Source: Leptogorgia sarmentosa | Taxonomy: Eukaryota | Reading direction: 5' to 3' | NCBI GenBank assembly: GCA_964658305.1 | Contig: OZ210885.1 | Location: 24,924,001 to 24,988,000 of the forward strand | Length of the DNA: 64,000 bases | Part shown: piece by piece, positions 1 through 64,000 of the stretch | Numbering within the stretch: position 1 is the first letter of the stretch | Layout: every line of letters begins with the position of its first letter | Made by a program: the position numbers and the translations under genes | The notes under the pieces: generated by a model | What the model was told of the DNA's origin: nothing | Databases searched by the model: none | The model's input: the letters and a program-made list of their open reading frames with translations, nothing else

Positions 1-87
1 AAGGATGAAGATGAAATGAAGGAAGAAGATGACGAGGAGGACGAGGAAATCGAGGTGGAGGAAGAGGAAGTGTGGGTGGAGGCCTAA
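1..87 (+). CDS. 3' end of an ORF with an acidic tail (KDEDEMKEEDDEEDEEIEVEEEEVWVEA*), truncated by the window edge
   Basis: Open frame 1 of Glu/Asp codons ending in TAA at 85-87. Confidence 0.45.
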   Translation, partial: KDEDEMKEEDDEEDEEIEVEEEEVWVEA

Positions 88-1162
88 ATCCAGCGACAAT
101 CCACGCGAGTGAGTGGGTGTATGTGACCCGCATTATGGATGTGGAACATTCGAATGTTCCACTTCGCGTAACATAAAGATGCTATGTAGCTAGGTTCCAA
201 TTCGGAGGAAATTAAGTGTGTTTCGCTTGTTAGGCACCATCAATTAGCTATATATTCTTGAGTTCCTGGGAAATGAGTGATTTACTATATTTCGAAAAAC
301 AAAAATGTTAATTGTGGTAATTTTCATTGAAGATGACAGTACGATGATTGTTTTACTGAGACGGTTGGAATAACAATTAACAAGAATCATGCAGGGTCAT
401 ATAGCTAGACAATGAATGGGAAGGGGGTGTACAGGGTGCATAAAAAAGACTAGTCTTTGAAATTCAAATTAGTTATTGTATTGAATTCATCTGACAAGCA
501 TAAATGCCTCGAATCATTTAGCGAGCCTCAAAACAAAAAATTTTCTACTCAAGCGTCATTAACTCCATGGAGTTCAAACCAATCGGATCACAATAATATT
601 TCATGACTAATTTCAATTTCAAAGATTAGCCTATTTTTATATTATACACCGTGGATACTCATTTATGGCTGCATGTTCTACCGGACAAATTTCTTCTGAG
701 ATAAAATGATTATATGAACATACAGCTTCCAAATAGCGTTCTAGCTACGGTCCTGACAACAATGATAACACGTAAGTCAGTGAGTTGCCAAGTTTTTACA
801 AACATTGTAATATATCATTATTTCTACGTTTATATATTTTATGACGTTAATTATTTTCCTTCGACGTTGTCTTGGTAGAACAGGAAGAACCGAATTTATG
901 AATTTCCTGTTAAGGGTTCGGTTCCCTTTCTACGTAATGTTATACAGGGTGTACCAGAAAAGTGCAAAGATAAATTAAATGGTAAAGAGTACGATCGATT
1001 TTCTGTTCTGGGGAATTTAAGAGAGCTTCATAAATTCTGAAATTCTGTACTCGTGGGTTCAACTTTGTGCTGGGTATATTAAAACTTTAACAATAAATAA
1101 ATTACTTTGAAAAGGTCAGTGGGTTTCAACTTGAAAGGGAATAGCCTATTTTGGTATTATGT

Positions 1163-1350
1163 TATTATATAAAACAAATAATGAATGTTTTTATTCGTGC
1201 AATGGTAGGAATATTTTCTTAATTTCATTCGGTGAAATATGGGATGTTCCATTTAACTCGGCCTCGCCTCGTTGAATAGATCATTCCATCTTTCACCTCA
1301 TGAAAATATTCTTACCATTGCACTCATAAACATTCACTATTTGTATAATA
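1163..1350. repeat. Imperfect palindromic MITE-like hairpin
   Basis: ...ACAAATAATGAATGTTT..GTGCAATGGTAGGAATATTTTC pairs with GAAAATATTCTTACCATTGCAC..AAACATTCACTATTTGT. Confidence 0.65.
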
Positions 1351-1696
1351 TAAGGCGAACTTTGTTTCTGCATGCTTTTAAGAAATATAAGACGGAGCTT
1401 TTTGCTGTGCTTACACTGTGGATAATGGATCTATTAAATAGCTATAATTTCCTCTGGCAAATTTCTAGAATTCAGCCCAATATTTAGACATTTAGACATG
1501 TACATGCAGGTGTTCCTTGTGTTCGTACAAAATTCATGATGGTTAAAAATGCTTTTGGAAGGTGGTATAATCAAGGGTTCCTCGCACTACTTTAGAGTGC
1601 GTAGTTTATGACATGACATTTTGAACAACGTTATGTTGTTTGCATAAAAGGATCTTTTAAAATGAAAATATAACTTCTTTTGTAGATTTATTTTAT

Positions 1697-1933
1697 ATGC
1701 CAATAATACAACGTGTGACGTCGCACTGCATAATGATTTCTATGAGATTGCTTATTTTGTAGCGCATAACAACATAAAATAACCAAAGCTGCATTTTATG
1801 TGCCTAAGCTATGATAATTCACTACACGGCAGTATTTCTTTGTGGATTATTTAATTTTTAACCACTTTCGAACTTAATGATGGGCTTTGGTAACCATTAT
1901 GCAGTGTGATGTCATACGTTGTATTATTTGCAT
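1697..1933. repeat. MITE-like element with ~35-bp inverted ends
   Basis: AATAATACAACGTGTGACGTCGCACTGCATAATG vs CATTATGCAGTGTGATGTCATACGTTGTATTATT. Confidence 0.6.
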
Positions 1934-1960
1934 ACCAAACAAATTTAAATATTTCGAGAT

Positions 1961-3123
1961 TACGTAATAAATATGAGAATTTGTCAAATATATGCATACC
2001 ATGACACAGTTTTATTGCAAGTGTACATCATTTTATCATGTTGTGGTACAAAAACGCACAAAATAGTTGAATATGTGAGAAATACGTAATAAATATGAGA
2101 ATTTGTCAAATATATGCTTACCTTGACACAGTTTTATTGCAAGTATACATCATTTTATCATGTTGTGGTACAAAAACGCACAAAATAGTTGAATATGCGA
2201 GAAACACGTAATAAATATGAGAATTTGTCAAATATATGCATACCATGACACGGTTTTATTGCAAGTGTACATCATTTTATCATGTTGTGGTACAAAAACG
2301 CACAAAGTAGTTGAATATGTGAGAAATACGTAATAAATATGAGAATTTGTCAAATATATGCATACCATGACACGGTTTTATTGCAAGTGTACATCATTTT
2401 ATCATGTTGTGGTACAAAAACGCACAAAGTAGTTGAATATGTGAGAAATACGTAATAAATATGAGAATTTGTCAAATATATGCATACCATGACACGGTTT
2501 TATTGTAAGTGTACATCATTTTATCATGTTATGGTACAAAAACGCACAAAGTAGTTGAATATGTGAGAAATACGTAATAAATATGAGAATTTGTCAAATA
2601 TATGCTTACCATGACACGGTTTTATTGCAAGTGTACATCATTTTATCATGTTATGGTACAAAAACGCACAAAGTAGTTGAATATGTGAGAAATACGTAAT
2701 AAATATGAGAAGTTGTCAAATATATGTTTACCATGACACGGTTTTATTGCAAGTGTACATCATTTTATCATGTTATGGTACAAAAACGCACAAAATAGTT
2801 GAATATGTGAGAAATACGTAATAAATATGAGAAGTTGTCAAATATATGTTTACCTTGACACAGTTTTATTGCAAGTGTACATCATTTTATCATGTTATGG
2901 TGCAAAAACGCACAAAATAGTTGAATATGTGAGAAATACGTAATAAATATGAGAATTTGTCATATATATGCATACCATGACACGGTTTTATTGCAAGTGT
3001 ACATCATTTTATCATGTTATGGTACAAAAACGCACAAAATAGTTGAATATGTGAGAAATACGTAATAAATATGAGAATTTGTCAAATATATGCTTACCTT
3101 GACACGGTTTTATTGCAAGTGTA
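1961..3123. repeat. Tandem array, 122-bp unit, ~9.5 copies
   Basis: (T/C)ACGTAATAAATATGAGAA recurs at 1961, 2083, 2205, 2327, 2449, 2571, 2693, 2815, 2937, 3059; units nearly identical. Confidence 0.95.
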
Positions 3124-3132
3124 AATTGCAAA

Positions 3133-3385
3133 TGGGTTTATGTCTTATCTTGAGTAAAACTATGTATTACTACCTAATGAGGTACAAAGTCACCCCGTTT
3201 TATAAATATATTTAATAATCAGGGTAGGTTTATGTCTTATCTTGAGTAAAACTATATATTACTACCTAATGAGGTACAAAGTCACCCCGTTTTTCTCAAT
3301 ATTCGAAATTCAGGGTGGGTTTATGTCTTATCTGTAGTAAAACTATACATTACTACCTTGTGAGGTACAAAGTCAACCCGTTTTT
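3133..3385. repeat. Three tandem ~92-bp copies
   Basis: GGTTTATGTCTTATCT..GTAAAACTAT..ACTACCT..TGAGGTACAAAGTCA.CCCGTTT occurs three times. Confidence 0.85.
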
Positions 3386-3391
3386 CTACAG

Positions 3392-3725
3392 AAATCGAAT
3401 TATGAAGAGAAATTTAGCACAGCGTTATAAATCATTGAAATACATATAACTCCAAAATATCAGAACAATTCAATAAAAGTAATATCATGTTTATGCATTT
3501 TAGGATAAATTTCGCCATAATAGGTTGCTATGTACAAGGCCCAGACAGGATGAGCCTGAAATTGATCCCAAGGATACAAATCGAATTATGAAGAGAAAGT
3601 TTGTACAGCGTTGTAAATCATTGAAATACTGTAACTCCAAAATATCAGAACAATTCATTAAAAGTAACCATGTTTACGCAAGTGGGGATAAATTTCGCTA
3701 TAAATATAGGTTGCTATGTACAGGG
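3392..3725. repeat. Two diverged direct copies of ~150 bp
   Basis: AAATCGAATTATGAAGAGAAA...TAGGTTGCTATGTACA at ~3392 and ~3578. Confidence 0.75.
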
Positions 3726-4224
3726 TGCATAAAAAAAGTTAATGCAAATTTGGTATCTTATTGCGCGCTATAGATATATGACGTCTATGGATGGAATTTT
3801 TTTCATAACAAGAAAATTTAAGCCTTTAGCTTCTTATGAACCATAGTTTTTCCCTGTTTGTGAAAATACGACTTCATACGAATCGAATAAAAATTGGCGG
3901 TCGAAATTGCATTTTTCCACGATTGGGAATTAGGTGCAAAAGAGTGAAAGTGAATCCCAATTCTAAATTGAAAAGCTGTCAACCGATAATCTGTGAGGCT
4001 CAACGCCAGCGAAAAAATACTTCACGCACAAGAAAACTGTTTACAAAACTTTTTACAAAAAAGCTTTCACTCGCCTTCTAGCCTGGTTATTTTGTAAAAA
4101 CATCGATATAGCAATACAAACATTAATCATTACGACTGCATGTCATGATTTCAAAAAAAATGTATTTACTGACTGATGAACACTAACGCGCTAAAGTGGC
4201 TTTACCTTTTTTTGATACACCCTG
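3721..4224. mobile_element. Tc1/mariner-type non-autonomous element (MITE)
   Basis: TA|CAGGGTGCATAAAAAAAG...CTTTTTTTGATACACCCTG|TA; related single left ends at ~432 and ~945. Confidence 0.7.
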
Positions 4225-5220
4225 TACAAATTTTTAGCAAGAACAATAGCAATACAGCTATATAATACAATGCAGACACATCCTCAGAAATATATCTAAT
4301 TATATTTTAATTACTTTTAACAATGCTTGACCATTACAATACAGGCTTCCAAACCAGGTCGGGTTCGAATAAAAGGAATTACATGCATAGGCCGTTTTAG
4401 TCGATTTCGCTAATTTTTAAACCACATATACCAAAATTCAAACTAGTCTTTTCTTATAATAACATATTAATAATATAAAACTTATTTGAATGCGGGAGCC
4501 GTCAAACTCCGATACTTTTGTTTTTTAGACACAAAGTATATGTAAATAAGTTCATGATAATGTTACTACTGTAATTTAATGATGGTAAATCAATAAAAAA
4601 CAGTTGGAATTGTTCAAAATATCGAACTTCCATATTTTCAATATAAATCAATTATTTAGAGGTACAATGCGGGAATGTCACATTTAACATATATTTCTGT
4701 ATATAACATATATGTACTACTGAGAACAACTAATAAAAAATTGCACACACAAGTGCTATTTTTTATTAATACTTCGAGAACAAGTGCAATTTTTCATTAA
4801 TAAAGATCTTACGCTTGACGTTTACGTCAAACGGCTAAAAGCCCAGATACTTTGTATGCGATAAAAACAAAATCATTGACCGTAAAAAGTTTTACCTTAC
4901 GCACAAAATACTTTATTTGACTACAGAATCTTGGTGGTGGGTGTTCATTGATTTTTCTGCTCACATGGCCTGACTTTGACTTGTGGCTATTGACGTTAGC
5001 GGTTTACAATCGGACGGCTAAACATGCTGACAAAGCTTTAGCTGCAAACGTCGAACGTCAACTGAAGCTTCAAGCAGCGTAGGCGTTGAAGTTAAGTGGT
5101 AAAGTTTCCGTAGTCATACAAAGGGCGGCACTTTAGACCCTTTCAATAAATCTTATGGCTAGAACATTTCACAGTTGATAATTTTGATTCTATTACATAG
5201 GAAGTATCTGAGGTTAGGTC

Positions 5221-5558
5221 ATAGTTAATGGAGTAGAAGGTTTGGAAATTCATTAAAATAAGAATATAACTCATTATCTATGTTGGTCAACATTTATGCC
5301 AAAATATGGTTCTTGATCGTCACGTGTGTAATGTGTTTTTGTCAAACCCACCAATAGGAATTCTTGAATAACCCTATTGTTCAAGTCGCGGATGCCTAAC
5401 TTTACTAAAACGTTGCTATTGGTTAGATAGACAAGAATACAGTACGCACGTGACGACGAAGAACCTTATTTCTGAATAAACCAGAACAATAACATAGATA
5501 ATGAGTTATATTCTTATTCTAATGAATTTCCAAACCTTTTACTCCATTATGTAACTAT
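5221..5558. repeat. Palindromic MITE-like hairpin
   Basis: AATGGAGTAGAAGGTTTGGAAATTCATTA..ATAAGAATATAACTCATTATCTATGTT is inverted at 5490-5550. Confidence 0.75.
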
Positions 5559-6004
5559 GGTTAGCACTTTGCCGTAAACGTGAATCTTAAGGTCTCTAAC
5601 AGCTTGTTTGCAATCACGTGATTTTTCATCCAATGACGGGTAAATAGAAAACTTGTGGACAATTTTGATAGACTAAAATGTTATCTGTCTTTCGAGCAAT
5701 AAACTCTCTCTAAACTCGACTATAAAGTTAAAATAGTCGCCTTTTGTTCTACTTGCCCGTCAACTGAAATTCCGAAATCACGCCATTGCAAACAACCTCT
5801 ATCATTGTAGTACATATATAGTACATTTGCATTGTTCAAAGTTGACAACAAATTGCGAAAGCCAAAATTTTAGCGTTATTTTACTTTTTTTTAAATTCAT
5901 CGGAACCGTGTAAATAATAAACCCCAATTAAACACCTGTGTAGTTGAATTCGCACGGTTCTTCAAGCCAATCAGTGTCAAGGTAATTGTCTACAATGATA
6001 TAAC

Positions 6005-6161
6005 AGTCAAAATACAAGAACCGTCCCACTTCCGTTTCTGTAAATCTGTATTTCATAATTACAGTAACGAGTTCTGAAATTACATGAACTATGAAATTAT
6101 GAAATTCTAAATAATAAATAAATTACAGAAACGGAAGTGGGAAGGTTCTTGTATTTTGACT
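6005..6161. mobile_element. Small MITE with ~39-bp TIRs
   Basis: AGTCAAAATACAAGAACC.TCCCACTTCCGTTTCTGTAA vs TTACAGAAACGGAAGTGGGAAGGTTCTTGTATTTTGACT. Confidence 0.75.
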
Positions 6162-6185
6162 AAGCGTTTCATATATCTAGGACAT

Positions 6186-9100
6186 CTACTGCAAAGGTGA
6201 AAGAAAATATCTATTCTGATGTCTTAAAAATCGTTTCAACACTTGTCTTGGTATAGCATAAAACATATCCTTATGCAAGAAAGTATTTTCCCTCAGATCC
6301 TTTCTCCCTAAGGGGTGGGGGGCAGGATAATTGTCTTCCGCCCACAACACCAGAATGCAAGAACATCCTTCCGGAACCAGGTGACCATGTAAGGTTGGAC
6401 GATCGACGATATTACCAACTGCCACAATTTTCCCATCGTCATACAACGCAACAGCATCTGTATAAAATGAAGCATTGCAAATGCAATTAACACAATTTCA
6501 GCACGAACTTTACACTTTATACAGTAAGTATAAACAGTTACAATTTATTTCTCAGTCAAAATATCTCCAGAACTAAAACAGATAAATCCGATAAAAAAAT
6601 AATTCTTTATTGCCCTATACTAGCTATACTACCAATACTAGCTTATTAACACTAGACTCAGTACAACTGCATGACATACGCTATTTTTCCTTTTCTATGA
6701 GGTGAAAGAATGTTGTTGAATGAACGTTGAGTGTGAAAGATGTAGCTGTTATAGTTTGGGACAACTCAAACAATTACATGTACTTCTATTCTTCTATCAT
6801 ATTGTAGATTTCTAGTTGTTTACAAATACTTTTAATGATCACATCATTTTTAAAGAACGATATAGCCAACCAACCATACATTGTGTGAAAAAACAATAAT
6901 AACAAGTACCTGGTGGCATATCAGCTGATGAAGTTAGACTTGTAGGTACAAGTGCCGAAGGTGGAGCAACAGTTGTGGTCGGAGAAGAAACGGTGGTGGT
7001 CACTTGAGGATCGATCGATGTTGGAGGAGCGACAGTGGTGGCTATTTCATGAGTGGATATCTGGGGACAGGATACTGGAGTAAGAATGGTGGATATTGAA
7101 GAAGGAACAGCGGATGTTGAACGAGGGCCACTAGATATTGGAAGAGAAACAGTGGATGTTGGAAGAGCGATGGCGAATGTTGGAGGGGAAGTGGATACTG
7201 CCAGAGGAGCAGGGGGAATTAGAGGTGAGACAATGGATGCCGAATGACGAACAGTGGATAGTGACGGAGGGAGAGGGAATAGTGGAAGGTCAGTAGGTAT
7301 TGAAGCAGGAACGGTAGAGATCGAAGGAAGGATGGTGGATGTTGGAGGAGCGACAGTGGATGTTGAAGAAGGTACAATCGATACTCCAGGATGGTCAGTG
7401 GAAATAGGTGAAGGGACAGTGGACGTCGAAGTAGTTATTACAGTACCGGTGGTTGTTGAAGGGAGATCGGTAGATGAAGATGCAAGGGCACATGAAGACT
7501 GTTGGTCCGACTTGAATGTTTTCTTCTCTATAGGAAAGATTGGATTACAAGAAATAAAAATTAAACAAAAAAGATTAATACAACATTAAACTGTGATTGC
7601 TCAGAGACTGGCACTTCCACTAGCTAGTTAATTCAAGTAAAGACCCCTTGCTTTATTTACGTTCTTTTTGCAGGCAAAAAAGCATGCAATAGAGCTTTTT
7701 TCATGTGATATAGATTGATGACTCACAGTGGGAAACATTCATTTCTATATACATGTAATGAAAATTCACAATTTAAACGAAGAAAGGGGATTATTCACGG
7801 CTTATATATAATGGAAACATTGGCATTCGATTGTGCTCTGCCAGAAAAAGTAAGAGAAACTTCTGTAAATTTCTGTACCTACTTTCATGACAGCCGAACC
7901 TATAGATTTTTCTTTGGCTTATGGCGCGTAGCCATTTGAGCTGGATATGTACAAACTGTACAAATTTACGAACGTTAAAAAATAACCTTGAAGCACAATA
8001 GGTTACAACATACTTATCGACAGACAGAGTAGGAAAAAGAATATAGGAAAATTCTTGAAAGCAAAATGTAACTTAATGTACAATTTCCATGGAATAATTT
8101 TAGCACGTTAGAGTATAACCAAGACGAAGCAATAACATGTTCTATTAACTAGAAGTCAAGTTGAACAGACTTAAAAACACTGTCCCTACATGCAACGAAA
8201 CGTACCGTTAGTGAATAAACAAAATACGTCCAAAACAGCCTTTCCAGTTGGACTGGGATTATTTGCAGTTCCAATAAAATTGGCTGCCAGTCCAGCAGTT
8301 CCAAATGTCACAAAACTGCTTCCCCGTACATGCTTATGAGTGGCCATTACCACGATGTCCCAATCATGACGAAGATTCAGTATTTTTGCCTAAATGCAGT
8401 GTATAAAAAAATTGATTTAACAGTTGATTAACACTAAATTATGAGGAGTAAAATATATGACCTCTTCGTCAATTTTGGGCAGACGTTTATAGCCCAATAA
8501 ATTTTGATATCCACTGGAAAGAAATTTGGTTTTTCTGTATCAAATAAAGGCATAGCTGTACTTCTAACTTAGATATTCAGGGACAAAAACTTGTGGCAAA
8601 AATTATATCATGGTGGCCAGTGAAACGTTCCTACTGTAAACTTTCATACTGTAAATTACTGAAGCGCGTGAGAGTGATCGTATTACTGGAAATTCAATGA
8701 ATGTTGTATAATAAAATTATATAAGAAAACAGCCAGAGTTCAGTCAGATGAAATTCGTGTCAACACATTCAAAATCATCTGAGTTGTTAATGTGATGGAA
8801 CACATAACATTACCATTAATGGTAAATTATAGCCTACATCAACGGTAAGACCAAGGTATATAGATGCTCCACTACATGTACTATACATTTCTCATACAAG
8901 TGATACAACTTGTCATGCAGCTTGTCATGTAACTGTGGCAGTTGTTAGATTTTAAAATCTCACATGCTTGGAAACCTTGATCCTTGGGTCCATCCTTATT
9001 TTGTTAATGATTAGGGGAATTATGTTCAAAACAAAATAAACAAATCTAAAGCACTCAGGCTACTGTACTTACACACCATGAACTACAAACTGATTTTAAG

Positions 9101-10981
9101 ACTAAAAGAGGACTAGTTACTGGTACTAGTATTGATATGGATTGACGTCGCAACTAACTTGGAATGATATCACTTAATCCACATAGAAAAATTAGACTTA
9201 TGCACAACCAACAATGCTGCTAACAATAGAATTTTTACACTCAATAATTATCAGTAAAGTGCATGCAAATCACTACTGGCACACACAAAACAGTAAAATT
9301 TACGAGCTTCACTTAATCCAACCAGTATCACATTTTCATACAGATTTAAACCCTCCCTTTTAGGTTAAGAAACTTATTGAGCCGACCTCCTCTTGCAACA
9401 ATAGACTATAGTGATCATGAAAGCAGATGTTATTATCCTGAAGATGTTAACGTATATCTTGCTCCAAGCAGTTTTACTGAACTTAAAAACTATACGTTGT
9501 TTATCAAGCATGCAGCAACGTCCAGAAAATGCAACAAAAAAAATTAAATACATCTTGAATATTTCTGTGTTTTTTCAACAATTCCTTTTTAATTGCAATC
9601 TAATTTTCTTTCCGTGATATCGCTACATATTTTAGATGTTTCGGTCTCCTAGCATTGTTGTTATTGTGCAAAGGATGGATAAAAAATAAACACACGTTAT
9701 TTACAAAAAATACACGTTATTTACCAGAAGCTTTGGTCATGAAGAGAAAAACTGTGCCCTTGGCCTTGAAAACATCCCTCACCCTTCAGGCTCGGCCTTT
9801 TCAAGACGTTGGGCACAGTTTTTCTCATTCAGACCCTGCAATATACAGATAATCTTTCTTTTAATCCTGTAGTCAACTCTTGTGTAAAAACATTATTAAT
9901 ATCAGCTATCTTAAATACTGTAGTTCTCTCTGTTGAATGGCAGCACTACTGTAACTTTTGCTTATCTGGCATTGCAAAATCATGCGAGAGATACTGATAC
10001 TGGCAAAACAACCATTTAATAGAGTGGCAGTATCCTACCAATAACAAGTAGAATCGTCTGTGGGCAGAAAGAGTAAAATACCTTTGTAATACAAAGATAT
10101 TATTCTTTCTTCCTTATTATTCTTTGTAATAAAAAGAATAACTACAAAAAGCTAAATAGCACATTTCAAGCTAGTGGCTTATTTAATCAAGTATTGTTCT
10201 GGAACTAGATATATAAAACGAAAATAAATTTCAAAAGTTGGAGTCTGATCTAAAAAGGTTTGAACATTACATTTGGATGGTATCAATCCATAATTGACCT
10301 TGCTTTATAGTATACATCAGACCAAGTGAGACCTTGCAATTATTGGGGGTAGTGCTAGAAAATACTGCATTTACATACATGGAGCAGGGTAATCCTAATG
10401 ATCGGGTTAACTAACTAAAAATGTAGTTAGTGTTTGCCTGCATGCAGTACGGTTACAGCTAGGCTAACAAGGGAAACCCTACCTATGTGTGGTAACTACA
10501 CCTGTTGTATTTGAAAATATTATGCCTGTATGCAAGTGTTGGCAGCAAGATATTATGCCTTTGTTGGCTGCATAATATAATTTGTTGACTAAATATAATT
10601 CAAAATAGCCTGTAAATGCAATGTGGTAATATGCTTACTGGGGTAACCCTTCTGCTAGGGTCAGAAACCCTATAGTCTTTCTGCAATATAAGAGTGGTTT
10701 ATAACCTAATTTTGAGGGCTAATATAATATACCAAACTATTTACCTCATATAGGGCTAACATTATATATTAAAAAACTATTTACTATGCTGTACTTACAC
10801 GCTTTTTTAACATATTGAACTGTTTTGTTGGGTTTGTTTTACCCATGTTTAATATCTGCTGTGTATCATCATCTTCATTCGTTTCGTTCACGCTTGTTAT
10901 CGTCTCTTTGCATATACGGCATCTTTTTGCTGCTGGACCATTGTCGCTGTCACACTTCGAACATCGTTTCGGATAACTAGC
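6186..10981 (-). CDS. Spliced gene (exons 10981-10799, 8389-8206, 7527-6910, 6457-6186; first exon not located). N-terminal CxxC..CxxC zinc ribbon, ~200-aa Pro/Ser/Thr linker, C-terminal domain resembling CACTA TNP1/En-Spm-like accessory domains
   Basis: All three GT-AG junctions are phase-consistent (0, 1, 1) with no stops. Motifs CSKC..CRIC and IVAVGNIV..TLHGHLVPEG..ILV..YPAPHP. Confidence 0.7.
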
Positions 10982-11965
10982 CTTAACAAACCATAAATAT
11001 ATTGAAAGTTCAGAGATTAGCGATGCAAATAAATATAATAATTTGAATGTGTGCGTATATGCAAATTTATACAATTATGAGATGCTCAAACATTAATATC
11101 TACACTTTAAAGGTGAACTATTTCTGTATAACTTCATGAATCATGTGCTTCCACTTTGGCAAAGCAAAATTTCTCGTTTTTGTCCTTTTTTTTCGCGAAA
11201 TTTCCTTCCCAAAATCCTAAATTTCCTTCCATTTTTCCTTCCAATGTATAGTAAAATAGTATAGCACATTTTGTATTGTACTGTATATTGTACTTCTGAT
11301 TGATAAGTTGAAGGTGAATCTCTAATTTAACCTGAAAAAACATGTTCTGTTATCTCATTTCTTGTCTGTTTTCTCGAACGACATTGTACCTAAACCAGGC
11401 ACTTGTCCTGCACGCTTTCTACTCCGTTTGCATTTGAAAACTACTTGAAGCTTCATCTTCTGATTAGCCTGACTAGATGTCGACTCAATGACTCAATATG
11501 AGCCATCATAATTTATAAATTACCTTTTTCGGTTTACAAATTTAAATTCAGTTTCCCTTTTTCCGACAGTTTGTTTTTCAATTTTGGGTTATAAAAATTA
11601 AAAACCCGCGAAAAAATTAAGCCCACGTTATTTATGTACAAGTACTCTACTCACTGAAGACTGTTAAGTCCTAACACCTAAATTACCCCAATTCATCCTT
11701 GATGGTTATATAAATATCCGAAGTATTATTTTTATGTTTTTGAACTCAAAAGTTCATAATAATGTGTATTTAACCATTATTAAATTATTAGAAAATACTG
11801 AGAGGGTTTAAATTGTAAAATTTCCTTCCCTTTTCCTTCGAAATGGCCGAATTTCCTTCCAATTTCCTTCCAAATCTAATTTCCTTTTATTTTTCCTTCC
11901 AAATGCCCAAATATCCTTTTGGAAGGAAATTTCCTTCCGAGTGGAAGCTCTGGATGTGTTGGGTC

Positions 11966-12502
11966 CAGTGTGACCATATTCAGTATATTTTTTTACTTTT
12001 GGTAAAATTTCGCCAAATTTGATAGAAATCTAGTAAAACAGATTTTTTGGTAAAATTTTTGGTAAAATTTTCTAAAATTCAAGGATTTGGTAATTTTTTT
12101 AGTAAAATTTCAGTTAAGACCAGAAAACCTTGGAAAATGCGAAATATTCGCTTTCCTGAGGCTCGAAATATTCGCTTTCAGGGTCGCGGATTTAACATTT
12201 TCGAAGTTCGAACTATTTGAACAATCTAAAGTAAATTTGTAATTTGTCTTTCCAGGATAGTTTGCAAGGAATGCACGCCATATTTCATAATGGTGCTTTG
12301 CTATATTTAGTGTATAGTCTTGTTGAAAATAAAATTTGCTGTTATCTATCTCACCTATAATTATCAGTAGGAACGTTTTCGATACCAAATTGACCCCCCC
12401 CCTTTTTTGGCATAAAATGCAAATCTAGTAAAATTTTGTCCTATTTAGTAAAATTTGAGCAAAGCTTTAGTAAATTCCGCTGACCAACATCTGGTCACAC
12501 TG
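11966..12502. mobile_element. Non-autonomous hAT-type element (537 bp)
   Basis: TIR CAGTGTGACCA...TGGTCACACTG; 8-bp TSD GTTGGGTC at 11958-11965 and 12503-12510; internal GTAAAATTT repeats. Confidence 0.9.
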
Positions 12503-14333
12503 GTTGGGTCAATAATTTTTTGATTTTTGACCGGTTGGCGAACATGACGTTTTGTGGACCGGCACGTGATACGGTTTTGTCCAATCAGCAAACAGGAAAA
12601 TTGAACTTTGACACCAACTATATAACAAGGCCATTTGTTGCAAAAGGACAGAAATCGAAAAGGGAAGATCTTATTCGGTTATTCCTTAGAAGTAGTTATT
12701 TGAGTAGTTGTTTAAGCGTGTATGTACTTTAATTATTCATCATAAGCATTGAAGATATGCATAAATGCATAATACATTATCAAATACTGTCTATGACTGG
12801 ATTTGAATTGTGCAACCAAGCAAGGCAAGCATGCCAAGCATAGACAGGACAAATTAGACATTTTGTATTATCGCGATTTGGGGAAATAAAAACATATATT
12901 TATTAATTTGTTCTTGATTTCTTGCCATACAAATGTTTAAACCTGTATATGAAATTTGTGTAATATGTGTAATTGTGTATAGTAGCAGTAAATAGAAATG
13001 TGTAATACTGTATGTGTATAGTAATTAAAATAAATTATTGTATATACTTATTACTATGAACTGGTCAGTGGCTATGAACTGGTCAGTTGTAATTTTATTC
13101 ATTTTTATAGCACAATGGAATTCGACAAAGGTAAAAAAAATGTGTGGAATGTGTGGTTGAGGAAAATATTACTAAAGAAGTAGACAGAGATAAAGGTAAA
13201 ATACTTATTTTTCAGCTAGTGGATTTATTATCAAAGTTCCTGGTGACCTATCATCAACCTTGAGGGTGATTTTTCTTGGAAACCACTGGGATTATATATT
13301 TTTCTTATTTTTCTGGGACATGTTCCATTAACTAAGTATACCAAGTTACCATAAAACCAAAGAACTAGTTCAAATTGTAAAACAAGGAGAAAACTTTATG
13401 TGAAAAATGTGTGACTCATGTGACCCCAAAATGAGGGTGTTTTTACTGCCGTCTAATACAAAGCCGAAAATCCATTTTGCAATGTTATTCATGAAATTAG
13501 TTTTTAAACAACATAGATAAGCTGGGATCATTAAATATTGAAAAAGTTTAGCATTGTTGTAAGTGATAGGATCTTTTAGTATGAAGTAGCATTTCTTCTC
13601 AAACATGTACAACACTATTCACATTATTTAATTATGTTCCTACAATGCCCTAGGGTAATTATGGTTAATTCTTTTTTTCAATCAACAAAGGTAAGGTACT
13701 GTGGCCTCCAAAAGTATCAAAAAGTATCATTGTCAGTTATGTAATTTTAATATGATTTTTTTTCTAATGATGTGTCATTTCTTGGGAATGGCTGTTATGG
13801 GTAAGATATTATTTTATGCTGTGTGTGCAAAAATGAAGCGACTGGTGCCCATAGTTGCATTGTCTGTGAAAGGAAGACACATGTAATATGTGGTACACAT
13901 CCAGATGGAGAAGAAGAGGGTCATGGCAGTCGTGTTATCTGCAACAATTGCAAAGATAAACCAAACAAAGGTGAGAAAATAAATAGAAATTCACACAAGG
14001 AATACAGTGTACTTTAATAATTTAAATGTTTATTTATTTATTTGTAGGTCCTAATACAATTACAAAAGCCAGTGAAAGCAATAAAAGAAAATCAACTACT
14101 GGTAGATACCTTAGATACACATATATTAATTTTTTATTTGTATGATTTTGGAAGTGACATAATGTTGATTCATTTACTAAAACTAAATACCTTTATGTTA
14201 CTCAACCTTACAGACATTCAACCGTGGTGGATTAAATCAAAAATAGCTAAAGTTTCAGCAGTAGATGCCAAAAATAAGGACCCATCTAACAACTGGGGCA
14301 TTTGTTTGACATGTTTTAGGTGAGGAAAATATC

Positions 14334-14552
14334 TGTAAGACATGACGTAATAAAGCACGTCATGACGTAACGCTAGAGCACATGGAATGAAATGAGGATT
14401 GTTGTTGTAAATATTGTACTTTCGTTTTAATATTACAATTTTGTTATGAATCCTGTGTGATCCTAGTGAATAGAGCAGATTCGGAACCAGCGAAAGGAAC
14501 CAGAAGTGAATCAACGATAGGAGTCTCTTAGAATTTACCCTAATCCCTTACA
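14334..14552 (+). repeat. Bel/Pao LTR (219 bp), flanked on both sides by ATATC
   Basis: TGTAAG...CTTACA termini; matches the LTR at 21408-21528. Confidence 0.9.
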
Positions 14553-15025
14553 ATATCAGTTGCCATTCAATGTTTATATAACAATAATAAATACTAGTTA
14601 GTATAATTAATATATTAATATTATTATAATATTACAATAACAATAATAATAATATTTTTAATAATATTAATAATAATAAAAATAAGAACAAGAATAGTAA
14701 TAATAAATATCTAATATCTAATATAATTATCTTCAAAGAGCCCGTTTCACAAATGGGGCATCTCAATAAGGGCTTCAGATCTATTATTATTCACAGATAT
14801 ATCACTGTTGTATTTTTGTGGCTAGCCTGTTCGCATTGCCATAATTTGTGCTGGGATAATAACTTTAACCTGCCAACTTACAGGTCAACTGCCTACCACA
14901 AAAAAAAACTATCTTATATTAAGCCTTGACCATCTTATTGCAGTTGACAAAACCACATTGACTATATATTCAAAAATAGTTTAGTTTCCAAGTGTTAACA
15001 CTAATTTGAGTTTTCAGTGCAAACT

Positions 15026-15490
15026 ATGGGTGTAGCGATTGAGGTCTATCGTTCAAGGATTGGCTTGTACCACAATTTCAAGCAAGGTCAACTAGTTGTG
15101 TCTCAACTGAAAGGTAAATTTTGGAATCAAATGTTGATTATGTTTTATTTGAATGTATTCTATTTGCCATGCCTGAAAAGCTTAGTGGCTAAAATTGAGG
15201 TTTGCATGTGGTATACACAGATGGTATGCTATCATGTTTATGTACCATTATTATGAGACTGTCAAATGATGTTGAAGAAAATCCAGGTCCTGTGAACATT
15301 AATGAAATAGTTGATCATACACACACAGTTCATGCTGACTTTCATCAAGGTGATGAATTGAAATTTGGAACTAATGCTGGGAAACAATGTGTTGCCATGT
15401 CATTATGCTCTATTGTTTACAATGAAATCAAATCAGTTAACATTTGGGACCCAACAATTATGAATCAAATTCTATATTATGGAAACGAAA
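15026..15490 (+). pseudogene. Fragment encoding a 2A-like peptide (DVEENPGP) and the N-terminus of a peptidase C76-like (herpes tegument deubiquitinase-like) domain
   Basis: IMRLSNDVEENPGP followed by HADFHQGDELKFGTNAGKQCVAMSL..WDPTIMNQILYYGN, then an abrupt switch into Bel/Pao sequence. Confidence 0.7.
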
Positions 15491-15554
15491 GTTTGAAAGA
15501 GTCAGTCGCCATATTGAAATTCTATCATTTGAATACGTGAGTAAAATTGGAATA

Positions 15555-18500
15555 ATGTCTGAGGACGAAGCCTTGAAACGGAAAAAGAGATGTCGAAACG
15601 GACATCGATCGACCGTGAAACGAGTTATCTCGTCGGTGAACGAAATCCTTTTGAGCACGACTGAGAAATCTCACTTAACGCCACATATAGCGAAGCTTAA
15701 ACAGCAGATGAAGTCACTCGAGGGAAAATCTCTAATGCTTAGCGAATTAGATGAAGCTATTTTGGCAATGGTAAGTGAAGAAGAAATAGAGTCAGAGATA
15801 GAGCAAACTGATATTGTCCAGGAAAGCATTCAGTCGGTTATAATTCAAATACAGATGACATTAGAAGAATATGAAAGGCCCGCTCCACCTGTTGTAAGTG
15901 TGAACGCTGAGCCTAAGCTGACGACCCCCACAAGCTCACCGCTACCAGCGTCCGAAGGTAGTCCCGTAACCCAGAGTAGTAGCAACCCAGACGACATCAA
16001 CACGCAAATCGAACCCTCGAATCCAACCGTCAATACCTCGACCAGCTCAACCACTCCAACAGTGAAGCTACCAAAGTTGAACCTCAAGAAATTTAGAGGT
16101 GACCCCACATCTTGGACAACATTTTGGGATACATTCGAGTCATCCATCCACAAGAATCCCAACTTGTCAAGCATTGATAAGTTTAACTACCTTTCCTCAC
16201 TTCTTGAGGGTGCAGCAGCAGATTCAGTAGCAGGATTAACACTTACAAATGCAAATTACGAAGAAGCCCTCAAAATATTAAAGAAGCGGTTTGGCAACAA
16301 ACAGCTTGTAATCAACAAACACATGGATATTCTCCTAAACCTACAAGCAGTTACATCTATATACAATCTTAAGGGACTTCGTACACTCTATGATACAGTA
16401 GAATCACACATCAGAGCCCTTACATCACTGGGAGTACAACCAGAGTCTTATGGTAATCTTCTATGTTCAATGCTGCTCAATAAATTACCTCAGGAACTAT
16501 GTGTACTAGTAAGTCGAGAAGTACAGGGTGAGGTGTGGAACTTGGAACAGTTGCTACGTTTGGTAGAACGCGAGCTAGAAGCCCGAGAAAGAGCAACTGC
16601 GAATACCAATAGAGATACAAGGCAACCCAGTCAGATCAGAAACGCTACCAAGCAACCGCCTTCAATTGCAGCCCTGCACACAGGAGGAACATCACCAACA
16701 TGTACATACTGCCAGCAATCGCATACATCTAACAGTTGCACGGTCGTATCCAACGTCACAGCACGAATAGACATCTTACGAAAAACGGGACGATGTTTTC
16801 TCTGTTTGAGGAAGAATCACTTAAGTCGAGACTGTAGCTCGAGATCTCGCTGTTATAAATGCAACGGTAACCATCACATCAGCATATGCACAAAGAAGAA
16901 CACTGACAACAAACCAAGACAATCCCTATGTGATCCAATTTCGGAACTCAAGTCGCAACAACAATCACAGAAACAGGAAGGAAAACTGCCGAACGTAGCG
17001 GGAAACAAATTGAGTCAACAGTCAGATAACGAAACAAAGACACTGTTCGTGAATTCCAAGACACCCGTACTCCTTCAAACGGCTCAAGCCACGATCCTCC
17101 CTGTGAAGAACAACGGGAAAGGAGCCGTTGTAAGAGTTATCCTAGACAGTGGAAGTCAGCGATCTTACATCACCCATCGAGTACGAGATTTATTAGGTCT
17201 ATCTACAGTGAATACCGAGTCACTGCTGATCAAGACGTTTGGTTCGGAAGAAGAGAAGCTGACTACATGCGACACGGTTAAGTTCATCCTAGAAAGCCAC
17301 CTTGATCGAGCACGATTGCCCTTATCTGCATTTGTTGTGCCGAATATCTGTGAACCGCTGCAGTATCAGCTGACTTCACAAGCCTGCGAAAGTTACCACC
17401 ATCTAGGCGAGCTAACGCTAGCAGACGCGTCAAATGGAGAACAAGATTCCGATGTCGACATTCTCATTGGATGTGACCAGTATTGGGAGATAGTGACGGG
17501 AGAAATTCGTAGAGGAAGACATGGTCAAACGGCCATCAAAACGAAGCTCGGATGGGTCCTTTCAGGACCAGTCGAGAATTGCTCACGACCAAAGCATGAA
17601 CATGCCGTCAATGTATCCATTACTCATGTTCTACGACTAGGAGCGGCAGGTAGCCCAATGAGCTGCGATTCGACGGACCAAGAACTGCGACGATTTTGGG
17701 ACTTAGAGTCACTGGGAATAGCAAAGGAGGAGAAGTCAGTTACAGAAGAATTCAAGAGCAGTATAAGCTTTAAAGAAGGAAGGTACGAGGTGAAATTACC
17801 CTGGAAGGAGCAACACCCATTATTGCCAGATAACTATGAGTTAAGCCAGAAACGTCTATGGAACCTACGTGAACGGTTGCAACGAGACCCAGATATCTTA
17901 AAGGAATATGATGCCGTGATTAAGGATCAGATGAACAGGGGAATAGTCGAGGTCGTCGGCGAAGAAGACGTCGGAGAGGTTGGAAAGGTCCATTACATCC
18001 CACACCACGCAGTAATTAGACGTGATAAGGAGACGACTAAGTTAAGAGTAGTATACGATGCATCGGCCAAGTCTGCTGGGACCTCCCTCAACGACTGCCT
18101 CTATAAAGGTCCGGCTATGACTCAGAACATAATGGACATAATTCTTCGATTCCGGAGTCACAAGGTTGCACTATCGGGTGACATAGAAAAGGCGTTCTTG
18201 ATGGTCGCAGTGTCAGAAGATGACCGAAATGTCCTACGGTTCTTGTGGTTTGACAATGTATTCGATGACAAACCAAAGGTTATAATTCTCAGGTTTGCAC
18301 GAGTGATGTTCGGAGTGTCATCAAGCCCGTTTTTGCTGAACGCCACCGTCAATCATCATATCGAACAGTATCGCACCGAAGACCCAGACTTCGTAGAGGC
18401 TTTCAATCGTGCCATTTATGTGGATGATCTAAACACGGGTGGAAACGACGACACGTCCGTTTACAATCTGTACAGGAAGGCGAGACTAAGACTAGCTGAG

Positions 18501-21287
18501 GGTGGATTCAATCTGCGAAAGTTTGTGACCAATTCGCCTGAACTGAGGAAAACTATTGAGCACGAGCAAAATGGCCTTCACCACGGTAAGCCAGAGTCGG
18601 TACGTCAAGGAGATGAGCAAGCGATCGAAGTCATTGATGAAGAGGACGAAACATATTCAAAGACCATGCTCGGAACATTTAACGAATCCTCTAACGAGGA
18701 ACACAAGGTTCTTGGTGTCACCTGGAACTTCATCGAAGATAAGCTCATATTTGATCTTGGGCAACTGGCCGAACTAGCCACTAAATCCGAACCGACGAAG
18801 AGAAACGTTGTGCGTCTTTCGGCGAAGTTTTATGATCCGGTTGGGTTTATGTCGCCCATAACGGTGCAGTTCAAGATGTTATTTCAGAGGCTGTGTGAAC
18901 GGAAGGCCGCCTGGGACGAGGCGATCCCACACGACCTGAAGATAAAATGGAAAAAATTGATCACGGAACTTCAACAAATGAAGAAAATTCTACTCGACCG
19001 ATGTTACTTCAGGGATGTCAGGGAACCCGTCCTGTCATGCAACATCCATGGGTTCTGTGACGCTTCAAAGTCGGCATATGCGGCGGTAACCTACTTGGTG
19101 ATTAAGACCAGCATTCGCATTCATGTTCAATTTCTGGCCGCCAAAACGAGAGTCGCTCCCCTAGAGGCCTTAACGATTCCTCGGATGGAGCTTTTATCGT
19201 GCTTGATTCTGTCGAGGCTATTGACCAACGTTCAGAACGCTTTGCAGCAGGAAATCAAGTTAGACGAGCCCGTCTGTTGGACTGATTCGAAGGTAGCCCT
19301 CTTCTGGATCACCACCAATGGCAAGGATTGGAAACAATTTGTTCAGAATCGGGTCAATGAGATACGAAGCCTCACAACCGCCACTACCTGGAGACATTGT
19401 CCAGGCCGAGATAATCCCGCCGATATTCCCTCCAGAGGTATTAAACCTACCGAGCTAGAAGGCAACGAATTGTGGAGACACGGCCCCGAATGGTTAACTG
19501 ATGCAAAGGGATACCCCGCACAACCGAAGGAGGACCCTATACCGCCGGAAGAATGCCTTCTTGAAAGCCGAAGTACCAGACCAAGAGCCTTAACCCTGGC
19601 AGTGCACGTAACACCCCAAGGTGTAGGCGAGATTACGAACATCGAAGACTTTGGAGCCCTCACTAGACTTTTACGTGTCACAGCCTATGTCCGGCGCTTC
19701 GGTCAGAAGCTAAAGGCGAAAATCAAGGAAGCTGACGAAATCACGAAATCTGACAAAGCGCCAGAACCCGATTTAACAGCAGGAGAAATCCAAGAAAGCA
19801 GAGACCTATGGATAAAGGAAATGCAACGGCGTTTACCCGATAAGAAAGCGTTCTGCCAATGGAAGTTTCAATTTGGTCTTTACCCTGATGAGAAAGGCAT
19901 CTGGAGATGTGGAGGCAGACTGGAGAAGGCGAATCTACCTCTTTCGACAAAGCATCCCATTCTTGTGGACAAAGAGCATCATCTAGCAACCTTGATAGTC
20001 CGCGATAGCCACCAAAGAGTGATGCATAACGGAGTCAAAGAGACTTTGACGCAGATAAGAGCAGAATACTGGATTGTCCGCGGGAGGCAATTCGTGCGAG
20101 CGCTAATCGGGAGATGTTCTATCTGTCGACGATATGAAGGCAAACCTTATCAACCTCCAACAGCACCTCCTTTACCGGAATTTCGAATAAAGGAAGCACC
20201 ACCCTTCACTGCCACAGGAGTAGACTTCCTTGGTCCCATTTTTGTGAGAATGAACGATAAGAGCCAAAAGGTTTGGATTTGTCTGTACACGTGTTGTGTC
20301 GTCAGAGCTGTTCATTTGGACGTGGTGCCAAACCTATCTACCGAGGGCTTTATGAGAAGTTTCCGGAGATTTACGGCAAGAAGAGGAATCCCAGCTACGG
20401 TCGTGTCAGATAATGGTGGAACGTTTAAATCTGGAGCACGTGAAATTAAGGCAATCATGAGCCATCCCAACGTAAAGCATTTCTTTAGTAACATGAAGAT
20501 TTCGTGGTCGTTTAACTTAGCAAAGGCTCCTTGGTGGGGCGGCTTTTTCGAGAGACTTGTCAAGTCTACCAAGAGATGTTTAAAGAAGACGATCGGAGTA
20601 GCCCACCTTACCTATGAAGAACTGTTGACGGTTGTAGCGGAGGTAGAAATGATCCTAAATTCCCGACCACTATCATACGTATCCAGTGAAGACTTAGAAG
20701 AACCACTCACTCCTTCCCACCTACTAACAGGTCGACGACTGCTAAGCTTACCCGAGGGGAACATGAGTAGCGATACATTAGATCCCGAATTTTCATTGAA
20801 CGAAGCCGAATTGACCCGACGAATGAAGCATCTGCGCACAGTGATGAATCAGTTCTGGACTCGTTGGCAAGACGAGTACTTACTGGAACTGCGTAATTCT
20901 CATCGTAGAAAAGGGGCTAGTGGAGGAAGCTTTATCGACACGGGCGACGTGGTGGTAGTGCATGACGAGTGTCAACCGAGGGGACTTTGGAGATTAGGAA
21001 GAGTCGAGCAGTTGGTAATCGGAACAGATGGAAACGCGAGAGGAGCAGTCGTTAGAGTCGCCAAAGGGGGAAGACGTTCAACGATCATAAGGAGACCCGT
21101 ACAACTGTTGTATCCATTAGAAATCAAGTCTGCATTGAAAGACAACGAAGATGCGAATGACGAAAGAGAAGTCACTGAGCCTACGGACCGAAGCTGCGAA
21201 GCACCAACCGAACGACCGAAACGTGCAGCGGCCAAACGTGGAGAAGAGCAACGAAGAAGATGGATTGAGGAGCTTCAAGTTAGCTAA
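15555..21287 (+). CDS. Bel/Pao LTR retrotransposon Gag-Pol polyprotein (~1910 aa, intact)
   Basis: KLPKLNLKKFRGD gag, three Cys/His knuckles, protease LDSGSQRSY, RT YVDD, RNase H FCDAS, integrase HHCC plus DFLG/SDNG/E, in Pao domain order. Confidence 0.95.
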   Translation: MSEDEALKRKKRCRNGHRSTVKRVISSVNEILLSTTEKSHLTPHIAKLKQQMKSLEGKSLMLSELDEAILAMVSEEEIESEIEQTDIVQESIQSVIIQIQMTLEEYERPAPPVVSVNAEPKLTTPTSSPLPASEGSPVTQSSSNPDDINTQIEPSNPTVNTSTSSTTPTVKLPKLNLKKFRGDPTSWTTFWDTFESSIHKNPNLSSIDKFNYLSSLLEGAAADSVAGLTLTNANYEEALKILKKRFGNKQLVINKHMDILLNLQAVTSIYNLKGLRTLYDTVESHIRALTSLGVQPESYGNLLCSMLLNKLPQELCVLVSREVQGEVWNLEQLLRLVERELEARERATANTNRDTRQPSQIRNATKQPPSIAALHTGGTSPTCTYCQQSHTSNSCTVVSNVTARIDILRKTGRCFLCLRKNHLSRDCSSRSRCYKCNGNHHISICTKKNTDNKPRQSLCDPISELKSQQQSQKQEGKLPNVAGNKLSQQSDNETKTLFVNSKTPVLLQTAQATILPVKNNGKGAVVRVILDSGSQRSYITHRVRDLLGLSTVNTESLLIKTFGSEEEKLTTCDTVKFILESHLDRARLPLSAFVVPNICEPLQYQLTSQACESYHHLGELTLADASNGEQDSDVDILIGCDQYWEIVTGEIRRGRHGQTAIKTKLGWVLSGPVENCSRPKHEHAVNVSITHVLRLGAAGSPMSCDSTDQELRRFWDLESLGIAKEEKSVTEEFKSSISFKEGRYEVKLPWKEQHPLLPDNYELSQKRLWNLRERLQRDPDILKEYDAVIKDQMNRGIVEVVGEEDVGEVGKVHYIPHHAVIRRDKETTKLRVVYDASAKSAGTSLNDCLYKGPAMTQNIMDIILRFRSHKVALSGDIEKAFLMVAVSEDDRNVLRFLWFDNVFDDKPKVIILRFARVMFGVSSSPFLLNATVNHHIEQYRTEDPDFVEAFNRAIYVDDLNTGGNDDTSVYNLYRKARLRLAEGGFNLRKFVTNSPELRKTIEHEQNGLHHGKPESVRQGDEQAIEVIDEEDETYSKTMLGTFNESSNEEHKVLGVTWNFIEDKLIFDLGQLAELATKSEPTKRNVVRLSAKFYDPVGFMSPITVQFKMLFQRLCERKAAWDEAIPHDLKIKWKKLITELQQMKKILLDRCYFRDVREPVLSCNIHGFCDASKSAYAAVTYLVIKTSIRIHVQFLAAKTRVAPLEALTIPRMELLSCLILSRLLTNVQNALQQEIKLDEPVCWTDSKVALFWITTNGKDWKQFVQNRVNEIRSLTTATTWRHCPGRDNPADIPSRGIKPTELEGNELWRHGPEWLTDAKGYPAQPKEDPIPPEECLLESRSTRPRALTLAVHVTPQGVGEITNIEDFGALTRLLRVTAYVRRFGQKLKAKIKEADEITKSDKAPEPDLTAGEIQESRDLWIKEMQRRLPDKKAFCQWKFQFGLYPDEKGIWRCGGRLEKANLPLSTKHPILVDKEHHLATLIVRDSHQRVMHNGVKETLTQIRAEYWIVRGRQFVRALIGRCSICRRYEGKPYQPPTAPPLPEFRIKEAPPFTATGVDFLGPIFVRMNDKSQKVWICLYTCCVVRAVHLDVVPNLSTEGFMRSFRRFTARRGIPATVVSDNGGTFKSGAREIKAIMSHPNVKHFFSNMKISWSFNLAKAPWWGGFFERLVKSTKRCLKKTIGVAHLTYEELLTVVAEVEMILNSRPLSYVSSEDLEEPLTPSHLLTGRRLLSLPEGNMSSDTLDPEFSLNEAELTRRMKHLRTVMNQFWTRWQDEYLLELRNSHRRKGASGGSFIDTGDVVVVHDECQPRGLWRLGRVEQLVIGTDGNARGAVVRVAKGGRRSTIIRRPVQLLYPLEIKSALKDNEDANDEREVTEPTDRSCEAPTERPKRAAAKRGEEQRRRWIEELQVS

Positions 21288-21407
21288 GTAAACTTTGACA
21301 ATTTAGAGACGTATTACAACGAGGACATTAAGTTTATGTAAAGTTTGGTAAAGGTTTGAGTTTTATTGGTTAACCAGTTCATTGCGTGTACTGGTCAACG
21401 TGGGGAG

Positions 21408-21528
21408 TGTAAGACATGACGTAATAAAGCACGTCATGACGTAACGCTAGAGCACATGGAATGAAATGAGGATTGTTGTTGTAAATATTGTACGTAGAGT
21501 CTCTTAGAATTTACCCTAATCCCTTACA
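21408..21528 (+). repeat. Bel/Pao 3' LTR with ~100-bp internal deletion
   Basis: Preceded by purine tract GGGGAG; TGTAAG...CTTACA; followed by ATATC. Confidence 0.9.
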
Positions 21529-23354
21529 ATATCAGTTGCCATTCAATGTTTATATAACAATAATAAATACTAGTTAGTATAATTAATATATTAATATTAT
21601 TATAATATTACAATAACAATAATAATAATATTTTTAATAATATTAATAATAATAAAAATAAGAACAAGAATAGTAATAATAAATATCTAATATCTAATAT
21701 AATTATCTTCAAAGAGCCCGTTTCACAAATGGGGCATCTCAATAAGGGCTTCAGATCTATTATTATTCACAGATATATCACTGTTGTATTTTTGTCCTTT
21801 ATTTTTATAGCGCTGGAGAAACTCCTGACGGGACGAATCTGCCGACGGGACGAATCAACAAAAGTGAGACATTTTCGACGTAGACATGAGGGAAAGAAGT
21901 CAGTAATCGTGGCATTCAACGACAAGGATGAGAGTATTTCAAAAGCGCGAGAATATACAATCAACTGGGATAATGATAAAAAAGCAAACGTGAAGGGGGA
22001 AAAAAACATAACACAAAAAGTAAAAATTCCGACAGCAACACCATCACCAAAAACTGTCATTCCTTATATTTTCAATGTTGTAAAGCCAACAGCTCTTCAA
22101 CCAGCTCCTGAAAGTGACCAATCACCTCTCTCAAATTATGACAAAGAAACCGGTCAAGATAGGTCATTACATCGTAAGATTGATGCGCTGACATCAGAAA
22201 TTCAGGACTTGAAGCTTCATTTAAAGACTGGTAAACAAGTCCCAACCACCAGCAGTACTCCGTTGGCAGCTGTTGATGGGAAATGCGTCCAGAAAATTTC
22301 CCAAATATTTTTAAAGTGGCCTGAAATCAAGAATATTATTGACCTTGTCAATATGTGTGACCACATTCGGTTTTTCGCTGGAGATGAAATTGATGGTGTG
22401 TTTTCAGTTGTGCGATGCGAGACATGTTATAAATTTTTACTTAGCAAAAGAGCTGGTGCCACTCGAATGTCAAAACCAGATGCAATCGCAAAGAAGGGAC
22501 TTGGAGGGTATGTTAATCGTGATATATTTAGTAACCTGTTTTAATTCGTACCATTTAGAGAACAAATTAATATAATTTTATGTGATTTCGTTTTGCTGTA
22601 AATTTTCTAAGACCATTATTCCGGCCTGTAGGTACTGTGGATCACTGGCAACGGGACTCGTATTTGACCCAGAAAAAACGACACGGCTTTTAGAAGGAAG
22701 TTGCCAAGAATTTTTCAATTTAAAGAGCACAATAAAAAGTCATATCACTCTTGCAGGAGGCCATTTGCATTTCGAAGCGCTACAGGTAAACGTTCCTTTT
22801 TAGATAAAAAATTCGAACAGCTACCTGTATTTCAAGTATATTTATGCAATAGACGTGTTGTCATTGAATTTGTTCATACATTTTAATTACCGGTACTTAT
22901 TAAAGTATATTCATCGAGTGTCTTCTTTTTTAACTGTTTTATAGTATGAACAAGAAAGACTCGGGACCAAACAGTGACGGAGAACTTGGTTGGTATTGCT
23001 CTTACGGTCGTAAAAGTAAAGGCGGCCGCACTTCATTATGAAACGCTTATCTTGGCTCATGCGTATACTGGTTCTGATGTCGGAGAACTTGGACATGGAC
23101 GTAAACAGTTCGTCGGTATATTGCGATGTGCAAATTTATGGATCAATAGAGAAACTGAAAAATTTCTGGCCACTCCACTTCTTGCAACGCAGTTGCCACC
23201 TCATTTTTACGTTACTAGCGACAAGTCGACACCACATCGGATAACAAACCATGCTGTAATGCTGTGCTTGATGGTCGAAGGTAAGCGTTGCGCTATTCCT
23301 GTAAATGCAGCCGAAGTGTATTCTGATTCAAATTCTGCCACCCAGGGGGATGTG

Positions 23355-23429
23355 CAACCTCGTACCCAGGGTCTTATGATCTCCGCTCGCAGCGGGAGCG
23401 GAGATCATAAGACCCTGGGTACGAGGTTG
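23355..23429. mobile_element. 75-bp palindromic MITE with 9-bp TSD
   Basis: CAACCTCGTACCCAGGGTCTTATGATCTCCGCTC...GAGCGGAGATCATAAGACCCTGGGTACGAGGTTG; GGGGATGTG on both sides. Confidence 0.95.
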
Positions 23430-25441
23430 GGGGATGTGTCGGGAGCCGAGGCAAAAGAACTAGCCGAAGGCATTTATGGCGAAATTCAAAGTGCTTACCC
23501 ATCCCTTTCAAAAGACCTGATAAATGGTTCGTATCAAGGTACGGTTTGTGACGGTGCGTATCAAGCCGCGGAATTCGAGTCTACATTAAAAGACCTGTGT
23601 AACCAAAAAATGGCTGATGCGTTTTTTACAGTCTTGTGGGATCCTCCGCATTATGTCGATATTGCTCTCAAAGACGTATTTGAAGGTAAAAGTGGTTCCT
23701 CGAAAGAGTTTTTTGATCGGGTGGTTAAACGATCGAGTATTATTCACCGAATTTTCCAGAGAGGAAAAATGCTGAGTCATGCCATAGCGATGGCCAAAAG
23801 TGATGATGATTTGCTGTTGAGATTGACAAGCCGATCATGTAGTACAAGGTTTTCTGCCTCGCAGTATGTCGAATTTCGGAAACTGATCAACAGTCTTCCC
23901 CTGTATATCAAAACGTTCCGGGAATTTCAATATACGGAGGTTAGTTTCAATAATCTTTTTCTTTATTATTTATACCTCTTTCATAGTGGAGACGGACTTA
24001 AATATTCTCTTTAATATTTAATTCATCTTGATATGCCTTCCTAGCCTCATTTAGTTGTTCAATTTGAGCTACTGAAACGAGGCATATAAAAGATTTATTA
24101 AGATGCACGTAAAAGAATATAAAATAATTTAATATAAAGTCATCTATTATGAAAATGGTCTGTGAAGCTCGTTTTCGCAGCGATATGGTTGAAGTGCAAA
24201 ATGGCCTTAACCTAGGCTGTTGGATTAGCTACATATTTTGTAAAGTGGTCACGACTTGTGCTACTACAATAAGAATATTGTCATTTGAATATAAATCTCA
24301 TTTCAGGTTAAAGAGTTTCAAATTGCTGGTATAGACTTCCTTCTCGATCTCTGCAGCATCTGCGACATTTTGAAGCCATATATTGAACTATCAGTGGCTC
24401 TACAGGGCTTAAGTGTCCCGTGTTGGAAGATTGGTCTTTGGTGGGATCGACTGAGGGAGCACATGGAGGGGATACAAGATGAATTTTCTTTTCAAAACGC
24501 GTCATCACATCTGCCAATGCTAAAGAAGTATGCCACAGAAATCACTGCCGGTTCTTTTAAAAATACAGAACTGGTACAAGGATGGTTGATTGTTTCTTCT
24601 GAAACAAAAGAAGTGGACGGCAAAATGGTAACTATGGATAATTGGGAAATGCGCGTTCCAAGTGATGTTGAAAAGGATGTCAAAGTCTTCATGAGCGATC
24701 TTCTATCGTCTTTTGAGTTGCGAGTAGCCAGTTCATCCAAGCCTCTTGTAGACATACTTACATGTCTAGATTTAGACAACATCGTGAAACTTCTTTGTGG
24801 CAAAAGACTCAAGACTGGGAAAATAAAACTGGAGCTTGGCGAGGGAGAACTAGAAAAGTACGGGGTAGAGAATTTCACTAACTTTTTTACATATGTTTGC
24901 AGTCAACCTCACATACAGTGCCTCAAAGATGCTGAAGGCAATGAAGAATCGTTGTTCGATCCAGCCCTTGCAAACACTGTCTTTCACAAGTTTAAACAGG
25001 GACTTAGGCGGTTTCTGTGGAAAAGCGATGGTGAGCATTTGGCAGTGGCGGCGGAACAGGGGGGGCTAGGGGGGCTTTAGCCCCCCCAGAAGTAAATGTG
25101 GGGGGGCTTAGCCCCCCCCAAAAATACATAATGAATGCCAGAATGCGAGACCATTTATACAAACTACAAAGTCGTCAAATTACAGCTCGCCTACTAAAAT
25201 GCAAAAAAAAATATCATACTTTGTGATCAAGTGAATGTAAAGTGATTTTCTTTCACCCTGAGTCTAGATTTTTGATCTTATATAGTTATATAGTCTAATA
25301 ACATTGTTATTATTTTCAACACATTTGTTATTATTTCCTATCCTCTTTTACCCAAACCTACCCCTAAACATTACTTTAGATCCTCATAAATCAAGCATGC
25401 GAAAATAAAAATAGTATAAGATATGCATTGGTCAATGGAGC

Positions 25442-28303
25442 ATGGAGCAGTCGAAATTGGAAAAGTTTTTTTCGCGTCTGGCACACAAACGACCAAGGGT
25501 TGATGATTCTGCCGATTCGCAAGATAGCCAAAACGTATTTGGAGTTCATGCTCTGGAAGAAAATGACACGGATACTCATTCTATAACGGACGAAAGCGTC
25601 GAAACGTCGCTTTGTTCAGGCAATACTTCAATTCCGGCTCGTAGAGGGTCTACTAGTACTAGTGACTGCGTCTACACAGACGTTGTCGTCGTTGACCAAC
25701 CAAGGTAAAATTAAAATTAAATTAATTAATACATTTAATTTACTAAAATTTCTATTAGTGATTTATATAGTCTGTAGACTCAGACTGTATTAACGTATTT
25801 ATACGTATTTTTACTATTGATCATTTAAATATTGTAGCGAGAAAACGATGGTAAATGCTTCCATTACAATTAAACATATACTTGACAGCATGATATAGGA
25901 TTTCAAGTTCTTTGTAGATTTGCATGGCGATAAAACATATAATAATCATTGTTTGTGGAAACACCACGTAGTCGTAAATTTCTCGAAAGCTTTGCAGTAA
26001 TAAATTTACGTGGTGTTTCCACAAACAATATTATATAGGATTTTGTTTCCCGTGTGAAAATATATTTAATAAAATTGAAATTCGAATTGAATTTGTGCAG
26101 CTTGGCAAAAGCGTCAAAAGAAACAATTAAGGATGGTTCAAGGAAGATTACACAGTGTAATGGAGAATGCTGCATTCTTGAACAAACTCAACCATACCAA
26201 CCGAATTTGAACTATTCAAAGATAACAAGGAAATCCCAAGGTTGTCAATATCGGTCGTTTCGGCCTGAATGGTATAAGACGTTTAACTGGTTATCATTTT
26301 GTTTGTTACGGAAGAAAGTATTTTGCTTCTATTGTCGGTTTACTTGTAGGAGAGACTTAAAATTTAGCGAGGACTGTGAAGACACTTTTACCAGAAAAGG
26401 ATTCGACAACTGGAAGAAAGCCACTGAAAAATGTGGAAAACACGAGAAGTCTCAAACTCATCGAGAAGCATTTTTCAAGTTTCAAGCACTTCAACAACCT
26501 AGCATTTCTGCACAAATTAATATGCAACATGCTGATGAACAAGTTAAACGAAGGGAGGCTTTACTGAAGCAATTGTCATCCCTGAAATACCTAGTGCGAC
26601 AAGGAACAAGCATAAGAGGGCACACAGACGATGAAGGTAACCTTATAGAACTTTTAAAGTGCCGTTCAGAAGATGTTCCGGTTCACACAGATTGGTTAAA
26701 ACACAGTTCATACAAGTCCCATGATATCATCAATGAGTTGATTCAGCTAATGGCACATGAAGTTCTACGGACGCTTCTTCATGATGTACGCGAAGCCCAG
26801 TGGTTCTCTCTAATAGCTGACGAAACGAGAGATATCAGTGGCTCAGAGCAACTATCAGTTTCGCTAAGATGGGTTGATGATAATTACACTATTCATGAAG
26901 ATCTAGTTGGCCTAATGGAAGTAGAAATGACTGATGCAGAAATACTTACCTCCACCCTAAAAGATGTTCTGTTACGTTGTAACCTTCAGTTATCTCAGTG
27001 TCGTGGTCAGGCCTACGATGGAGCGTCAAACATGGCTGGTCATATTTCTGGGGTCTCTACCAGAATCACCAGGGAAGAACCAAGAGCACTGTATGTTCAT
27101 TGTTTGGCTCACTCTTTGAACCTGTGCTTGCAGGATTGCGCTAGATATTGTGATTGTGTGAAAAATGCGTTAAGCTTAGCATCAGACTTGGCTAGGCTAA
27201 TTCGTGCTTCACCAAAGAGATTAGCGCTTTTTAAGAACTTAAAAGCCGAGATGAATCTCCAGACAACTGGTATCAAGCCTCTCTGTCCAACACGGTGGAC
27301 TGTTCGTACAGGTGCTCTTGACGCAATTATCAAGAATTATGAAGTTATATATACCGAGTTAGACATTGTTGGTAAAGATTCTAACGATGAATCTTCAAAC
27401 AAATCTTCTGGCTTGAAGGCCCTGATGGAAAAATTCAGCACATTCTTTGGTTTAAAGTTATCTTTTATGGTCTTCAGCGCAATGGAGGAACTGTCAAAGA
27501 CATTACAAAGCAGTGATCTGAACGCACAAGAAGCAAGCTCTGCAGCTGCTAGTGCACTTAAATTTCTTAAGAGGCAACGATCTGATGATCAGTTCATAAC
27601 ATTTTACCATTCAGTTGTTTCAGAAGCAAAAGATCACACTGACCCTCCAACGCTTCCTAAACAAAGAAGAATGCCAAAGAGATTCGATGATGGGTCTGTT
27701 AATCATCATTTTTCTACTCCAGAAGATTATTACCGGAAACAATATTTTGAAGTTCTAGATCTTCTTGCAGCTGAAATCGATAGGCGTTTTGATCAAAACT
27801 CTCTTAAAATAATAAATGAGATAGAGCACATGCTTTTAAACTCGTGTAATGGTGTTACGGTTCAGTTTTCCGAAGAGTTTTTAGAAAAGTACTCGACTGA
27901 TGTAAACGTTGAGCGTCTCAAAATCCAGTTGGCAATGCTGCAAGATTTAATCAAGACTGCCAACGAACAGTATCAATTCGGAATAAAGAGAGTCACATCG
28001 ATAAACACCCTCTGTGACGTTATGAATACGTGTAAATTCTCGAAAAATATGTTCAGTGAAGTTCACCGACTCCTACGTGTTTATCTAACTATCCCCATGT
28101 CGTCAGCAACGGCGGAAAGAACTTTTTCGGCGCTTCGAATTTTAAAGAACTACTTGCGGTCAAGTATGACACAAAAGAGGCTAAACCACATCATGCTACT
28201 GCACATTTACCAAGAAAAGGTCGATCACCTTGACTTGAGAGGAATTGCGAAGAGTTTTATTGAAGCCAATATTCGACGAAAGGCATTCTTTGGGGAATTC
28301 TGA
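25442..28303 (+). CDS. hAT transposase (exons 25442-25704, 26101-28303): TTF-type zinc finger, DDE core, C-terminal dimerisation domain
   Basis: Phase-2 GT-AG intron; motifs ADETRD, YDGASNM, HCLAHSLNL, CPTRW, SSATAERTFSALR..RLNHIMLLH; no stops. Confidence 0.93.
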
Positions 28304-28434
28304 CTGATAGACTGTGATTTTTATAACAGAAGTTACAAACAACATTTGTATGTATTGTTATAATGTTGTTGACTTATTGCTATTGTTGTCATGGGCTATA
28401 CATGAAAATAAAGTGATAAAACATAATTATGATG

Positions 28435-28669
28435 CAGCCGTTGAACAAAGACCTCAACGGGTAGTACCCAATATTTCTCAATTGAGAACACGGGTAATGC
28501 CCACACTGGACTATCGCCTAATATTGCTGGTCGGCGTTACAGTATTACTCTTGATATAGTTATATTAGTGTTAGATATAAACCACTTTTCTATATACTAA
28601 GAATTTCCTTAAGCCCAACCCAAACCCTTGAGAAATATCGGGACTACCCGTTGAGGTCTTTAACGGGTG
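28435..28669. mobile_element. MITE-like inverted repeat nested in the hAT 3' region
   Basis: AAAGACCTCAACGGGTAGT.CC.ATATTTCTCAA vs TTGAGAAATATCGGGACTACCCGTTGAGGTCTTT. Confidence 0.65.
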
Positions 28670-29344
28670 TATGATAATATACATTACATGACAGACTACT
28701 TGTACTTTTTAGTTTTTACAGTAAATACTACAAACTAAGTCAGAGTATTGGCTTTGTGGTTATGTGGAGGGTGGGACAAATAAAAGTTCAGTGAAGAACT
28801 TTCAGACTTTCCTGATTGATTCTAACCCACGATTTTGAATATGACATAGAGTAAGAACTTCTGATGCAAGCATTGCATTTATCTTGTGTTTGTGCTCTTT
28901 GTATCAAACCTAGAGTATGGACTATGGAATACAATTACATTTTTAAATCATTAAGATTAATATTATGTTTTATGTTCAGTCTCACAAAATGTAACACTGC
29001 TTATGTGCTGATTGCGCAGATCGTATGGTGATCTTTTCAAGCTTTCTGCGGCTTATATAATAGATATAATTGGTCGCTAATTTGCTTCATTAATTACTCA
29101 TTAATTCATGGTGAGACACTGAGTCATGAGATGGTCAAATGATCTACGCTCTACAGTATTACAGTATGCACAATTTCATCTCCTGATATCCGTGTTTTTG
29201 TTGATTTTGAACAATTTTTCAAAGGTAGGAGACATAACTACAGTGACTAGACGCTATGCCGTTTGTGTTTCCACTTAGACAAATACTACGATAAATTTTT
29301 TTTAATTTAGCCCCCCCAAAATAAAATATGTTCCGCCGCCCCTG

Positions 29345-29644
29345 TGTAACACCACTTTCAAGCTGCACTCGTTTCGATGTAAAATTCCCTAATTCTTCCC
29401 GGAGTTTTGGTATAGTACGGATTATACTTCTCTCATCTTGAATGGACAACTTTTTTGGTCTGCCTTTATTGATGGTCCGTTTATCAAAAACAGGATCGCC
29501 ATTCAACGGCTTTTTAGCGTGCTTGTATATAGCGGCCTTTGAATATTGCGGAAACATTTTTAACAGCTTCTTTCCTCGCAAGTTTGAAAGCTGAAATGCA
29601 GCTCTGATTTGGGCAGAATGCTCGTGAGAAATTTTATTCTTCAT
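29345..29644 (-). pseudogene. 5' fragment of a Tc1-like transposase (paired-like HTH region), cut by the hAT right TIR
   Basis: KGRPKKLSIQDERSIIR..FTSKRVQ (GRPR-like motif); homology stops exactly at 29344. Confidence 0.7.
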
Positions 29645-29827
29645 CTTCAAAAAAAAACAGTGATACGATTTTCGAAGTGGATGGTGCTTATGAATACATA
29701 GTATGAGGAAAACAGCATGATGCAGTATAAATAAGAATGACATGCTCAAAAGAGCATTATTTTCTTCCCACAACTACGCAGCATGGTTTAGAATTCAGCG
29801 TACAATTATCAGTCAAGAAAATTTGCC

Positions 29828-29861
<34 letters not shown>

Positions 29862-30208
29862 CCCCCACCCCCCTCCCCCCTCCCCCCTCCCCCCTCCCCT
29901 GTATACTTATAATGAACTGCTAACAAAAGCATACGCTACAAACAGAAACAAGAAAAAGCATACTATGTGAACTAGTAAAGAATAGACCACCAAAAATTTC
30001 GCATAAATTCAAATATTTACTGCGACGTTTTAATCAAATCCCCCCCCCCCCCGAAACTGTAATCCCCCACACTTCTGAAACACAGAATGCAACTATCAGT
30101 CATATGAATATATCAGTACGGCAAGTATATCCAAATAACCACAGAAAACATGAACAGGACAATAGATATTCCTCATGAAAAATCACTAAGTGTCACATTT
30201 TTTGGGTA

Positions 30209-30449
30209 CAATCTTGGAAATAATATATGTAGACTTTTAGGAAAAGTATGCACTTTCCACATAGCTGAAACTAAATTGTTGAAAACACACTGTTTCGCTG
30301 CCAAAACATTATTATCAACTGCCCCCTCCCCCCCTTACAATGTTGATAGTACAGCAAGCGATTTTTTGCCAACAACAACATTGTGTAGGGGGGGAAGGGG
30401 GCACATAGCAGATATTTTCAAAAAGTCTCCAAATTAATTTCCATGATTG
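30209..30449. mobile_element. MITE flanked by TA, with an internal C-rich/G-rich hairpin
   Basis: TA|CAATCTTGGAAATAAT..AGACTTTT vs AAAAGTCT..ATTAATTTCCATGATTG|TA. Confidence 0.65.
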
Positions 30450-30451
30450 TA

Positions 30452-31413
30452 GCATTTTCTTTGCTAGTTCGTGTTTCTTTGCAATCTGGTCTATTTTTAA
30501 TTGTGCAAGAGCTAGTCTTTCCCTTTTTTTAGACAGAGAAGACATTCTAGAGCTCGAACTTGAAGGTACGCTTCTTACTGATGCATTCGAGGGGAGTGGA
30601 TAGCCCTTATTCCCACTTTTATTTACTCCTTTACCCCACCATTTAATATCACGATCGAATTCAACTTTCTTCTGTATTTGCTCCTCATATACACTATACA
30701 ACTTTTCTCTCTCTCCTACACCGTCTATGACATCTAATAATTTCTCATGGGTGCTTACAAAGTCCTGCCAACACTTGTTATACGATGCAACTTTCTTCTC
30801 CATTTCATCAAAATTCTCATTTGACTTCATACGAGCTTCAAGCTCTCTTTGCATTCTCGTTAAGGCACCAATATATCCAGCTCGCGAAGAATATAGAGCC
30901 TTTGCCCTTTCTGCTTCACCACCGTCCACACACCTTGATTTATTTAAAGCTCGTAAAGAATATCTTGTACTTTTTCTAGATATAAGTACGCCAGCCTCAG
31001 ATCTTGTCCCCATGTTTACATCATTTTCACCACCAATACGCGACAATTCTCCGTCTCCAGTTCCCTGAACTGGCCACGAACGAACAGACATGGTTCTCCG
31101 CAAATTAATCCACAAAGACAATACGAGGGAAGTCCGAAAACTTCATATAGATTCCTATCTATATTTGATAAACCTCAATTATTAAACTCCTCAGTGATTT
31201 TACGTGTTTGTGTGGTTTTCTATTGAAATAAATTACAAGATACAAGTTACTACTAAATAAACATAGACAGACATATAAACTAAACAATAAACTAACCGGA
31301 CTGTTCCTAAACGCACACGAAAGTCTTCAAATTTTATAAAACACTAAAATATCCAAAATGGCGGTCAAACATGTGGTCTCGTCCCAAATCTCCTCCGCCA
31401 CTGACCTCTAACA
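30452..31413 (-). mobile_element. 5' remnant of a second Bel/Pao-like element (putative LTR ~31413-31147 plus gag N-terminus)
   Basis: ORF with SRAGYIGALTR, Ser-rich stretch and KRERLALAQLK typical of Pao gag N-termini; TGTTAG start at 31413. Confidence 0.55.
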
Positions 31414-31826
31414 AAACCTGGATAATTTGAACATCTATGTACAAACGGTAGCTACACATTGATAGCCCCGAACTTCCGCGAAAACGAAGAGTACCCAAAA
31501 GATACGACAATGGCAACAGTGATGACCACTTCTAAAGCCAACAGCAGAGTCAATGAATTATGAGTTACAAAAATTCACAGTTCACGATTTGATAAAGTTT
31601 TTGCAGGGCCTTAGTCATTCCAGAAAAATAGCGATGTCCGAAATTATCAAAGCGGCGAAGATCCTCCTTGTATTGCCAGCCACTAATGCGTCCAGCGAAA
31701 GATCATTCTCAGCATTAAAACGAGTTAAGACTTATTTGAGATCAAGCACAACTGACCATCGACTGAATCATCTCCTGACGCTTCATGTCCACCAAGACAA
31801 AGTGGATGATATGAATATAATAGGTG
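31414..31826 (+). pseudogene. Degenerate hAT transposase C-terminal fragment
   Basis: PELPRKRRVPKRYD and LPATNASSERSFSALKRVKTYLRS..RLNHLLTLHVH; breaks off at 31826. Confidence 0.85.
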
Positions 31827-31928
31827 AGTAGGTTATCGCGTACATATGGCGCCGGAAGTAATTAGTATGCAAGGAGAACGAATGCCTTAGCGCCGGAAGT
31901 AAATAGCATGCGAAAAGTAGCGCTAATT

Positions 31929-34519
31929 AACAAGGGTGAATTTCGCTCTCGACCAATCAGCGCATTTGTTGACATTTTTGCGCTAAGCCAGTCAGAACGC
32001 GTAAATCGCTATTTTGTAAACAAAGATGGGTACAGATATATACTTTACTCTTCTGCTTTGTTGCCATTGGAATCTTGATATTTTATTCTGAAATTAGAAT
32101 ATGTTGTTTAGGAAAGATTTTCCTACAATATTACCGTGGCGATTTGTAAATAATGGCGATTTTGGGGAGATATGCACGTCCAAACTTTGCCTCGCGCAAG
32201 CATAAATAATGCCCTTCGAATCCACCAACCTTTTGATATCTTAACTTATTAACTCGTTAATTTCCCGTGTCTAAACATGGATCAATTCACGATCACAGTG
32301 TCATGAGTCATGATATGCACTACATGACTAACGGATGCTTTTGCGAACGTTTCAATCGCTTTTATTTTGCGAAGGAAAGCGAACGATATTCTGAAACTCA
32401 CCGAACTTCAAGACATCGAAGTCTCAAACCTATGCCAAGTTTTCACCCTCGATATCAAATTGAAGACATGAGGAATTCTTAGCAAATCTTGCACACGCTT
32501 ATGTCTGGAAGGTTGCACTGGAGATGAAACGAATTCCCACAGCCAAGAAAGACGCGCCATAATGTGCTTGTGTGAGTGAATGGACGGCATCACACACTCT
32601 GGTTTAAATCACAGAGTAAGAATAAGGTAAGAATTGATGTATATATTTTTATTGTACTATTTTAGAGACAAGGAAAGAACAGTGCAGCTGTCATTCAGTT
32701 ATAGAAAGTATATATTAGTAAAATTTATTGGACAAACTGAAATTCCCTATCTAGTTTTAAATTTGATGTTTTAATTTTGCAAGCAATAACACATTAATAT
32801 ATTGCACTGCAATTATATGACCAATTACATGTAACTTACTTTTGTAGATTTAGTGACATTTCCTCTGAGGAAAATCCAAGTGGGAGCACTCTGTTGGTTA
32901 CAACTTGTTCACCAAATAAATTGGGTAAGACCCATCTGCTTATGTCCTTCCTCTGCCTGCACTGCATCCCATGGTTGCTGGGTGGCTTGTCCTGAGTAGG
33001 AGTGGATTAGCTCAAACTTTTAAACTAAATATCTGCTGCTTTGGTTTTTAGACAATCAATCTGCTTTCTGCTGAAGTTAAATTTTCTGGGTGGGACAAAT
33101 GATGACTGAAACTCCTGCATTTCTTTCTTGCATGCATCAATCTCTCTGGGATCAATTGACTTAACGCCACACCCCACATGCATGGGTGGCATATATTCAC
33201 AAAATAAACCAGTCCCAAACCATATATCTGACCCTAACCACCAGTCCTAAACCATAACCATGTGGGGTGGCATTAAAGTCAATTGATCCCAGAGAGATTG
33301 ATGCATGCAAGAAAGAAATGCAGGAGTTTCAGTCATCATTTGTCCCACCCAGAAAATTTAACTTCAGCAGAAAGCAGATTGATTGTCTAAAAACCAAAGC
33401 AGCAGATATTTAGTTTAAAAGTTTGAGCTAATCCACTCCAACTCAGGACAAGCCACCCAACAACCACAGGATGCAGTGCAGACAGAGGAAGGACATAAGC
33501 AGATGGGTCTTACCCAATTTATTTGGTGAACAAGTTGTAACCAACAGAGTGCTCCCACTTGAATTTTCCTCAGAGGAAATGTCACTAAATCTACAAAAGT
33601 AAGTTACATGTAATTGGTCATATAATTGCAGTGCAATATATTAATGTGTTATTGCTTGCAAAATTAAAACATCAAATTTAAAACTAGATAGGGAATTTCA
33701 GTTTGTCCAATAAATTTTACTAATATATACTTTCTATAACTGAATGACAGCTGCACTGTTCTTTCCTTGTCTCTAAAATAGTACAATAAAAATATATACA
33801 TCAATTCTTACCTTATTCTAACTCTGTGATTTAAACCAGAGTGTGTGATGCCGTCCATTGCACTCACACAAGCACATTATGGCGCGTCTTTCTTGGCTGT
33901 GGGAATTCGTTTCATCTCCAGTGCAACCTTCCAGACATAAGCGTGTGCAAGATTTGCTAAGAATTCCTCATGTCTTCAATTTGATATCGAGGGTGAAAAC
34001 CAAGGCATAGGTTTGAGTTCGATGTCTTGAACGGTTCGGTGAGTTTCAGAATATCGTTCGCTTTCCTTCGCAAAATAAAAGCGATTGAAACGTTCGCAAA
34101 AGCATCCGTTAGTCATGTATAGTGCATATCATTACTCATGACACTGTGATCGTGAATTGATCCATGTTTAGACACGGGAAATTAACAAGTTAATAAGTTA
34201 AGATTTCAAAAGGTTGGTGGTTTCGAAGGGCATTATTTATGCTTGCGCGAGGCAAAGTTTAAACGTGCATATCTCTCCAAAATCGCCATTATTTACAAAT
34301 CGCCACTAGTGCACCAATATTGTAGGAAAATCTTTCCTAAACAACATATTTTAATTTCAGATTAAAATATCAAGATTCCAATGGCAACAAAGCCGAAGAG
34401 TAAAGTATATATCTGTACCCATCTTTGTTTACAAAATAGCGATTTACGCGTTCTGATTGGCTTAGCGCAAAAATGTCAACAAATGCGCTGATTGGTCGAG
34501 AACGAAATTCCCCCTTGTT
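31929..34519. mobile_element. Foldback (Mutator-like) non-autonomous element: ~1.25-kb inverted arms, ~80-bp spacer
   Basis: 31929-33180 is the near-perfect reverse complement of 33259-34519; 9-bp TSD GCGCTAATT at 31920-31928 and 34520-34528. Confidence 0.92.
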
Positions 34520-34810
34520 GCGCTAATTAGCATGCCAAAAAGTAATTAGTTTGCAGGGGGTTAATACGGCATGCAAAACGTTCGCGAGTAACAGTTGACA
34601 CCCGATGATGTGTGACAATTTCAAATAGTGTGTGTATTGTGATACGGATACGGTGGCCCAGAAGGGACAACACAATCAATAATTAAACCACTGCGATAAA
34701 ATTGAATTCGTGCAAATAACACAACCAATTCATTGCAAACAAAACATCAAACTGCAAACATATATTGAGTTACATTTTCCAACGACACTCTGCCAACAGA
34801 ATACAAAGTC

Positions 34811-35262
34811 ACGCTGCAAACAAAATAAAAAGCACGCTGCAAACAAAATAAAAAGCACACTGCAAACAAAATAAAAAGCACGCTGCAAACAAAATAAAAA
34901 GCACACTGCAAACAAAATAAAAAGCACACTGCAAACAAAATAAAAAGCACGCTGCAAACAAAATAAAAAGCACACTGCAAACAAAATAAAAAGCACACTG
35001 CAAACAAAATAAAAAGCACGCTGCAAACAAAATAAAAAGCACACTGCAAACAAAATAAAAAGCACACTGCAAACAAAATAAAAAGCACACTGCAAACAAA
35101 ATAAAAAGCACGCTGCAAACAAAATAAAAAGCACACTGCAAACAAAATAAAAAGCACACTGCAAACAAAATAAAAAGCACACTGCAAACAAAATAAAAAG
35201 CACACTGCAAACAAAATAAAAAGCACACTGCAAACAAAATAAAAAGCACACTGCAAACAAAA
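34811..35262. repeat. 23-bp tandem array (~20 copies) in the left TIR
   Basis: CA(C)(A/G)CTGCAAACAAAATAAAAAG unit, period 23. Confidence 0.95.
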
Positions 35263-35406
35263 ACTCTACACGAATGCGCGCGCAGATGTCAAAGGGAATT
35301 TCCTAAGGAAATATTTTTTGTAAGGAAATTTTGGAAGTTTACTTACATGATGAATGATGATTTGATGATTTGCATTCATTCGTGATTCATTCTCGCAAAA
35401 GCCAAA

Positions 35407-38400
35407 ATGTCGTCAAATCCGTCAATGAGAAATGAGATTCGCGAAGCCGTTCGAGAAGAAGTAACCCGTTTGCTTTCAGGCACTTCACCATCTACTTCTA
35501 CATCAGAAGAAACAAGACGACAATGCGATGACAAAAACCGTTCATCCTCGCGTTCATCAATCCCGTGTACCTCGCAATCTAGTTCGACGTTAACGTTCGA
35601 AGACTTTTATAAAATGCGTGAAAGCCAACGTCAATTAGGTTGTAAACCACAAAAAAAGAGGAAGAAAAGCCCTTCAACAAGCGCTCCAAAGAAATCGACA
35701 AACGTCGAAATTAAGGTTGGCATGGCTAGCCAGTCTGACGGAACTATTAAAACTCGCCGGGGTAAGACGCACGTGATAACCGTTAACTCATCTGCATCTA
35801 AAGAAGAGATCGTTCAAAAGGCTGTAGAAAAACATTCTAGTTTCGACCAGTCGTTTGATGACACTGTAGCATACGTGTTATTATACCCAGATTATCGAGA
35901 AGTCCATTGCATACCTGGAACTACGAAGCCCTTCGTACTCTCGGAATACAAACAGGCAATTTCAAAGGATTATAAGCGTCTTACTTTCTATCTCATCCCA
36001 TTGGACGATGTAGTAGATAATTCGGACGAAAGCGATCAAGAATCACGAAAATCCACGCCTGTACCTGCTGACATTCGCAAATATGTTTTCAATCCAATCC
36101 CTCCTGTCACTACCATTAACATTGACGATCAAGATGCTTTGTCAAAAGAATCTGCAGGTGAGGTATTTATCCAATACTGGTATAGTTGTATGACAGACAT
36201 GTTTAGTTTTGAAGATATTTCAAATTTTCCAATATTAAACGTGAATTGTCAGAATTGATATTATTATGTTGTGATACAAATGGATCAACTCAAAGGGCAG
36301 GGACTGGTTTATAATTTGAACCTCAATCCACAATGGACCCAAAGTGCACACAACCCAACACTTGGCAATTTTACATGATTGTCAATGTGGCATCTGTGCA
36401 GCTGAAATAGGTTAATTATATGTGTAAAAATATTAATTTTGTTATGGATAGAACTACTGAACATCACATAACTTGCATTATCATGGTGTAGTTTAACTGC
36501 ATGACAATCAAATTTCAAAATTGCTCTGCCACTCTTGAACATCCTGTCCTGTTCTTGAACATCTGTCCTGTTGTCAGTGCTCACTTGCCCTCCTAACTCA
36601 AAAATGACAGTTGTTTATACTGTAAAAATCAATAAATTGTTCAATTTTAAATTATTTTAAATAAGATATTGAGGAATCACATTGCTCAGTGCTTACAAAA
36701 TTTATCATAGTCACAATCACTGTGGATGCCTATGATTGAATACATTTCCATTTAGTACAATGCTTGATTGTGCTTATTGCTTAGCAGCTGTAGTTCAGTT
36801 GGCAAAGTGCTGCACTAAAATCTACTGGGTGGCAAGTCAATTCCTGCCACCAGAATGAGTGTTGTATTTCTTGCAGCATTCCTGGATCGTCTACTTGTTT
36901 GCAATCACGTTTTCCGAGAGTATTTGCATATTCTATAATGTTTTTGTTTCTATTGCAGTGCATGGTGTAGAGTGTCCAACCTGTTTCAACAAATTTCCTG
37001 TAGATGAAATCTTGCAGCATGCTGATTTATGTGCTTCTAGTATGATTGATTGGGACGTAAGCAATCCAAATGTTATGCCAGAAGATAGCAAATTAGATGA
37101 ACTTGCTAGTGAATTGTGGGATGATGATCCCATTGAGCTGCACACTCACCAATCATTAATCAACAAAGCCAAAGAAAATATGGAAACTGGGCAAACAATC
37201 AGGATTAATGTAACCAGAAAAACATTATGGGATGATTTTACTCGTGAAAGAGCAAGGCGACTAAAACCTAGCAAAATGTTGAAAGTTGTGTTTGTTGATG
37301 AACCGGCAATTGACGATGGTGGCCCACGCAGGGAACTCTTTTCAGGTAATCTCTGTCAAGAATCATGTGGGAAATTTTGTATTCTACATGAGGGGATGTT
37401 TCTCCATGTATAAATAGTTGCTAGGGTGGGAGCAACATCGTCCACCGTGCTTATGTAAATTTTTGTTCACTGTAGATATGTTGGAACTTGCAAAGCGGAA
37501 ATTGTTTCAAAATGGGTGGCCAGTTAAGTCAGTGATTGCTCTTTCTTCCCAGCAATTCCGTTTAGTTGGAGAATTGATGGTTATGTCGATATTACAAGGG
37601 GGACCTGTAACTGAATACAGAATACAGAAACGGCGTTTTCAAAACGAAAAGTATATTTACAAGTAATTACCATTTCACCATGAGCATGTCGCAAATTTCA
37701 CTTGGGCAAAGTAATATATGATCGATGCAAGTGCATTTATATTGTAGATCAATATGCATAAAAGATCAGTTTTCTGATTACTTGCCCCAATTAATGCAAC
37801 TGGAGGAGGGTTTGTCGACATGTGAAGTATTGGATTCCATTCAAAAGTTTCCAAGTGTTTGGAAAGCAATTTTCCATCCCAGTGACGACTTCAAGTTGAA
37901 TGCTGACAAATTTTTGGACGAAGTGGTCGTAGACTATAGCTGTTCACAGATATTGCGAGATAAAGAATTCGATACATATAAGTCATTTTGCAATGTGATA
38001 ATGCTTTATGATGATGGTAAGAGACTAAGAGTCAAACTTCCAAGTGCACATAGCACAGTATTTGTAAATGTACTGTATGTAACTTGAAACAAAATTTGAT
38101 GGGTTTGACAGTATTTATCCCCGATCTATTCAAAAGAGGTACTTGCAAATGACAGATCCACTGTCGCTTTGACTTTGGTAGGTCAATAAATTGTCTATAC
38201 ATTTTTAGGAATTGATGGAATTTATATGGATGAATTCGTGAAATGGATGACCGGTTCAAAAACCATACCACCCCTTGGATTTCCGAAAAAATACTCTGTG
38301 CGTTTCGTACATGGTTGTGAAGAAGGATGCCGCTGTCGACCTACAGTTTCTACATGCGATATTACATTGAAAATTCCAGTTCATCTGTCAACAGAAGAAG

Positions 38401-38459
38401 ATATGCGAGATGTTTTGAGATCAGCAATTAAGGACTGTGTCGGGTTTGGCAACATTTAA
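35407..38459 (+). CDS. Spliced G2E3-like HECT E3 ubiquitin ligase with UBZ-type zinc finger; probably internally deleted
   Basis: Exons 35407-36157, 36959-37345, 37476-~37606, 37748-38016, 38209-38459. Motifs CPTCFNKFPVDEILQHADLC, EPAIDDGGPRRELF, WMTGSKTIPPLGF, PTVSTC..LKIP, GFG. Splice phase mismatch after GGP at ~37606. Confidence 0.8.
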
Positions 38460-38887
38460 GCACATCCCTCGTTTATTGTTACGTTCATGCAGACTGTTCT
38501 ATTCAAGAGTTATCAATTAAAGCACAAAGACAAGATTATTCATTATTCTGATTGACGTTGCAATGACATGTCGTTCTTGGTTGCACCTTTTCACGGATTA
38601 TCGCCAAGTGACAGTAGGAAACATTCACGTTGGATATGATTTTCAGGTCCAGAAAATTACGCACTGTATCTATTATGTATACGGATATATTTACATTATT
38701 TTACCTAGTTTTGTTATTTCAATAATTCTTCACATTCATTTCGAACACTGCTGTTAATATCCAAGTGAGGAAAAACTACAACTTGACTGTAAAAGTTTAT
38801 GCATAATGCGTAACACCGTTCACATTATTTTGGGCTGAACGCATGATTATATACCGAATTTAAAGCATGAATTCTTGCAAGATTTTC

Positions 38888-40123
38888 CTAATTACCACGA
38901 GCAAATCGTGTTAGTTTTTCAAATAAGACACCAGCATCGCGGATGGATGATGGATGTTGTAGGGAATTGTTTTCCATGACATACTGAAAGTATTCTTCAA
39001 AAATTGAGTTCTCTTCGCTCTCTCCATCTTCCAATCTGTCCTCCATCTCTGCTATCTTTTCTGCTGAAACTGTATGCAAGCATTCATTGTGTCCAAACTC
39101 CTCAGGTAGGAAATACATCATGTCAGGAACACCTGAAATTGTGGCATGTTTTGACTTTCTAATGCGGTGTGAGTTCCAATAGTCTTTTACCTTGTCAAGA
39201 TCGGCCTGTAATAAATCTGCAAAGGAAAACCACAATGCTTCTCTATGAATGTCACTTGTGAGATCAAGTATATCAGACTCATGGAGATCATGAAAGAAAT
39301 CGATCCACCAACTCGAGCGTTGCTTTCGGAAGTGTGACCACTGGCATTCGATTCTCTGATTACGGGTGCTCGAGACATACTTGTGCGACTTTGAGCCTGC
39401 ATATTCATCGATTCCTTCTGCACGAAAATAACATTGCATTCCTGCTATTAAACCATTCTCAGTCCCAGGATCAGTGTACACACGAGTTGGACAACCCCTT
39501 GCAGCTTTGACATGCTTTAAAAAATATTTGGCTACAGAGCGTGGATTTTTATTGGATCGTTGTACTTCAAGCCAGATAATTCTTCTGCTGAATCCATCAA
39601 CACATCCGTGTATTGAAAAGCCGAAAAGCTTCAACTTATCATACCCATCGATATGCCAGCAGAAATTTGGGCCTGGCGAAACATAGGTCCTACGCTTCAG
39701 GCATCTACGTTTTCTCTCCTCCACGCCTTGGGGATCCACTTCTCTTAATATTGTCTCCACCACATGCCGCGGAACATTAATATGGTGTCTGATTCGTAAA
39801 ATGTGCCACATAGTCCTGTAACCATTCAGACTGTCGGGACCATTTCTAATCTCAAGTAAAATTAGGTCCCTTACCCGTCTTCTCAATTCGTCGTCCACTT
39901 CATGACGTCTTGACAATCCATAATCTTTCAGTCTTCGCTTGAGAGTTCTCTGATTAATCGTAATATTATGGTGTTTCTCTAGCATAAGAGTAATGTGCCT
40001 GTAAGTTAAACCCCGGTTAAAGTAATATTTAATCAATTCTTCCTCAGACCCATGTGGTAATTCACTATTTGTAGCAGTTTCGTTATCAGAATCCTCACTG
40101 AAACTTGACTCATCGGAGGCCAT
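38888..40123 (-). CDS. IS3EU-like DDE integrase-core transposase (411 aa, intact)
   Basis: N-terminal HTH (RTLKRRL); WHIDGYDKL..IHGCVDGFSR, TDPGTEN, STRNQRIE. Confidence 0.9.
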   Translation of the reverse strand: MASDESSFSEDSDNETATNSELPHGSEEELIKYYFNRGLTYRHITLMLEKHHNITINQRTLKRRLKDYGLSRRHEVDDELRRRVRDLILLEIRNGPDSLNGYRTMWHILRIRHHINVPRHVVETILREVDPQGVEERKRRCLKRRTYVSPGPNFCWHIDGYDKLKLFGFSIHGCVDGFSRRIIWLEVQRSNKNPRSVAKYFLKHVKAARGCPTRVYTDPGTENGLIAGMQCYFRAEGIDEYAGSKSHKYVSSTRNQRIECQWSHFRKQRSSWWIDFFHDLHESDILDLTSDIHREALWFSFADLLQADLDKVKDYWNSHRIRKSKHATISGVPDMMYFLPEEFGHNECLHTVSAEKIAEMEDRLEDGESEENSIFEEYFQYVMENNSLQHPSSIRDAGVLFEKLTRFARGN

Positions 40124-40190
40124 ATTGTTTTTTAAATATTACACGCAATCTCGTCCCCTAATTAAAGGTTGCGCGCGCACGGTTTTAAAC

Positions 40191-40388
40191 TTTTGTTTGC
40201 AGTGTGCTTTTTATTTTGTTTGCAGTGTGCTTTTTATTTTGTTTGCAGTGTGCTTTTTATTTTGTTTGCAGTGTGCTTTTTATTTTGTTTGCAGTGTGCT
40301 TTTTATTTTGTTTGCAGCGTGCTTTTTATTTTGTTTGCAGTGTGCTTTTTATTTTGTTTGCAGTGTGCTTTTTATTTTGTTTGCAGCA
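40191..40388. repeat. 23-bp tandem array (~9 copies) in the right TIR
   Basis: Reverse complement of the left array. Confidence 0.95.
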
Positions 40389-40726
40389 TGACTTTGTATT
40401 CTGTTGGCAGAGTGTCGTTGGAAAATGTAACTCAATATATGTTTGCAGTTTGATGTTTTGTTTGCAATGAATTGGTTGTGTTATTTGCACGAATTCAATT
40501 TTATCGCAGTGGTTTAATTATTGATTGTGTTGTCCCTTCTGGGCCACCGTATACGGAAGACCACATGTATTCACACATTGAATAGTGTTAATCCTATATT
40601 TGTTCATGGATTCAATGCGACAATTGACAAAGGGATTACTTAAAGTAAATTGACTGGTCACATTCATAGCGATGAGTGACAGTTTTTGTAAATGAGAATG
40701 CATTAGTTCGATATAATCCATGTAGG

Positions 40727-43700
40727 CCAGGTTGGAAAACTTGCACTCGCTCGCAGTTACACAACAATTTAATGCCAAATCTCGCGCCTTAAATTTGCTT
40801 TGCTCGCATCTATCATCCGCCGGCTGATACGCCTGACGTTCTTCGTTTCGCATAATTGCAGCACTACGTAAGAACGAAATACCATATTAGTGAATACTGA
40901 ACACAACTTTTTTATTAATACCAAATAATTAATGTACAAAATCTGATCCTAAAGAAGATAAGGATATTTAGGCGGCATGTTCTTGATTCTATGAATAACC
41001 TTTGACTGGTTATTTCTTCTAAAATAGTTTCTGATTGACCTTGGGTCACGAAGCATAGGTGAGTTATGGCTGTCCAAATATTTTCGAGCAATTCCTTCAA
41101 CCAGATTGTCTGTATTGTTACCAATTTGAGGAAGTAACCAATCTAGTTTTGTTCTTAGCTCCAAGATCTTATTGGACTGATGGCATCGCTGTCGTTGTGT
41201 ATCCATAATAGCATAGAAACTTTCGGCTACTGCTTCACTGCCACCCGAGGCCATTGCGATGTCTAGAGACAACATGAACTCCGGTCCAAGTTTAGTATAG
41301 ATGCATTCCACTGTGTATAATATTTCAATAAGCTTTGATTCATCTAATACAGCTTTAATTTTCTTTCCGTTAAGAAGAGTCAAGATGAAAGTTTGGCGTA
41401 TTCCATTCGACTGATCTCTTTCCAGTGAAACAAAGTGTTCTGAGAGATATTTTCCAGAAGATTGCATGCATGCTACGCCATACTCTTTAAGACTGCCCCA
41501 AAACATATCGCAAAGGCACTCTTTAAAACGATGATACAAGGCATCTGAACAGCTTGCATCTAGGTAATGCAATTCATCTTTCTTTTTCTGTACGCGTGGA
41601 AGCGATATTATATATCTAAACCATACTTCGAAATCCTTTCTTCCCATCGCAAGATAGCTGCTTTTGTCTTTAACACAACCGATTGCATTCTGGTTGTCGG
41701 AGTCAGAGCACCTAGTTCCTTCAAGAGCAATCAACAGCTTCTCAAAGTCAAAGCATTTAGCCAGAAGTTTCGAAACTTCTGCTGTACCATTGTTTAATCT
41801 GTTTTCTGACGAAGCTTTTAAATCCACAGCAAACTTTCTCAATTCTTCCATCGACTCGTCTAATGATCTTTCAATCCAGGTATACATTGGTTCGTCATTA
41901 TAATCAGGATGCACCATCCTATCGTTGCTCAGTAAATGCCATCCCTCGAAAAGCTGAACCTCCTGAAACAAATAGTTCTTAAGGTCTTGCAGATGCTTCT
42001 CGTAGCGCGGTGTACCGGTTGGATTCTCTACTATTGCTTCCATCCAGGAAAGCATTCGTTGACCCCAGAATACAATTTTCCCATGAAGAAAGTCCACACT
42101 TTGTGACAATACCATCAACTCACATAACGGTGCCGTGATGTCTAACAAGCCAAGCAGATCCACGACAAAATCTTGTCCGAACATCCTGTACTGCAAAGGG
42201 AAATCTTCATCTGCATTTGAATGGGTAGCTTGAAATGATTTTCTTAAGACTGGGAATGATTTTTCAATTGATTTCCATTGGCCAACGGCAGAGCTTAAGA
42301 AACGTTGAGCGGCAAACGGAACAATAACACTTGCCCGTTTTGAACTGTTTTTTTGCACTCAGGTCAAGTTGTGCAAAGCCTTTCCCTCTTCCCATCATGT
42401 GATTAAACTTATTCGCTCTCTTGATGAATTTGGTAAAGAATTCTTGACTTTCGCCAAACTTTCCTTCTTTTATGTCAGTTGCTGCCAGATTTAACAAATG
42501 GGTGGTATCCCAAATTACTGCTTGGCAAAACTGCAATTCTTCCGGAATTCTATGCCTTCCTGTCTCTTCCTGTATGGTAAAACCAAACTCGTGGGCTTGA
42601 TATGGACCGTCAGCAGACGTTCCACAGTATCTGGTAAGATCCTCTTCATTAAGGTTCAGTTTCAACTTAATCGTGTTCAAGAAGTTAGTGGCAAGTTCTG
42701 GGGCATTTCCACCGCTAACATCAGGAAATTCTTCCTCTTCCTCTGACTCATTTTCATCTTCGGAGTTAGATGATTCTTCACCTTCGTCATGATTCCTCGT
42801 GTAAACAAGTGGCGCACCAACGGGATAGGCTCGGCGTTTTCCATTATACATGAAGACAATATATGATGCTTGGCTAGTTCGTCGGTTCACTGTTCCTTTA
42901 TCCAGCACGCCAAAGAAATGCGGACGCACTTGAGTGCACTTGAGCTCCGTCTTTAGAACATTCGTTGTTTTTTCGTCAACAAAATCCTCTGCAGCAACAA
43001 GCATAGCAAGCACTTGTTTTCGGCTGTGTTGCCGCTGCCCAACGTCAACACCACAGTCGTCTAAAAATGCAACAAGAGTTTCATAGTGTGCCGCTTTAAG
43101 CTTAAGGTCTGTCACCATGCACTTAACTAAGTTCTTTGTTGCTTCAAGTGCTTTTCTATTACATTCCTTCTCTCTTTCAGATTCTTTTATAGCAAGATAA
43201 TGATGTTTTCCTTTAGCAGTTGTCGAGGTACCCAATAAATGCGCTCTCAAGACTGATTTCAGTGATCTCCAAGACGAATTTCCACCTTTAAGGTACTGTT
43301 CTGTCCTCTCCTTGTCATTCCATATTCCTGTCACTGGATCCCCATGGTTGAATGGGTTTTTCTTACGAGCTATTTGATATGGAGACACATTTTTTATGTT
43401 TTCTTTGCCTATAGCAGCTTTGAAACATACTTCACAACGTATCACGCTCTCAGACATAACTTCGTCGTAGAAAAACTCTAAACAGGGCACTTGGGCTACT
43501 AGTTCAGTTATATTTCTGATTTTCCGCCACTCGTCAAGATTATTAGCAATTTGCTGTTTGTCCAAAAGTTCATTTGGTTTCTCTTCATCTAAGGTGTCGC
43601 CTATTTTCATCTCTTTCATTAATTTAACTACCTCCACTGCAATATCTGTTGCTGATGGCATTTCAGGAACAGTGTTCACTCTGTTGCTTTGATTTGACAA

Positions 43701-45413
43701 GTTAACAGAACTGTTGTCAACTTCGATTGCTTTATGTTCGTTTATAGCATCAACCTCTGGATTTAAAAAGTTATTGATATTAATTTGGCTTTTACTGTTG
43801 GGTCTCGCTTCTGAATTCAACTCAAGCTCAGATGAAACTGTATCTGCTACATTGTTAATGGGGTCTTGACAACTATGCAGAGTGCTTCCTTCCTGGGTAT
43901 TGCAGGTACTTGATCCTAAAGAATCTTGTGTAAACGTAAAGATGCCCTGTAGTTCCTCTGGATGTTCACTTTCTCCTACATCTTTCTCTACACTATTAAG
44001 TCGAGCTCGTTTTGGAGATGATCCACCAGTGCCTAAATTGGTTGATGGCCCCTTTTTAGGTTTCCTTCCCAATTCTTCTCTTGCAAGCAAATCACGTCCT
44101 TCATTAGATGCCTTCAAAACAGTTGTTATAGTCACTTCTAAATGCTGCTTTGATTTCCTATGCCGCTCAATGTCTGATGGCATTCCATTTGAAATGGTAT
44201 AATATTTTCGATTATTCAAGAGACACTCTTTGCACAACAACTGTTTGGCGTTTCCACTTTTTTTCGATTCTGAGTTAGATGATGTTATATTTTTCTTTCC
44301 TTTCAACCACCATGGTACTGAAAATCCAAATTAATATATTAAGACATACACTCTTGACTAATTGGGGGACCAATGGACCATGAAATATTTATTAGACAAG
44401 AAATAAATACTAAACCTGTTGAAGGAATTTCAGTATCTTCTCCATTGGCAGACATTACAGTAGCTTACATTTCCATGCTCTTTATTCTATTGTAAAAAAA
44501 TTCAGTAAACAGTGTTACACATGATGTTAACTATTATATCTACGGACTACGGTATACTTTCAGTCTTTCACAACATAAAATGGCATGTTTGCATTTCAAT
44601 TTCCAAGACAAATCTACATTTATATATTATAGACTGAATTTATAGATTGCATTTATAAATTATAATATTATAACTTTTTTAATTGACAATATTAACATGC
44701 AGTGTTAGTATATGGTATTCCTTTTCTGGTGACTGGTGGGCTAAATAATTAGACTTATTTAAACCTGCAGTACAAGTACCAATAGGAATAGCTATAGCTT
44801 ATTGATTTGTATGTTTATAGAAATATGAATATTTATGCCTATATTTTATATATGAATTATGATTTAGTAAACAAAGCAAAATTCAATCCATGTCTCACAG
44901 AATGTACTAAGTAAATTGTACATTTATATATGACAATATTGTGAAGAAAATAAAAACAAATTATTGGCATGATACCTTTCAGTTTCATCAGTTCAATCGC
45001 AAATCGTTGTCGCAAGCTAAACTCGTAAAATCGTAAAGCATGGGATCGGAGAGTCCATGTGACCATAGTGTAATACTTCATCTATGCTCCATTGTTTTGT
45101 CTCAACAATTCCGTTATTTATAATTGTTAAAAATCGCCATATTAAACCAAAATCTACATCAATACATAATGCTCTCAGTAGGAAATTCTTCAGATTTCTA
45201 CCGACTTCTACTTTCAAGGCATTAACAATGACCTAGTGAGTTATAATGGTTTGATCAGTAATCAGTTGAGCCATGTTGCCTTTAAAAGTCACTCGCTGTT
45301 GTCGCTGACTCGCGGCTCGCTTGTGACGACAAGATTACTCGCAGGTCGCACCTAATCAGTTTTATACTCTCGCAGCTACGCGTAGCGGATTTGATACAAG
45401 TTTTCCAACCTGG
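40727..45413 (-). mobile_element. hAT-type DNA transposon with a divergent transposase
   Basis: 17-bp TIR CCAGGTTGGAAAACTTG; 8-bp TSD CATGTAGG at 40719-40726 and 45414-45421. Confidence 0.92.
40949..44455 (-). pseudogene. hAT-like transposase (~1140 aa; exons 44455-44416 and 44317-40949) with one frameshift at an A-run near 42350
   Basis: PWWLK, CKEC..H...H BED-like finger, LDKGT, ADGPY, WDTTH, QRFLS, SEAVAES; two overlapping ORFs in different frames. Confidence 0.8.
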
Positions 45414-45788
45414 CATGTAGGAAGCGCTAAATTAGCATGCAAAAAGTTCACGCTAGTTAGTATGCAAAAGTAACTGGTATGCAAAAAGTAAATAGTATGC
45501 AAGACGTTAATTGATTCAGACAGCGGTTAGTGCAATTAGTGAGGGAATTCTTATAGGCAGAGTAGCGTGTCGCGACATGTATTCAAGACACATATGCATG
45601 TTATAAAAGTGAACTTGTATACGCATATAAAAAAGGTATAATTTTCAGTAAAAGAGTGTGTGTGTGTGACTAAAAAGGACGTGTGACAGTAGAATAAATG
45701 TCAAATATATATCGTATTATGATACAGAGGCGCACATATGTTGTCACAATCAGTAACCTTGACCCGAACACAGGGCTAGGACCCTCTT

Positions 45789-46061
45789 TGTGCTTTTGTG
45801 GAATATTCCACAAAAGCACAACTTGTGCTTTTGTGGAACTTGTGCTTTTGTGGACTTGTGCTTTTGTGGACTCAGGCCATTTAGGACCATGTGCTTTTGT
45901 GGACTTTATTTGTGCTTTTGTGGACTTTATTTGTGCTTTTGTGGACTTGAAATTTATGACCATGTGCTTTTGTAGACTTTATTTGTGCTTTTGTGGACTT
46001 GAAATTTAGGACCTTGTGCTTTTGTGGACGAATGCTTAATTCTGATTGGCTTTTGTGGACT
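45789..46061. repeat. Cluster of about a dozen TGTGCTTTTGTGGA(C) motifs
   Basis: Directly visible; further copies at ~55458 and, inverted, at ~55625. Confidence 0.9.
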
Positions 46062-46687
46062 TGCTTTTGAATCTGATTGGTTAAGAGCTGCGGACAGCTT
46101 AACTCTGCAGGATTAAGGCGGGGTTTCACCAAACTTGGCACACATGGCCGCAGACCAGTGGTTGACATTTGACAATGGTGCGGTTCACATATCTCAGGAT
46201 GGTTTTGACCAATCGGGCTAATAATTGGTCAGTTGTTACATTGTCCGAGGCACTATTGTGCAACATAGCCAATTTGGCAATTTGAAAATTGATGTTGTCG
46301 GATGGACTTAAGACCATGTGGATACAACTCCCCATGGTCCCTAGATCATGATGGGCTTGGTTTTGAGACCACGCCCTGACCACGCCCACTAAAAATGATC
46401 AGCTTGGCCCAAAACATATTTTGAAATCATTAAAAAATGGGCGTGGTCGATATTTTTTTCAGGTGACCACGCCCATCAAAGTTGTTTAGAATTGTCCGAA
46501 ACGTATTTTGGAAAATAAAAAAATTTTTTAGGGCGTGGCAAAATTGACCACGCCCAAAAAATTTTTAAAAGTTGTTTAGTTGTTTACGAGGAACATTTTT
46601 GCAATATATTTGTTTAAGGAAAAATAGGTACTTCGTGGTGAAAACGCGTAGAAATTATATAGAAATTCATATTAGATTTCAAAATCC

Positions 46688-48637
46688 AATATGGCCGCCA
46701 ACATTTCCATTAATTTATTAATAACTTGTGAAAACAACCCCTTTATACAATTAACGATATATCAAATTGAAGCCCGTAATACGGGACGTGTAATGATATT
46801 TGAACCACCGTCTAGCACCGTTTCGTTGCAAAGTTATAAGCAAAATTGTAAGATAATTATCGAAATTCATAAATCCAATATGGCCGCCAACATTTTTCAT
46901 TAATTTGTTAATAACTCATGAATAGAACATGCTTATACAACGAACGATATATCAAATTGAAGCCCGTAAAACGACGATTGTAATGATATTTGAACCACTG
47001 TCTAGTAATGTTTCGTTGCAAAGTTATAAGCGAAAATGTAATATAATACATAAGACAAGAGCATTTATGGCGCATCCGCATTCATCGCCATGTTTGTCAA
47101 GACGTTTCACCATGATGCACGCATTGTTTCTTGAGTATATATATTGTAAACATACTCACCGTCATCATATAAACATGGCCTACATGTTTGATGTCTCATA
47201 TGTTGGGCGTGGTCTCGGTTCACCAATGTTAAACATCATGGTGTGTGGCCACGCCCAGTTTGCGGTAAAAAAATTGTTTTTCTTAACATTCTGTTGTTCA
47301 GCGTCTGGGCATCTATAAAATGTTCACTACGTATCTGTAGCCTCTAAAACCACAGAGATATCGCATGGTAAAGTAGGTCAAATTACCATTTACGACCATG
47401 TTTAACGTCGCGTAGCCACCTTAATATAACTTTATAAGTTACAGCAAGCACCCAGAATCCTTACCTAATACATGTACTTTCACGTGGCAAAGCATGAAGT
47501 GTATTCACGTAAAGGTAAAAGAGATATTGCATGAACAGTTTTATAGAAATTCATATTAGATTTCAAAATCCAATATGGCTGCCAACATTTTTTATTAATT
47601 TGTTAATAACTCATGAATAGAACATGTTTATACAACAAACGATATATCAAATTGAAGCCCGTAATATGGGGCGTGTAATGATATTTGAACCACCGTCTAG
47701 CACCGTTTCGTTGCAAAGTTATAAGCAAAATTGTAAGATAATTATAGAAATTCATAAATCCAATATGGCCACCAACATTTTTCATTAATTTGTTAATAAC
47801 TCATGAATAGAACATGTTTATACAACGAACGACATATCAAATTAAAGCGCGTAACACAACGATTTTAATGATATTTGAACCACTGTCTAATAATGTTTCG
47901 TTACAAAGTTATAAACAAAATTGTAATATAATATATAAGACAAGAGCATTTATGGCGCATGCGCATTCAAGGCCATGTTTGTCAAGACGTTTCACCATGA
48001 TATACTCATTGTTTCTTGAGTATATATATTGTAAACATATTCGACATCATCATATAAACATGACCTATCTGTTGGATGTCTCATATGATTGGGCGTGGTC
48101 TCGGTTCACCAATGTAAACATTATGGTATGTGACCACGCCCCGTTTGGAGTACATAATTTCTGTTTTCGCACATTCCGTTACTCTGTATCTGGGCATCGA
48201 GCAAATGTTCACTGGGTTTCTGTAGCTTTGAAAACCTCAGAGATATTGCATGGTAAAATAGGTCAAATTACCATTTATGACCATGTTCAACATCACATAG
48301 CCACCTTAATATAATTTTATAAGTTACAGCAACCACCCAGAATCCGTCTCTAGTACATGTACTTTAATGTGTCAAAGAATGAATAGCATACATAGAAACC
48401 TACAGGAGATATGGGATGAAAAGTTGAAAAAAAAATACCAACATGCACCATTAAAATTTTACTAACTCTTCTGCATTAATTTCTCAAACTTTTCTTCCCA
48501 GTTCTCTTGTAGGTTACCATGTATGCTATTCATTCTTTGACACATTAAAGTACATGTACTAGAGACGGATTCTGGGTGGTTGCGGTAACTTACAAAATTA
48601 TATTAAGGTGGCTATGTGACGTTCAACATGGTCATAA
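46688..48637. repeat. Left arm of a ~1.95-kb inverted repeat (two ~890-bp tandem units plus a terminal hairpin)
   Basis: Reverse complement of 51787-53735; recurring AATATGGCCGCCAACATTT and GACCACGCCC. Confidence 0.88.
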
Positions 48638-48709
48638 TCAAATTTTGCACCATATTGTTGCGAATAATATATATCTATAAAACATATATATATATATTGT
48701 AAAGAACTT

Positions 48710-51449
48710 GTAAAGACTCGGTGTCCCAGGTATTTATTTTCCTGCCGCCACTGTATACCCAGGAAGCCGCTTTCTTCAGTGACGGCAGTTCTTGTACTTT
48801 CTTGGTTTCAAGGTAGTCATGTGCCTCCTGTGGCACAGCGCCCGCCAGCTTCGGATTCTGCAGACACTCTTTTTCCACGAGAGCAATTTCGGGCACCAAA
48901 CCTTTGCTCAAAACAACGCCAAAGACTTGTAGCAGCTGTTTTTTCTGCTGGACGCTCAATATCGGGTGGTCAGGTAGCTAAATAAAAAAAGAATTATGAA
49001 CAACGATATCTTTTGTGGGAGAAAACAATTTCCCAAAACTTTTTTATATCAGGTAGTTACCTTTCTTGTGCCGTTGCCTTCCTCCTCCTCGCTACCATCA
49101 TCATCATGATGAGAGCCTTCACGTGGTTGATCGATATCTGTCGTGTGTTCAGGTAGCTAAATAAAAAAAGAATTATGAACAACGATATCTTTTGTGGGAG
49201 AAAACAATTTCCCAAAACTTTTTTATATCAGGTAGTTACCTTTCTTGTGTCTTTGCCACCAGTGACAGTTTTTATAAATGTCGCCATGTGGAGGTCTTCT
49301 TTTTCAGTGTTGGCGACGTTATAAAATTGGTCAGCAGTACTGACCGCATGCGTCATCTGTTTGGCAAGCTGTTCGTTTGACACTGTTCACGACTCTCCTA
49401 GTTTTTGCTGGCCACTGATTATGGCTTTTCTTAGGCCAGCCCCGTGGATGTCGACGCCCATCCTTTTGCCGATGGTATTAATTCTTAATTCGGCTTACCC
49501 TGGACTCGTTGAGCACGTTTCCATTGCAGTTGATAAAAAACAGCGGCTCCGAAGGCAAGCCAGACTTCGCTTCCGAGACGGACTCGGCATTTGCGAACAA
49601 TGGTCGCATATGGGCCTTGTAGATGTCCCCCATTCGTTTCAGCTCGGCGTCCCAAAACAGCTTAGCTGGACCTTTAGATGTAGCAGTCTTGTGGTGGTGC
49701 GTCTGCGTCACAAACAAGTCGCCCGTCATCTGGCCGCGCTCATATTCCGCGACCGTCAGGTTTGCTAGGGCCCCACATCGCTGCCCACTTGCCATCAGTA
49801 GCCGTAGCATGAGAAAATCTCTCATTTCAGAGAATTCGCCCACTGACACCAGACGGTCGGGGTCCTCCAATTCTGTGAATAGTTCCCGAACGTCCTGGCT
49901 GGTTTTAGTTGCCAACATCCGGGAAAAATCTTCGGTACCAAGAAGACGCTCTTGGGCGTGGCTTTTACCTCCGCCCGACGCCGCGTCACCGCCATCGTTA
50001 ATGAACCTGGCCAGAAATCGAGGCGTGATAGAGCCGCCCGCACAAGCTCGAGATCACGATCGGTCAGCTTGTAGATCCGCATAATGGTCTCCACACGGCT
50101 TTGGACAAATTTTAAAAAGAGCCTGTATGACACGATGTAGGTCTTGAGGGTCTGCGCCTTCCTTGGTCTTTGGAGAAGATCGTTCCCTCGGAAGAAGTTG
50201 TTCCGAATCTTATCCAGGGACTCGTCGGCCCAGAGCAGACGGACATTTTTGCCGCTCGAATCAATCTCGTAGAGAAGGCGACAGACCCTCCTTGCGTGTT
50301 CCTTGGCGTCAGATTTCTTGCGATTTTTACCTTCGAACGAGGTTAGGTGCCGGTGGAAGAGTTGGAAGAGGGGATGTTGGGAAATGCCCGTTATTTTCTC
50401 GGGCAGTGGGTCGTCTTTTGGGGCCCTTGGTTCTCGTGACATCTTTTCGAGTTCTCTTTAGACGTCCCCCTCCCCCTCGTGACTGCCGTGCTCTGACGGT
50501 GACGATGGTGACGACGGCCTGGGAGAGGCGGGAGTTCTGCTCGACTCGACGGCAATTCCACGTCGTTTACGTCTTCTTTCGTCGTTTGCCATCTGAGTGA
50601 ATCTACGATAACAAAACATATGTGGTCAATTAATTGCTGCATAAGTACTGTTATTATTATTATATGTATGTAATATAAACATACTAACCGCCTGAAGTCC
50701 GGGTTTTCCGGGTCCATTTTGTGGACGCGTTTGAGATGGTTGTCCAATCTCAACTGCCATTTCTGGCAGTCTTCGATTGGACACTTCACCTTGATCTTTC
50801 CCGCTTCCATCGGTTTGAATCCCGAACTCACTTTGACGGCCTCTTTGTTCGTTTTGCCGTGCACGCGTCTTAGGTGCTTTGTCATATACGCCACCTCGGC
50901 GTCGCAAAGTTGGCATTGACGCCTCTTCCTCTCGTACTAAAATAAAATAAACACCTTTTAATATATAACTCGAAAAATATATATCTAATATATATAATAT
51001 ATTATATAGAATATATATATCTATATATATAAAATATAACACGGCACGAACCTTCCCTTTCCTATTCCCCGCATCTTCAACCTCTTCCTCTGAGGGGGAA
51101 GATGGTTCTTGCCGTGGTGCAGCTGGTGCAGTTGGTGCAGTTGGTGCAGTTGGTGCAGCTGATGCGGCTCGTTTCTTAGCCTTCTTTCGCGGAGATGGGG
51201 CCATAATGTCAATACCGTGGAAAATCTCGAGATCTTCCTGGGCTAAAGTTTTATTATCAAAGAGATAATTTAAATTAATATAACTTTATAAATACATAAC
51301 AGTTGGAAATACGTTATTATAATTCACAAAGATATATATACCTTTCACTTCCGAAAACTCTGCTGGAGTAGGCTCGTACTCCGACTCACTGGACAGCTCC
51401 GAATCGCTGCTTGAAAATAGCATTGGTGTCTGCTTGGAAGAAGACATTC
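48710..51449 (-). pseudogene. Spliced tyrosine recombinase gene with two N-terminal C2H2-like fingers; frameshifts and in-frame stops
   Basis: Manual translation: SGQRCGAL (R), HHKT (K), GLRKAII (R), LAKQMTH..TADQFY (H, Y); CQLC..HLRRVH and CPIEDC..HLKRVH; frameshifts ~49960 and ~49480; TGA ~49388. Confidence 0.85.
48969..49250. repeat. Two identical ~100-bp intron-containing segments, 180 bp apart
   Basis: TCAGGTAGCTAAATAAAAAAAGAATTATG...GTAGTTACCTTTCTTGTG at 48969 and 49149. Confidence 0.85.
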
Positions 51450-51786
51450 TAAATAAAATATAAATTTGAATGTTCATGAATAATGTTAATGGATGAAAAA
51501 CGATTCAGAATCACAGAATTTTTTCTTGAGTATATATATATTGTGAAAATGTTTCCGGCAACCATATAAACATTATCAAAATGATTCTGGTCTCATATGA
51601 CTGGGCGTGGTCGCGATTCACCAATGTAAACATTATGGTATGTGACCGCGCCCCGTTTGGAGTACATAATTTCTGTTTTCACACATTCTGTTACTCTGTA
51701 TCTGGGCATCGAGAAAATGTTCACTGGGTTTCTGTAGCTTTGAAAACCACAGAGATATTGTATGGTAAAGTAGGTCAAATTACCAT

Positions 51787-53735
51787 TTATGACCATGTTC
51801 AACTTCACATAGCCACCTTAATATAATTTCATAAGTTACCGCAACCACCCAGAATCCGTCTCTAGTACATGTACTTTAATGTGTCAAAGAATGAATAGCA
51901 TACATGGTAACCTACAAGAGAACTGGGATGAAAAGTTTGAGAAATTAATGCAGAAGAGTTGGTAAAATTTTAATGGTGCATGTTGGTATTTTTTTTTCAA
52001 CTTTTCATCCCATATCTCCTGTAGGTTTCTATGTATGCTATTCATTCTTTGACACATTAAATTACATGTACTGGAGACGGATTCTGGGTGGTTACTGTAA
52101 CTTATAAAATTATATTAAGGTGGCTATGTGATGTTGAACATGGTCATAAATGGTAATTTTACCTATTTTACCATGCAATATCTCTGAGGTTTTCAAAGCT
52201 ACAGAAACATTGAACATTTTCTCGATGCCCGGACACAGAGTAACAGAATGTGCGAAAACAGAAATTATGTACTCCAAACGGGGCGTAGTCACATACCATA
52301 ATGTTTACATTGGTGAACCCAGACCACGCCCAATCATATGAGACATCCAAAATATAGGTCATGTTTATATGGTGATGGTGAGTATGTTTACAATATATAT
52401 ACTCAAGAAACAATGAGTATATCATGGTGAAACGTCTTGACAAACATGGCCTTGAATGCGCATGCGCCATAAATGCTCTTGTCTTATATATTATATTACA
52501 ATTTTGTTTATAACTTTGTAACGAAACATTATTAGACAGTGGTTCAAATATCATTACAATCGTCGTGTTACGCGCTTTAATTTGATATATCGTTCGTTGT
52601 ATAAACATGTTCTATTCATGAGTTATTAACAAATTAATGAAAAATGTTGGCGGCCATATTGGATTTATGAATTTCTATAATTATCTTACAATTTTGCTTA
52701 TAACTTTGCAAGGAAACGGTGTTAGACGGTGGTTCAAATATCATTACACGCCCCGTATTACGGGCTTCAATTTGATATATCGTTTGTTGTATAAACATGT
52801 TCTATTCATGAGTTATTAACAAATTAATAAAAAATGTTGGCGGCCATATTGGATTTTGAAATCTAATATGAATTTCTATAAAACTGTTCATGCAATATCT
52901 CTTTTACCTTTACGTGAATACACTTCATGCTTTGCCACGTGAAAGTGCATGTATTAGGCAAGGATTCTGGGTGCTTGCTGTAACTTATAAAGTTATATTA
53001 AGGTGGCTACGCGACGTTAAACATGGTCGTAAATGGTAATTTGACCTACTTTACCATGCGATATCTCTGTGGTTTTAGAGGCTACAGATACGTAGTGAAC
53101 ATTTTATAGATGCCCAGACGCTGAACAACAGAATGTTAAGAAAAGCAATTTTTTTACCGCAAACTGGGCGTGGCCACACACCATAATGTTTACATTGGTG
53201 AACCCAGACCACGCCCAATCATATGAGACATCCAAAATATAGGTCATGTTTATATGGTGATGGTGAGTATGTTTACAATATATATACTCAAGAAACAATG
53301 AGTATATCATGGTGAAACGTCTTGACAAACATGGCCTTGAATGCGCATGCGCCATAAATGCTCTTGTCTTATATATTATATTACAATTTTGTTTATAACT
53401 TTGTAACGAAACATTATTAGACAGTGGTTCAAATATCATTACAATCGTCGTGTTACGCGCTTTAATTTGATATATCGTTCGTTGTATAAACATGTTCTAT
53501 TCATGAGTTATTAAGAAATGAATGAAAAATGTTGGCTGCCATATTGGATTTATGAATTTCTATAATTATATTACAATTTTGCTAATAACTTTGCAACGAA
53601 ACAGTGCTAAACGGTGGTTCAAATATCATCACACGCCTCGTTGTACGAGCTTCAATTCGATATATCGTTCATTGTATAAAAGCGTTGTATTCACAAGTTA
53701 TTAATAAATTAATGGGAAATGTTGGCGGCCATATT
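51787..53735. repeat. Right arm of the ~1.95-kb inverted repeat
   Basis: Reverse complement of 46688-48637; mirrored spurious ORFs in the track. Confidence 0.88.
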
Positions 53736-56228
53736 GAATTAAGGTGGCTATGGGACGTTGAACATGGTCATAAATGGTAATTTGACCTAATTTACCATGC
53801 AATATCTCCGTGCTTTTACATGCTACAGAGACGTAGTGAACATTTTATGGATGCCCAGATGCTGAATAACAGAGGGAAAAAATTTTTTTACTCCAAACGG
53901 GGCGTGGCCACCCATCATAATGTTTACATTCGTATATCTCTGCGGTTTTAAACGCTACAGACATGTAGTTGCTGTGGCAAGCATTGCGTTGTAAACTCTT
54001 GTAGATGACTCTTGTCCCATGCCCCCATCATGCAACGCGGGGGAGAGACATATGGTAACGTATTTATGGTCTGACCACGCCCATTTTGGCAAAAAAATAT
54101 TTGAAACCACCAGATTTGTAATTGCTTGGTGGTATGCTAACTAAAATTATTGTTAAGGTGGCTCTGCAATTTAAACCTAAAAAGCTCGGCAAAACTAGGG
54201 TTAGTTTAAATTGAAAATTTGAAGCCTTTTGGGCCATTTTTCAAAATTCTAAATGGTACCCATAATTCCTTGGAATACCAAAAATTGGCCCATGGAAGTG
54301 GTTCCGTAAATATTGACGATGATGGCTGTTGAATTTTAATGAAGTTTGAAAAGTTTGAAAATATGTCATCGCAATTGCGTCATAAATTTTGAATTTCTCG
54401 ATGCGAATTTTTTTGTGGCGAATCCCCGCGCGGAGGACAATATAACTGTGGTGGAGAAATTTTCTGTTATTTAAACGCAGCGAAGATATCAAAAGACAAA
54501 GTTTTACGTATTGAATGGCTTATAAATGTCTCAAATTTTAATTTTTTTTAATGATTTTCACAAGTGTTATAGCACATGATGAGACGTATCAGACTGTGCA
54601 ATTAGATTTTTAAATGAAGCTATCCCCAGTCACCGAGCGTCCATTTTAGAAAAACACAAAATCGGCAATATCTCATGAACCAAGACCTAAAATGAAAAAA
54701 AAAAAATCATCTCGAGGTATTTCCAGGTGCTTCCACTTCACGAAGTTTGGTGTGTTTCCACTTTAAAAAAAAAAGTTATCGTGTTCGGAAAAAGGGCAAA
54801 ACATTGCCATAAAATACACATAAAAGTCGATATAAAAAGATACTGTAGCTTTATGAGAAAAGTTTACTTTTTAAAGTTTACACTGTCTGGTACAAAATTG
54901 GACGGGCTACAAGCTGAAAAAAAAACAAAAAAAAATGAACTCATTCCCAGGCCTGTAGATCGAGAAAACTGAACTTTGGAAAAAGTATTATATCTTCTTA
55001 CTGTTTTAAGATATTAAAAAACGGTAACGACAGTTAGGTAGCCTGCATCGACATGTACAAACGAGGAAAGTTTGAAGCAATTAGACCAGGGAGAAGCAGG
55101 AAAAATCCGGGGGGGAAGTTCTTTGGAATGGGTCCAAATGACCCCCCTATGGAGAAGTCGGTGAAGATCATCTTTTTCCGGAATTCTGACGACGGAATCA
55201 TGTTCACCACCCACGATTACCTATACACACCGAGTTTCAACCTCCTAGGTCCTTTCTAACCATAATTTTTTTTTTGTCAGGGCTGGGTATATACCACCAA
55301 TGTGTCACCATACATATACCTGACTTTTTGGGAGACCCTGGAAACTCTCATTTAGGACCATCTTAGGGTTTTCGGGGGTGCCCTACACGATGGAAAACAT
55401 GACAAACCCCCTTGGTTTGAATAAAAACCCTCTTCATGGGGCTGGTACACAGAACTTGTGCTTTTGTGGATTTCTTTCCTTCCAACCCCCCCTGAAGGCG
55501 CGCGTTTTAATATTTTTGAAAAATTTTTTTAAGGAATTGTTGCCCAGGTCCCAAAGTACATGTGTACCAAATTTCAAAAAAATCCACCATAACCCCCCCC
55601 CCAGAGGGTCAATTTCAAGGAAATTCCACAAAAGCACATGGTCCCAGTTAGGGCGAAGGTTCTTTCGCTGTTCCAATGAAACATCGTGTGGTTATTTTGA
55701 ATGGATACCTGAAGAATCGTTGAAACCGCAATTACCGCATAGCGTTGAAGAACCTTTTATACCGTCGTTCTACAACTATGGTGGCCCATCGTTATCACCG
55801 CAATTTTCAGGAATATTTCTATATCGTCTTTCATTTAAATAATTGTTTTGTTTATAAATTAAAGACATATGACAAAAAAAACTTATTTAGTGTATTTACA
55901 AATGTAAAATAATACTGATTTTCAGTTGTAATACAAATTGTTTCTTGTGTTAAACTGAATTTTTTTTTAAATGCAACAAGTTTCAGTAAATTAATTAATA
56001 TTTTGATTGATAACGCTGGGCCGTTCGAATTTTAGTTTTTGATCGGCCCAGAACTGCCCAACGTTATCAGTTTGCTCCATAAAGACTGGGTTCAATAATC
56101 AAATTTCCCGCTCTTTTTTCCCACCATTTCAAATTCCGCCATATTGATAAATTTCATATATTTGTCAACAGGCTTGTTGAATCCAATCATAGCTTGAGTA
56201 GTGTGGAATTATTCGTATGTAGTTAGCG

Positions 56229-57502
56229 ATGTCAAAACGGAAACAGGGCAAAGAGAGTTGGGAAGCTTTTGAAAGAAGAGTAGGGTTAAAGCGGACCCGT
56301 CAAGAGCGAAATCTTGCGTCGGATAAAAGAACACTTGTCCCAAATGACATATTAGTGCAGAGAATGTCAACTTCTCCCAGTGGAAGACTGAAAAAATACG
56401 AGCCGTTAGACACTAGAGACTTTGTCCCATTTGCAGAATATGAGGAACTTTCAATAGAGAATATTAAAGACGCTTGTGAACAATTCTATAACGCACCGGC
56501 GGGGTCGTGTGACATTCTAGCTTCGGACCGAGGACCATCGTGTACAAAAATGGAACAAATCAAGGGGAAAAAGGTGTATTTTATCCGTTTCTTACCACCT
56601 ACGGAGCTTAATACGACAAAACAGCCTACAGTTATGGGGTCAAATTCGTCGCCAATTTCGTCATCGAAGATTGCTAATGTTGATAGCAACCATCCTACAA
56701 CCCCTAAGACAGTTTATCCAAAGTCAGTTTCTATCGGGGATCTTCTTCGGGCTGGGAAGCTGGTACGACCTCCACAGTTAACAACTCTCACATTGGAAAC
56801 GTTTGATGTCGAAAAATGTGAATGGACAAAAAATAATTTGACTTTGTCTGTTGAAATAGAGGAAACCAAGTTTGACAGTGGAGCCTTCAGAGATGCCTTC
56901 CGAGCCAAATGCAGAGATACATCATCTGGCCTGGCAGGTGAATGGGTGATAAAGAAATACAGAGACGAAGCTGTTACCACCATACAGGAGCAGTTGCAAA
57001 TGTCTGTGGAAGATCATACAAGAAAACAAGTTCAAATGCATGCAGTTGCTCGGAATTTGACATCACGTTTCTCTGTTAAAGTGCCCCAGGAATTTGGAGA
57101 AGCTTTCCAGTATGGAAAAGTCTTTTATTCCCAATGGAATGAATGCCCAGTTACTGTTGAAGAATATGTAGAAGGTGTTTTCACTAAGTACATCAACAAT
57201 GATGGGGACATAATGAAGCCTGATGACATTGAATCTGATGAGATTTTCCAGAAAGCACAGTGCCTGGTTCACTTCACATACATATATTCTGAGAAAAGGC
57301 TAATGGTCCTAGATATACAAGGTTCAGCATATAAACTTATGACCCAGAAATTGTGACTACAGAGCTTATGGCAAAGACTGACAAATCCCATGAGGTATAT
57401 TTTTGTGCTGGCAACCTCTCAACTATGAGCATTAACAGTTTTGCAGATAGTCATGTGTGCAATAAATTTTGCAAGATGATGGAACTGCAGTCATTAAAAT
57501 AA
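56229..57502 (+). CDS. Intronless alpha-kinase (eEF2K/TRPM6-7/MHCK-type catalytic domain) with a 1-bp frameshift near 57338
   Basis: FDSGAFRDAF, WVIKKY, VEEYVEGVFTKYINNDG, HFTY..LMVLDIQG; the shifted frame continues YDPEI..FCAGNL..HVCNKFC to TAA 57502. Confidence 0.88.
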
Positions 57503-58037
57503 CATTGAACTTTTCAATTAGTTCCTTTACAAGTATAGATTTGACATTAGTTGTGTTTTCTTAACATTTTTACTGGTTACATTACATTTATGTATTATTT
57601 ATTGTATTATTGTATTACAAACTTTATTGTCCCTCCAGATGGCACAGATTGCTTCTCTGTGGGTGGATATTGAAGAGTTTTATACAATGTGAATATGAAT
57701 GTCAAGGTCTTCCAATTTTGTCTAAATTTTATAATAGAAAATTATACAGTTTAACAGTATTTCATGCATATAAACTCAAATATACATCCATCTTGGGTTG
57801 TTACAGAAAAAAATCCATACTCTGCCCACAGAGGAAATTCTGCTGCCCAGAAAGGGGGAGGGAAAAAATTGTTTCTGATAATAATAAATGTATTAGGACA
57901 TCTGAAGGGGGTAGAGGGGGGGGTTACTTCTTTTTTCTCTGTAGGGGTAGTATGAATGTTTTATGGAATGACCAATTAACCTAATTACTATATGTACAGT
58001 AACTCCTGAATATGACCTCAATGTTATAATAGTTCCT

Positions 58038-59264
58038 TCATGTTTCTGGTGGATAAGGAATGTTTTGCTTGAGGAATCGGTAAGCTTCAATTGCATTCTT
58101 AGCTTCAATGTTTTCAGGATTTGGAATCAGTCCCACACATTGTTGCCTTGTATTTGCTTCAATGAAATGAACTATGTGTTCTTCATCCATCACTCCTGAA
58201 ACGTCAGCAACATCCTGGATGTCATCCTCTGACAACTCAATTCCTTCATTTGTGGCTTCATAATTCTCAGGGAAAGAAAACATGTGGTTAGGTATGCCAA
58301 CAGGAATTTCCAACTTATCTTGTGCACATATTCTGTGTGAATTCCAGTAGTTAACAAAACTATTACATTCTCTTTGAACTATAGGTACATAAATATAAGC
58401 GAGCAATTGGCGATCATGTGCAAAGTCAGGATTGTACTCTCGTCTTTGCAGCAGGGCTGTTAACTGTTGCTTGAAGAATTTCTCCAACCTTTCATGCAAG
58501 TCTCGCCACCAACGCTCTATCTTATTGCTTGTTGACGGACCATAGATCACAGAATCTGTAGGGTCATTCATAATTGCAAATTTGTTTATGAGATATGAGT
58601 GAATAGTAGCCATTTTACCAGTTTCAGTTCCTCTGTCAATTCTCAAAAATCTAGGAAGGATCTTTGTTTCAAACAGATATTTTAGGTACATCTTACCCAC
58701 AACAAAAGGATCTGAGTTCGAAGTGCATACAAATAAGAATAAAATCTTTCGAGAGAAAGTGTCAAGGCATCCATATATACCAAGAGGGAATGTCCAGTTT
58801 TGGTAGCCGCAAAGTTTATCATGACCATCCAACGACACTACCCACAATGGACCTTCTGAAGTAAAATGTCCCTTTGGTTTTTTCCTCTTCTTCTGAAGAT
58901 TCCTTGCCTCTAATCCAGCTGGGTCCAAGTCTGCCATCATATTATGGACTACATGCCTTGGTACTTGTATCTTGTGATCTGTTCGTAGCTTCTGGTTCAT
59001 GGCTCGATAGCCTAGAAGTCTGCCAGGGCCATCTAATTCTTTTTGTACAGCTTCTGCTACTGCAGCTAGTGGAGTATCATAATTAATATAGTGAATATCG
59101 AAGTGACGAAGACGTCTATCAAGAGTAGCAAGACTCCATGAATACTCCGAATAATCGCGTCGCACAAAATCTAGTATTTCACATCGTCGTAAATTTTGAC
59201 CAACGTAGCATTTCAAGTCGTTCTGGAGCTCAGTATTTTCCTTCCAACTGATATTTTCAGCCAT
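58038..59264 (-). CDS. IS3EU-like DDE integrase-core transposase (intact)
   Basis: ATLDRRL, LLGYRAM, SLDGHDKL..IYGCLDTFSR, IDRGTET, STSNKIERWW; homologous to 38888-40123. Confidence 0.9.
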   Translation of the reverse strand: MAENISWKENTELQNDLKCYVGQNLRRCEILDFVRRDYSEYSWSLATLDRRLRHFDIHYINYDTPLAAVAEAVQKELDGPGRLLGYRAMNQKLRTDHKIQVPRHVVHNMMADLDPAGLEARNLQKKRKKPKGHFTSEGPLWVVSLDGHDKLCGYQNWTFPLGIYGCLDTFSRKILFLFVCTSNSDPFVVGKMYLKYLFETKILPRFLRIDRGTETGKMATIHSYLINKFAIMNDPTDSVIYGPSTSNKIERWWRDLHERLEKFFKQQLTALLQRREYNPDFAHDRQLLAYIYVPIVQRECNSFVNYWNSHRICAQDKLEIPVGIPNHMFSFPENYEATNEGIELSEDDIQDVADVSGVMDEEHIVHFIEANTRQQCVGLIPNPENIEAKNAIEAYRFLKQNIPYPPET

Positions 59265-59887
59265 ACAATCAAGCAAATACACACAACATTGAGTTGCACA
59301 AAAACATCGTGGGCATTTTCATGGTGTAAATAAATTAGCGGGAATTTAATAATTAGCGGGAAATTTGATTATTGAACCCAGTCTTTATGGAGCAAACTGA
59401 TAACGTTGGGCAGTTCTGGGCCGATCAAAAACTAAAATTCGAACGGCCCAGCGTTATCAATCAAAATATTAATTAATTTACTGAAACTTGTTGCATTTAA
59501 AAAAAAATTCAGTTTAACACAAGAAACAATTTGTATTACAACTGAAAATCAGTATTATTTTACATTTGTAAATACACTAAATAAGTTTTTTTTGTCATAT
59601 GTCTTTAATTTATAAACAAAACAATTATTTAAATGAAAGACGATATAGAAATATTCCTGAAAATTGCGGTGATAACGATGGGCCACCATATACAACCCTT
59701 GTCAAAATTGAAACATTTATAGAACATTATATATATTGCTAGTTGATTTGGAACCGTTTAAATGCATAGAGTACAGCTGATTTTGTAATGTTCTAAGTAC
59801 ATAGTAAAACGTATTTGCAAATGGTTTTAAATATATATTTGAAATGCTTCACGATATCATGCTCATTTGATTTTGTCCTGGGGAAAG

Positions 59888-60248
59888 ATGGATTTAATTT
59901 TAGATGAACTGCAAAAGAACAATGTAGACATTGGCATAAAAACCTTATCATTAATCATATTACATCAAATATTTGATTGACCAACACGAAGGGGCGTATG
60001 GGCACATGGTGCGCCATGTAAATCGTGAAAATATTTCGGAGGTTTTTTATGAAATAAAAGTCGTTAATTTTGGTCGTGCTATGGCTTACTTGTCTTTAAT
60101 TTATTTGATGAACGAATCCGAGGAGGTGACACGCAAAGCTGTTCGTTTAGTGGTCCCATTTATGAAGAGTTTTGACTTTTCGTCTTACAAGATTGAGGAT
60201 GATTTGTTTTCCAGACTGAGGTCCTTTATTAGGCGTATTTTTAAATAG
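59888..60248 (+). CDS. Candidate Bcl-2/Mcl-1-like small protein of the Polinton (1-bp frameshift between ATG 59888 and ~59970)
   Basis: HEGAYGHMVRHV...VNFGRAMAYL resembles the Mcl-1 segment HETAFQGMLRKL...TNWGRIVTL (BH1). Confidence 0.45.
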
Positions 60249-60324
60249 ATAAATTCCATGTAAATTTTTAAAGTGTTATAAGAGTGTACGTGTGTGTGAA
60301 TTTAGATTCATTTTATTATTTGCA

Positions 60325-60960
60325 ATGATGGACGTACGATTTAAGACGCCTGCTAACTTTTATATTTGCGGTCAAAGTCAAAGTGGAAAATCGTACTTAA
60401 CACGCTGTTTGTTACGCCACGTGGGGGAATTGTTTGACCCTGCACCTACAAAAGTAATATACTGCTATGGAGAGTATCAAAAGGAATTTGACCAACTTTT
60501 TCCTAATGTTGAGTTGGTAGAAGGTTTTCCAAACGACATTGGCGAACTAACAAAAGGTCACGACAACTCTTTACTCGTACTGGACGATTTGATGTCTCAG
60601 TGTTCTAACGACTCTCGCGTTGCGGACTTGTTTACGCGCGGTTCGCATCATCGTGGAATATCTGTGTTGTATTTGACACAAAACTTATTTCCACCTGGCA
60701 AATTATCCCGCACAATCAGTTTGAATTCCCACTACATGGTTATATTTCGAAACCCGTGCGATTCGTTGGGCATTACCACATTAGCAAGGCAAATGTTCCC
60801 CAAACACGCCGATTATCTTTTGGAAGCATTTCGTGACGCAACGAGTAAACCCTACGGCTATTTGCTCATTGACTGTCATCAATTAACTCCCGAAAGTATG
60901 CGTTTGAGAACCAACATTTTACCCAGGGAACAACAATTCGTTTACGTAAAGCGTATTTAG
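60325..60960 (+). CDS. Polinton A32/FtsK-like packaging ATPase
   Basis: Walker A GQSQSGKS, Walker B LLVLDDLM, SHHRGISVLYLTQNLF, PYGYLLID. Confidence 0.93.
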   Translation: MMDVRFKTPANFYICGQSQSGKSYLTRCLLRHVGELFDPAPTKVIYCYGEYQKEFDQLFPNVELVEGFPNDIGELTKGHDNSLLVLDDLMSQCSNDSRVADLFTRGSHHRGISVLYLTQNLFPPGKLSRTISLNSHYMVIFRNPCDSLGITTLARQMFPKHADYLLEAFRDATSKPYGYLLIDCHQLTPESMRLRTNILPREQQFVYVKRI

Positions 60961-60995
60961 AACAAGGTACGTTATCAAACTTAGTCATTATCAAG

Positions 60996-61322
60996 ATGTC
61001 GAAGCGAATGAGAAGAAGTCTTCCCTACTTGCAAATTTTGGCAGTGTGTAAACCAAAATTGCGCCAGGCAGTTATTGTACATGCCCCCGCTGAAGTAATT
61101 TTGGCTATTTGCGAATGTTCGCTAAACATGCTTAAAGGGGTCATCCCTTTGACACCGCGTCAAAAACGGGCGTTATCGCGTTATAAGAAACATCTCCGTG
61201 CTTTAGCTGATAAAAAAGTATCCAGAAAGCAAAAGAAGCGTTATTTAAGTCAGAACGGAGGAGGTTTATTAACATCGGTTTTACCACCTGTTTTAAACGC
61301 ACTAGGGAATTTGTTGGTATAA
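60996..61322 (+). CDS. Small basic Polinton protein with a C-terminal GG-amphipathic helix
   Basis: 108-aa ORF in the gene cluster; AICECSLNMLKG, QNGGGLLTSVLPP. Confidence 0.8.
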   Translation: MSKRMRRSLPYLQILAVCKPKLRQAVIVHAPAEVILAICECSLNMLKGVIPLTPRQKRALSRYKKHLRALADKKVSRKQKKRYLSQNGGGLLTSVLPPVLNALGNLLV

Positions 61323-62257
61323 TGAAAAAGGCAAGACGGATGGCACTGGTGCCCGAGGAAATGTTGGATAAATTTGAACGAAAGCAAAAATTGGAAACCT
61401 CTCCGATTATTTCGAATCTTTTGCAAAGCGATAAACGTATGTCGGACATTCTTGAACGTTCGGATTTGGGCGACGACGAGAAGCAGAAACTGTACAATAT
61501 GGACATGCAACGCTTTTTGGAATTACGGCAACAGAAAAACAGCCAAGTCCCGACGGTTCGATTTGCTCCTAATATACAGGAAGGAAATGAAGCAATACCC
61601 CCGGAGCCACTCGAAGCCCAATTACCTCAATCATCTGAAGATGACATTGTGGCAAATTTGCCGAAGACGCATCGTACGAGGGCCACGAGTCTTTTGAATC
61701 GATTAAAAGCGAGACCTGATGTGATTACGTGGGACGATACAGGGCAAGTCAACATTGAAGGGGAAACTATTCCAAATTCTAACATAACGGATTTGGTTAG
61801 CGATGCCATGAGATCAAGAAAAAATTTTAATCCAGTGGGTTCGAGAGTATTCTTTCAAACATTATCCAAGTTAAATGTGCCCAAAGATCTCGTTAGAAAT
61901 GACGACCGATGGAAACAAGAGGGCGAAACGAATTCTACCCAAACACGGCGATCGGGAGGTTTCGGCAGACCCTCACGAACTGGAGGCTTTGGCAGTCCAC
62001 GAACTGGAGGTTTCGGCAGTCCACGAACTGGAGGTTTTGGCAGTCCACGAACTGGGGGCTTTGGCAGTCCACGAACTGGGGGCTTTGGTAGTCCACGAAC
62101 TGGGGGCTTTGGCAGTCCACGAACTGGGGGCTTTGGCAGTCCACGAACTGGGGGCTTTGGCAGTCCACGAACTGGGGGTTTTGGCAGTCCACCGTCCACA
62201 AGCTCATTTCAACCAAGAGAAGAAAGACGCGTACAAGAACAGTGGATAAACTATTAA
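61322..62257 (+). CDS. Polinton hypothetical protein with RTGGFGSP repeats
   Basis: 311-aa ORF; ITWDDTGQV..G..IPNSNITDLV motif; 24-bp repeat x9 at 61976-62191. Confidence 0.8.
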   Translation: MKKARRMALVPEEMLDKFERKQKLETSPIISNLLQSDKRMSDILERSDLGDDEKQKLYNMDMQRFLELRQQKNSQVPTVRFAPNIQEGNEAIPPEPLEAQLPQSSEDDIVANLPKTHRTRATSLLNRLKARPDVITWDDTGQVNIEGETIPNSNITDLVSDAMRSRKNFNPVGSRVFFQTLSKLNVPKDLVRNDDRWKQEGETNSTQTRRSGGFGRPSRTGGFGSPRTGGFGSPRTGGFGSPRTGGFGSPRTGGFGSPRTGGFGSPRTGGFGSPRTGGFGSPRTGGFGSPPSTSSFQPREERRVQEQWINY

Positions 62258-62374
62258 TTTTTGTTATTTTGTTATATGAATAAATGATTTGAAATTATTT
62301 GTTGTTGCCGTTTTTTGTTTGATAAAACCCCACACAATGTTTTTCTTACAAATGATTTTATTAATGCAATAAGT

Positions 62375-62878
62375 TTACAACAATCTTTTACAACATTGAT
62401 TAAGGCCACTAGTTGGCTGTTTAAATGTAAAGTGAGCTTGAACAAAACGAAACACTTTTTTATCATTTAATTCGGAATCATTACTAAACATCTGCACGAT
62501 TTTTTTCATGCTAACACCGCGTGTTCTATGACTAAGATAAAATATACTATATTGTCCACAAACATCGGACCAGTTTCCCTGTAACTTGCGCTTGTTATAG
62601 TTCCATTCGTGAGAATGTTTTTTTAAAAAGTTCTTAAATTCTGTGTAATAATCGGGTGAATGGCCATAGCTGTCAAAAAATTCTCCTTCCCCCTCTGACG
62701 GAAAGTAAAAGGCTACCCAATGCGTTCCGGGTTTACTGCTCGGGTCCGTGTTGGCAACAAATCCACAAGGATATTTTTCCAGCGTTTGCGGTATTTTATT
62801 GCTAGGAAATACTCCGCAAAACATTTTGCGCGCAATAGGATCTTGTCCTAAAGCGTGTTTTATTTCAAAAGTGTTCAT
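62375..62878 (-). CDS. Adenain-like cysteine protease
   Basis: GTHWVAF, FFDSYG, LQ...SDVCGQY give the His-Asp-Gln-Cys catalytic pattern. Confidence 0.92.
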   Translation of the reverse strand: MNTFEIKHALGQDPIARKMFCGVFPSNKIPQTLEKYPCGFVANTDPSSKPGTHWVAFYFPSEGEGEFFDSYGHSPDYYTEFKNFLKKHSHEWNYNKRKLQGNWSDVCGQYSIFYLSHRTRGVSMKKIVQMFSNDSELNDKKVFRFVQAHFTFKQPTSGLNQCCKRLL

Positions 62879-64000
62879 CCTGAGTAATCGTAGATCACGT
62901 TTCTCTCCGAGTCGACATGTATGGTATTTTCAAATTCTCCGTAACATACCACGCTTACGGCATTTGCGGGTGCGTTGCCGAACTGGATCTCAATGGCAAG
63001 ATTTCCTTTTTGCACGACATTAAAATGAGCTGAGGATCCACACATGTCTGGCGTCAAATTGAAGGCGTATAGGGTGTAGCCATTTGGGTATTCCTGGCGC
63101 AAAATATCGTTGCCTGTGTTGTAATACATTTTTCCCGTACCGGAAAACAACGTGTTGTAGGCTTCGATGAATCTGGGGGTCGCCGCAGCATAGGAAAGCT
63201 GAAGAGGTCTGAACGGAATTTCTTCCCCATTGACACTAATTCCAACAGAGGTCACGCCGAAATTCTTAAAATTAAAGGGGTTTTTGGTGTACAGGCTGTT
63301 GTACGCATCGCTGTCGACCAAACCAAAAACAAACGTTTTCGGCACCAGGCCGTTGAAAACGTTATCCTTTCTTAGGGAAGGATTACCGCCAGGGACAATG
63401 AAACTTTTGCATTCCACGCGGCGAATGGGATAAATGGCTGGTCCTTTTCGCAGGGCCAGTTCGTGAGCCACAACAACGCTTGGGCTAACTTTTACCTTTC
63501 GTATCTTGAGATAGGCATCGGTTAACTTTACTCTAAAATCGGGATTAGCAGCAGAGGCAATGAGACAAAACTGCTGAATATTTCGATTGAGAACCAATTT
63601 CAGATCAACATAACTCAGCATAAGTCGATCTGTCATAAACACATCGCAAAATATTGGCCCTGCCATCTCAATGGATTTGCTTTCCTTGCTAAATTCATAT
63701 CTTTTGTTTAAGGCTGTATTAGCATCCACAGCAGCCTCTACAGGATTGGCCACGTCCATTTTTCCTGCTTTGTCTTTGTAAAACATGGCTGCCGTAAGCT
63801 GGGAGTCTTTGGCTGCAGGACCATAGTTGAGAAGGGTTTCCAAATACGCACGATACGCATAGGTGCTTGTTGCTTGCGTCACCTGCTTTTCTTTCAAAAA
63901 TACATCAACTTGTTTGAATAGACTATGTAGGAAATTATTGACGATTCCTACTTCTTCGTTTCAATCAAGATTGGCTCCGTTTGCTTTTGTTACTTTTGCT
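62875..64000 (-). CDS. Polinton major capsid protein, C-terminal part; in-frame TGA at 63961-63963
   Basis: NNFLHSLFKQVDV, YAYRAYLETLLNY, NPFNF, GYTLYAFNLTPD; adjacent to the protease. Confidence 0.85.

Follow-up and report, generated by a model that had tools for sequence, protein, structure and literature searches.

At the left end of one defective Polinton copy in Leptogorgia sarmentosa, five inserts totaling 27 kb stand side by side, each with a target-site repeat. The question raised by this locus is why so many insertions gathered there without landing in one another. The window, i.e., the whole stretch of DNA that was analyzed (64,000 nucleotides, contig OZ210885.1, positions 24,924,001 to 24,988,000), was the subject of an earlier note, which described five unrelated elements in a Polinton left end of about 870 bp and suggested targeting of the terminal region.

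The Polinton and its left end

The host element is a Polinton/Maverick, as judged from its predicted ATPase, protease, and capsid genes. The stack region heads a run of genes on the + strand. The first of these is a conserved small helical accessory ORF (59888..60248, +) with matches in 6 of 62 related loci, which is frameshifted near 59955–59977 in the window copy (two frames compared with locus L007); a Bcl-2 identity was dropped for this ORF, as Foldseek returned no match at E ≤ 0.001. It is followed by the packaging ATPase (60325..60960, +), an open frame of 211 aa to which 1749 of 1864 candidates are homologous at E ≤ 1e-20, and by two conserved Polinton ORFs (60996..62257, +; one of 108 aa, the other of about 311 aa and containing a 24-bp tandem repeat) that have tblastn matches in many loci. 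The ATPase is 45% identical to that of viral contig L001, in which polymerase, integrase, capsid, and protease ORFs were recognized by eye. An adenovirus-type protease (62375..62929, −) is suggested by a Pfam Peptidase_C5 match below the cut-off (E = 0.0036) and by colinearity with L005, L009, and L012. The likely major capsid gene (62875..64000, −) runs out of the window and carries an in-frame stop at 63961–63963; across the stop it is 70.7% identical to an ORF of L009 and 44.7% identical to one of L001 (E = 1e-98). The capsid label is one that we assume from general Polinton gene content. Neither DNA polymerase B nor the rve integrase of a Polinton was matched within the window, and the element continues past 64000. 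The related loci come from a one-protein scan of viral contigs (0 loci), an alignment scan (1 locus), and a metagenome scan (61 loci).

The boundary with the left flank is marked by a hAT transposase C-terminal remnant (31526..31826, +; Pfam Dimer_Tnp_hAT, E = 5e-8) that is cut at the Polinton start. By eye, similarity to a complete hAT ORF in the left flank ends at about 31827, and positions 31821–31826 are a candidate Polinton target-site duplication (TSD) whose partner lies outside the window. The first spacer, S0 (31827..31928, +), is likely the Polinton left terminus, an assignment made from the window sequence rather than from run contigs. Its opening hexamer differs at one position from (AGT)2, which along with (AG)3 is described as a Polinton end motif in the available part of PMC8097293. 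A motif of S0 recurs in S1 (score attained in 0 of 500 shuffles) and in S3 (1 of 500). No right TIR partner is present in the window, past whose end at 64000 the element runs, an 18-base end pattern has no match in the viral contigs, and none of 18 close metagenome loci (1–6 kb long) matches a terminal spacer.

The remaining spacers, all read on the + strand, differ in character. S1 (34520..34648) is a terminal-region spacer with a repeated motif that aligns to S0 and S3 (0 of 500 shuffles each), and S2 (40552..40726) is a variant terminal repeat unit of low depth that aligns to S3 (0 of 500 shuffles). S3 (45414..45776) is a high-depth Polinton subterminal unit, with a depth about 4–9 times that of the insert E3 in all four sequencing runs compared. 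It ends at a deletion near 45769, the position after which contigs depart from the window in 4/4 runs; the deletion adjoins insert E4 and likely removed 0.4–0.9 kb or more. The last spacer, S4 (55651..55776), retains the 3' portion of a Polinton GRF zinc-finger gene, the 5' portion of which is absent (Pfam Zn_ribbon_GRF, E = 1.8e-5, 25.2 bits, under the cut-off of 25.9). The whole gene is found at the equivalent position in L007 (E = 7e-20), and in the window copy it is split by E4 and E5. With the duplicated TSDs excluded, the Polinton spacers sum to 102 + 120 + 169 + 355 + 122 = 868 bp. The amount of target DNA given in the earlier note was therefore reproduced, but its description as one contiguous, wholly terminal left end was not, given the deletion near 45769 and the coding nature of S4.

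The 4.3 kb to the right of the stack is free of insertion, as the earlier note had observed; this was verified with run contigs to 61900 and by comparison with related loci for 62442–64000. The core genes are insert-free yet not intact, and the stop in the capsid gene, the frameshift, and the deletion together indicate that the window copy is defective.

Five inserts of four kinds

The first insert, E1 (31929..34519, no strand assigned), is a 2591-bp non-coding foldback with 1265-bp arms that are 96.8% alike and a 9-bp TSD; no ORF of at least 100 aa is present in it. Based on TSD and shape only, E1 is classed as Mutator/foldback-like, a 9-bp TSD being reported for Mu elements in the available part of PMC2774946.

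E2 (34649..40551, −; 5903 bp) and E5 (55777..59690, −; 3914 bp) both have TA..TA ends and a 6-bp TSD, with TIRs of 362 bp (99.2% identical) and 336 bp (100%), respectively. Each encodes a transposase on the − strand with a Pfam rva_4 match (E2: 416 aa, E = 1.8e-34; E5: 426 aa, E = 5.7e-20), and the two are 31% identical (E = 3e-39). A second gene lies on the + strand in both elements, in pieces in E2 and encoding an alpha-kinase in E5. TA..TA termini and a 6-bp TSD define IS3EU/GingerRoot elements (PMC10045372, as excerpted). Judged from their termini, TSD, and rve-type DDE transposase (Pfam), E2 and E5 are assigned to a single superfamily, IS3EU. Consequently, the five elements described as unrelated in the earlier note are of four kinds. 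E5 also contains an old MITE-like piece of about 190 bp that is present in other E5 copies.

E3 (40727..45413, −) is 4687 bp long and has a TIR of about 18 bp and an 8-bp TSD, as is typical of hAT elements, which have 8-bp TSDs and short TIRs. Its transposase is split into 688 and 469 aa in the window copy, relatives being 1044–1091 aa long, and has no Pfam match. Its ESM Atlas neighbors carry DUF4371/ZBED5 families at 0.88–0.90, a lead toward the hAT family, and a DxxH-like motif was noted by eye in a search for the hAT C/DxxH motif. E3 is likely a hAT-like DNA transposon on these sequence features. Dada, suggested by the DxxH motif, was set aside because the TSD is 8 bp rather than 6–7 bp and TIRs are present; Dada elements are not known to have TIRs.

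E4 (45777..55650, −) is 9874 bp long with a 4-bp repeat or 9873 bp long with a 5-bp repeat. It contains a broken gene at about 49230–51285 for a putative tyrosine-recombinase-like protein; the R-H-R-Y motifs were found by eye and are spread over a frameshift and a stop. The candidate recombinase has no Pfam, PHROG, or PDB match, and the Atlas lead is weak (row 3, Phage_integrase, 13% of members). Nesting inside E4 was considered for an internal inverted repeat of 1957 bp; since this repeat lacks a separate TSD and its motifs recur in the outer portions of the insert, E4 is provisionally treated as one element. The 4- or 5-bp repeat fits the 4–6 bp direct repeats at Crypton ends (PMC3212892, in part). 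However, Cryptons are expected to lack TIRs, and short, imperfect inverted repeats occur in subterminal positions of E4 in addition to the long internal one; because of these it is filed as Crypton-like only.

Each insert is flanked by an exact TSD (9, 6, 8, 4–5, and 6 bp for E1–E5), and re-derivation of coordinates, TSDs, and spacers confirmed five side-by-side insertions. A TIR-plus-TSD scan and self-BLAST of the window revealed no nesting among the five after their arrival, in agreement with the earlier note. For E1 and the bodies of E2 and E4, the absence of nesting is read from the window sequence; E3 and E5 are also colinear with copies in 4/4 runs. A shared target motif was rejected as the cause, since no common sequence is apparent by eye at the five target sites.

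Clustering, other copies, and explanations for the stack

The clustering was evaluated with simple uniform models. If five insertions hit the visible element, the probability that all fall in the end region with none nested is 1.2e-6 if nothing was deleted and 6.5e-4 if 3 kb were lost. At the left-flank rate of 2–3 complete elements per 24–31 kb, the probability of at least five insertions multiplied by the number of window positions is 2e-7 to 2e-3. With a 2–3 kb deletion, the probability that five insertions fall into a stretch as short as the one observed, at any position of the visible element, rises to 0.08–0.14. The stack was picked after the fact among very many windows, and the rest of the Polinton lies beyond this one. 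Non-random clustering is thus supported under simple uniform models and is lost if the deletion exceeds 2 kb and the regional rate is high. The expectation in the earlier note that random insertions should hit earlier inserts carries little weight on its own, as the probability of no nesting is 0.09–0.14 for a Polinton of 15–20 kb; the clustering is the real surprise. With respect to terminal-region targeting, the non-random clustering stands under these models, but targeting of Polinton ends in general is not supported, as the sites of E4 and E5 are empty in other copies in 4/4 runs.

An unlikely explanation is a chance pile-up in a transposon-dense region of low constraint, where a deletion then drew the sites together and the scan took the extreme. 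Element fragments abound in the left 32 kb (BEL, two hAT types, a Tc1-like piece, MITEs), an un-nested outcome has a probability of 0.09–0.30 for a target of 15–37 kb, and the cluster probability is 0.11–0.26 when a 2–3 kb deletion and 10 flank insertions are assumed, a generous regional rate. In vertebrates, 96% of Maverick loci are degraded, including by large insertions (PMC8097293, available part). On the other hand, the 31.8-kb flank holds only two complete TIR-plus-TSD elements and one LTR pair, in a scan that undercounts (it missed E1 and E4). Chance also has to account for the clustering of E1–E3 within 391 bp on the left side of the deletion, regardless of how large it was, and for 27 kb of inserts plus 4.3 kb of core that received no insertion.

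The locus was compared with four of nine DNA sequencing runs; X4 and X6–X9 were left out, X8 and X9 having next to none of the window words. The Polinton family is multi-copy and polymorphic in these data, which raises the distinctly improbable alternative of an assembly mosaic, wherein alleles or copies with single inserts were threaded into one path. Among the contigs listed, none spans two inserts, and only one of the four runs (X5) has a listed contig across the S2–E3 junction, with 30 letters on the E3 side, one below the bridging rule. X5 is possibly the window's own source, and it has only 0.61 of the core's sampled words. There are 0 differences between X5 and the window over 40598–40756 and over three long pieces of E5. 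The five TSDs are exact, and the long inverted and tandem repeats keep distinct arms (96–97% alike), which would be unexpected in a collapsed path. A mosaic would still require five insertions in one short region of the family.

In other copies, an exact joint lacking E5 is present in 4/4 runs (shorter side 93, 24, 121, and 24 letters), and contigs that enter S4 without E4 number 7, 5, 3, and 4 in the four runs. S2 is preceded by sequence other than E2 in three of the four runs. No joint lacking E3 is among those listed in the four runs, a result without evidential weight. Because other copies are empty at the checkable sites, the insertions likely mark a hot spot confined to this copy, as opposed to cargo that a virus carried around. 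Divergence from the closest listed contigs is about 0.6–1.6% for the core, 0.1–0.7% for E3, and 0–0.8% for E5; the lower values for E3 and E5 fit inserts younger than the Polinton.

These data bear directly on family-wide targeting or hitchhiking, in which transposons would favor Polinton ends and ride active copies, as Ngaro does with virophages. The idea has precedents, as 91% of type 1 Ngaros are located in EMALEs (PMC8547959, available part) and MULE/LINE elements in PLVs and virophages are proposed to be shuttled (10.64898/2026.07.28.741278, available part). The empty sites argue against it here, as does the depth of the inserts, which is well below Polinton depth. Additionally, sequence that does not resemble the Polinton stretch follows the ends of E3 in X1 and X2 and one end of E5 in X2, and none of the 3 + 12 joints listed ties an end of either insert to a different place in the Polinton. 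The 62 related loci, which are short, have no match to nine window transposon proteins. Together with the defects of the window copy, these results leave the virus-like vehicle of the earlier note unsupported, and family-wide targeting or hitchhiking is the least probable explanation considered.

A transposon trap is given little probability. The left-end promoter would read through the inserts, and antisense ones would be kept for piRNAs in a nascent single-strand cluster. The transposase or recombinase is on the − strand in all four coding inserts, opposite to the left gene run of the Polinton, the left-flank elements occur in both orientations, and antisense capture is a model for flamenco-like clusters (PMC10643416, available part). 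However, the 4/4 orientation has a two-sided p = 0.125, E2 and E5 carry their second genes on the + strand, the strand bias in that part of PMC10643416 is specific to Gypsy elements, and nested insertions would be expected as well. A related proposal, which has a similarly small probability, is that the left-end promoter of the dead Polinton is active in a coral germ or stem-cell line and founds a putative new piRNA-source locus. Unrelated DNA transposons would be drawn into about 1–2 kb and transcribed antisense. If true, an endogenous DNA virus would found a piRNA locus, and its formation could be watched as a population polymorphism.

The best, if tentative, reading is a locus-specific hot spot with putative accessible chromatin at the left end of the dead Polinton. 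The 1–2 kb left terminal/accessory region would have stayed open to transposases as a patch of promoter-type chromatin, while the inserts and core genes did not. Inserts may have come singly after the Polinton and been tolerated because the copy was dead, and access to DNA, rather than a common sequence, would have drawn the IS3EU, hAT-like, Mutator-like, and tyrosine-recombinase types. Hot spots driven by access have precedents (PMC2774946, PMC1592238, both in part). CpG content fails to part hot from cold DNA (spacers 0.80–1.86, core 1.11). The hot-spot model leaves the sparing of the inserts' own promoters unexplained.

A separate observation runs against a left-end promoter patch, in that E4 and E5, two of the five inserts, fall in the coding region of a small gene and not in terminal or promoter DNA.

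Relation to known systems

The window copy resembles the degraded animal Polintons/Mavericks (adintoviruses, coral polintoviruses) described in the available portions of PMC8097293, PMC8502044, and PMC11131425. Shared features are the ATPase, protease, and capsid-like genes, two convergent modules, a candidate AG-type end, an accessory region by the end, and decay via stops, frameshifts, and secondary insertions. It differs in that five inserts occupy the first 1–2 kb while the following 4.3 kb is free of them; those portions give no positions for secondary insertions. Transposons are likewise nested in endogenous Polinton-type viruses in the case of Ngaro in EMALE virophages of Cafeteria (PMC8547959), MULE/LINE in Halocafeteria PLVs (10.64898/2026.07.28.741278), and retroelements in cryptophyte PLVs (PMC12220804). 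As far as the available text of these sources describes, the virophage and PLV cases are family-level, over many viral copies and mostly with one insert type, whereas here four kinds are found in one copy.

Many insertions within a span ranging from hundreds of bases to several kb are known for P elements in Drosophila heat-shock promoters (PMC1592238) and Mu in open chromatin (PMC2774946), and the eri-6/7 locus (PMC11414722) has many insertions in a short span, with Polinton remnants and other TEs. In the parts of these sources at hand, the access hot spots are largely alternative population alleles or involve one family, in contrast to one assembled haplotype in an element rather than a host gene. 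A likeness is offered by the tandem TE dimers that arise when a single target is hit twice (PMC5932611, available part), which are side by side and un-nested. They are of the same family with only a TSD between them, whereas the inserts here use different enzymes, have no common target, and stand 120–355 bp apart.

Neither transposons within Polinton-type viruses nor hot spots driven by access are new in themselves. The unusual aspect is that four enzyme classes occur in one short stretch of one haplotype, sparing 27 kb of each other; no multi-superfamily stack at a Polinton end was found among literature titles and abstract openings, a set outside which most subscription papers and Repbase reports fall. 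This is one locus with a candidate mechanism, and the family-wide and hitchhiking readings are weakened. If confirmed by long reads, the stack would provide a compact natural test of whether, in a cnidarian, a dead virus keeps an open promoter that draws in or traps transposons.

Five inserts in one Polinton end

The left end of this broken Polinton copy holds five transposon inserts, E1 to E5 from left to right, separated by Polinton spacer pieces (S0 left of E1, S1–S4 between successive inserts). TSDs of 9, 6, 8 and 6 bp flank E1 (31929–34519), E2 (34649–40551), E3 (40727–45413) and E5 (55777–59690), and E4 (45777–55650) has a 4-bp flanking repeat, or a 5-bp one if the element ends at 55649. 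The insert positions proposed in the earlier note hold, the flanking repeats of all five are exact, and the spacers total 868 bp with duplicated TSDs excluded. As also proposed, none is visibly nested: self-BLAST and a TIR and TSD scan returned no post-arrival nested element, a result that for E1 and the bodies of E2 and E4 appears to hold from sequence. In four sequencing runs there are copies with which E3 and E5 align colinearly, small gaps aside. That the stack is an assembly mosaic is quite unlikely.

The description of these elements as unrelated was not borne out; there are four kinds, since E2 and E5 are both IS3EU (definition as excerpted from PMC10045372), with TA..TA termini, 6-bp TSDs and rva_4 transposases sharing 31% identity. 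E3 is likely hAT-like, as judged from its 8-bp TSD and an Atlas lead, and the closest named relative of its protein is from Paramuricea clavata (82%), which points to a probable octocoral host, or one close to octocorals. E4 appears to be Crypton-like (compared with excerpts of PMC3212892), with a seemingly broken recombinase-like gene, and E1 is a foldback element without coding capacity.

E5 contains an alpha-kinase gene (56223–57356, Pfam E 3e-22) that faces its transposase, and an old MITE-like piece (57788–57975) that has very high depth in four of four runs and also occurs in other copies of E5. The second gene of E2 (35386–38087, + strand) is fragmented; its pieces had no match in a Pfam search, one looks zinc-finger-like by eye, and one we take, by eye, to resemble a HECT ligase. 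Within 46655–53930 of E4, repeat units of 885 and 190 bp, direct and inverted, flank the recombinase-like gene, and a 1957-bp inverted repeat in E4 has arms that are 95.8% identical. In the left flank, a BEL/Pao LTR retrotransposon (14334–21795) has an open 1948-aa ORF and LTR segments that are 99–100% identical; a clean TG..CA plus TSD was sought for it and not found. Another hAT-like transposase of the E3 type (22290–25080) is distant from E3 (24–38% identity) and likely contains introns.

The Polinton target and its decay

At 31827 a hAT ORF is interrupted by the onset of a sequence one mismatch off (AGT)2, a Maverick end motif according to excerpts of PMC8097293. Motifs are shared between S0 and S1, S1 and S3, and S2 and S3 with scores matched by 0 of 500 shuffles each, and between S0 and S3 with a score matched by 1 of 500; the likeness of S2 to S0 and to S1 was not significant in this test (500 shuffles). 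S3 depth is approximately 4–9 times that of E3 in four of four runs, depth being no copy number. S2 and S3 (40552–45776) resemble tandem repeat units of a subterminal region that have diverged from each other, and contigs of two runs (X2 and X3) connect mid-S3 with S2 positions.

Comparison of S4 with S0–S3 revealed no common sequence. S4 codes for the terminal part of a GRF zinc finger, and since the entire gene sits at the equivalent position in the metagenome locus L007 (part of it in L003), E4 and E5 split this small accessory-region gene. In four of four runs, contigs track S3 up to 45769 and then diverge from the window, and others (7, 5, 3 and 4 contigs) reach S4 at 55650 from non-E4 sequence. 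Residues 1–116 of the 180 in the L007 GRF protein, and its upstream ORF, had no match in the window. Taking the layout of L007, a relative whose ATPase is 76% identical, as the reference, at least 378 bases would have been lost, or approximately 940 if the upstream ORF was once present; consequently, the original target was likely 1.2–1.8 kb or more. The earlier picture of one left end of about 870 bp is not confirmed, given that S4 is coding and is separated from S3 by a deletion beside E4.

Rightward from E5 come a small accessory ORF, an ATPase, two conserved ORFs, a protease and a capsid-like gene. Metagenome loci show a colinear arrangement, and the viral contig L001 is a relative. The copy is defective, as the accessory ORF is frameshifted, the GRF gene is truncated and the capsid-like gene has a stop (63961–63963) inside its homology region. 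An in-frame tandem repeat (24 bp, 9 copies; 61974–62192) ends one conserved ORF.

The accessory ORF before the ATPase is conserved and all-helical (59888–60248; L007:1315–1683), and its NFGR motif presumably resembles Bcl-2 BH1. The L007 homolog has a confident predicted fold (pLDDT 89), with which Foldseek returned BAX in the top row (E 1.2) and other Bcl-2 proteins in weak rows, none significant. Partial sources mention Bcl2 homologs in adintoviruses. Accessory genes near the ATPase vary among related Polintons, with a leucine-rich-repeat membrane protein in L008 and L009 (weak Pfam match, L009:1036–2217), one reversed ORF in L004, L005 and L014, and a polymerase-like ORF immediately upstream in L010.

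Copies in other sequencing runs

Nine runs from two studies were found, seven of which contain part of the core genes and four of which were compared in detail. An exact E5-empty joint (55770 to 59691) occurs in all four (short side at least 31 letters in two), beside two variant empty joints, and non-E2 sequence precedes S2 in three of the four. No E3-empty joint is among the joints listed for these runs. Among the junctions listed, X5 alone has the occupied S2/E3 one (30 letters reach into E3, with 0 differences), and the window itself may derive from that run. Other sequence lies beyond ends of E3 in both X1 and X2, and beyond one E5 end in X2; in none of the 15 joints listed does an end of E3 or of E5 connect to a different place in the Polinton. 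Divergence from the closest listed contigs is approximately 0.6–1.6% for the core, 0.1–0.7% for E3 and 0–0.8% for E5.

Family-wide targeting of Polinton ends, suggested earlier, is opposed by the empty E5 site, the non-E4 entry to S4 and the defective copy, and is highly improbable. Hitchhiking on an active virus is likewise opposed by the empty sites elsewhere, the lack of E3/E5–Polinton joints among those listed and the copy's defects.

Clustering and its possible causes

Conditional on five hits in the visible element, the probability that all fall in the end region without nesting depends on the deletion: it is 1.2e-6 at 0 kb, 3.6e-5 at 1 kb and 6.5e-4 at 3 kb. The probability of no nesting alone is an unremarkable 0.09–0.14 (15–20 kb element). 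The earlier argument from non-nesting carries little weight on its own, and it is the clustering that is improbable under simple models. The probability of at least five insertions, multiplied by window positions, is 2e-7 to 2e-3 at a left-flank rate of 2–3 complete elements, and 0.11–0.26 with 10 flank insertions assumed and a 2–3 kb deletion. The flank is undercounted, since the same scan missed E1 and E4, and the region was picked post hoc out of a very large scan. A chance pile-up is unlikely, if a serious contender, and non-random clustering is probable without being certain.

Polinton-type viruses have already been described as transposon hosts. Excerpted sources report Ngaro elements in EMALEs (PMC8547959), Halocafeteria elements with MULE and LINE inserts (10.64898/2026.07.28.741278) and cryptophyte PLVs that contain retroelements (PMC12220804). 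Across strains, the eri-6/7 locus gathers other TEs as well as remnants of Polintons (PMC11414722, in excerpt), and parts of PMC11131425, PMC8502044 and PMC8869645 give further context. Same-site dimers, as excerpted from PMC5932611, differ from this stack in being same-family and abutting. Literature searches brought up no title or abstract opening that deals with multi-superfamily stacks at Polinton ends.

A piRNA trap, as modeled in the part of PMC10643416 consulted, would fit the antisense orientation of the transposases (4 of 4, p = 0.125) and is very unlikely. The best-rated reading, held tentatively and at slightly less than even confidence, is a hot spot at one locus. Accessible chromatin at the left end, at the head of a + strand gene run, may have attracted unrelated enzymes, whose target sites have no sequence in common by eye; access would be the draw. 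Precedents are Mu, which inserts in open chromatin (PMC2774946, in excerpt), and the P element, which enters heat-shock promoters (PMC1592238, in excerpt); CpG content in the window gave no support for accessible chromatin. The insertions, deletion and decay, and the empty sites elsewhere, are observed, and we infer their order in the history of the locus. The arrangement is real and unusual, at one locus, and the mechanism proposed for it would be a local hot spot that accessible chromatin may have created.

Follow-up and report, generated by a model that had tools for sequence, protein, structure and literature searches.

The DNA analysed here, referred to as the window, comprises 64,000 nt of Leptogorgia sarmentosa contig OZ210885.1. 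It contains two complete transposable elements, named E1 and E2, each of which carries a transposase gene on the minus strand and a second gene on the plus strand facing it (Table 1).

Table 1 Features of elements E1 and E2 (window coordinates)
Feature	Position	Strand	Evidence
E1, complete IS3EU/GingerRoot-type element, HECT type (5903 bp)	34649..40551	.	ends, TSD, TIR, Pfam
E1 left TSD, TACGGA	34643..34648	.	sequence match with right TSD
E1 right TSD, TACGGA	40552..40557	.	sequence match with left TSD
E1 left TIR, ~20 copies of 23-bp unit	34649..35262	+	repeat analysis
E1 right TIR, ~9 copies of 23-bp unit	40191..40551	-	repeat analysis
HECT E3 ligase second gene, broken copy	35407..38459	+	splice sites, X5 GT..AG joints, Pfam HECT
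HECT gene exons	35407-36157, 36959-37345, 37476-37607, 37748-38016, 38209-38459	+	splice sites and run X5
Predicted beta-grasp (ubiquitin-like) domain of HECT protein	35695..36012	+	AF2 pLDDT 94.7; Foldseek and VIA, Z 8-9
21-nt filler at HECT N-lobe deletion	37608..37628	+	X5/X6 diverge after 37607; X4 rejoins at 37629
E1 DDE transposase, 411 aa, intact	38888..40123	-	Pfam rva_4 E=1.7e-34; D159/D218/E259
E2, complete IS3EU/GingerRoot-type element, alpha-kinase type (3914 bp)	55777..59690	.	ends, TSD, TIR, Pfam
E2 left TSD, TACAAC	55771..55776	.	sequence match with right TSD
E2 right TSD, TACAAC	59691..59696	.	sequence match with left TSD
E2 left TIR, 343 nt	55777..56119	+	repeat analysis
E2 right TIR	59348..59690	-	repeat analysis
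Intronless alpha-kinase second gene; predicted N-terminal beta-grasp aa 33-127	56229..57502	+	Pfam, fold prediction
E2 DDE transposase, 407 aa, intact	58038..59261	-	Pfam rva_4 E=5e-20; D145/D209/E249

Two IS3EU-type elements and their transposases

Both elements possess TAYGGTGGCCCA ends, perfect 6-bp target site duplications (TSDs) and long, near-identical terminal inverted repeats (TIRs). The terminal pattern is found once per strand per element, in four places, and nowhere else in the window; chance is therefore excluded. The E1 arms show 3 mismatches over their first 361 nt, including the 23-bp tandem array; the E2 arms show 0 mismatches over 336 nt. The sequence TGCGCGCGCA lies just inside both E1 TIRs (35275, 40170) and is absent from the rest of the window, while two of the window's six TTTCCCGC sites, presumably an E2F-like motif, fall at the inner ends of the E2 TIRs (56104, 59356). 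Each sequence is a possible shared promoter feature of the element in which it occurs.

Family assignment was made from the termini, TSD, DDE transposase and second gene. E1 and E2 have TA..TA (TAYGG..CCRTA) termini with TIRs longer than 30 bp, a 6-bp TSD (as do relatives, with AAAAAG, GTAGAT and GATTAA), an integrase-like DDE transposase (Pfam rva_4; D-D-E motifs) and a second protein-coding gene. The same TA..TA termini, 6-bp TSD and integrase-like transposase are described for IS3EU/GingerRoot in the available text of Kojima and Bao 2023 (PMC10045372) and Cerbin 2019 (PMC6839031), and two proteins are described in that of PMC8232023; coral relatives are also noted in this literature. We conclude that E1 and E2 are real, recently inserted IS3EU-type elements. 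The first-pass annotation had recognised the TA(C/T) termini, the TSDs TACGGA and TACAAC, the intact minus-strand integrase-core genes of ~410 aa and the convergent second gene of each element, all of which were borne out at the positions in Table 1.

Its view that both elements share one chassis was not upheld. The two transposases are 31% identical and belong to separate deep clades: a quick tree, built from 68 rows, groups 10 E2-like transposases on a single branch (SH-aLRT 97) apart from the E1-type clade. The closest named homologues belong to octocorals and stony corals, which makes an anthozoan host likely. Viral contigs searched with the E1 transposase, and GTDB contigs searched with the E2 transposase, yielded no relatives, and the transposase profile matched no solved structure.

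The window contains other element-like sequences. A BEL/Pao LTR retrotransposon (14334-21795) has a 1948-aa open frame (15441-21287) and identical direct repeats at 14521 and 21497, and a hAT transposase ORF of 754 aa (DUF4371, Dimer_Tnp_hAT) occupies 26039-28303 (+). Two long coding regions, 21606-25080 (+) and 40949-44330 (-), are 34% identical over 279 aa and have no Pfam match; we read them as what appears to be a DDE transposase family that has not been classified. E1 lies ~400 nt past the latter region. Large nested inverted repeats of foldback-like appearance occur at 31929-34519 and 46655-53933, with 584-nt arms and arms of up to 985 nt with an 885-bp periodicity. Finally, 60253-63960 holds a P-loop ATPase ORF (weak AAA_16 and terminase matches) together with a basic repeat protein and an ORF of 361 aa that has no library match, an arrangement that we take to resemble an endogenous Polinton/adintovirus-like element.

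The second genes of E1 and E2

The HECT C-lobe of E1 is recognised by Pfam (E=5e-9) and the catalytic cysteine is placed by the alignment of relatives; the start of exon 4 (37748) was inferred from an X5 contig end and an AG. A complete N-lobe is lacking. The X5 and X6 contigs depart from the window after 37607 and proceed with N-lobe-like codons, and the X4 contig returns to the window sequence at 37629; the window copy has therefore suffered an internal deletion with a 21-nt filler. HECT genes of related loci possess long N-lobes. Three GT..AG joints at predicted HECT introns were present in run X5 only, a run whose type is not on record; the joints imply an RNA run, and thus a probable spliced transcript of a less damaged HECT copy. 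Contig depth in X1 is ~65-70 over the whole of E1, and a single relic, diverged and deleted, was seen besides; this hints at one copy, though depth is not a copy number.

The E1 gene had been described as a UBZ-finger/HECT ligase. The HECT part of this description stands for the C-lobe, whereas the finger is a motif match (CPxC-x11-H-x3-C, which we take to be a UBZ finger) with no Pfam match in the window HECT exon ORFs. Neither were PHD or RING zinc fingers, the N-terminal domains expected of a host G2E3 orthologue, matched by Pfam in the 5 exon ORFs or in four of four G2E3-named proteins (P0241, P0242, P0244 and P0245).

The claim of an alpha-kinase in E2 was confirmed by Pfam (Alpha_kinase, E=3e-22) and by the predicted fold, which matches the TRPM7 kinase 1ia9 (Z 20.5, rmsd 2.8, 192 aligned) and retains the catalytic K/E/D residues. 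Residues K242, D362, Q364 and G365 are invariant in 54/54 aligned proteins. The fused channel domains of TRPM6/7 are missing; the gene is a single short ORF inside the TIRs with a Pfam match to alpha-kinase only. A frameshift near 57337 leads to a stop at 57356, with loss of a zinc-binding tail whose HxCxxxC motif is present in 49/54 aligned proteins and which is in frame in a 99% identical database protein (P0147). Assembly error is an unlikely cause: a contig of run X1, possibly the source sample, shows 0 differences from the window over 56083-58011. Thus both second genes are present but damaged in these copies, by the N-lobe deletion in one and the frameshift in the other, a point not made in the first-pass annotation.

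Searching for kinase relatives returned 220 matches of ~420 aa, which in corals and tunicates go under the names TRPM6-like, MHCK-D-like or eEF2K, and none in the viral or GTDB contigs searched. An E2-type transposase (P0265) and a kinase homologue (P0437) come from contigs of equal size (51945), 1 match among 20 clusters. The probable kinase-transposase link in animals rests on the window together with this one contig match. Over E2, X1 contig depth is 70 for the kinase, 112-155 for the transposase and 233 for the TIR, and run X1 contains three unlike flanks at 55777; depth is not a copy number, but the two observations hint at about two copies.

Structure prediction placed a beta-grasp fold at the N-terminus of each second protein. 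The HECT N-domain model aligns with the plexin B1 RBD (Z 9.0, rmsd 3.0, 86 aligned) and with ubiquitin (Z ~8); the kinase N-domain model is a weaker match, to CIDE, the BAG6 UBL and ubiquitin (Z 6.2-6.5, 67-78 aligned). In both proteins a short helix and a basic run come before the domain, and a low-complexity linker comes after it. Sequence homology between the two domains was not detected (hhalign 0.2-2%), and common ancestry of the modelled folds is unproven. Unnamed clusters resembling the HECT N-domain occur in molluscs and chordates. Both enzymes thus appear, from the models, to sit behind a predicted ubiquitin-like domain, an arrangement that is new here. A complex prediction for the E1 transposase with the HECT beta-grasp domain scored 0.03, which counts neither for nor against an interaction.

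HECT cargo and transposases in related loci

Related loci were drawn from one metagenome scan with an E1-weighted alignment, the best 80 of 477 transposase relatives being taken by likeness to E1, a choice that biases the sample towards E1-type elements. When second-ORF domains were tabulated in these 80 E1-type loci, HECT recurred. A convergent HECT gene was detected in 36/80 with a profile seeded from these loci, and in every case it followed the transposase gene and was encoded on the other strand. The count was 28/35 for loci with a flank of at least 1500 nt, 24/30 for non-redundant families at 90% identity and, by Pfam alone, 24 of the 55 loci scanned (199 downstream ORFs). The same slot and strand are used in 29/67 families. 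Two relatives with different TSDs, L020 (AAAAAG) and L026 (GTAGAT), are complete elements enclosing HECT.

HECT is lacking in 7/35 long-flank loci. The slot holds a LINE in L011, a GPCR fragment in L012 (HECT is present in the near-identical L013 and L015) and a canonical kinase in L058; L025, L048 and L070 are unexplained. The remaining locus, L067 (296-3180), is a complete 2885-bp element (TSD GATTAA) with a transposase and no detectable second gene. No trace of HECT was found by tblastn in 11 HECT-negative loci. The canonical kinase (L058:2956-4352, minus strand; Pkinase E=3e-41) is frameshifted and convergent with an IS3EU-type transposase, and element ends were not found; it is a possible third cargo class.

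The catalytic cysteine is present in all 34 rows that cover its column, with 3 of 37 rows falling short of it. HECT dN/dS was 0.05-0.50 in the 8 usable of 21 close pairs, all 8 from two families; of the others, 10 were saturated, 2 were identical and 1 had a single silent change. On these ratios the HECT gene is under purifying selection, which together with its recurrence supports the view that it is an integral part of the element. The N-termini of the cargo vary, including UBX-like (L061:3225-4889 and L063:5360-5920, minus strand), zinc ribbon (L009, L020, L029, L075) and UBZ-like (window, L054) forms.

Comparison of HECT and transposase trees for 22 elements revealed partial conflict, with a weak correlation (Mantel rho 0.34, p 0.002). 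Only 3/8 supported HECT splits are common to the transposase tree, and there are 11 supported conflicts, which are non-independent. For the pair L013/L021, dS is 0.27 in HECT and 1.32 in the transposase. Likewise, the E1 HECT resembles the HECT of elements with a distant chassis more than that of elements with the nearest chassis: L005 and L008, whose transposases are the closest with a scorable C-lobe (72-74%), have HECT C-lobes 23-30% identical to that of E1, whereas L072, with a transposase 48% identical, has a C-lobe 55% identical. Taken with the separate transposase clades of E1 and E2, the picture is one of two lineages of old standing and of HECT modules that recombine between families.

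A proposed role for the second gene

The reading that we favour, at a probability of roughly 0.65, is that E1 and E2 are IS3EU/GingerRoot-type elements whose convergent HECT ligase or alpha-kinase, preceded by a predicted ubiquitin-like domain, modifies some nuclear protein of the host to the benefit of the element. Start codons lie 68-145 nt inside the TIRs. We propose that the TIRs contain the promoters, each for the gene closer to it, so that both genes would be expressed together. The basic runs would act as nuclear signals, the beta-grasp domain would dock a substrate or partner, and the ligase or kinase would tag the docked target. This target would be a host factor that restrains the element, in silencing or DNA-damage surveillance; such a target would account for the rapid divergence, the shuffling of modules and the variation in add-on domains (zinc ribbon, UBZ-like, UBX). 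Within this reading, a host target for the enzyme has about even odds, and is favoured because modules move between divergent transposases. The window copies would either depend on intact copies at other sites to supply the second function, or be decaying. It counts against this reading that both cargos are broken and look single-copy in X1, yet the TIRs are near-identical and the transposases intact, so that the second gene may be dispensable in cis; the long-flank loci without HECT, L067 among them, count against it as well.

An accessory gene beside a DDE transposase is a familiar arrangement, as in MuDR (mudrA/mudrB), VANDAL (VANC) and Zisupton (F-box/SUMO-protease domains). The two genes of MuDR converge, and long TIRs drive them. 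The transposases of these systems are presumably unrelated to those described here and, we assume, none carries a HECT ligase or alpha-kinase. MudrB is a precedent for a dedicated accessory subunit, raising the possibility that the enzyme acts on the element's own transposase, for activation, for disassembly after strand transfer or for self-limiting degradation. The near-universal presence of HECT in its clade, the fixed convergent layout and the significance of the tree correlation would all suit such a role, which is the main alternative but which we nevertheless consider rather unlikely: HECT domains have been swapped between transposases of 50-75% identity, and only 3/8 supported HECT splits recur in the transposase tree. 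The first-pass annotation had instead envisaged a freely exchangeable effector cassette, in which one chassis swaps ligase for kinase. E1 and E2 do share slot, orientation and domain order, and exchange of HECT for HECT among families is evident; a canonical kinase also accompanies a transposase that falls among HECT-type rows (L058). However, the swap of HECT for kinase is not supported, because an alpha-kinase is absent from all 80 E1-type loci (those most like E1 among 477) and the E2-type clade is separate, being a single supported branch even if in a quick tree; the ends of the L058 element, moreover, were not found. We regard this cassette as decidedly unlikely. Passive capture of host gene fragments that hitchhike and decay, in the manner of Pack-MULEs, is suggested by the breakage of both window cargos and by the uptake of gene fragments by clubmoss GingerRoot elements (described in the accessible text of PMC6839031). 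The recurrence of slot and strand across families, the invariant cysteine, dN/dS below 1 and an N-terminal module conserved across distant animals argue strongly against capture, leaving it highly improbable overall and, for HECT, largely refuted.

With regard to precedent, a 2025 paper states in its available text that IS3EU structure and function are largely unexplored (PMC11934779). The kinase architecture is nonetheless in print: according to the parts available of Kojima 2025 (PMC12730594), TET+ fungal IS3EU elements have TAYGG..CCRTA ends, and all their families have a transposase and alpha-kinase in opposite orientation. Those elements differ from E2 in coming from fungi, with a TET/JBP gene between; the kinase is treated in two sentences and animals are not included. 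HECT is absent from the main text and one supplement file searched of that paper. Term searches of the text available found neither HECT nor 'kinase' in PMC10045372, PMC6839031 and PMC8232023, no 'ubiquitin' in the first two, and no match in PMC12477816. In the literature searched, no paper joined IS3EU with HECT, or a HECT domain with terminal inverted repeats and a transposase. Thus, of the two architectures put forward as novel, the kinase pairing is known from fungi and is here extended to an animal. For the HECT pairing, the selection on it, its shuffling and the ubiquitin-like module, no printed account was found in the papers searched, prior mention, in Repbase for example, being possible.

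The findings bear on annotated animal genes. The first exon of the E1 HECT gene has matches in Paramuricea and flatfish that bear the name G2/M-phase-specific E3 ligase, and three 679-aa Paramuricea G2E3-like copies lie on different contigs. All three P0019 transposases are on contigs (456147, 62073, 198769) of the same size as those of P0244 G2E3-like members, an agreement that is indirect evidence but would seldom arise by chance. Some 'G2E3'-named genes therefore appear, on this co-occurrence and the lack of PHD/RING matches, to be cargo of these transposons, as had been suggested; for TRPM6-like genes the same suggestion has the one contig match in its favour. Canonical G2E3 has PHD/RING fingers and a non-functional HECT, whereas the E1-type protein has a beta-grasp N-terminal module and an invariant cysteine. 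The G2E3, GL-Metazoa and GL-Bikonta HECT groups of Grau-Bove 2013 are similarly highly divergent with varied domain arrangements, and 'transpos' does not occur in the text searched of that paper (PMC3673628). A Stylophora protein named as a heparan-sulfate sulfotransferase (P0243) starts with a HECT-type beta-grasp module (69% identity), which reflects either a gene model wrongly joined to part of an element or domestication.

More broadly, and tentatively, since we place the odds against it, the IS3EU superfamily might be organised around a protein-modifying enzyme of its own that disarms host restraint. In this enzyme a ubiquitin-like docking domain would be fused to a HECT ligase, to an alpha-kinase or perhaps to a canonical kinase. 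Most lineage-specific 'G2E3-like' and short 'TRPM6-like/MHCK-like' expansions in animals would then be these genes, and the dead HECT of vertebrate G2E3 may have been domesticated from one of them.

Annotation should allow for the fact that 'G2E3' genes in several copies can be cargo of transposons. A hadal sea cucumber has 20 copies of G2E3, interpreted as a DNA-repair adaptation in the available text of PMC9700323, and that claim becomes checkable. For the family itself, the HECT ligase gives a name to the second IS3EU protein of a large animal clade. A ubiquitin ligase that is apparently selected and transcribed, and that belongs to the usual gene set of a cut-and-paste transposon in animals, would allow a direct test, through the proteins that it ubiquitinates, of how DNA transposons manipulate the host.

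Follow-up and report, generated by a model that had tools for sequence, protein, structure and literature searches.

Cryptons, transposons with a gene for a tyrosine recombinase (YR), are described in the available part of PMC3212892 as having terminal repeats of 4 to 6 bp and abundant non-autonomous derivatives; the same text gives spacers of 6 to 8 bp for YR sites and reports the Cryptons of animals without terminal repeats. According to the accessible sections of a 2026 review (PMC13565253), Crypton transposition has yet to be shown in experiments. The group CryptonV (Kapitonov and Jurka 2012, Repbase Reports) includes families that insert in microsatellites, as cited in the excerpt of PMC8869645, and appears as a class name in the available parts of PMC4455052 and PMC5753468.

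We analyzed a window of 64,000 nucleotides of the Leptogorgia sarmentosa contig OZ210885.1 (24,924,001 to 24,988,000, forward strand), to which all positions below refer. A 9.9-kb segment at 45772..55654 is, with a probability that we put at about two in three, a single, dead copy of a DNA transposon of Crypton type that is predicted to be excised as a circle and to integrate site specifically and that was inserted into a Polinton-like element. We regard its ends, its gene, the fold, the protein family and the nesting as established. As judged by description, the element is likely nearest to the poorly described CryptonV; it is not a new kind of system, and its att-like ends are unusually clear. 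In the literature searched, whose scope excluded Repbase Reports and one subscription review, we found no description of elements of this family. The copy offers (i) sharp ends, (ii) a candidate binding array, and (iii) a specific prediction, namely, an 8-bp spacer with 5 bp of homology and 3 element-borne bases, and the predicted end structure can be checked in existing reads. If the mechanism proposed below is true, animals own a native Cre-like integration system for 7 to 10 kb; its relevance is limited by the fact that the copy is dead and that the kind of element is already known.

The recombinase gene and its protein family

The tyrosine recombinase gene (48675..51447, minus strand) has about 770 codons in six exons, located at 51447-51342, 51242-51052, 50936-50689, 50602-49240, 49156-49061, and 48977 to about 48675, and its five introns are of the GT-AG type with phases that join. 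The encoded protein is composed of an acidic/basic N terminus, two C2H2-like fingers, core-binding and catalytic domains, and a C-terminal extension. We recovered the central gene, the R-K-R-H-Y catalytic set and the C2H2 fingers of the initial annotation, in a gene that is broken by four lesions, i.e., two stops (50458-60 and 49387-89) and two frameshifts (near 49965 and 49490). Among 57 aligned relatives, the residues R, K, R, H, and Y were present in 56, 57, 54, 54, and 52 sequences, respectively; the canonical histidine of H-x-x-R is replaced, with threonine at this position in 38 of the 57. Because the gene takes up almost all of the sequence between the inner arms and an acceptor-like site precedes its first coding exon with the ATG, it probably depends on sequence in the right arm.

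The family comprises 789 representatives at an E value of ≤0.001, intact relatives among them, and its genes contain introns, fingers and sometimes a SET domain. The finger exon was matched by 29 of the 195 proteins fetched, and all five species-named clusters among the 20 examined were cnidarian. One search match (P0082) was a NACHT-LRR protein; this false match is included in the count of 50 long proteins. Scans of viral, metagenome and genome collections confirmed no loci of the relatives. PF00589 scored above the cut-off in the relatives P0001 and P0002. No match was obtained for DUF3504 in P0002-P0004 or in 55 relatives (23 of which matched PF00589 at an E value of ≤0.01), for PF11917 (DUF3435) in the relatives examined, for ALOG in P0002-P0004, or for the GCR1_C domain in profile searches of the element frames and the relatives. 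Eight frames inside the element were scanned with Pfam, the remainder being repeat or short frames; they contained no reverse transcriptase or DDE transposase, and the reverse transcriptase plus RNase H, combined with ITRs or split direct repeats, by which DIRS, Ngaro and VIPER elements are recognized was likewise lacking. The recombinase tree comprised only the fetched relatives.

An earlier fold on five sequences was poor (pLDDT 55) and was superseded by a structure model of the intact relative P0002 (pLDDT 87.5). This model aligned with XerH (Z 16.5, rmsd 3.8, 294 aligned), an integron integrase (Z 15.7, rmsd 4.1, 276 aligned), and Cre (Z 15.0, rmsd 3.9, 288 aligned); as fold matches, these proteins and Tn1549 Int scored alike. 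According to the model, an intact recombinase of this family folds like Xer/Cre.

Ends, arms and host of the element

The sequence AGGGC is present at both junctions, at 45772-45776 and 55650-55654 of the plus strand, as the initial annotation had stated and inspection of the sequence confirmed. From one copy at one insertion site, we propose AGGGC as a candidate crossover core, the left repeat being the proposed microhomology core on the basis of sequence and chance estimates: a 5-mer is shared at two random positions with a probability of 0.0015 for fixed offsets, 0.011 with a leeway of 1 base, and 0.053 with 3 bases. The left terminal arm (45777..45803, plus strand) consists of TAGGACC followed by the first, inward-facing 14-mer, and the right terminal arm (55625..55649, minus strand) consists of an inverted 22-mer ending at 55646 and three unmatched bases before the core. 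This 22-mer matches the long array unit at 45882 in 21 of 22 positions, in inverted orientation and 3 bp inside the core. The earlier claim that true terminal inverted repeats (TIRs) are lacking stands for exact repeats at the termini, instead of which an offset, imperfect inverted arm is present. The element boundaries are supported by three coinciding signals, namely, the limits of the motif, the 5-bp repeat and the phase of the GRF-finger frame.

The 14-mer TGTGCTTTTGTGGA occurs 13 times in the 64 kb at no more than one mismatch, always within the element (45789-55638), compared with 0.02 on average and never more than 1 in 100 shuffled sequences. The two outermost copies are directed inward and lie 12 bp inside the left AGGGC core and 11 bp inside the right one, which bears out the inverted motif and left-end array described initially. 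The left subterminal array (45789..46028, plus strand) contains 11 copies, 10 direct and 1 inverted, with the direct ones spaced by 16 to 35 bp. The end-motif pattern had no match in the viral collection; 20 metagenome matches were discarded, as they correspond to approximately the number expected by chance and none had an array or extended beyond the pattern.

Next to the array lies a unique non-coding segment (46030..46651) rich in GGGCGTGG (6 copies), and its counterpart on the right (53971..55624), also unique and non-coding, carries one direct 14-mer at 55457, outside the left array. In total, GGGCGTGG has 16 copies distributed over both outer segments and both inner arms and none in the 54 kb outside the element. 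The sharing of 8-, 10-, and 12-mers between the outer segments and the arm was not above controls, being reached by 76, 23, and 51 of 300 controls, respectively. The gene is surrounded by inverted arms of about 2 kb made of 885-bp units, a feature absent from the initial annotation. The left inner arm (46652..48661) comprises about 2.2 tandem units that each contain a pair of 190-bp subrepeats, together with a short inverted tail and a flip point near 48450, and the right inner arm (51520..53970) is its inverted counterpart. The stretch 51787-53740 is an inverted copy of 46683-48637 with 96% identity; neighboring tandem units are 88% alike.

This architecture could also belong to a non-autonomous, hAT-like or foldback-like DDE transposon that depends on an unrelated transposase for movement; the YR gene would then have been captured or left between the arms and have no role in moving it. 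A TAGG start and subterminal arrays are typical also of hAT and other DDE elements, and the left end has both, with its motif in tandem; the long modular inverted arms resemble foldback elements, gene-less centers occur, and several hAT and other DDE elements lie in the window. However, the 8 bp that flank the inverted arms agree in 5 of 8 positions, with three adjacent mismatches, although the arms are 96% identical, and a 5/5 agreement is reached only with the right arm offset; the exact 8-bp target site duplication (TSD) beside TIRs that marks hAT-type elements is thus absent here, whereas a neighboring hAT has an exact 8-bp TSD and an exact TIR of 17 bp. Four other insertions in the nest have exact TSDs of 6 to 10 bp, three of them with an exact terminal inversion of 17 to 30 bp. 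Moreover, a 5-bp repeat combined with an offset arm is in keeping with YR elements, and it would be coincidental to find a YR gene at the center of an element whose ends are YR-like. We therefore consider the DDE explanation unlikely.

The relationship between the gene and the arms was further assessed in public contigs of other sequencing runs. The initial annotation had regarded outer ends that occur without the YR core and with variable TSDs as evidence against a single element, and half of this was seen, since arms are joined without the recombinase gene in three of four runs. These joints are 48637->47990 (X1 and X5), 48658->47991 (X5), and 48653->47105 (X6). A contig of X6 bridges the outer-left segment and the arm, contigs of X1 and X5 connect the two at different positions in the unit, and in X4-X6 the depth of the recombinase gene was lower than that of the outer-left segment. 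The gene-less joints are likely non-autonomous copies; a nested or captured gene would fit these joints and the lower depth too. In the nested case, the true Crypton would be only the 2.85-kb cassette at 48662-51519, bordered by TA-rich tracts with the four bases GAAT on both sides and inserted in a separate non-autonomous element. The arm-to-arm joints without the gene in X1, X5, and X6 would agree with this, as would the microsatellite targets of some CryptonV families (excerpt of PMC8869645). Yet the joints are not a clean empty site, as they resume in the unit at a point 18 or more bases before that seen in the window; a four-base microhomology is ordinary at deletions, the cassette has about 70 bp ahead of its ATG, at most about 40 bp beyond its last exon and no terminal motif, and the acceptor-like site before the ATG indicates an exon further out. 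A cassette-only Crypton is for these reasons quite improbable. Neither an empty site nor another insertion site nor a circle junction was among the 24 loose ends listed out of 220, in contigs and for the left junction only; in all four runs, the left flank's listed loose end departs after 45769 into sequence other than the element or the right flank.

Two inverted 14-mers form a perfect hairpin with a 15-bp stem 12 bp inside the left end (45789..45820; z about -6 on both strands). It might suggest that the same element and enzyme use a folded single strand for integration, in the manner of integrons or CTX, rather than a double-stranded circle, and the integron integrase is among the tied best folds. 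This route is very unlikely, because folding z-scores revealed no comparable hairpin at the right end (0.2 and -0.9), the left hairpin does not take in the core and might reflect no more than an inversion inside the array, and XerH, Cre, and Tn1549 Int match the fold equally well.

On the host side, the 5' part of an interrupted short open reading frame (ORF) (45698..45775, plus strand) is open to the break and has no Pfam match alone; it contains no Cys or His in frame, with Ser and Asn at GRF-like positions. The 3' part (55651..55776, plus strand) encodes the C-terminal half of a GRF zinc finger, starting at profile position 22 of 45 (PF06839; E value of 4e-5, just under the curated cut-off). 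Both flanks share one reading phase, which the interrupted GRF-finger gene keeps through the break despite its decay. The restoration of this ORF by excision, as initially claimed, holds for phase and motif continuity but not for an intact gene, given that the 5' part lacks Cys and His and the 3' part is cut again at 55777, after about 42 codons. Proteins of 34 to 111 residues included no homologue of the GRF half, no uninterrupted homologue of the host ORF was found, and neither the host ATPase nor the right flank had a viral match.

The second cut is due to a separate DDE element (55777..59690; TATGG...CCATA; 6-bp TSD TACAAC), which we take to be IS3EU-like and which encodes an rva_4 integrase and an alpha-kinase. 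This insertion, about 120 bp into the right flank, had gone unmentioned initially. Beyond it, a block at 60325..63960 contains a packaging-type ATPase (AAA, E value of 0.005), a C5 protease (Peptidase_C5, E value of 0.004), both under the cut-off, and an ORF that is presumably capsid-like from its place in the gene order and had no database match. We assume this gene order to be Polinton-like; the window ends inside the block. The data support the initial view of a large intron-containing YR element within a Polinton; the insertion lies in the left part of the Polinton-like host, whose Pfam matches are under the cut-off. That the flanks are instead unrelated, the left being the end of one repeat and the right a piece of another gene, with AGGGC and phase arising by chance or from an assembly join, would fit the continuation of the left flank into other DNA in four of four runs, the 5' part without zinc ligands and the lack of an uninterrupted homologue, but is hardly credible, since the distances of the core from the two motifs correspond (p about 0.01), about 0.001 of random stretches are open in frame and have Asn at -2 and Ser at -7 (positions chosen post hoc), and all other insertions in the nest close on their own TSD.

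A possible route of movement

For the Crypton-type transposon, we propose the following route. The recombinase would bind the terminal GGACC arms, the 14-mer array would probably be recognized by the zinc fingers, and synapsis of the two ends would take place. In the predicted circle, the arms would flank an 8-bp spacer, as in loxP. Because only the last 5 of the 8 spacer bases match the target, AGGGC would represent microhomology and not a duplication, and the three unmatched right-end bases would be what the element contributed to an overlap that was mismatched in part and that replication resolved. Some copies would then be expected to carry the overlap bases of the element at their left junction. 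The inner inverted arms probably arose as internal expansions, and non-autonomous copies, mobilized in trans, may result when the gene between them is lost.

The host flank is also continued after 45769 by a second, different sequence; this is the exact position predicted for a Cre-like top-strand cut of the 8-bp spacer, as if the site were a recurrent target. Homing to Polintons is hinted at by P0164, a sister recombinase from another record (63% identity) that is predicted to be fused to 24 residues of a Polinton-type protease, which was seen in 1 of 195 proteins. One may picture a lineage of large animal YR transposons that has Starship-like att ends, homes to Polintons and could thus be carried from genome to genome inside a virus-like element; this scenario is speculative and rather improbable.

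Comparison with known systems

The element resembles Cryptons in (i) its tyrosine recombinase with catalytic residues, the first His being replaced, (ii) its terminal direct repeat in the range of 4 to 6 bp, seen as AGGGC at a single insertion site, and (iii) the absence of reverse transcriptase and DDE transposase from the eight frames scanned with Pfam. Cryptons lack TIRs; the element studied here has no exact TIR at its termini but carries the offset, imperfect inverted arm. With CryptonA and CryptonI of animals, as described in the available part of PMC3212892, it shares a YR-only content without reverse transcriptase, non-autonomous derivatives and cnidarian hosts. The same text reports these groups without terminal repeats or a C-terminal domain and relates CryptonA to DUF3504. 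In contrast, a 5-bp repeat and inverted end motifs are present in the element studied here, whose recombinase has fingers at the N terminus and an extension at the C terminus; with no match to DUF3504 among the relatives examined, it does not show the traits that define CryptonA. CryptonF and CryptonS have terminal direct repeats of 5 to 6 bp that are taken as recombination substrates in the accessible part of PMC3212892; here, neither the GCR1_C domain of CryptonF nor the TATGG termini of most CryptonS members were found, and the host is an animal.

Starships such as Hephaestus are, in the parts of PMC10104507 and 10.64898/2026.09.21.753150 that were available, large YR elements with a short repeat from terminus-target microhomology, TIR-like arms, and scarless excision as predicted here, the circle of Hephaestus having been demonstrated. 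For Hephaestus, 36 junction reads were counted against 6,959 end reads. These sources describe them as fungal, with a DUF3435 captain at the 5' end and cargo genes, whereas in our element the gene is central, there is no DUF3435 match and no captain as first gene at the 5' end, and cargo is absent. A GGTCCC...GGGACC pair in the published Hephaestus junction resembles the arms found here; it is spaced 10 bp wider and was taken as chance.

Tn916/Tn1549-type integrases and Cre-loxP are similar with respect to the core-binding plus catalytic fold predicted by the model. These systems have inverted arms around a 6- to 8-bp spacer, as predicted here for the circle, and Tn1549 tolerates a mismatched overlap. 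They differ in being bacterial, in having no introns or C2H2 fingers, and in an identity of 9 to 18%. CryptonV, which we compared by description only, is presented in the excerpts available as a YR-encoding DNA transposon group from cnidarians, and the species-named clusters among the 20 examined here are cnidarian; the microsatellite targets of some of its families differ from the coding stretch that is the target, at the one site analyzed, of the 9.9-kb element.

The recombinase gene and its relatives

We read the 9.9-kb segment at 45772-55654 as a dead Crypton-type transposon that was integrated by Cre-like recombination into a Polinton-like element, a reading to which we assign a probability of roughly two in three. 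The tyrosine-recombinase (YR) gene with an R-K-R-H-Y set and C2H2 fingers that the initial annotation placed at its center is present, though broken by four lesions. It lies on the minus strand and has six exons, about 770 codons, and five AT-rich introns, all with GT-AG borders and phases that join. The lesions are stops at 50458-60 and 49387-89 and frameshifts near 49965 and 49490. Contigs of the sequencing runs X1 and X5 carry a different letter at the second stop, and less damaged copies or alleles therefore exist. Exon 5 was made by a 117-bp duplication (97%; 48962-49078 and 49141-49257) that covers an intron together with its borders to the exons, and an X4 contig omits 232 bases there.

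The family comprises 789 representatives (HMMER, E ≤ 0.001), the best 150 of which were fetched. Its nearest intact members (P0002) share 54 to 65% identity with the recombinase across aligned pieces and pass the PF00589 cut-off. Of 57 relatives that were aligned, 56 keep the first catalytic R, 57 the K, 54 the second R, 54 the H, and 52 the Y, and Thr mostly takes the place of the histidine in H-x-x-R. At least one finger motif occurs in 30 of the 50 fetched proteins of at least 600 residues, and 29 of 195 fetched proteins match the finger exon. The predicted P0002 model (pLDDT, 87.5) matches the folds of XerH, XerA, integron integrase, Cre, and Tn1549 Int (Z, 14.7 to 16.5), with Foldseek E values down to 5e-7. 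The family proteins tested gave no match to DUF3504, DUF3435, ALOG, or GCR1_C. An N-terminal SET domain is predicted in two Hydractinia models, P0194 and P0195 (E, 5e-16). Species names were found on 5 of 20 clusters looked up, all 5 of them cnidarian, and a cnidarian source of the window is therefore probable.

Inverted arms and copies in other samples

The gene is placed between two arms (46652-48661 and 51520-53970), each composed of 885-bp units and each with a flip point, an anatomy that adds to the initial annotation. The sequence at 46683-48637 recurs in inverted orientation at 51787-53740 (96% identity over 1957 bp), and neighboring tandem units are 88% alike. Parts of the element were present in 7 of 15 listed runs, from two studies; four runs (X1, X4, X5, and X6) were compared on 45300-50900 at the level of contigs, X1 possibly being the source sample of the window. 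Mean depths of the outer-left segment (46030-46651) and the gene, which are not copy numbers, were 160 and 167 (X1), 12 and 3 (X4), 21 and 3 (X5), and 8.5 and 0.6 (X6). Gene-less arm-to-arm joints in X1, X5, and X6 are neutral for the reading, and such copies plausibly arose from spacer loss between the long inverted arms. A DDE-type shell with a captured YR gene, which these depths and joints would also fit, is the strongest alternative and an unlikely one.

The arms and outer segments (the right one at 53971-55624) together hold 16 copies of GGGCGTGG, the gene holds one, and the 54 kb beyond the element hold none; general k-mer sharing between the outer segments and an arm was not above controls. 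An X6 contig connects the outer-left segment to the arm (46099-46687), and in X1 and X5 position 46644 is joined to other unit positions. The outer segment and the arms therefore belong together, with a variable number of units, a result in favor of our reading. That the inner cassette is the true element is less probable still than the captured-gene alternative.

Element ends and the proposed exchange

The core AGGGC, reported earlier at both junctions, was confirmed at 45772-45776 and 55650-55654; the chance that two positions share a 5-mer is 0.0015 when the pair is fixed and 0.011 when it may shift by one base. The inverted motif described inside each end also held: the window contains 13 copies of the 14-mer TGTGCTTTTGTGGA (at most one mismatch; 0.02 expected), all of them within 45789-55638, and the outermost ones face inward, 12 bp (left) and 11 bp (right) from the cores. 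Most likely, this putative binding array serves the fingers or further recombinase monomers. Compared with the long array unit at 45882, the right end is an inverted match at 21 of 22 positions, ending 3 bp before the core, whereas the left arm begins directly at the first base past it. The left end contains a perfect hairpin (z about -6), as integration via a folded single strand might predict, but no fold was found at the right end, and we consider this route very improbable. Separately, the GGG of the core could pair with a CCC 5 to 6 bases within the element at both ends (45772-45785 and 55643-55653), and an alternative half-site geometry is possible.

In the favored Cre-like exchange, joining the ends on one core would give GGACC arms around an 8-bp spacer, in agreement with the YR-site spacers of 6 to 8 bp in PMC3212892. 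The eight target bases agree with the spacer at the last five only. If the overlap was partly mismatched and replication resolved it, the left junction would keep target bases and the right junction element bases, matching the observation, and AGGGC would represent microhomology, as proposed for Starships. For the latter, PMC10104507 and 10.64898/2026.09.21.753150 argue that the short repeat is microhomology and describe excision without a footprint and a circle found in reads. In all four runs, the high-depth left flank shows a loose end running after 45769 into DNA absent from the window, beginning with CACTG, one base into the proposed spacer, which is unexplained by our reading or speaks against it. 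The departing sequence may mark the inner border of a terminal repeat of the Polinton, or it may be a separate insertion or a deletion form. The 24 loose ends listed, out of 220, include no empty site and no other flank.

The Polinton-like host and known systems

The interrupted host runs from about 31827 via TATGCA mini-repeats to an ATPase/protease/capsid-like block at 60325-63960, and we read it as the putative left end of a Polinton. The Pfam matches behind the proposed Polinton host are below the cut-off, and the capsid-like ORF had no database match. The YR element lies about 745 host bases from the left end, and within 31827-64000 five insertions, itself included, fall within about 870 host bases. 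The other four each close on an exact target site duplication (TSD), and we take them to be a foldback element (31930-34519; 10 bp), two IS3EU-like elements (34649-40551 and 55777-59690; 6 bp each), and a hAT (40727-45413; 8 bp). The foldback element, presumably MuDR-like, has 1.26-kb arms (97% identical) around a spacer of about 80 bp. Each IS3EU-like element carries a convergent extra gene, encoding an alpha-kinase at 55777-59690 (PF02816; E, 3e-22) and spliced frames of unassigned product at 34649-40551. Elsewhere, an apparently intact BEL/Pao retrotransposon (14334-21795) has a 1948-codon frame and near-identical long terminal repeats, and a 24-bp tandem array at 61950-62200 encodes GGFGSPRT repeats in a long Polinton ORF.

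Excision had been expected to restore a GRF-finger ORF. The right flank does encode the latter half of a GRF finger (profile positions 22-42 of 45; NEIL3 match). The left flank keeps a frame open in that phase and has Ser and Asn where a GRF finger would place them, an agreement with a post hoc chance of about 0.001. Zinc ligands are absent from the 5' part and the 3' part is interrupted once more, and the ORF is therefore a decayed, twice-interrupted gene, for which no uninterrupted homologue was found in our search. Unrelated flanks are the least credible alternative. In P0164, a protein predicted in another record, the first 24 residues share 63% identity with the Polinton-type protease of the window and are followed by a sister recombinase, which may hint at a second Polinton-YR association.

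The element would work like a Crypton or a Starship. The features tested exclude CryptonA, CryptonF, CryptonS, Starship, and DIRS as its identity; the likeliest candidate for its group is CryptonV, which has been described from cnidarians. New in this variant are its size, its inverted ends, which are offset and accompanied by a motif array, and the central gene between 2-kb inverted arms. The feature is real and well bounded. It is a dead copy, and the element is of a known type in a form that is both unusual and testable.
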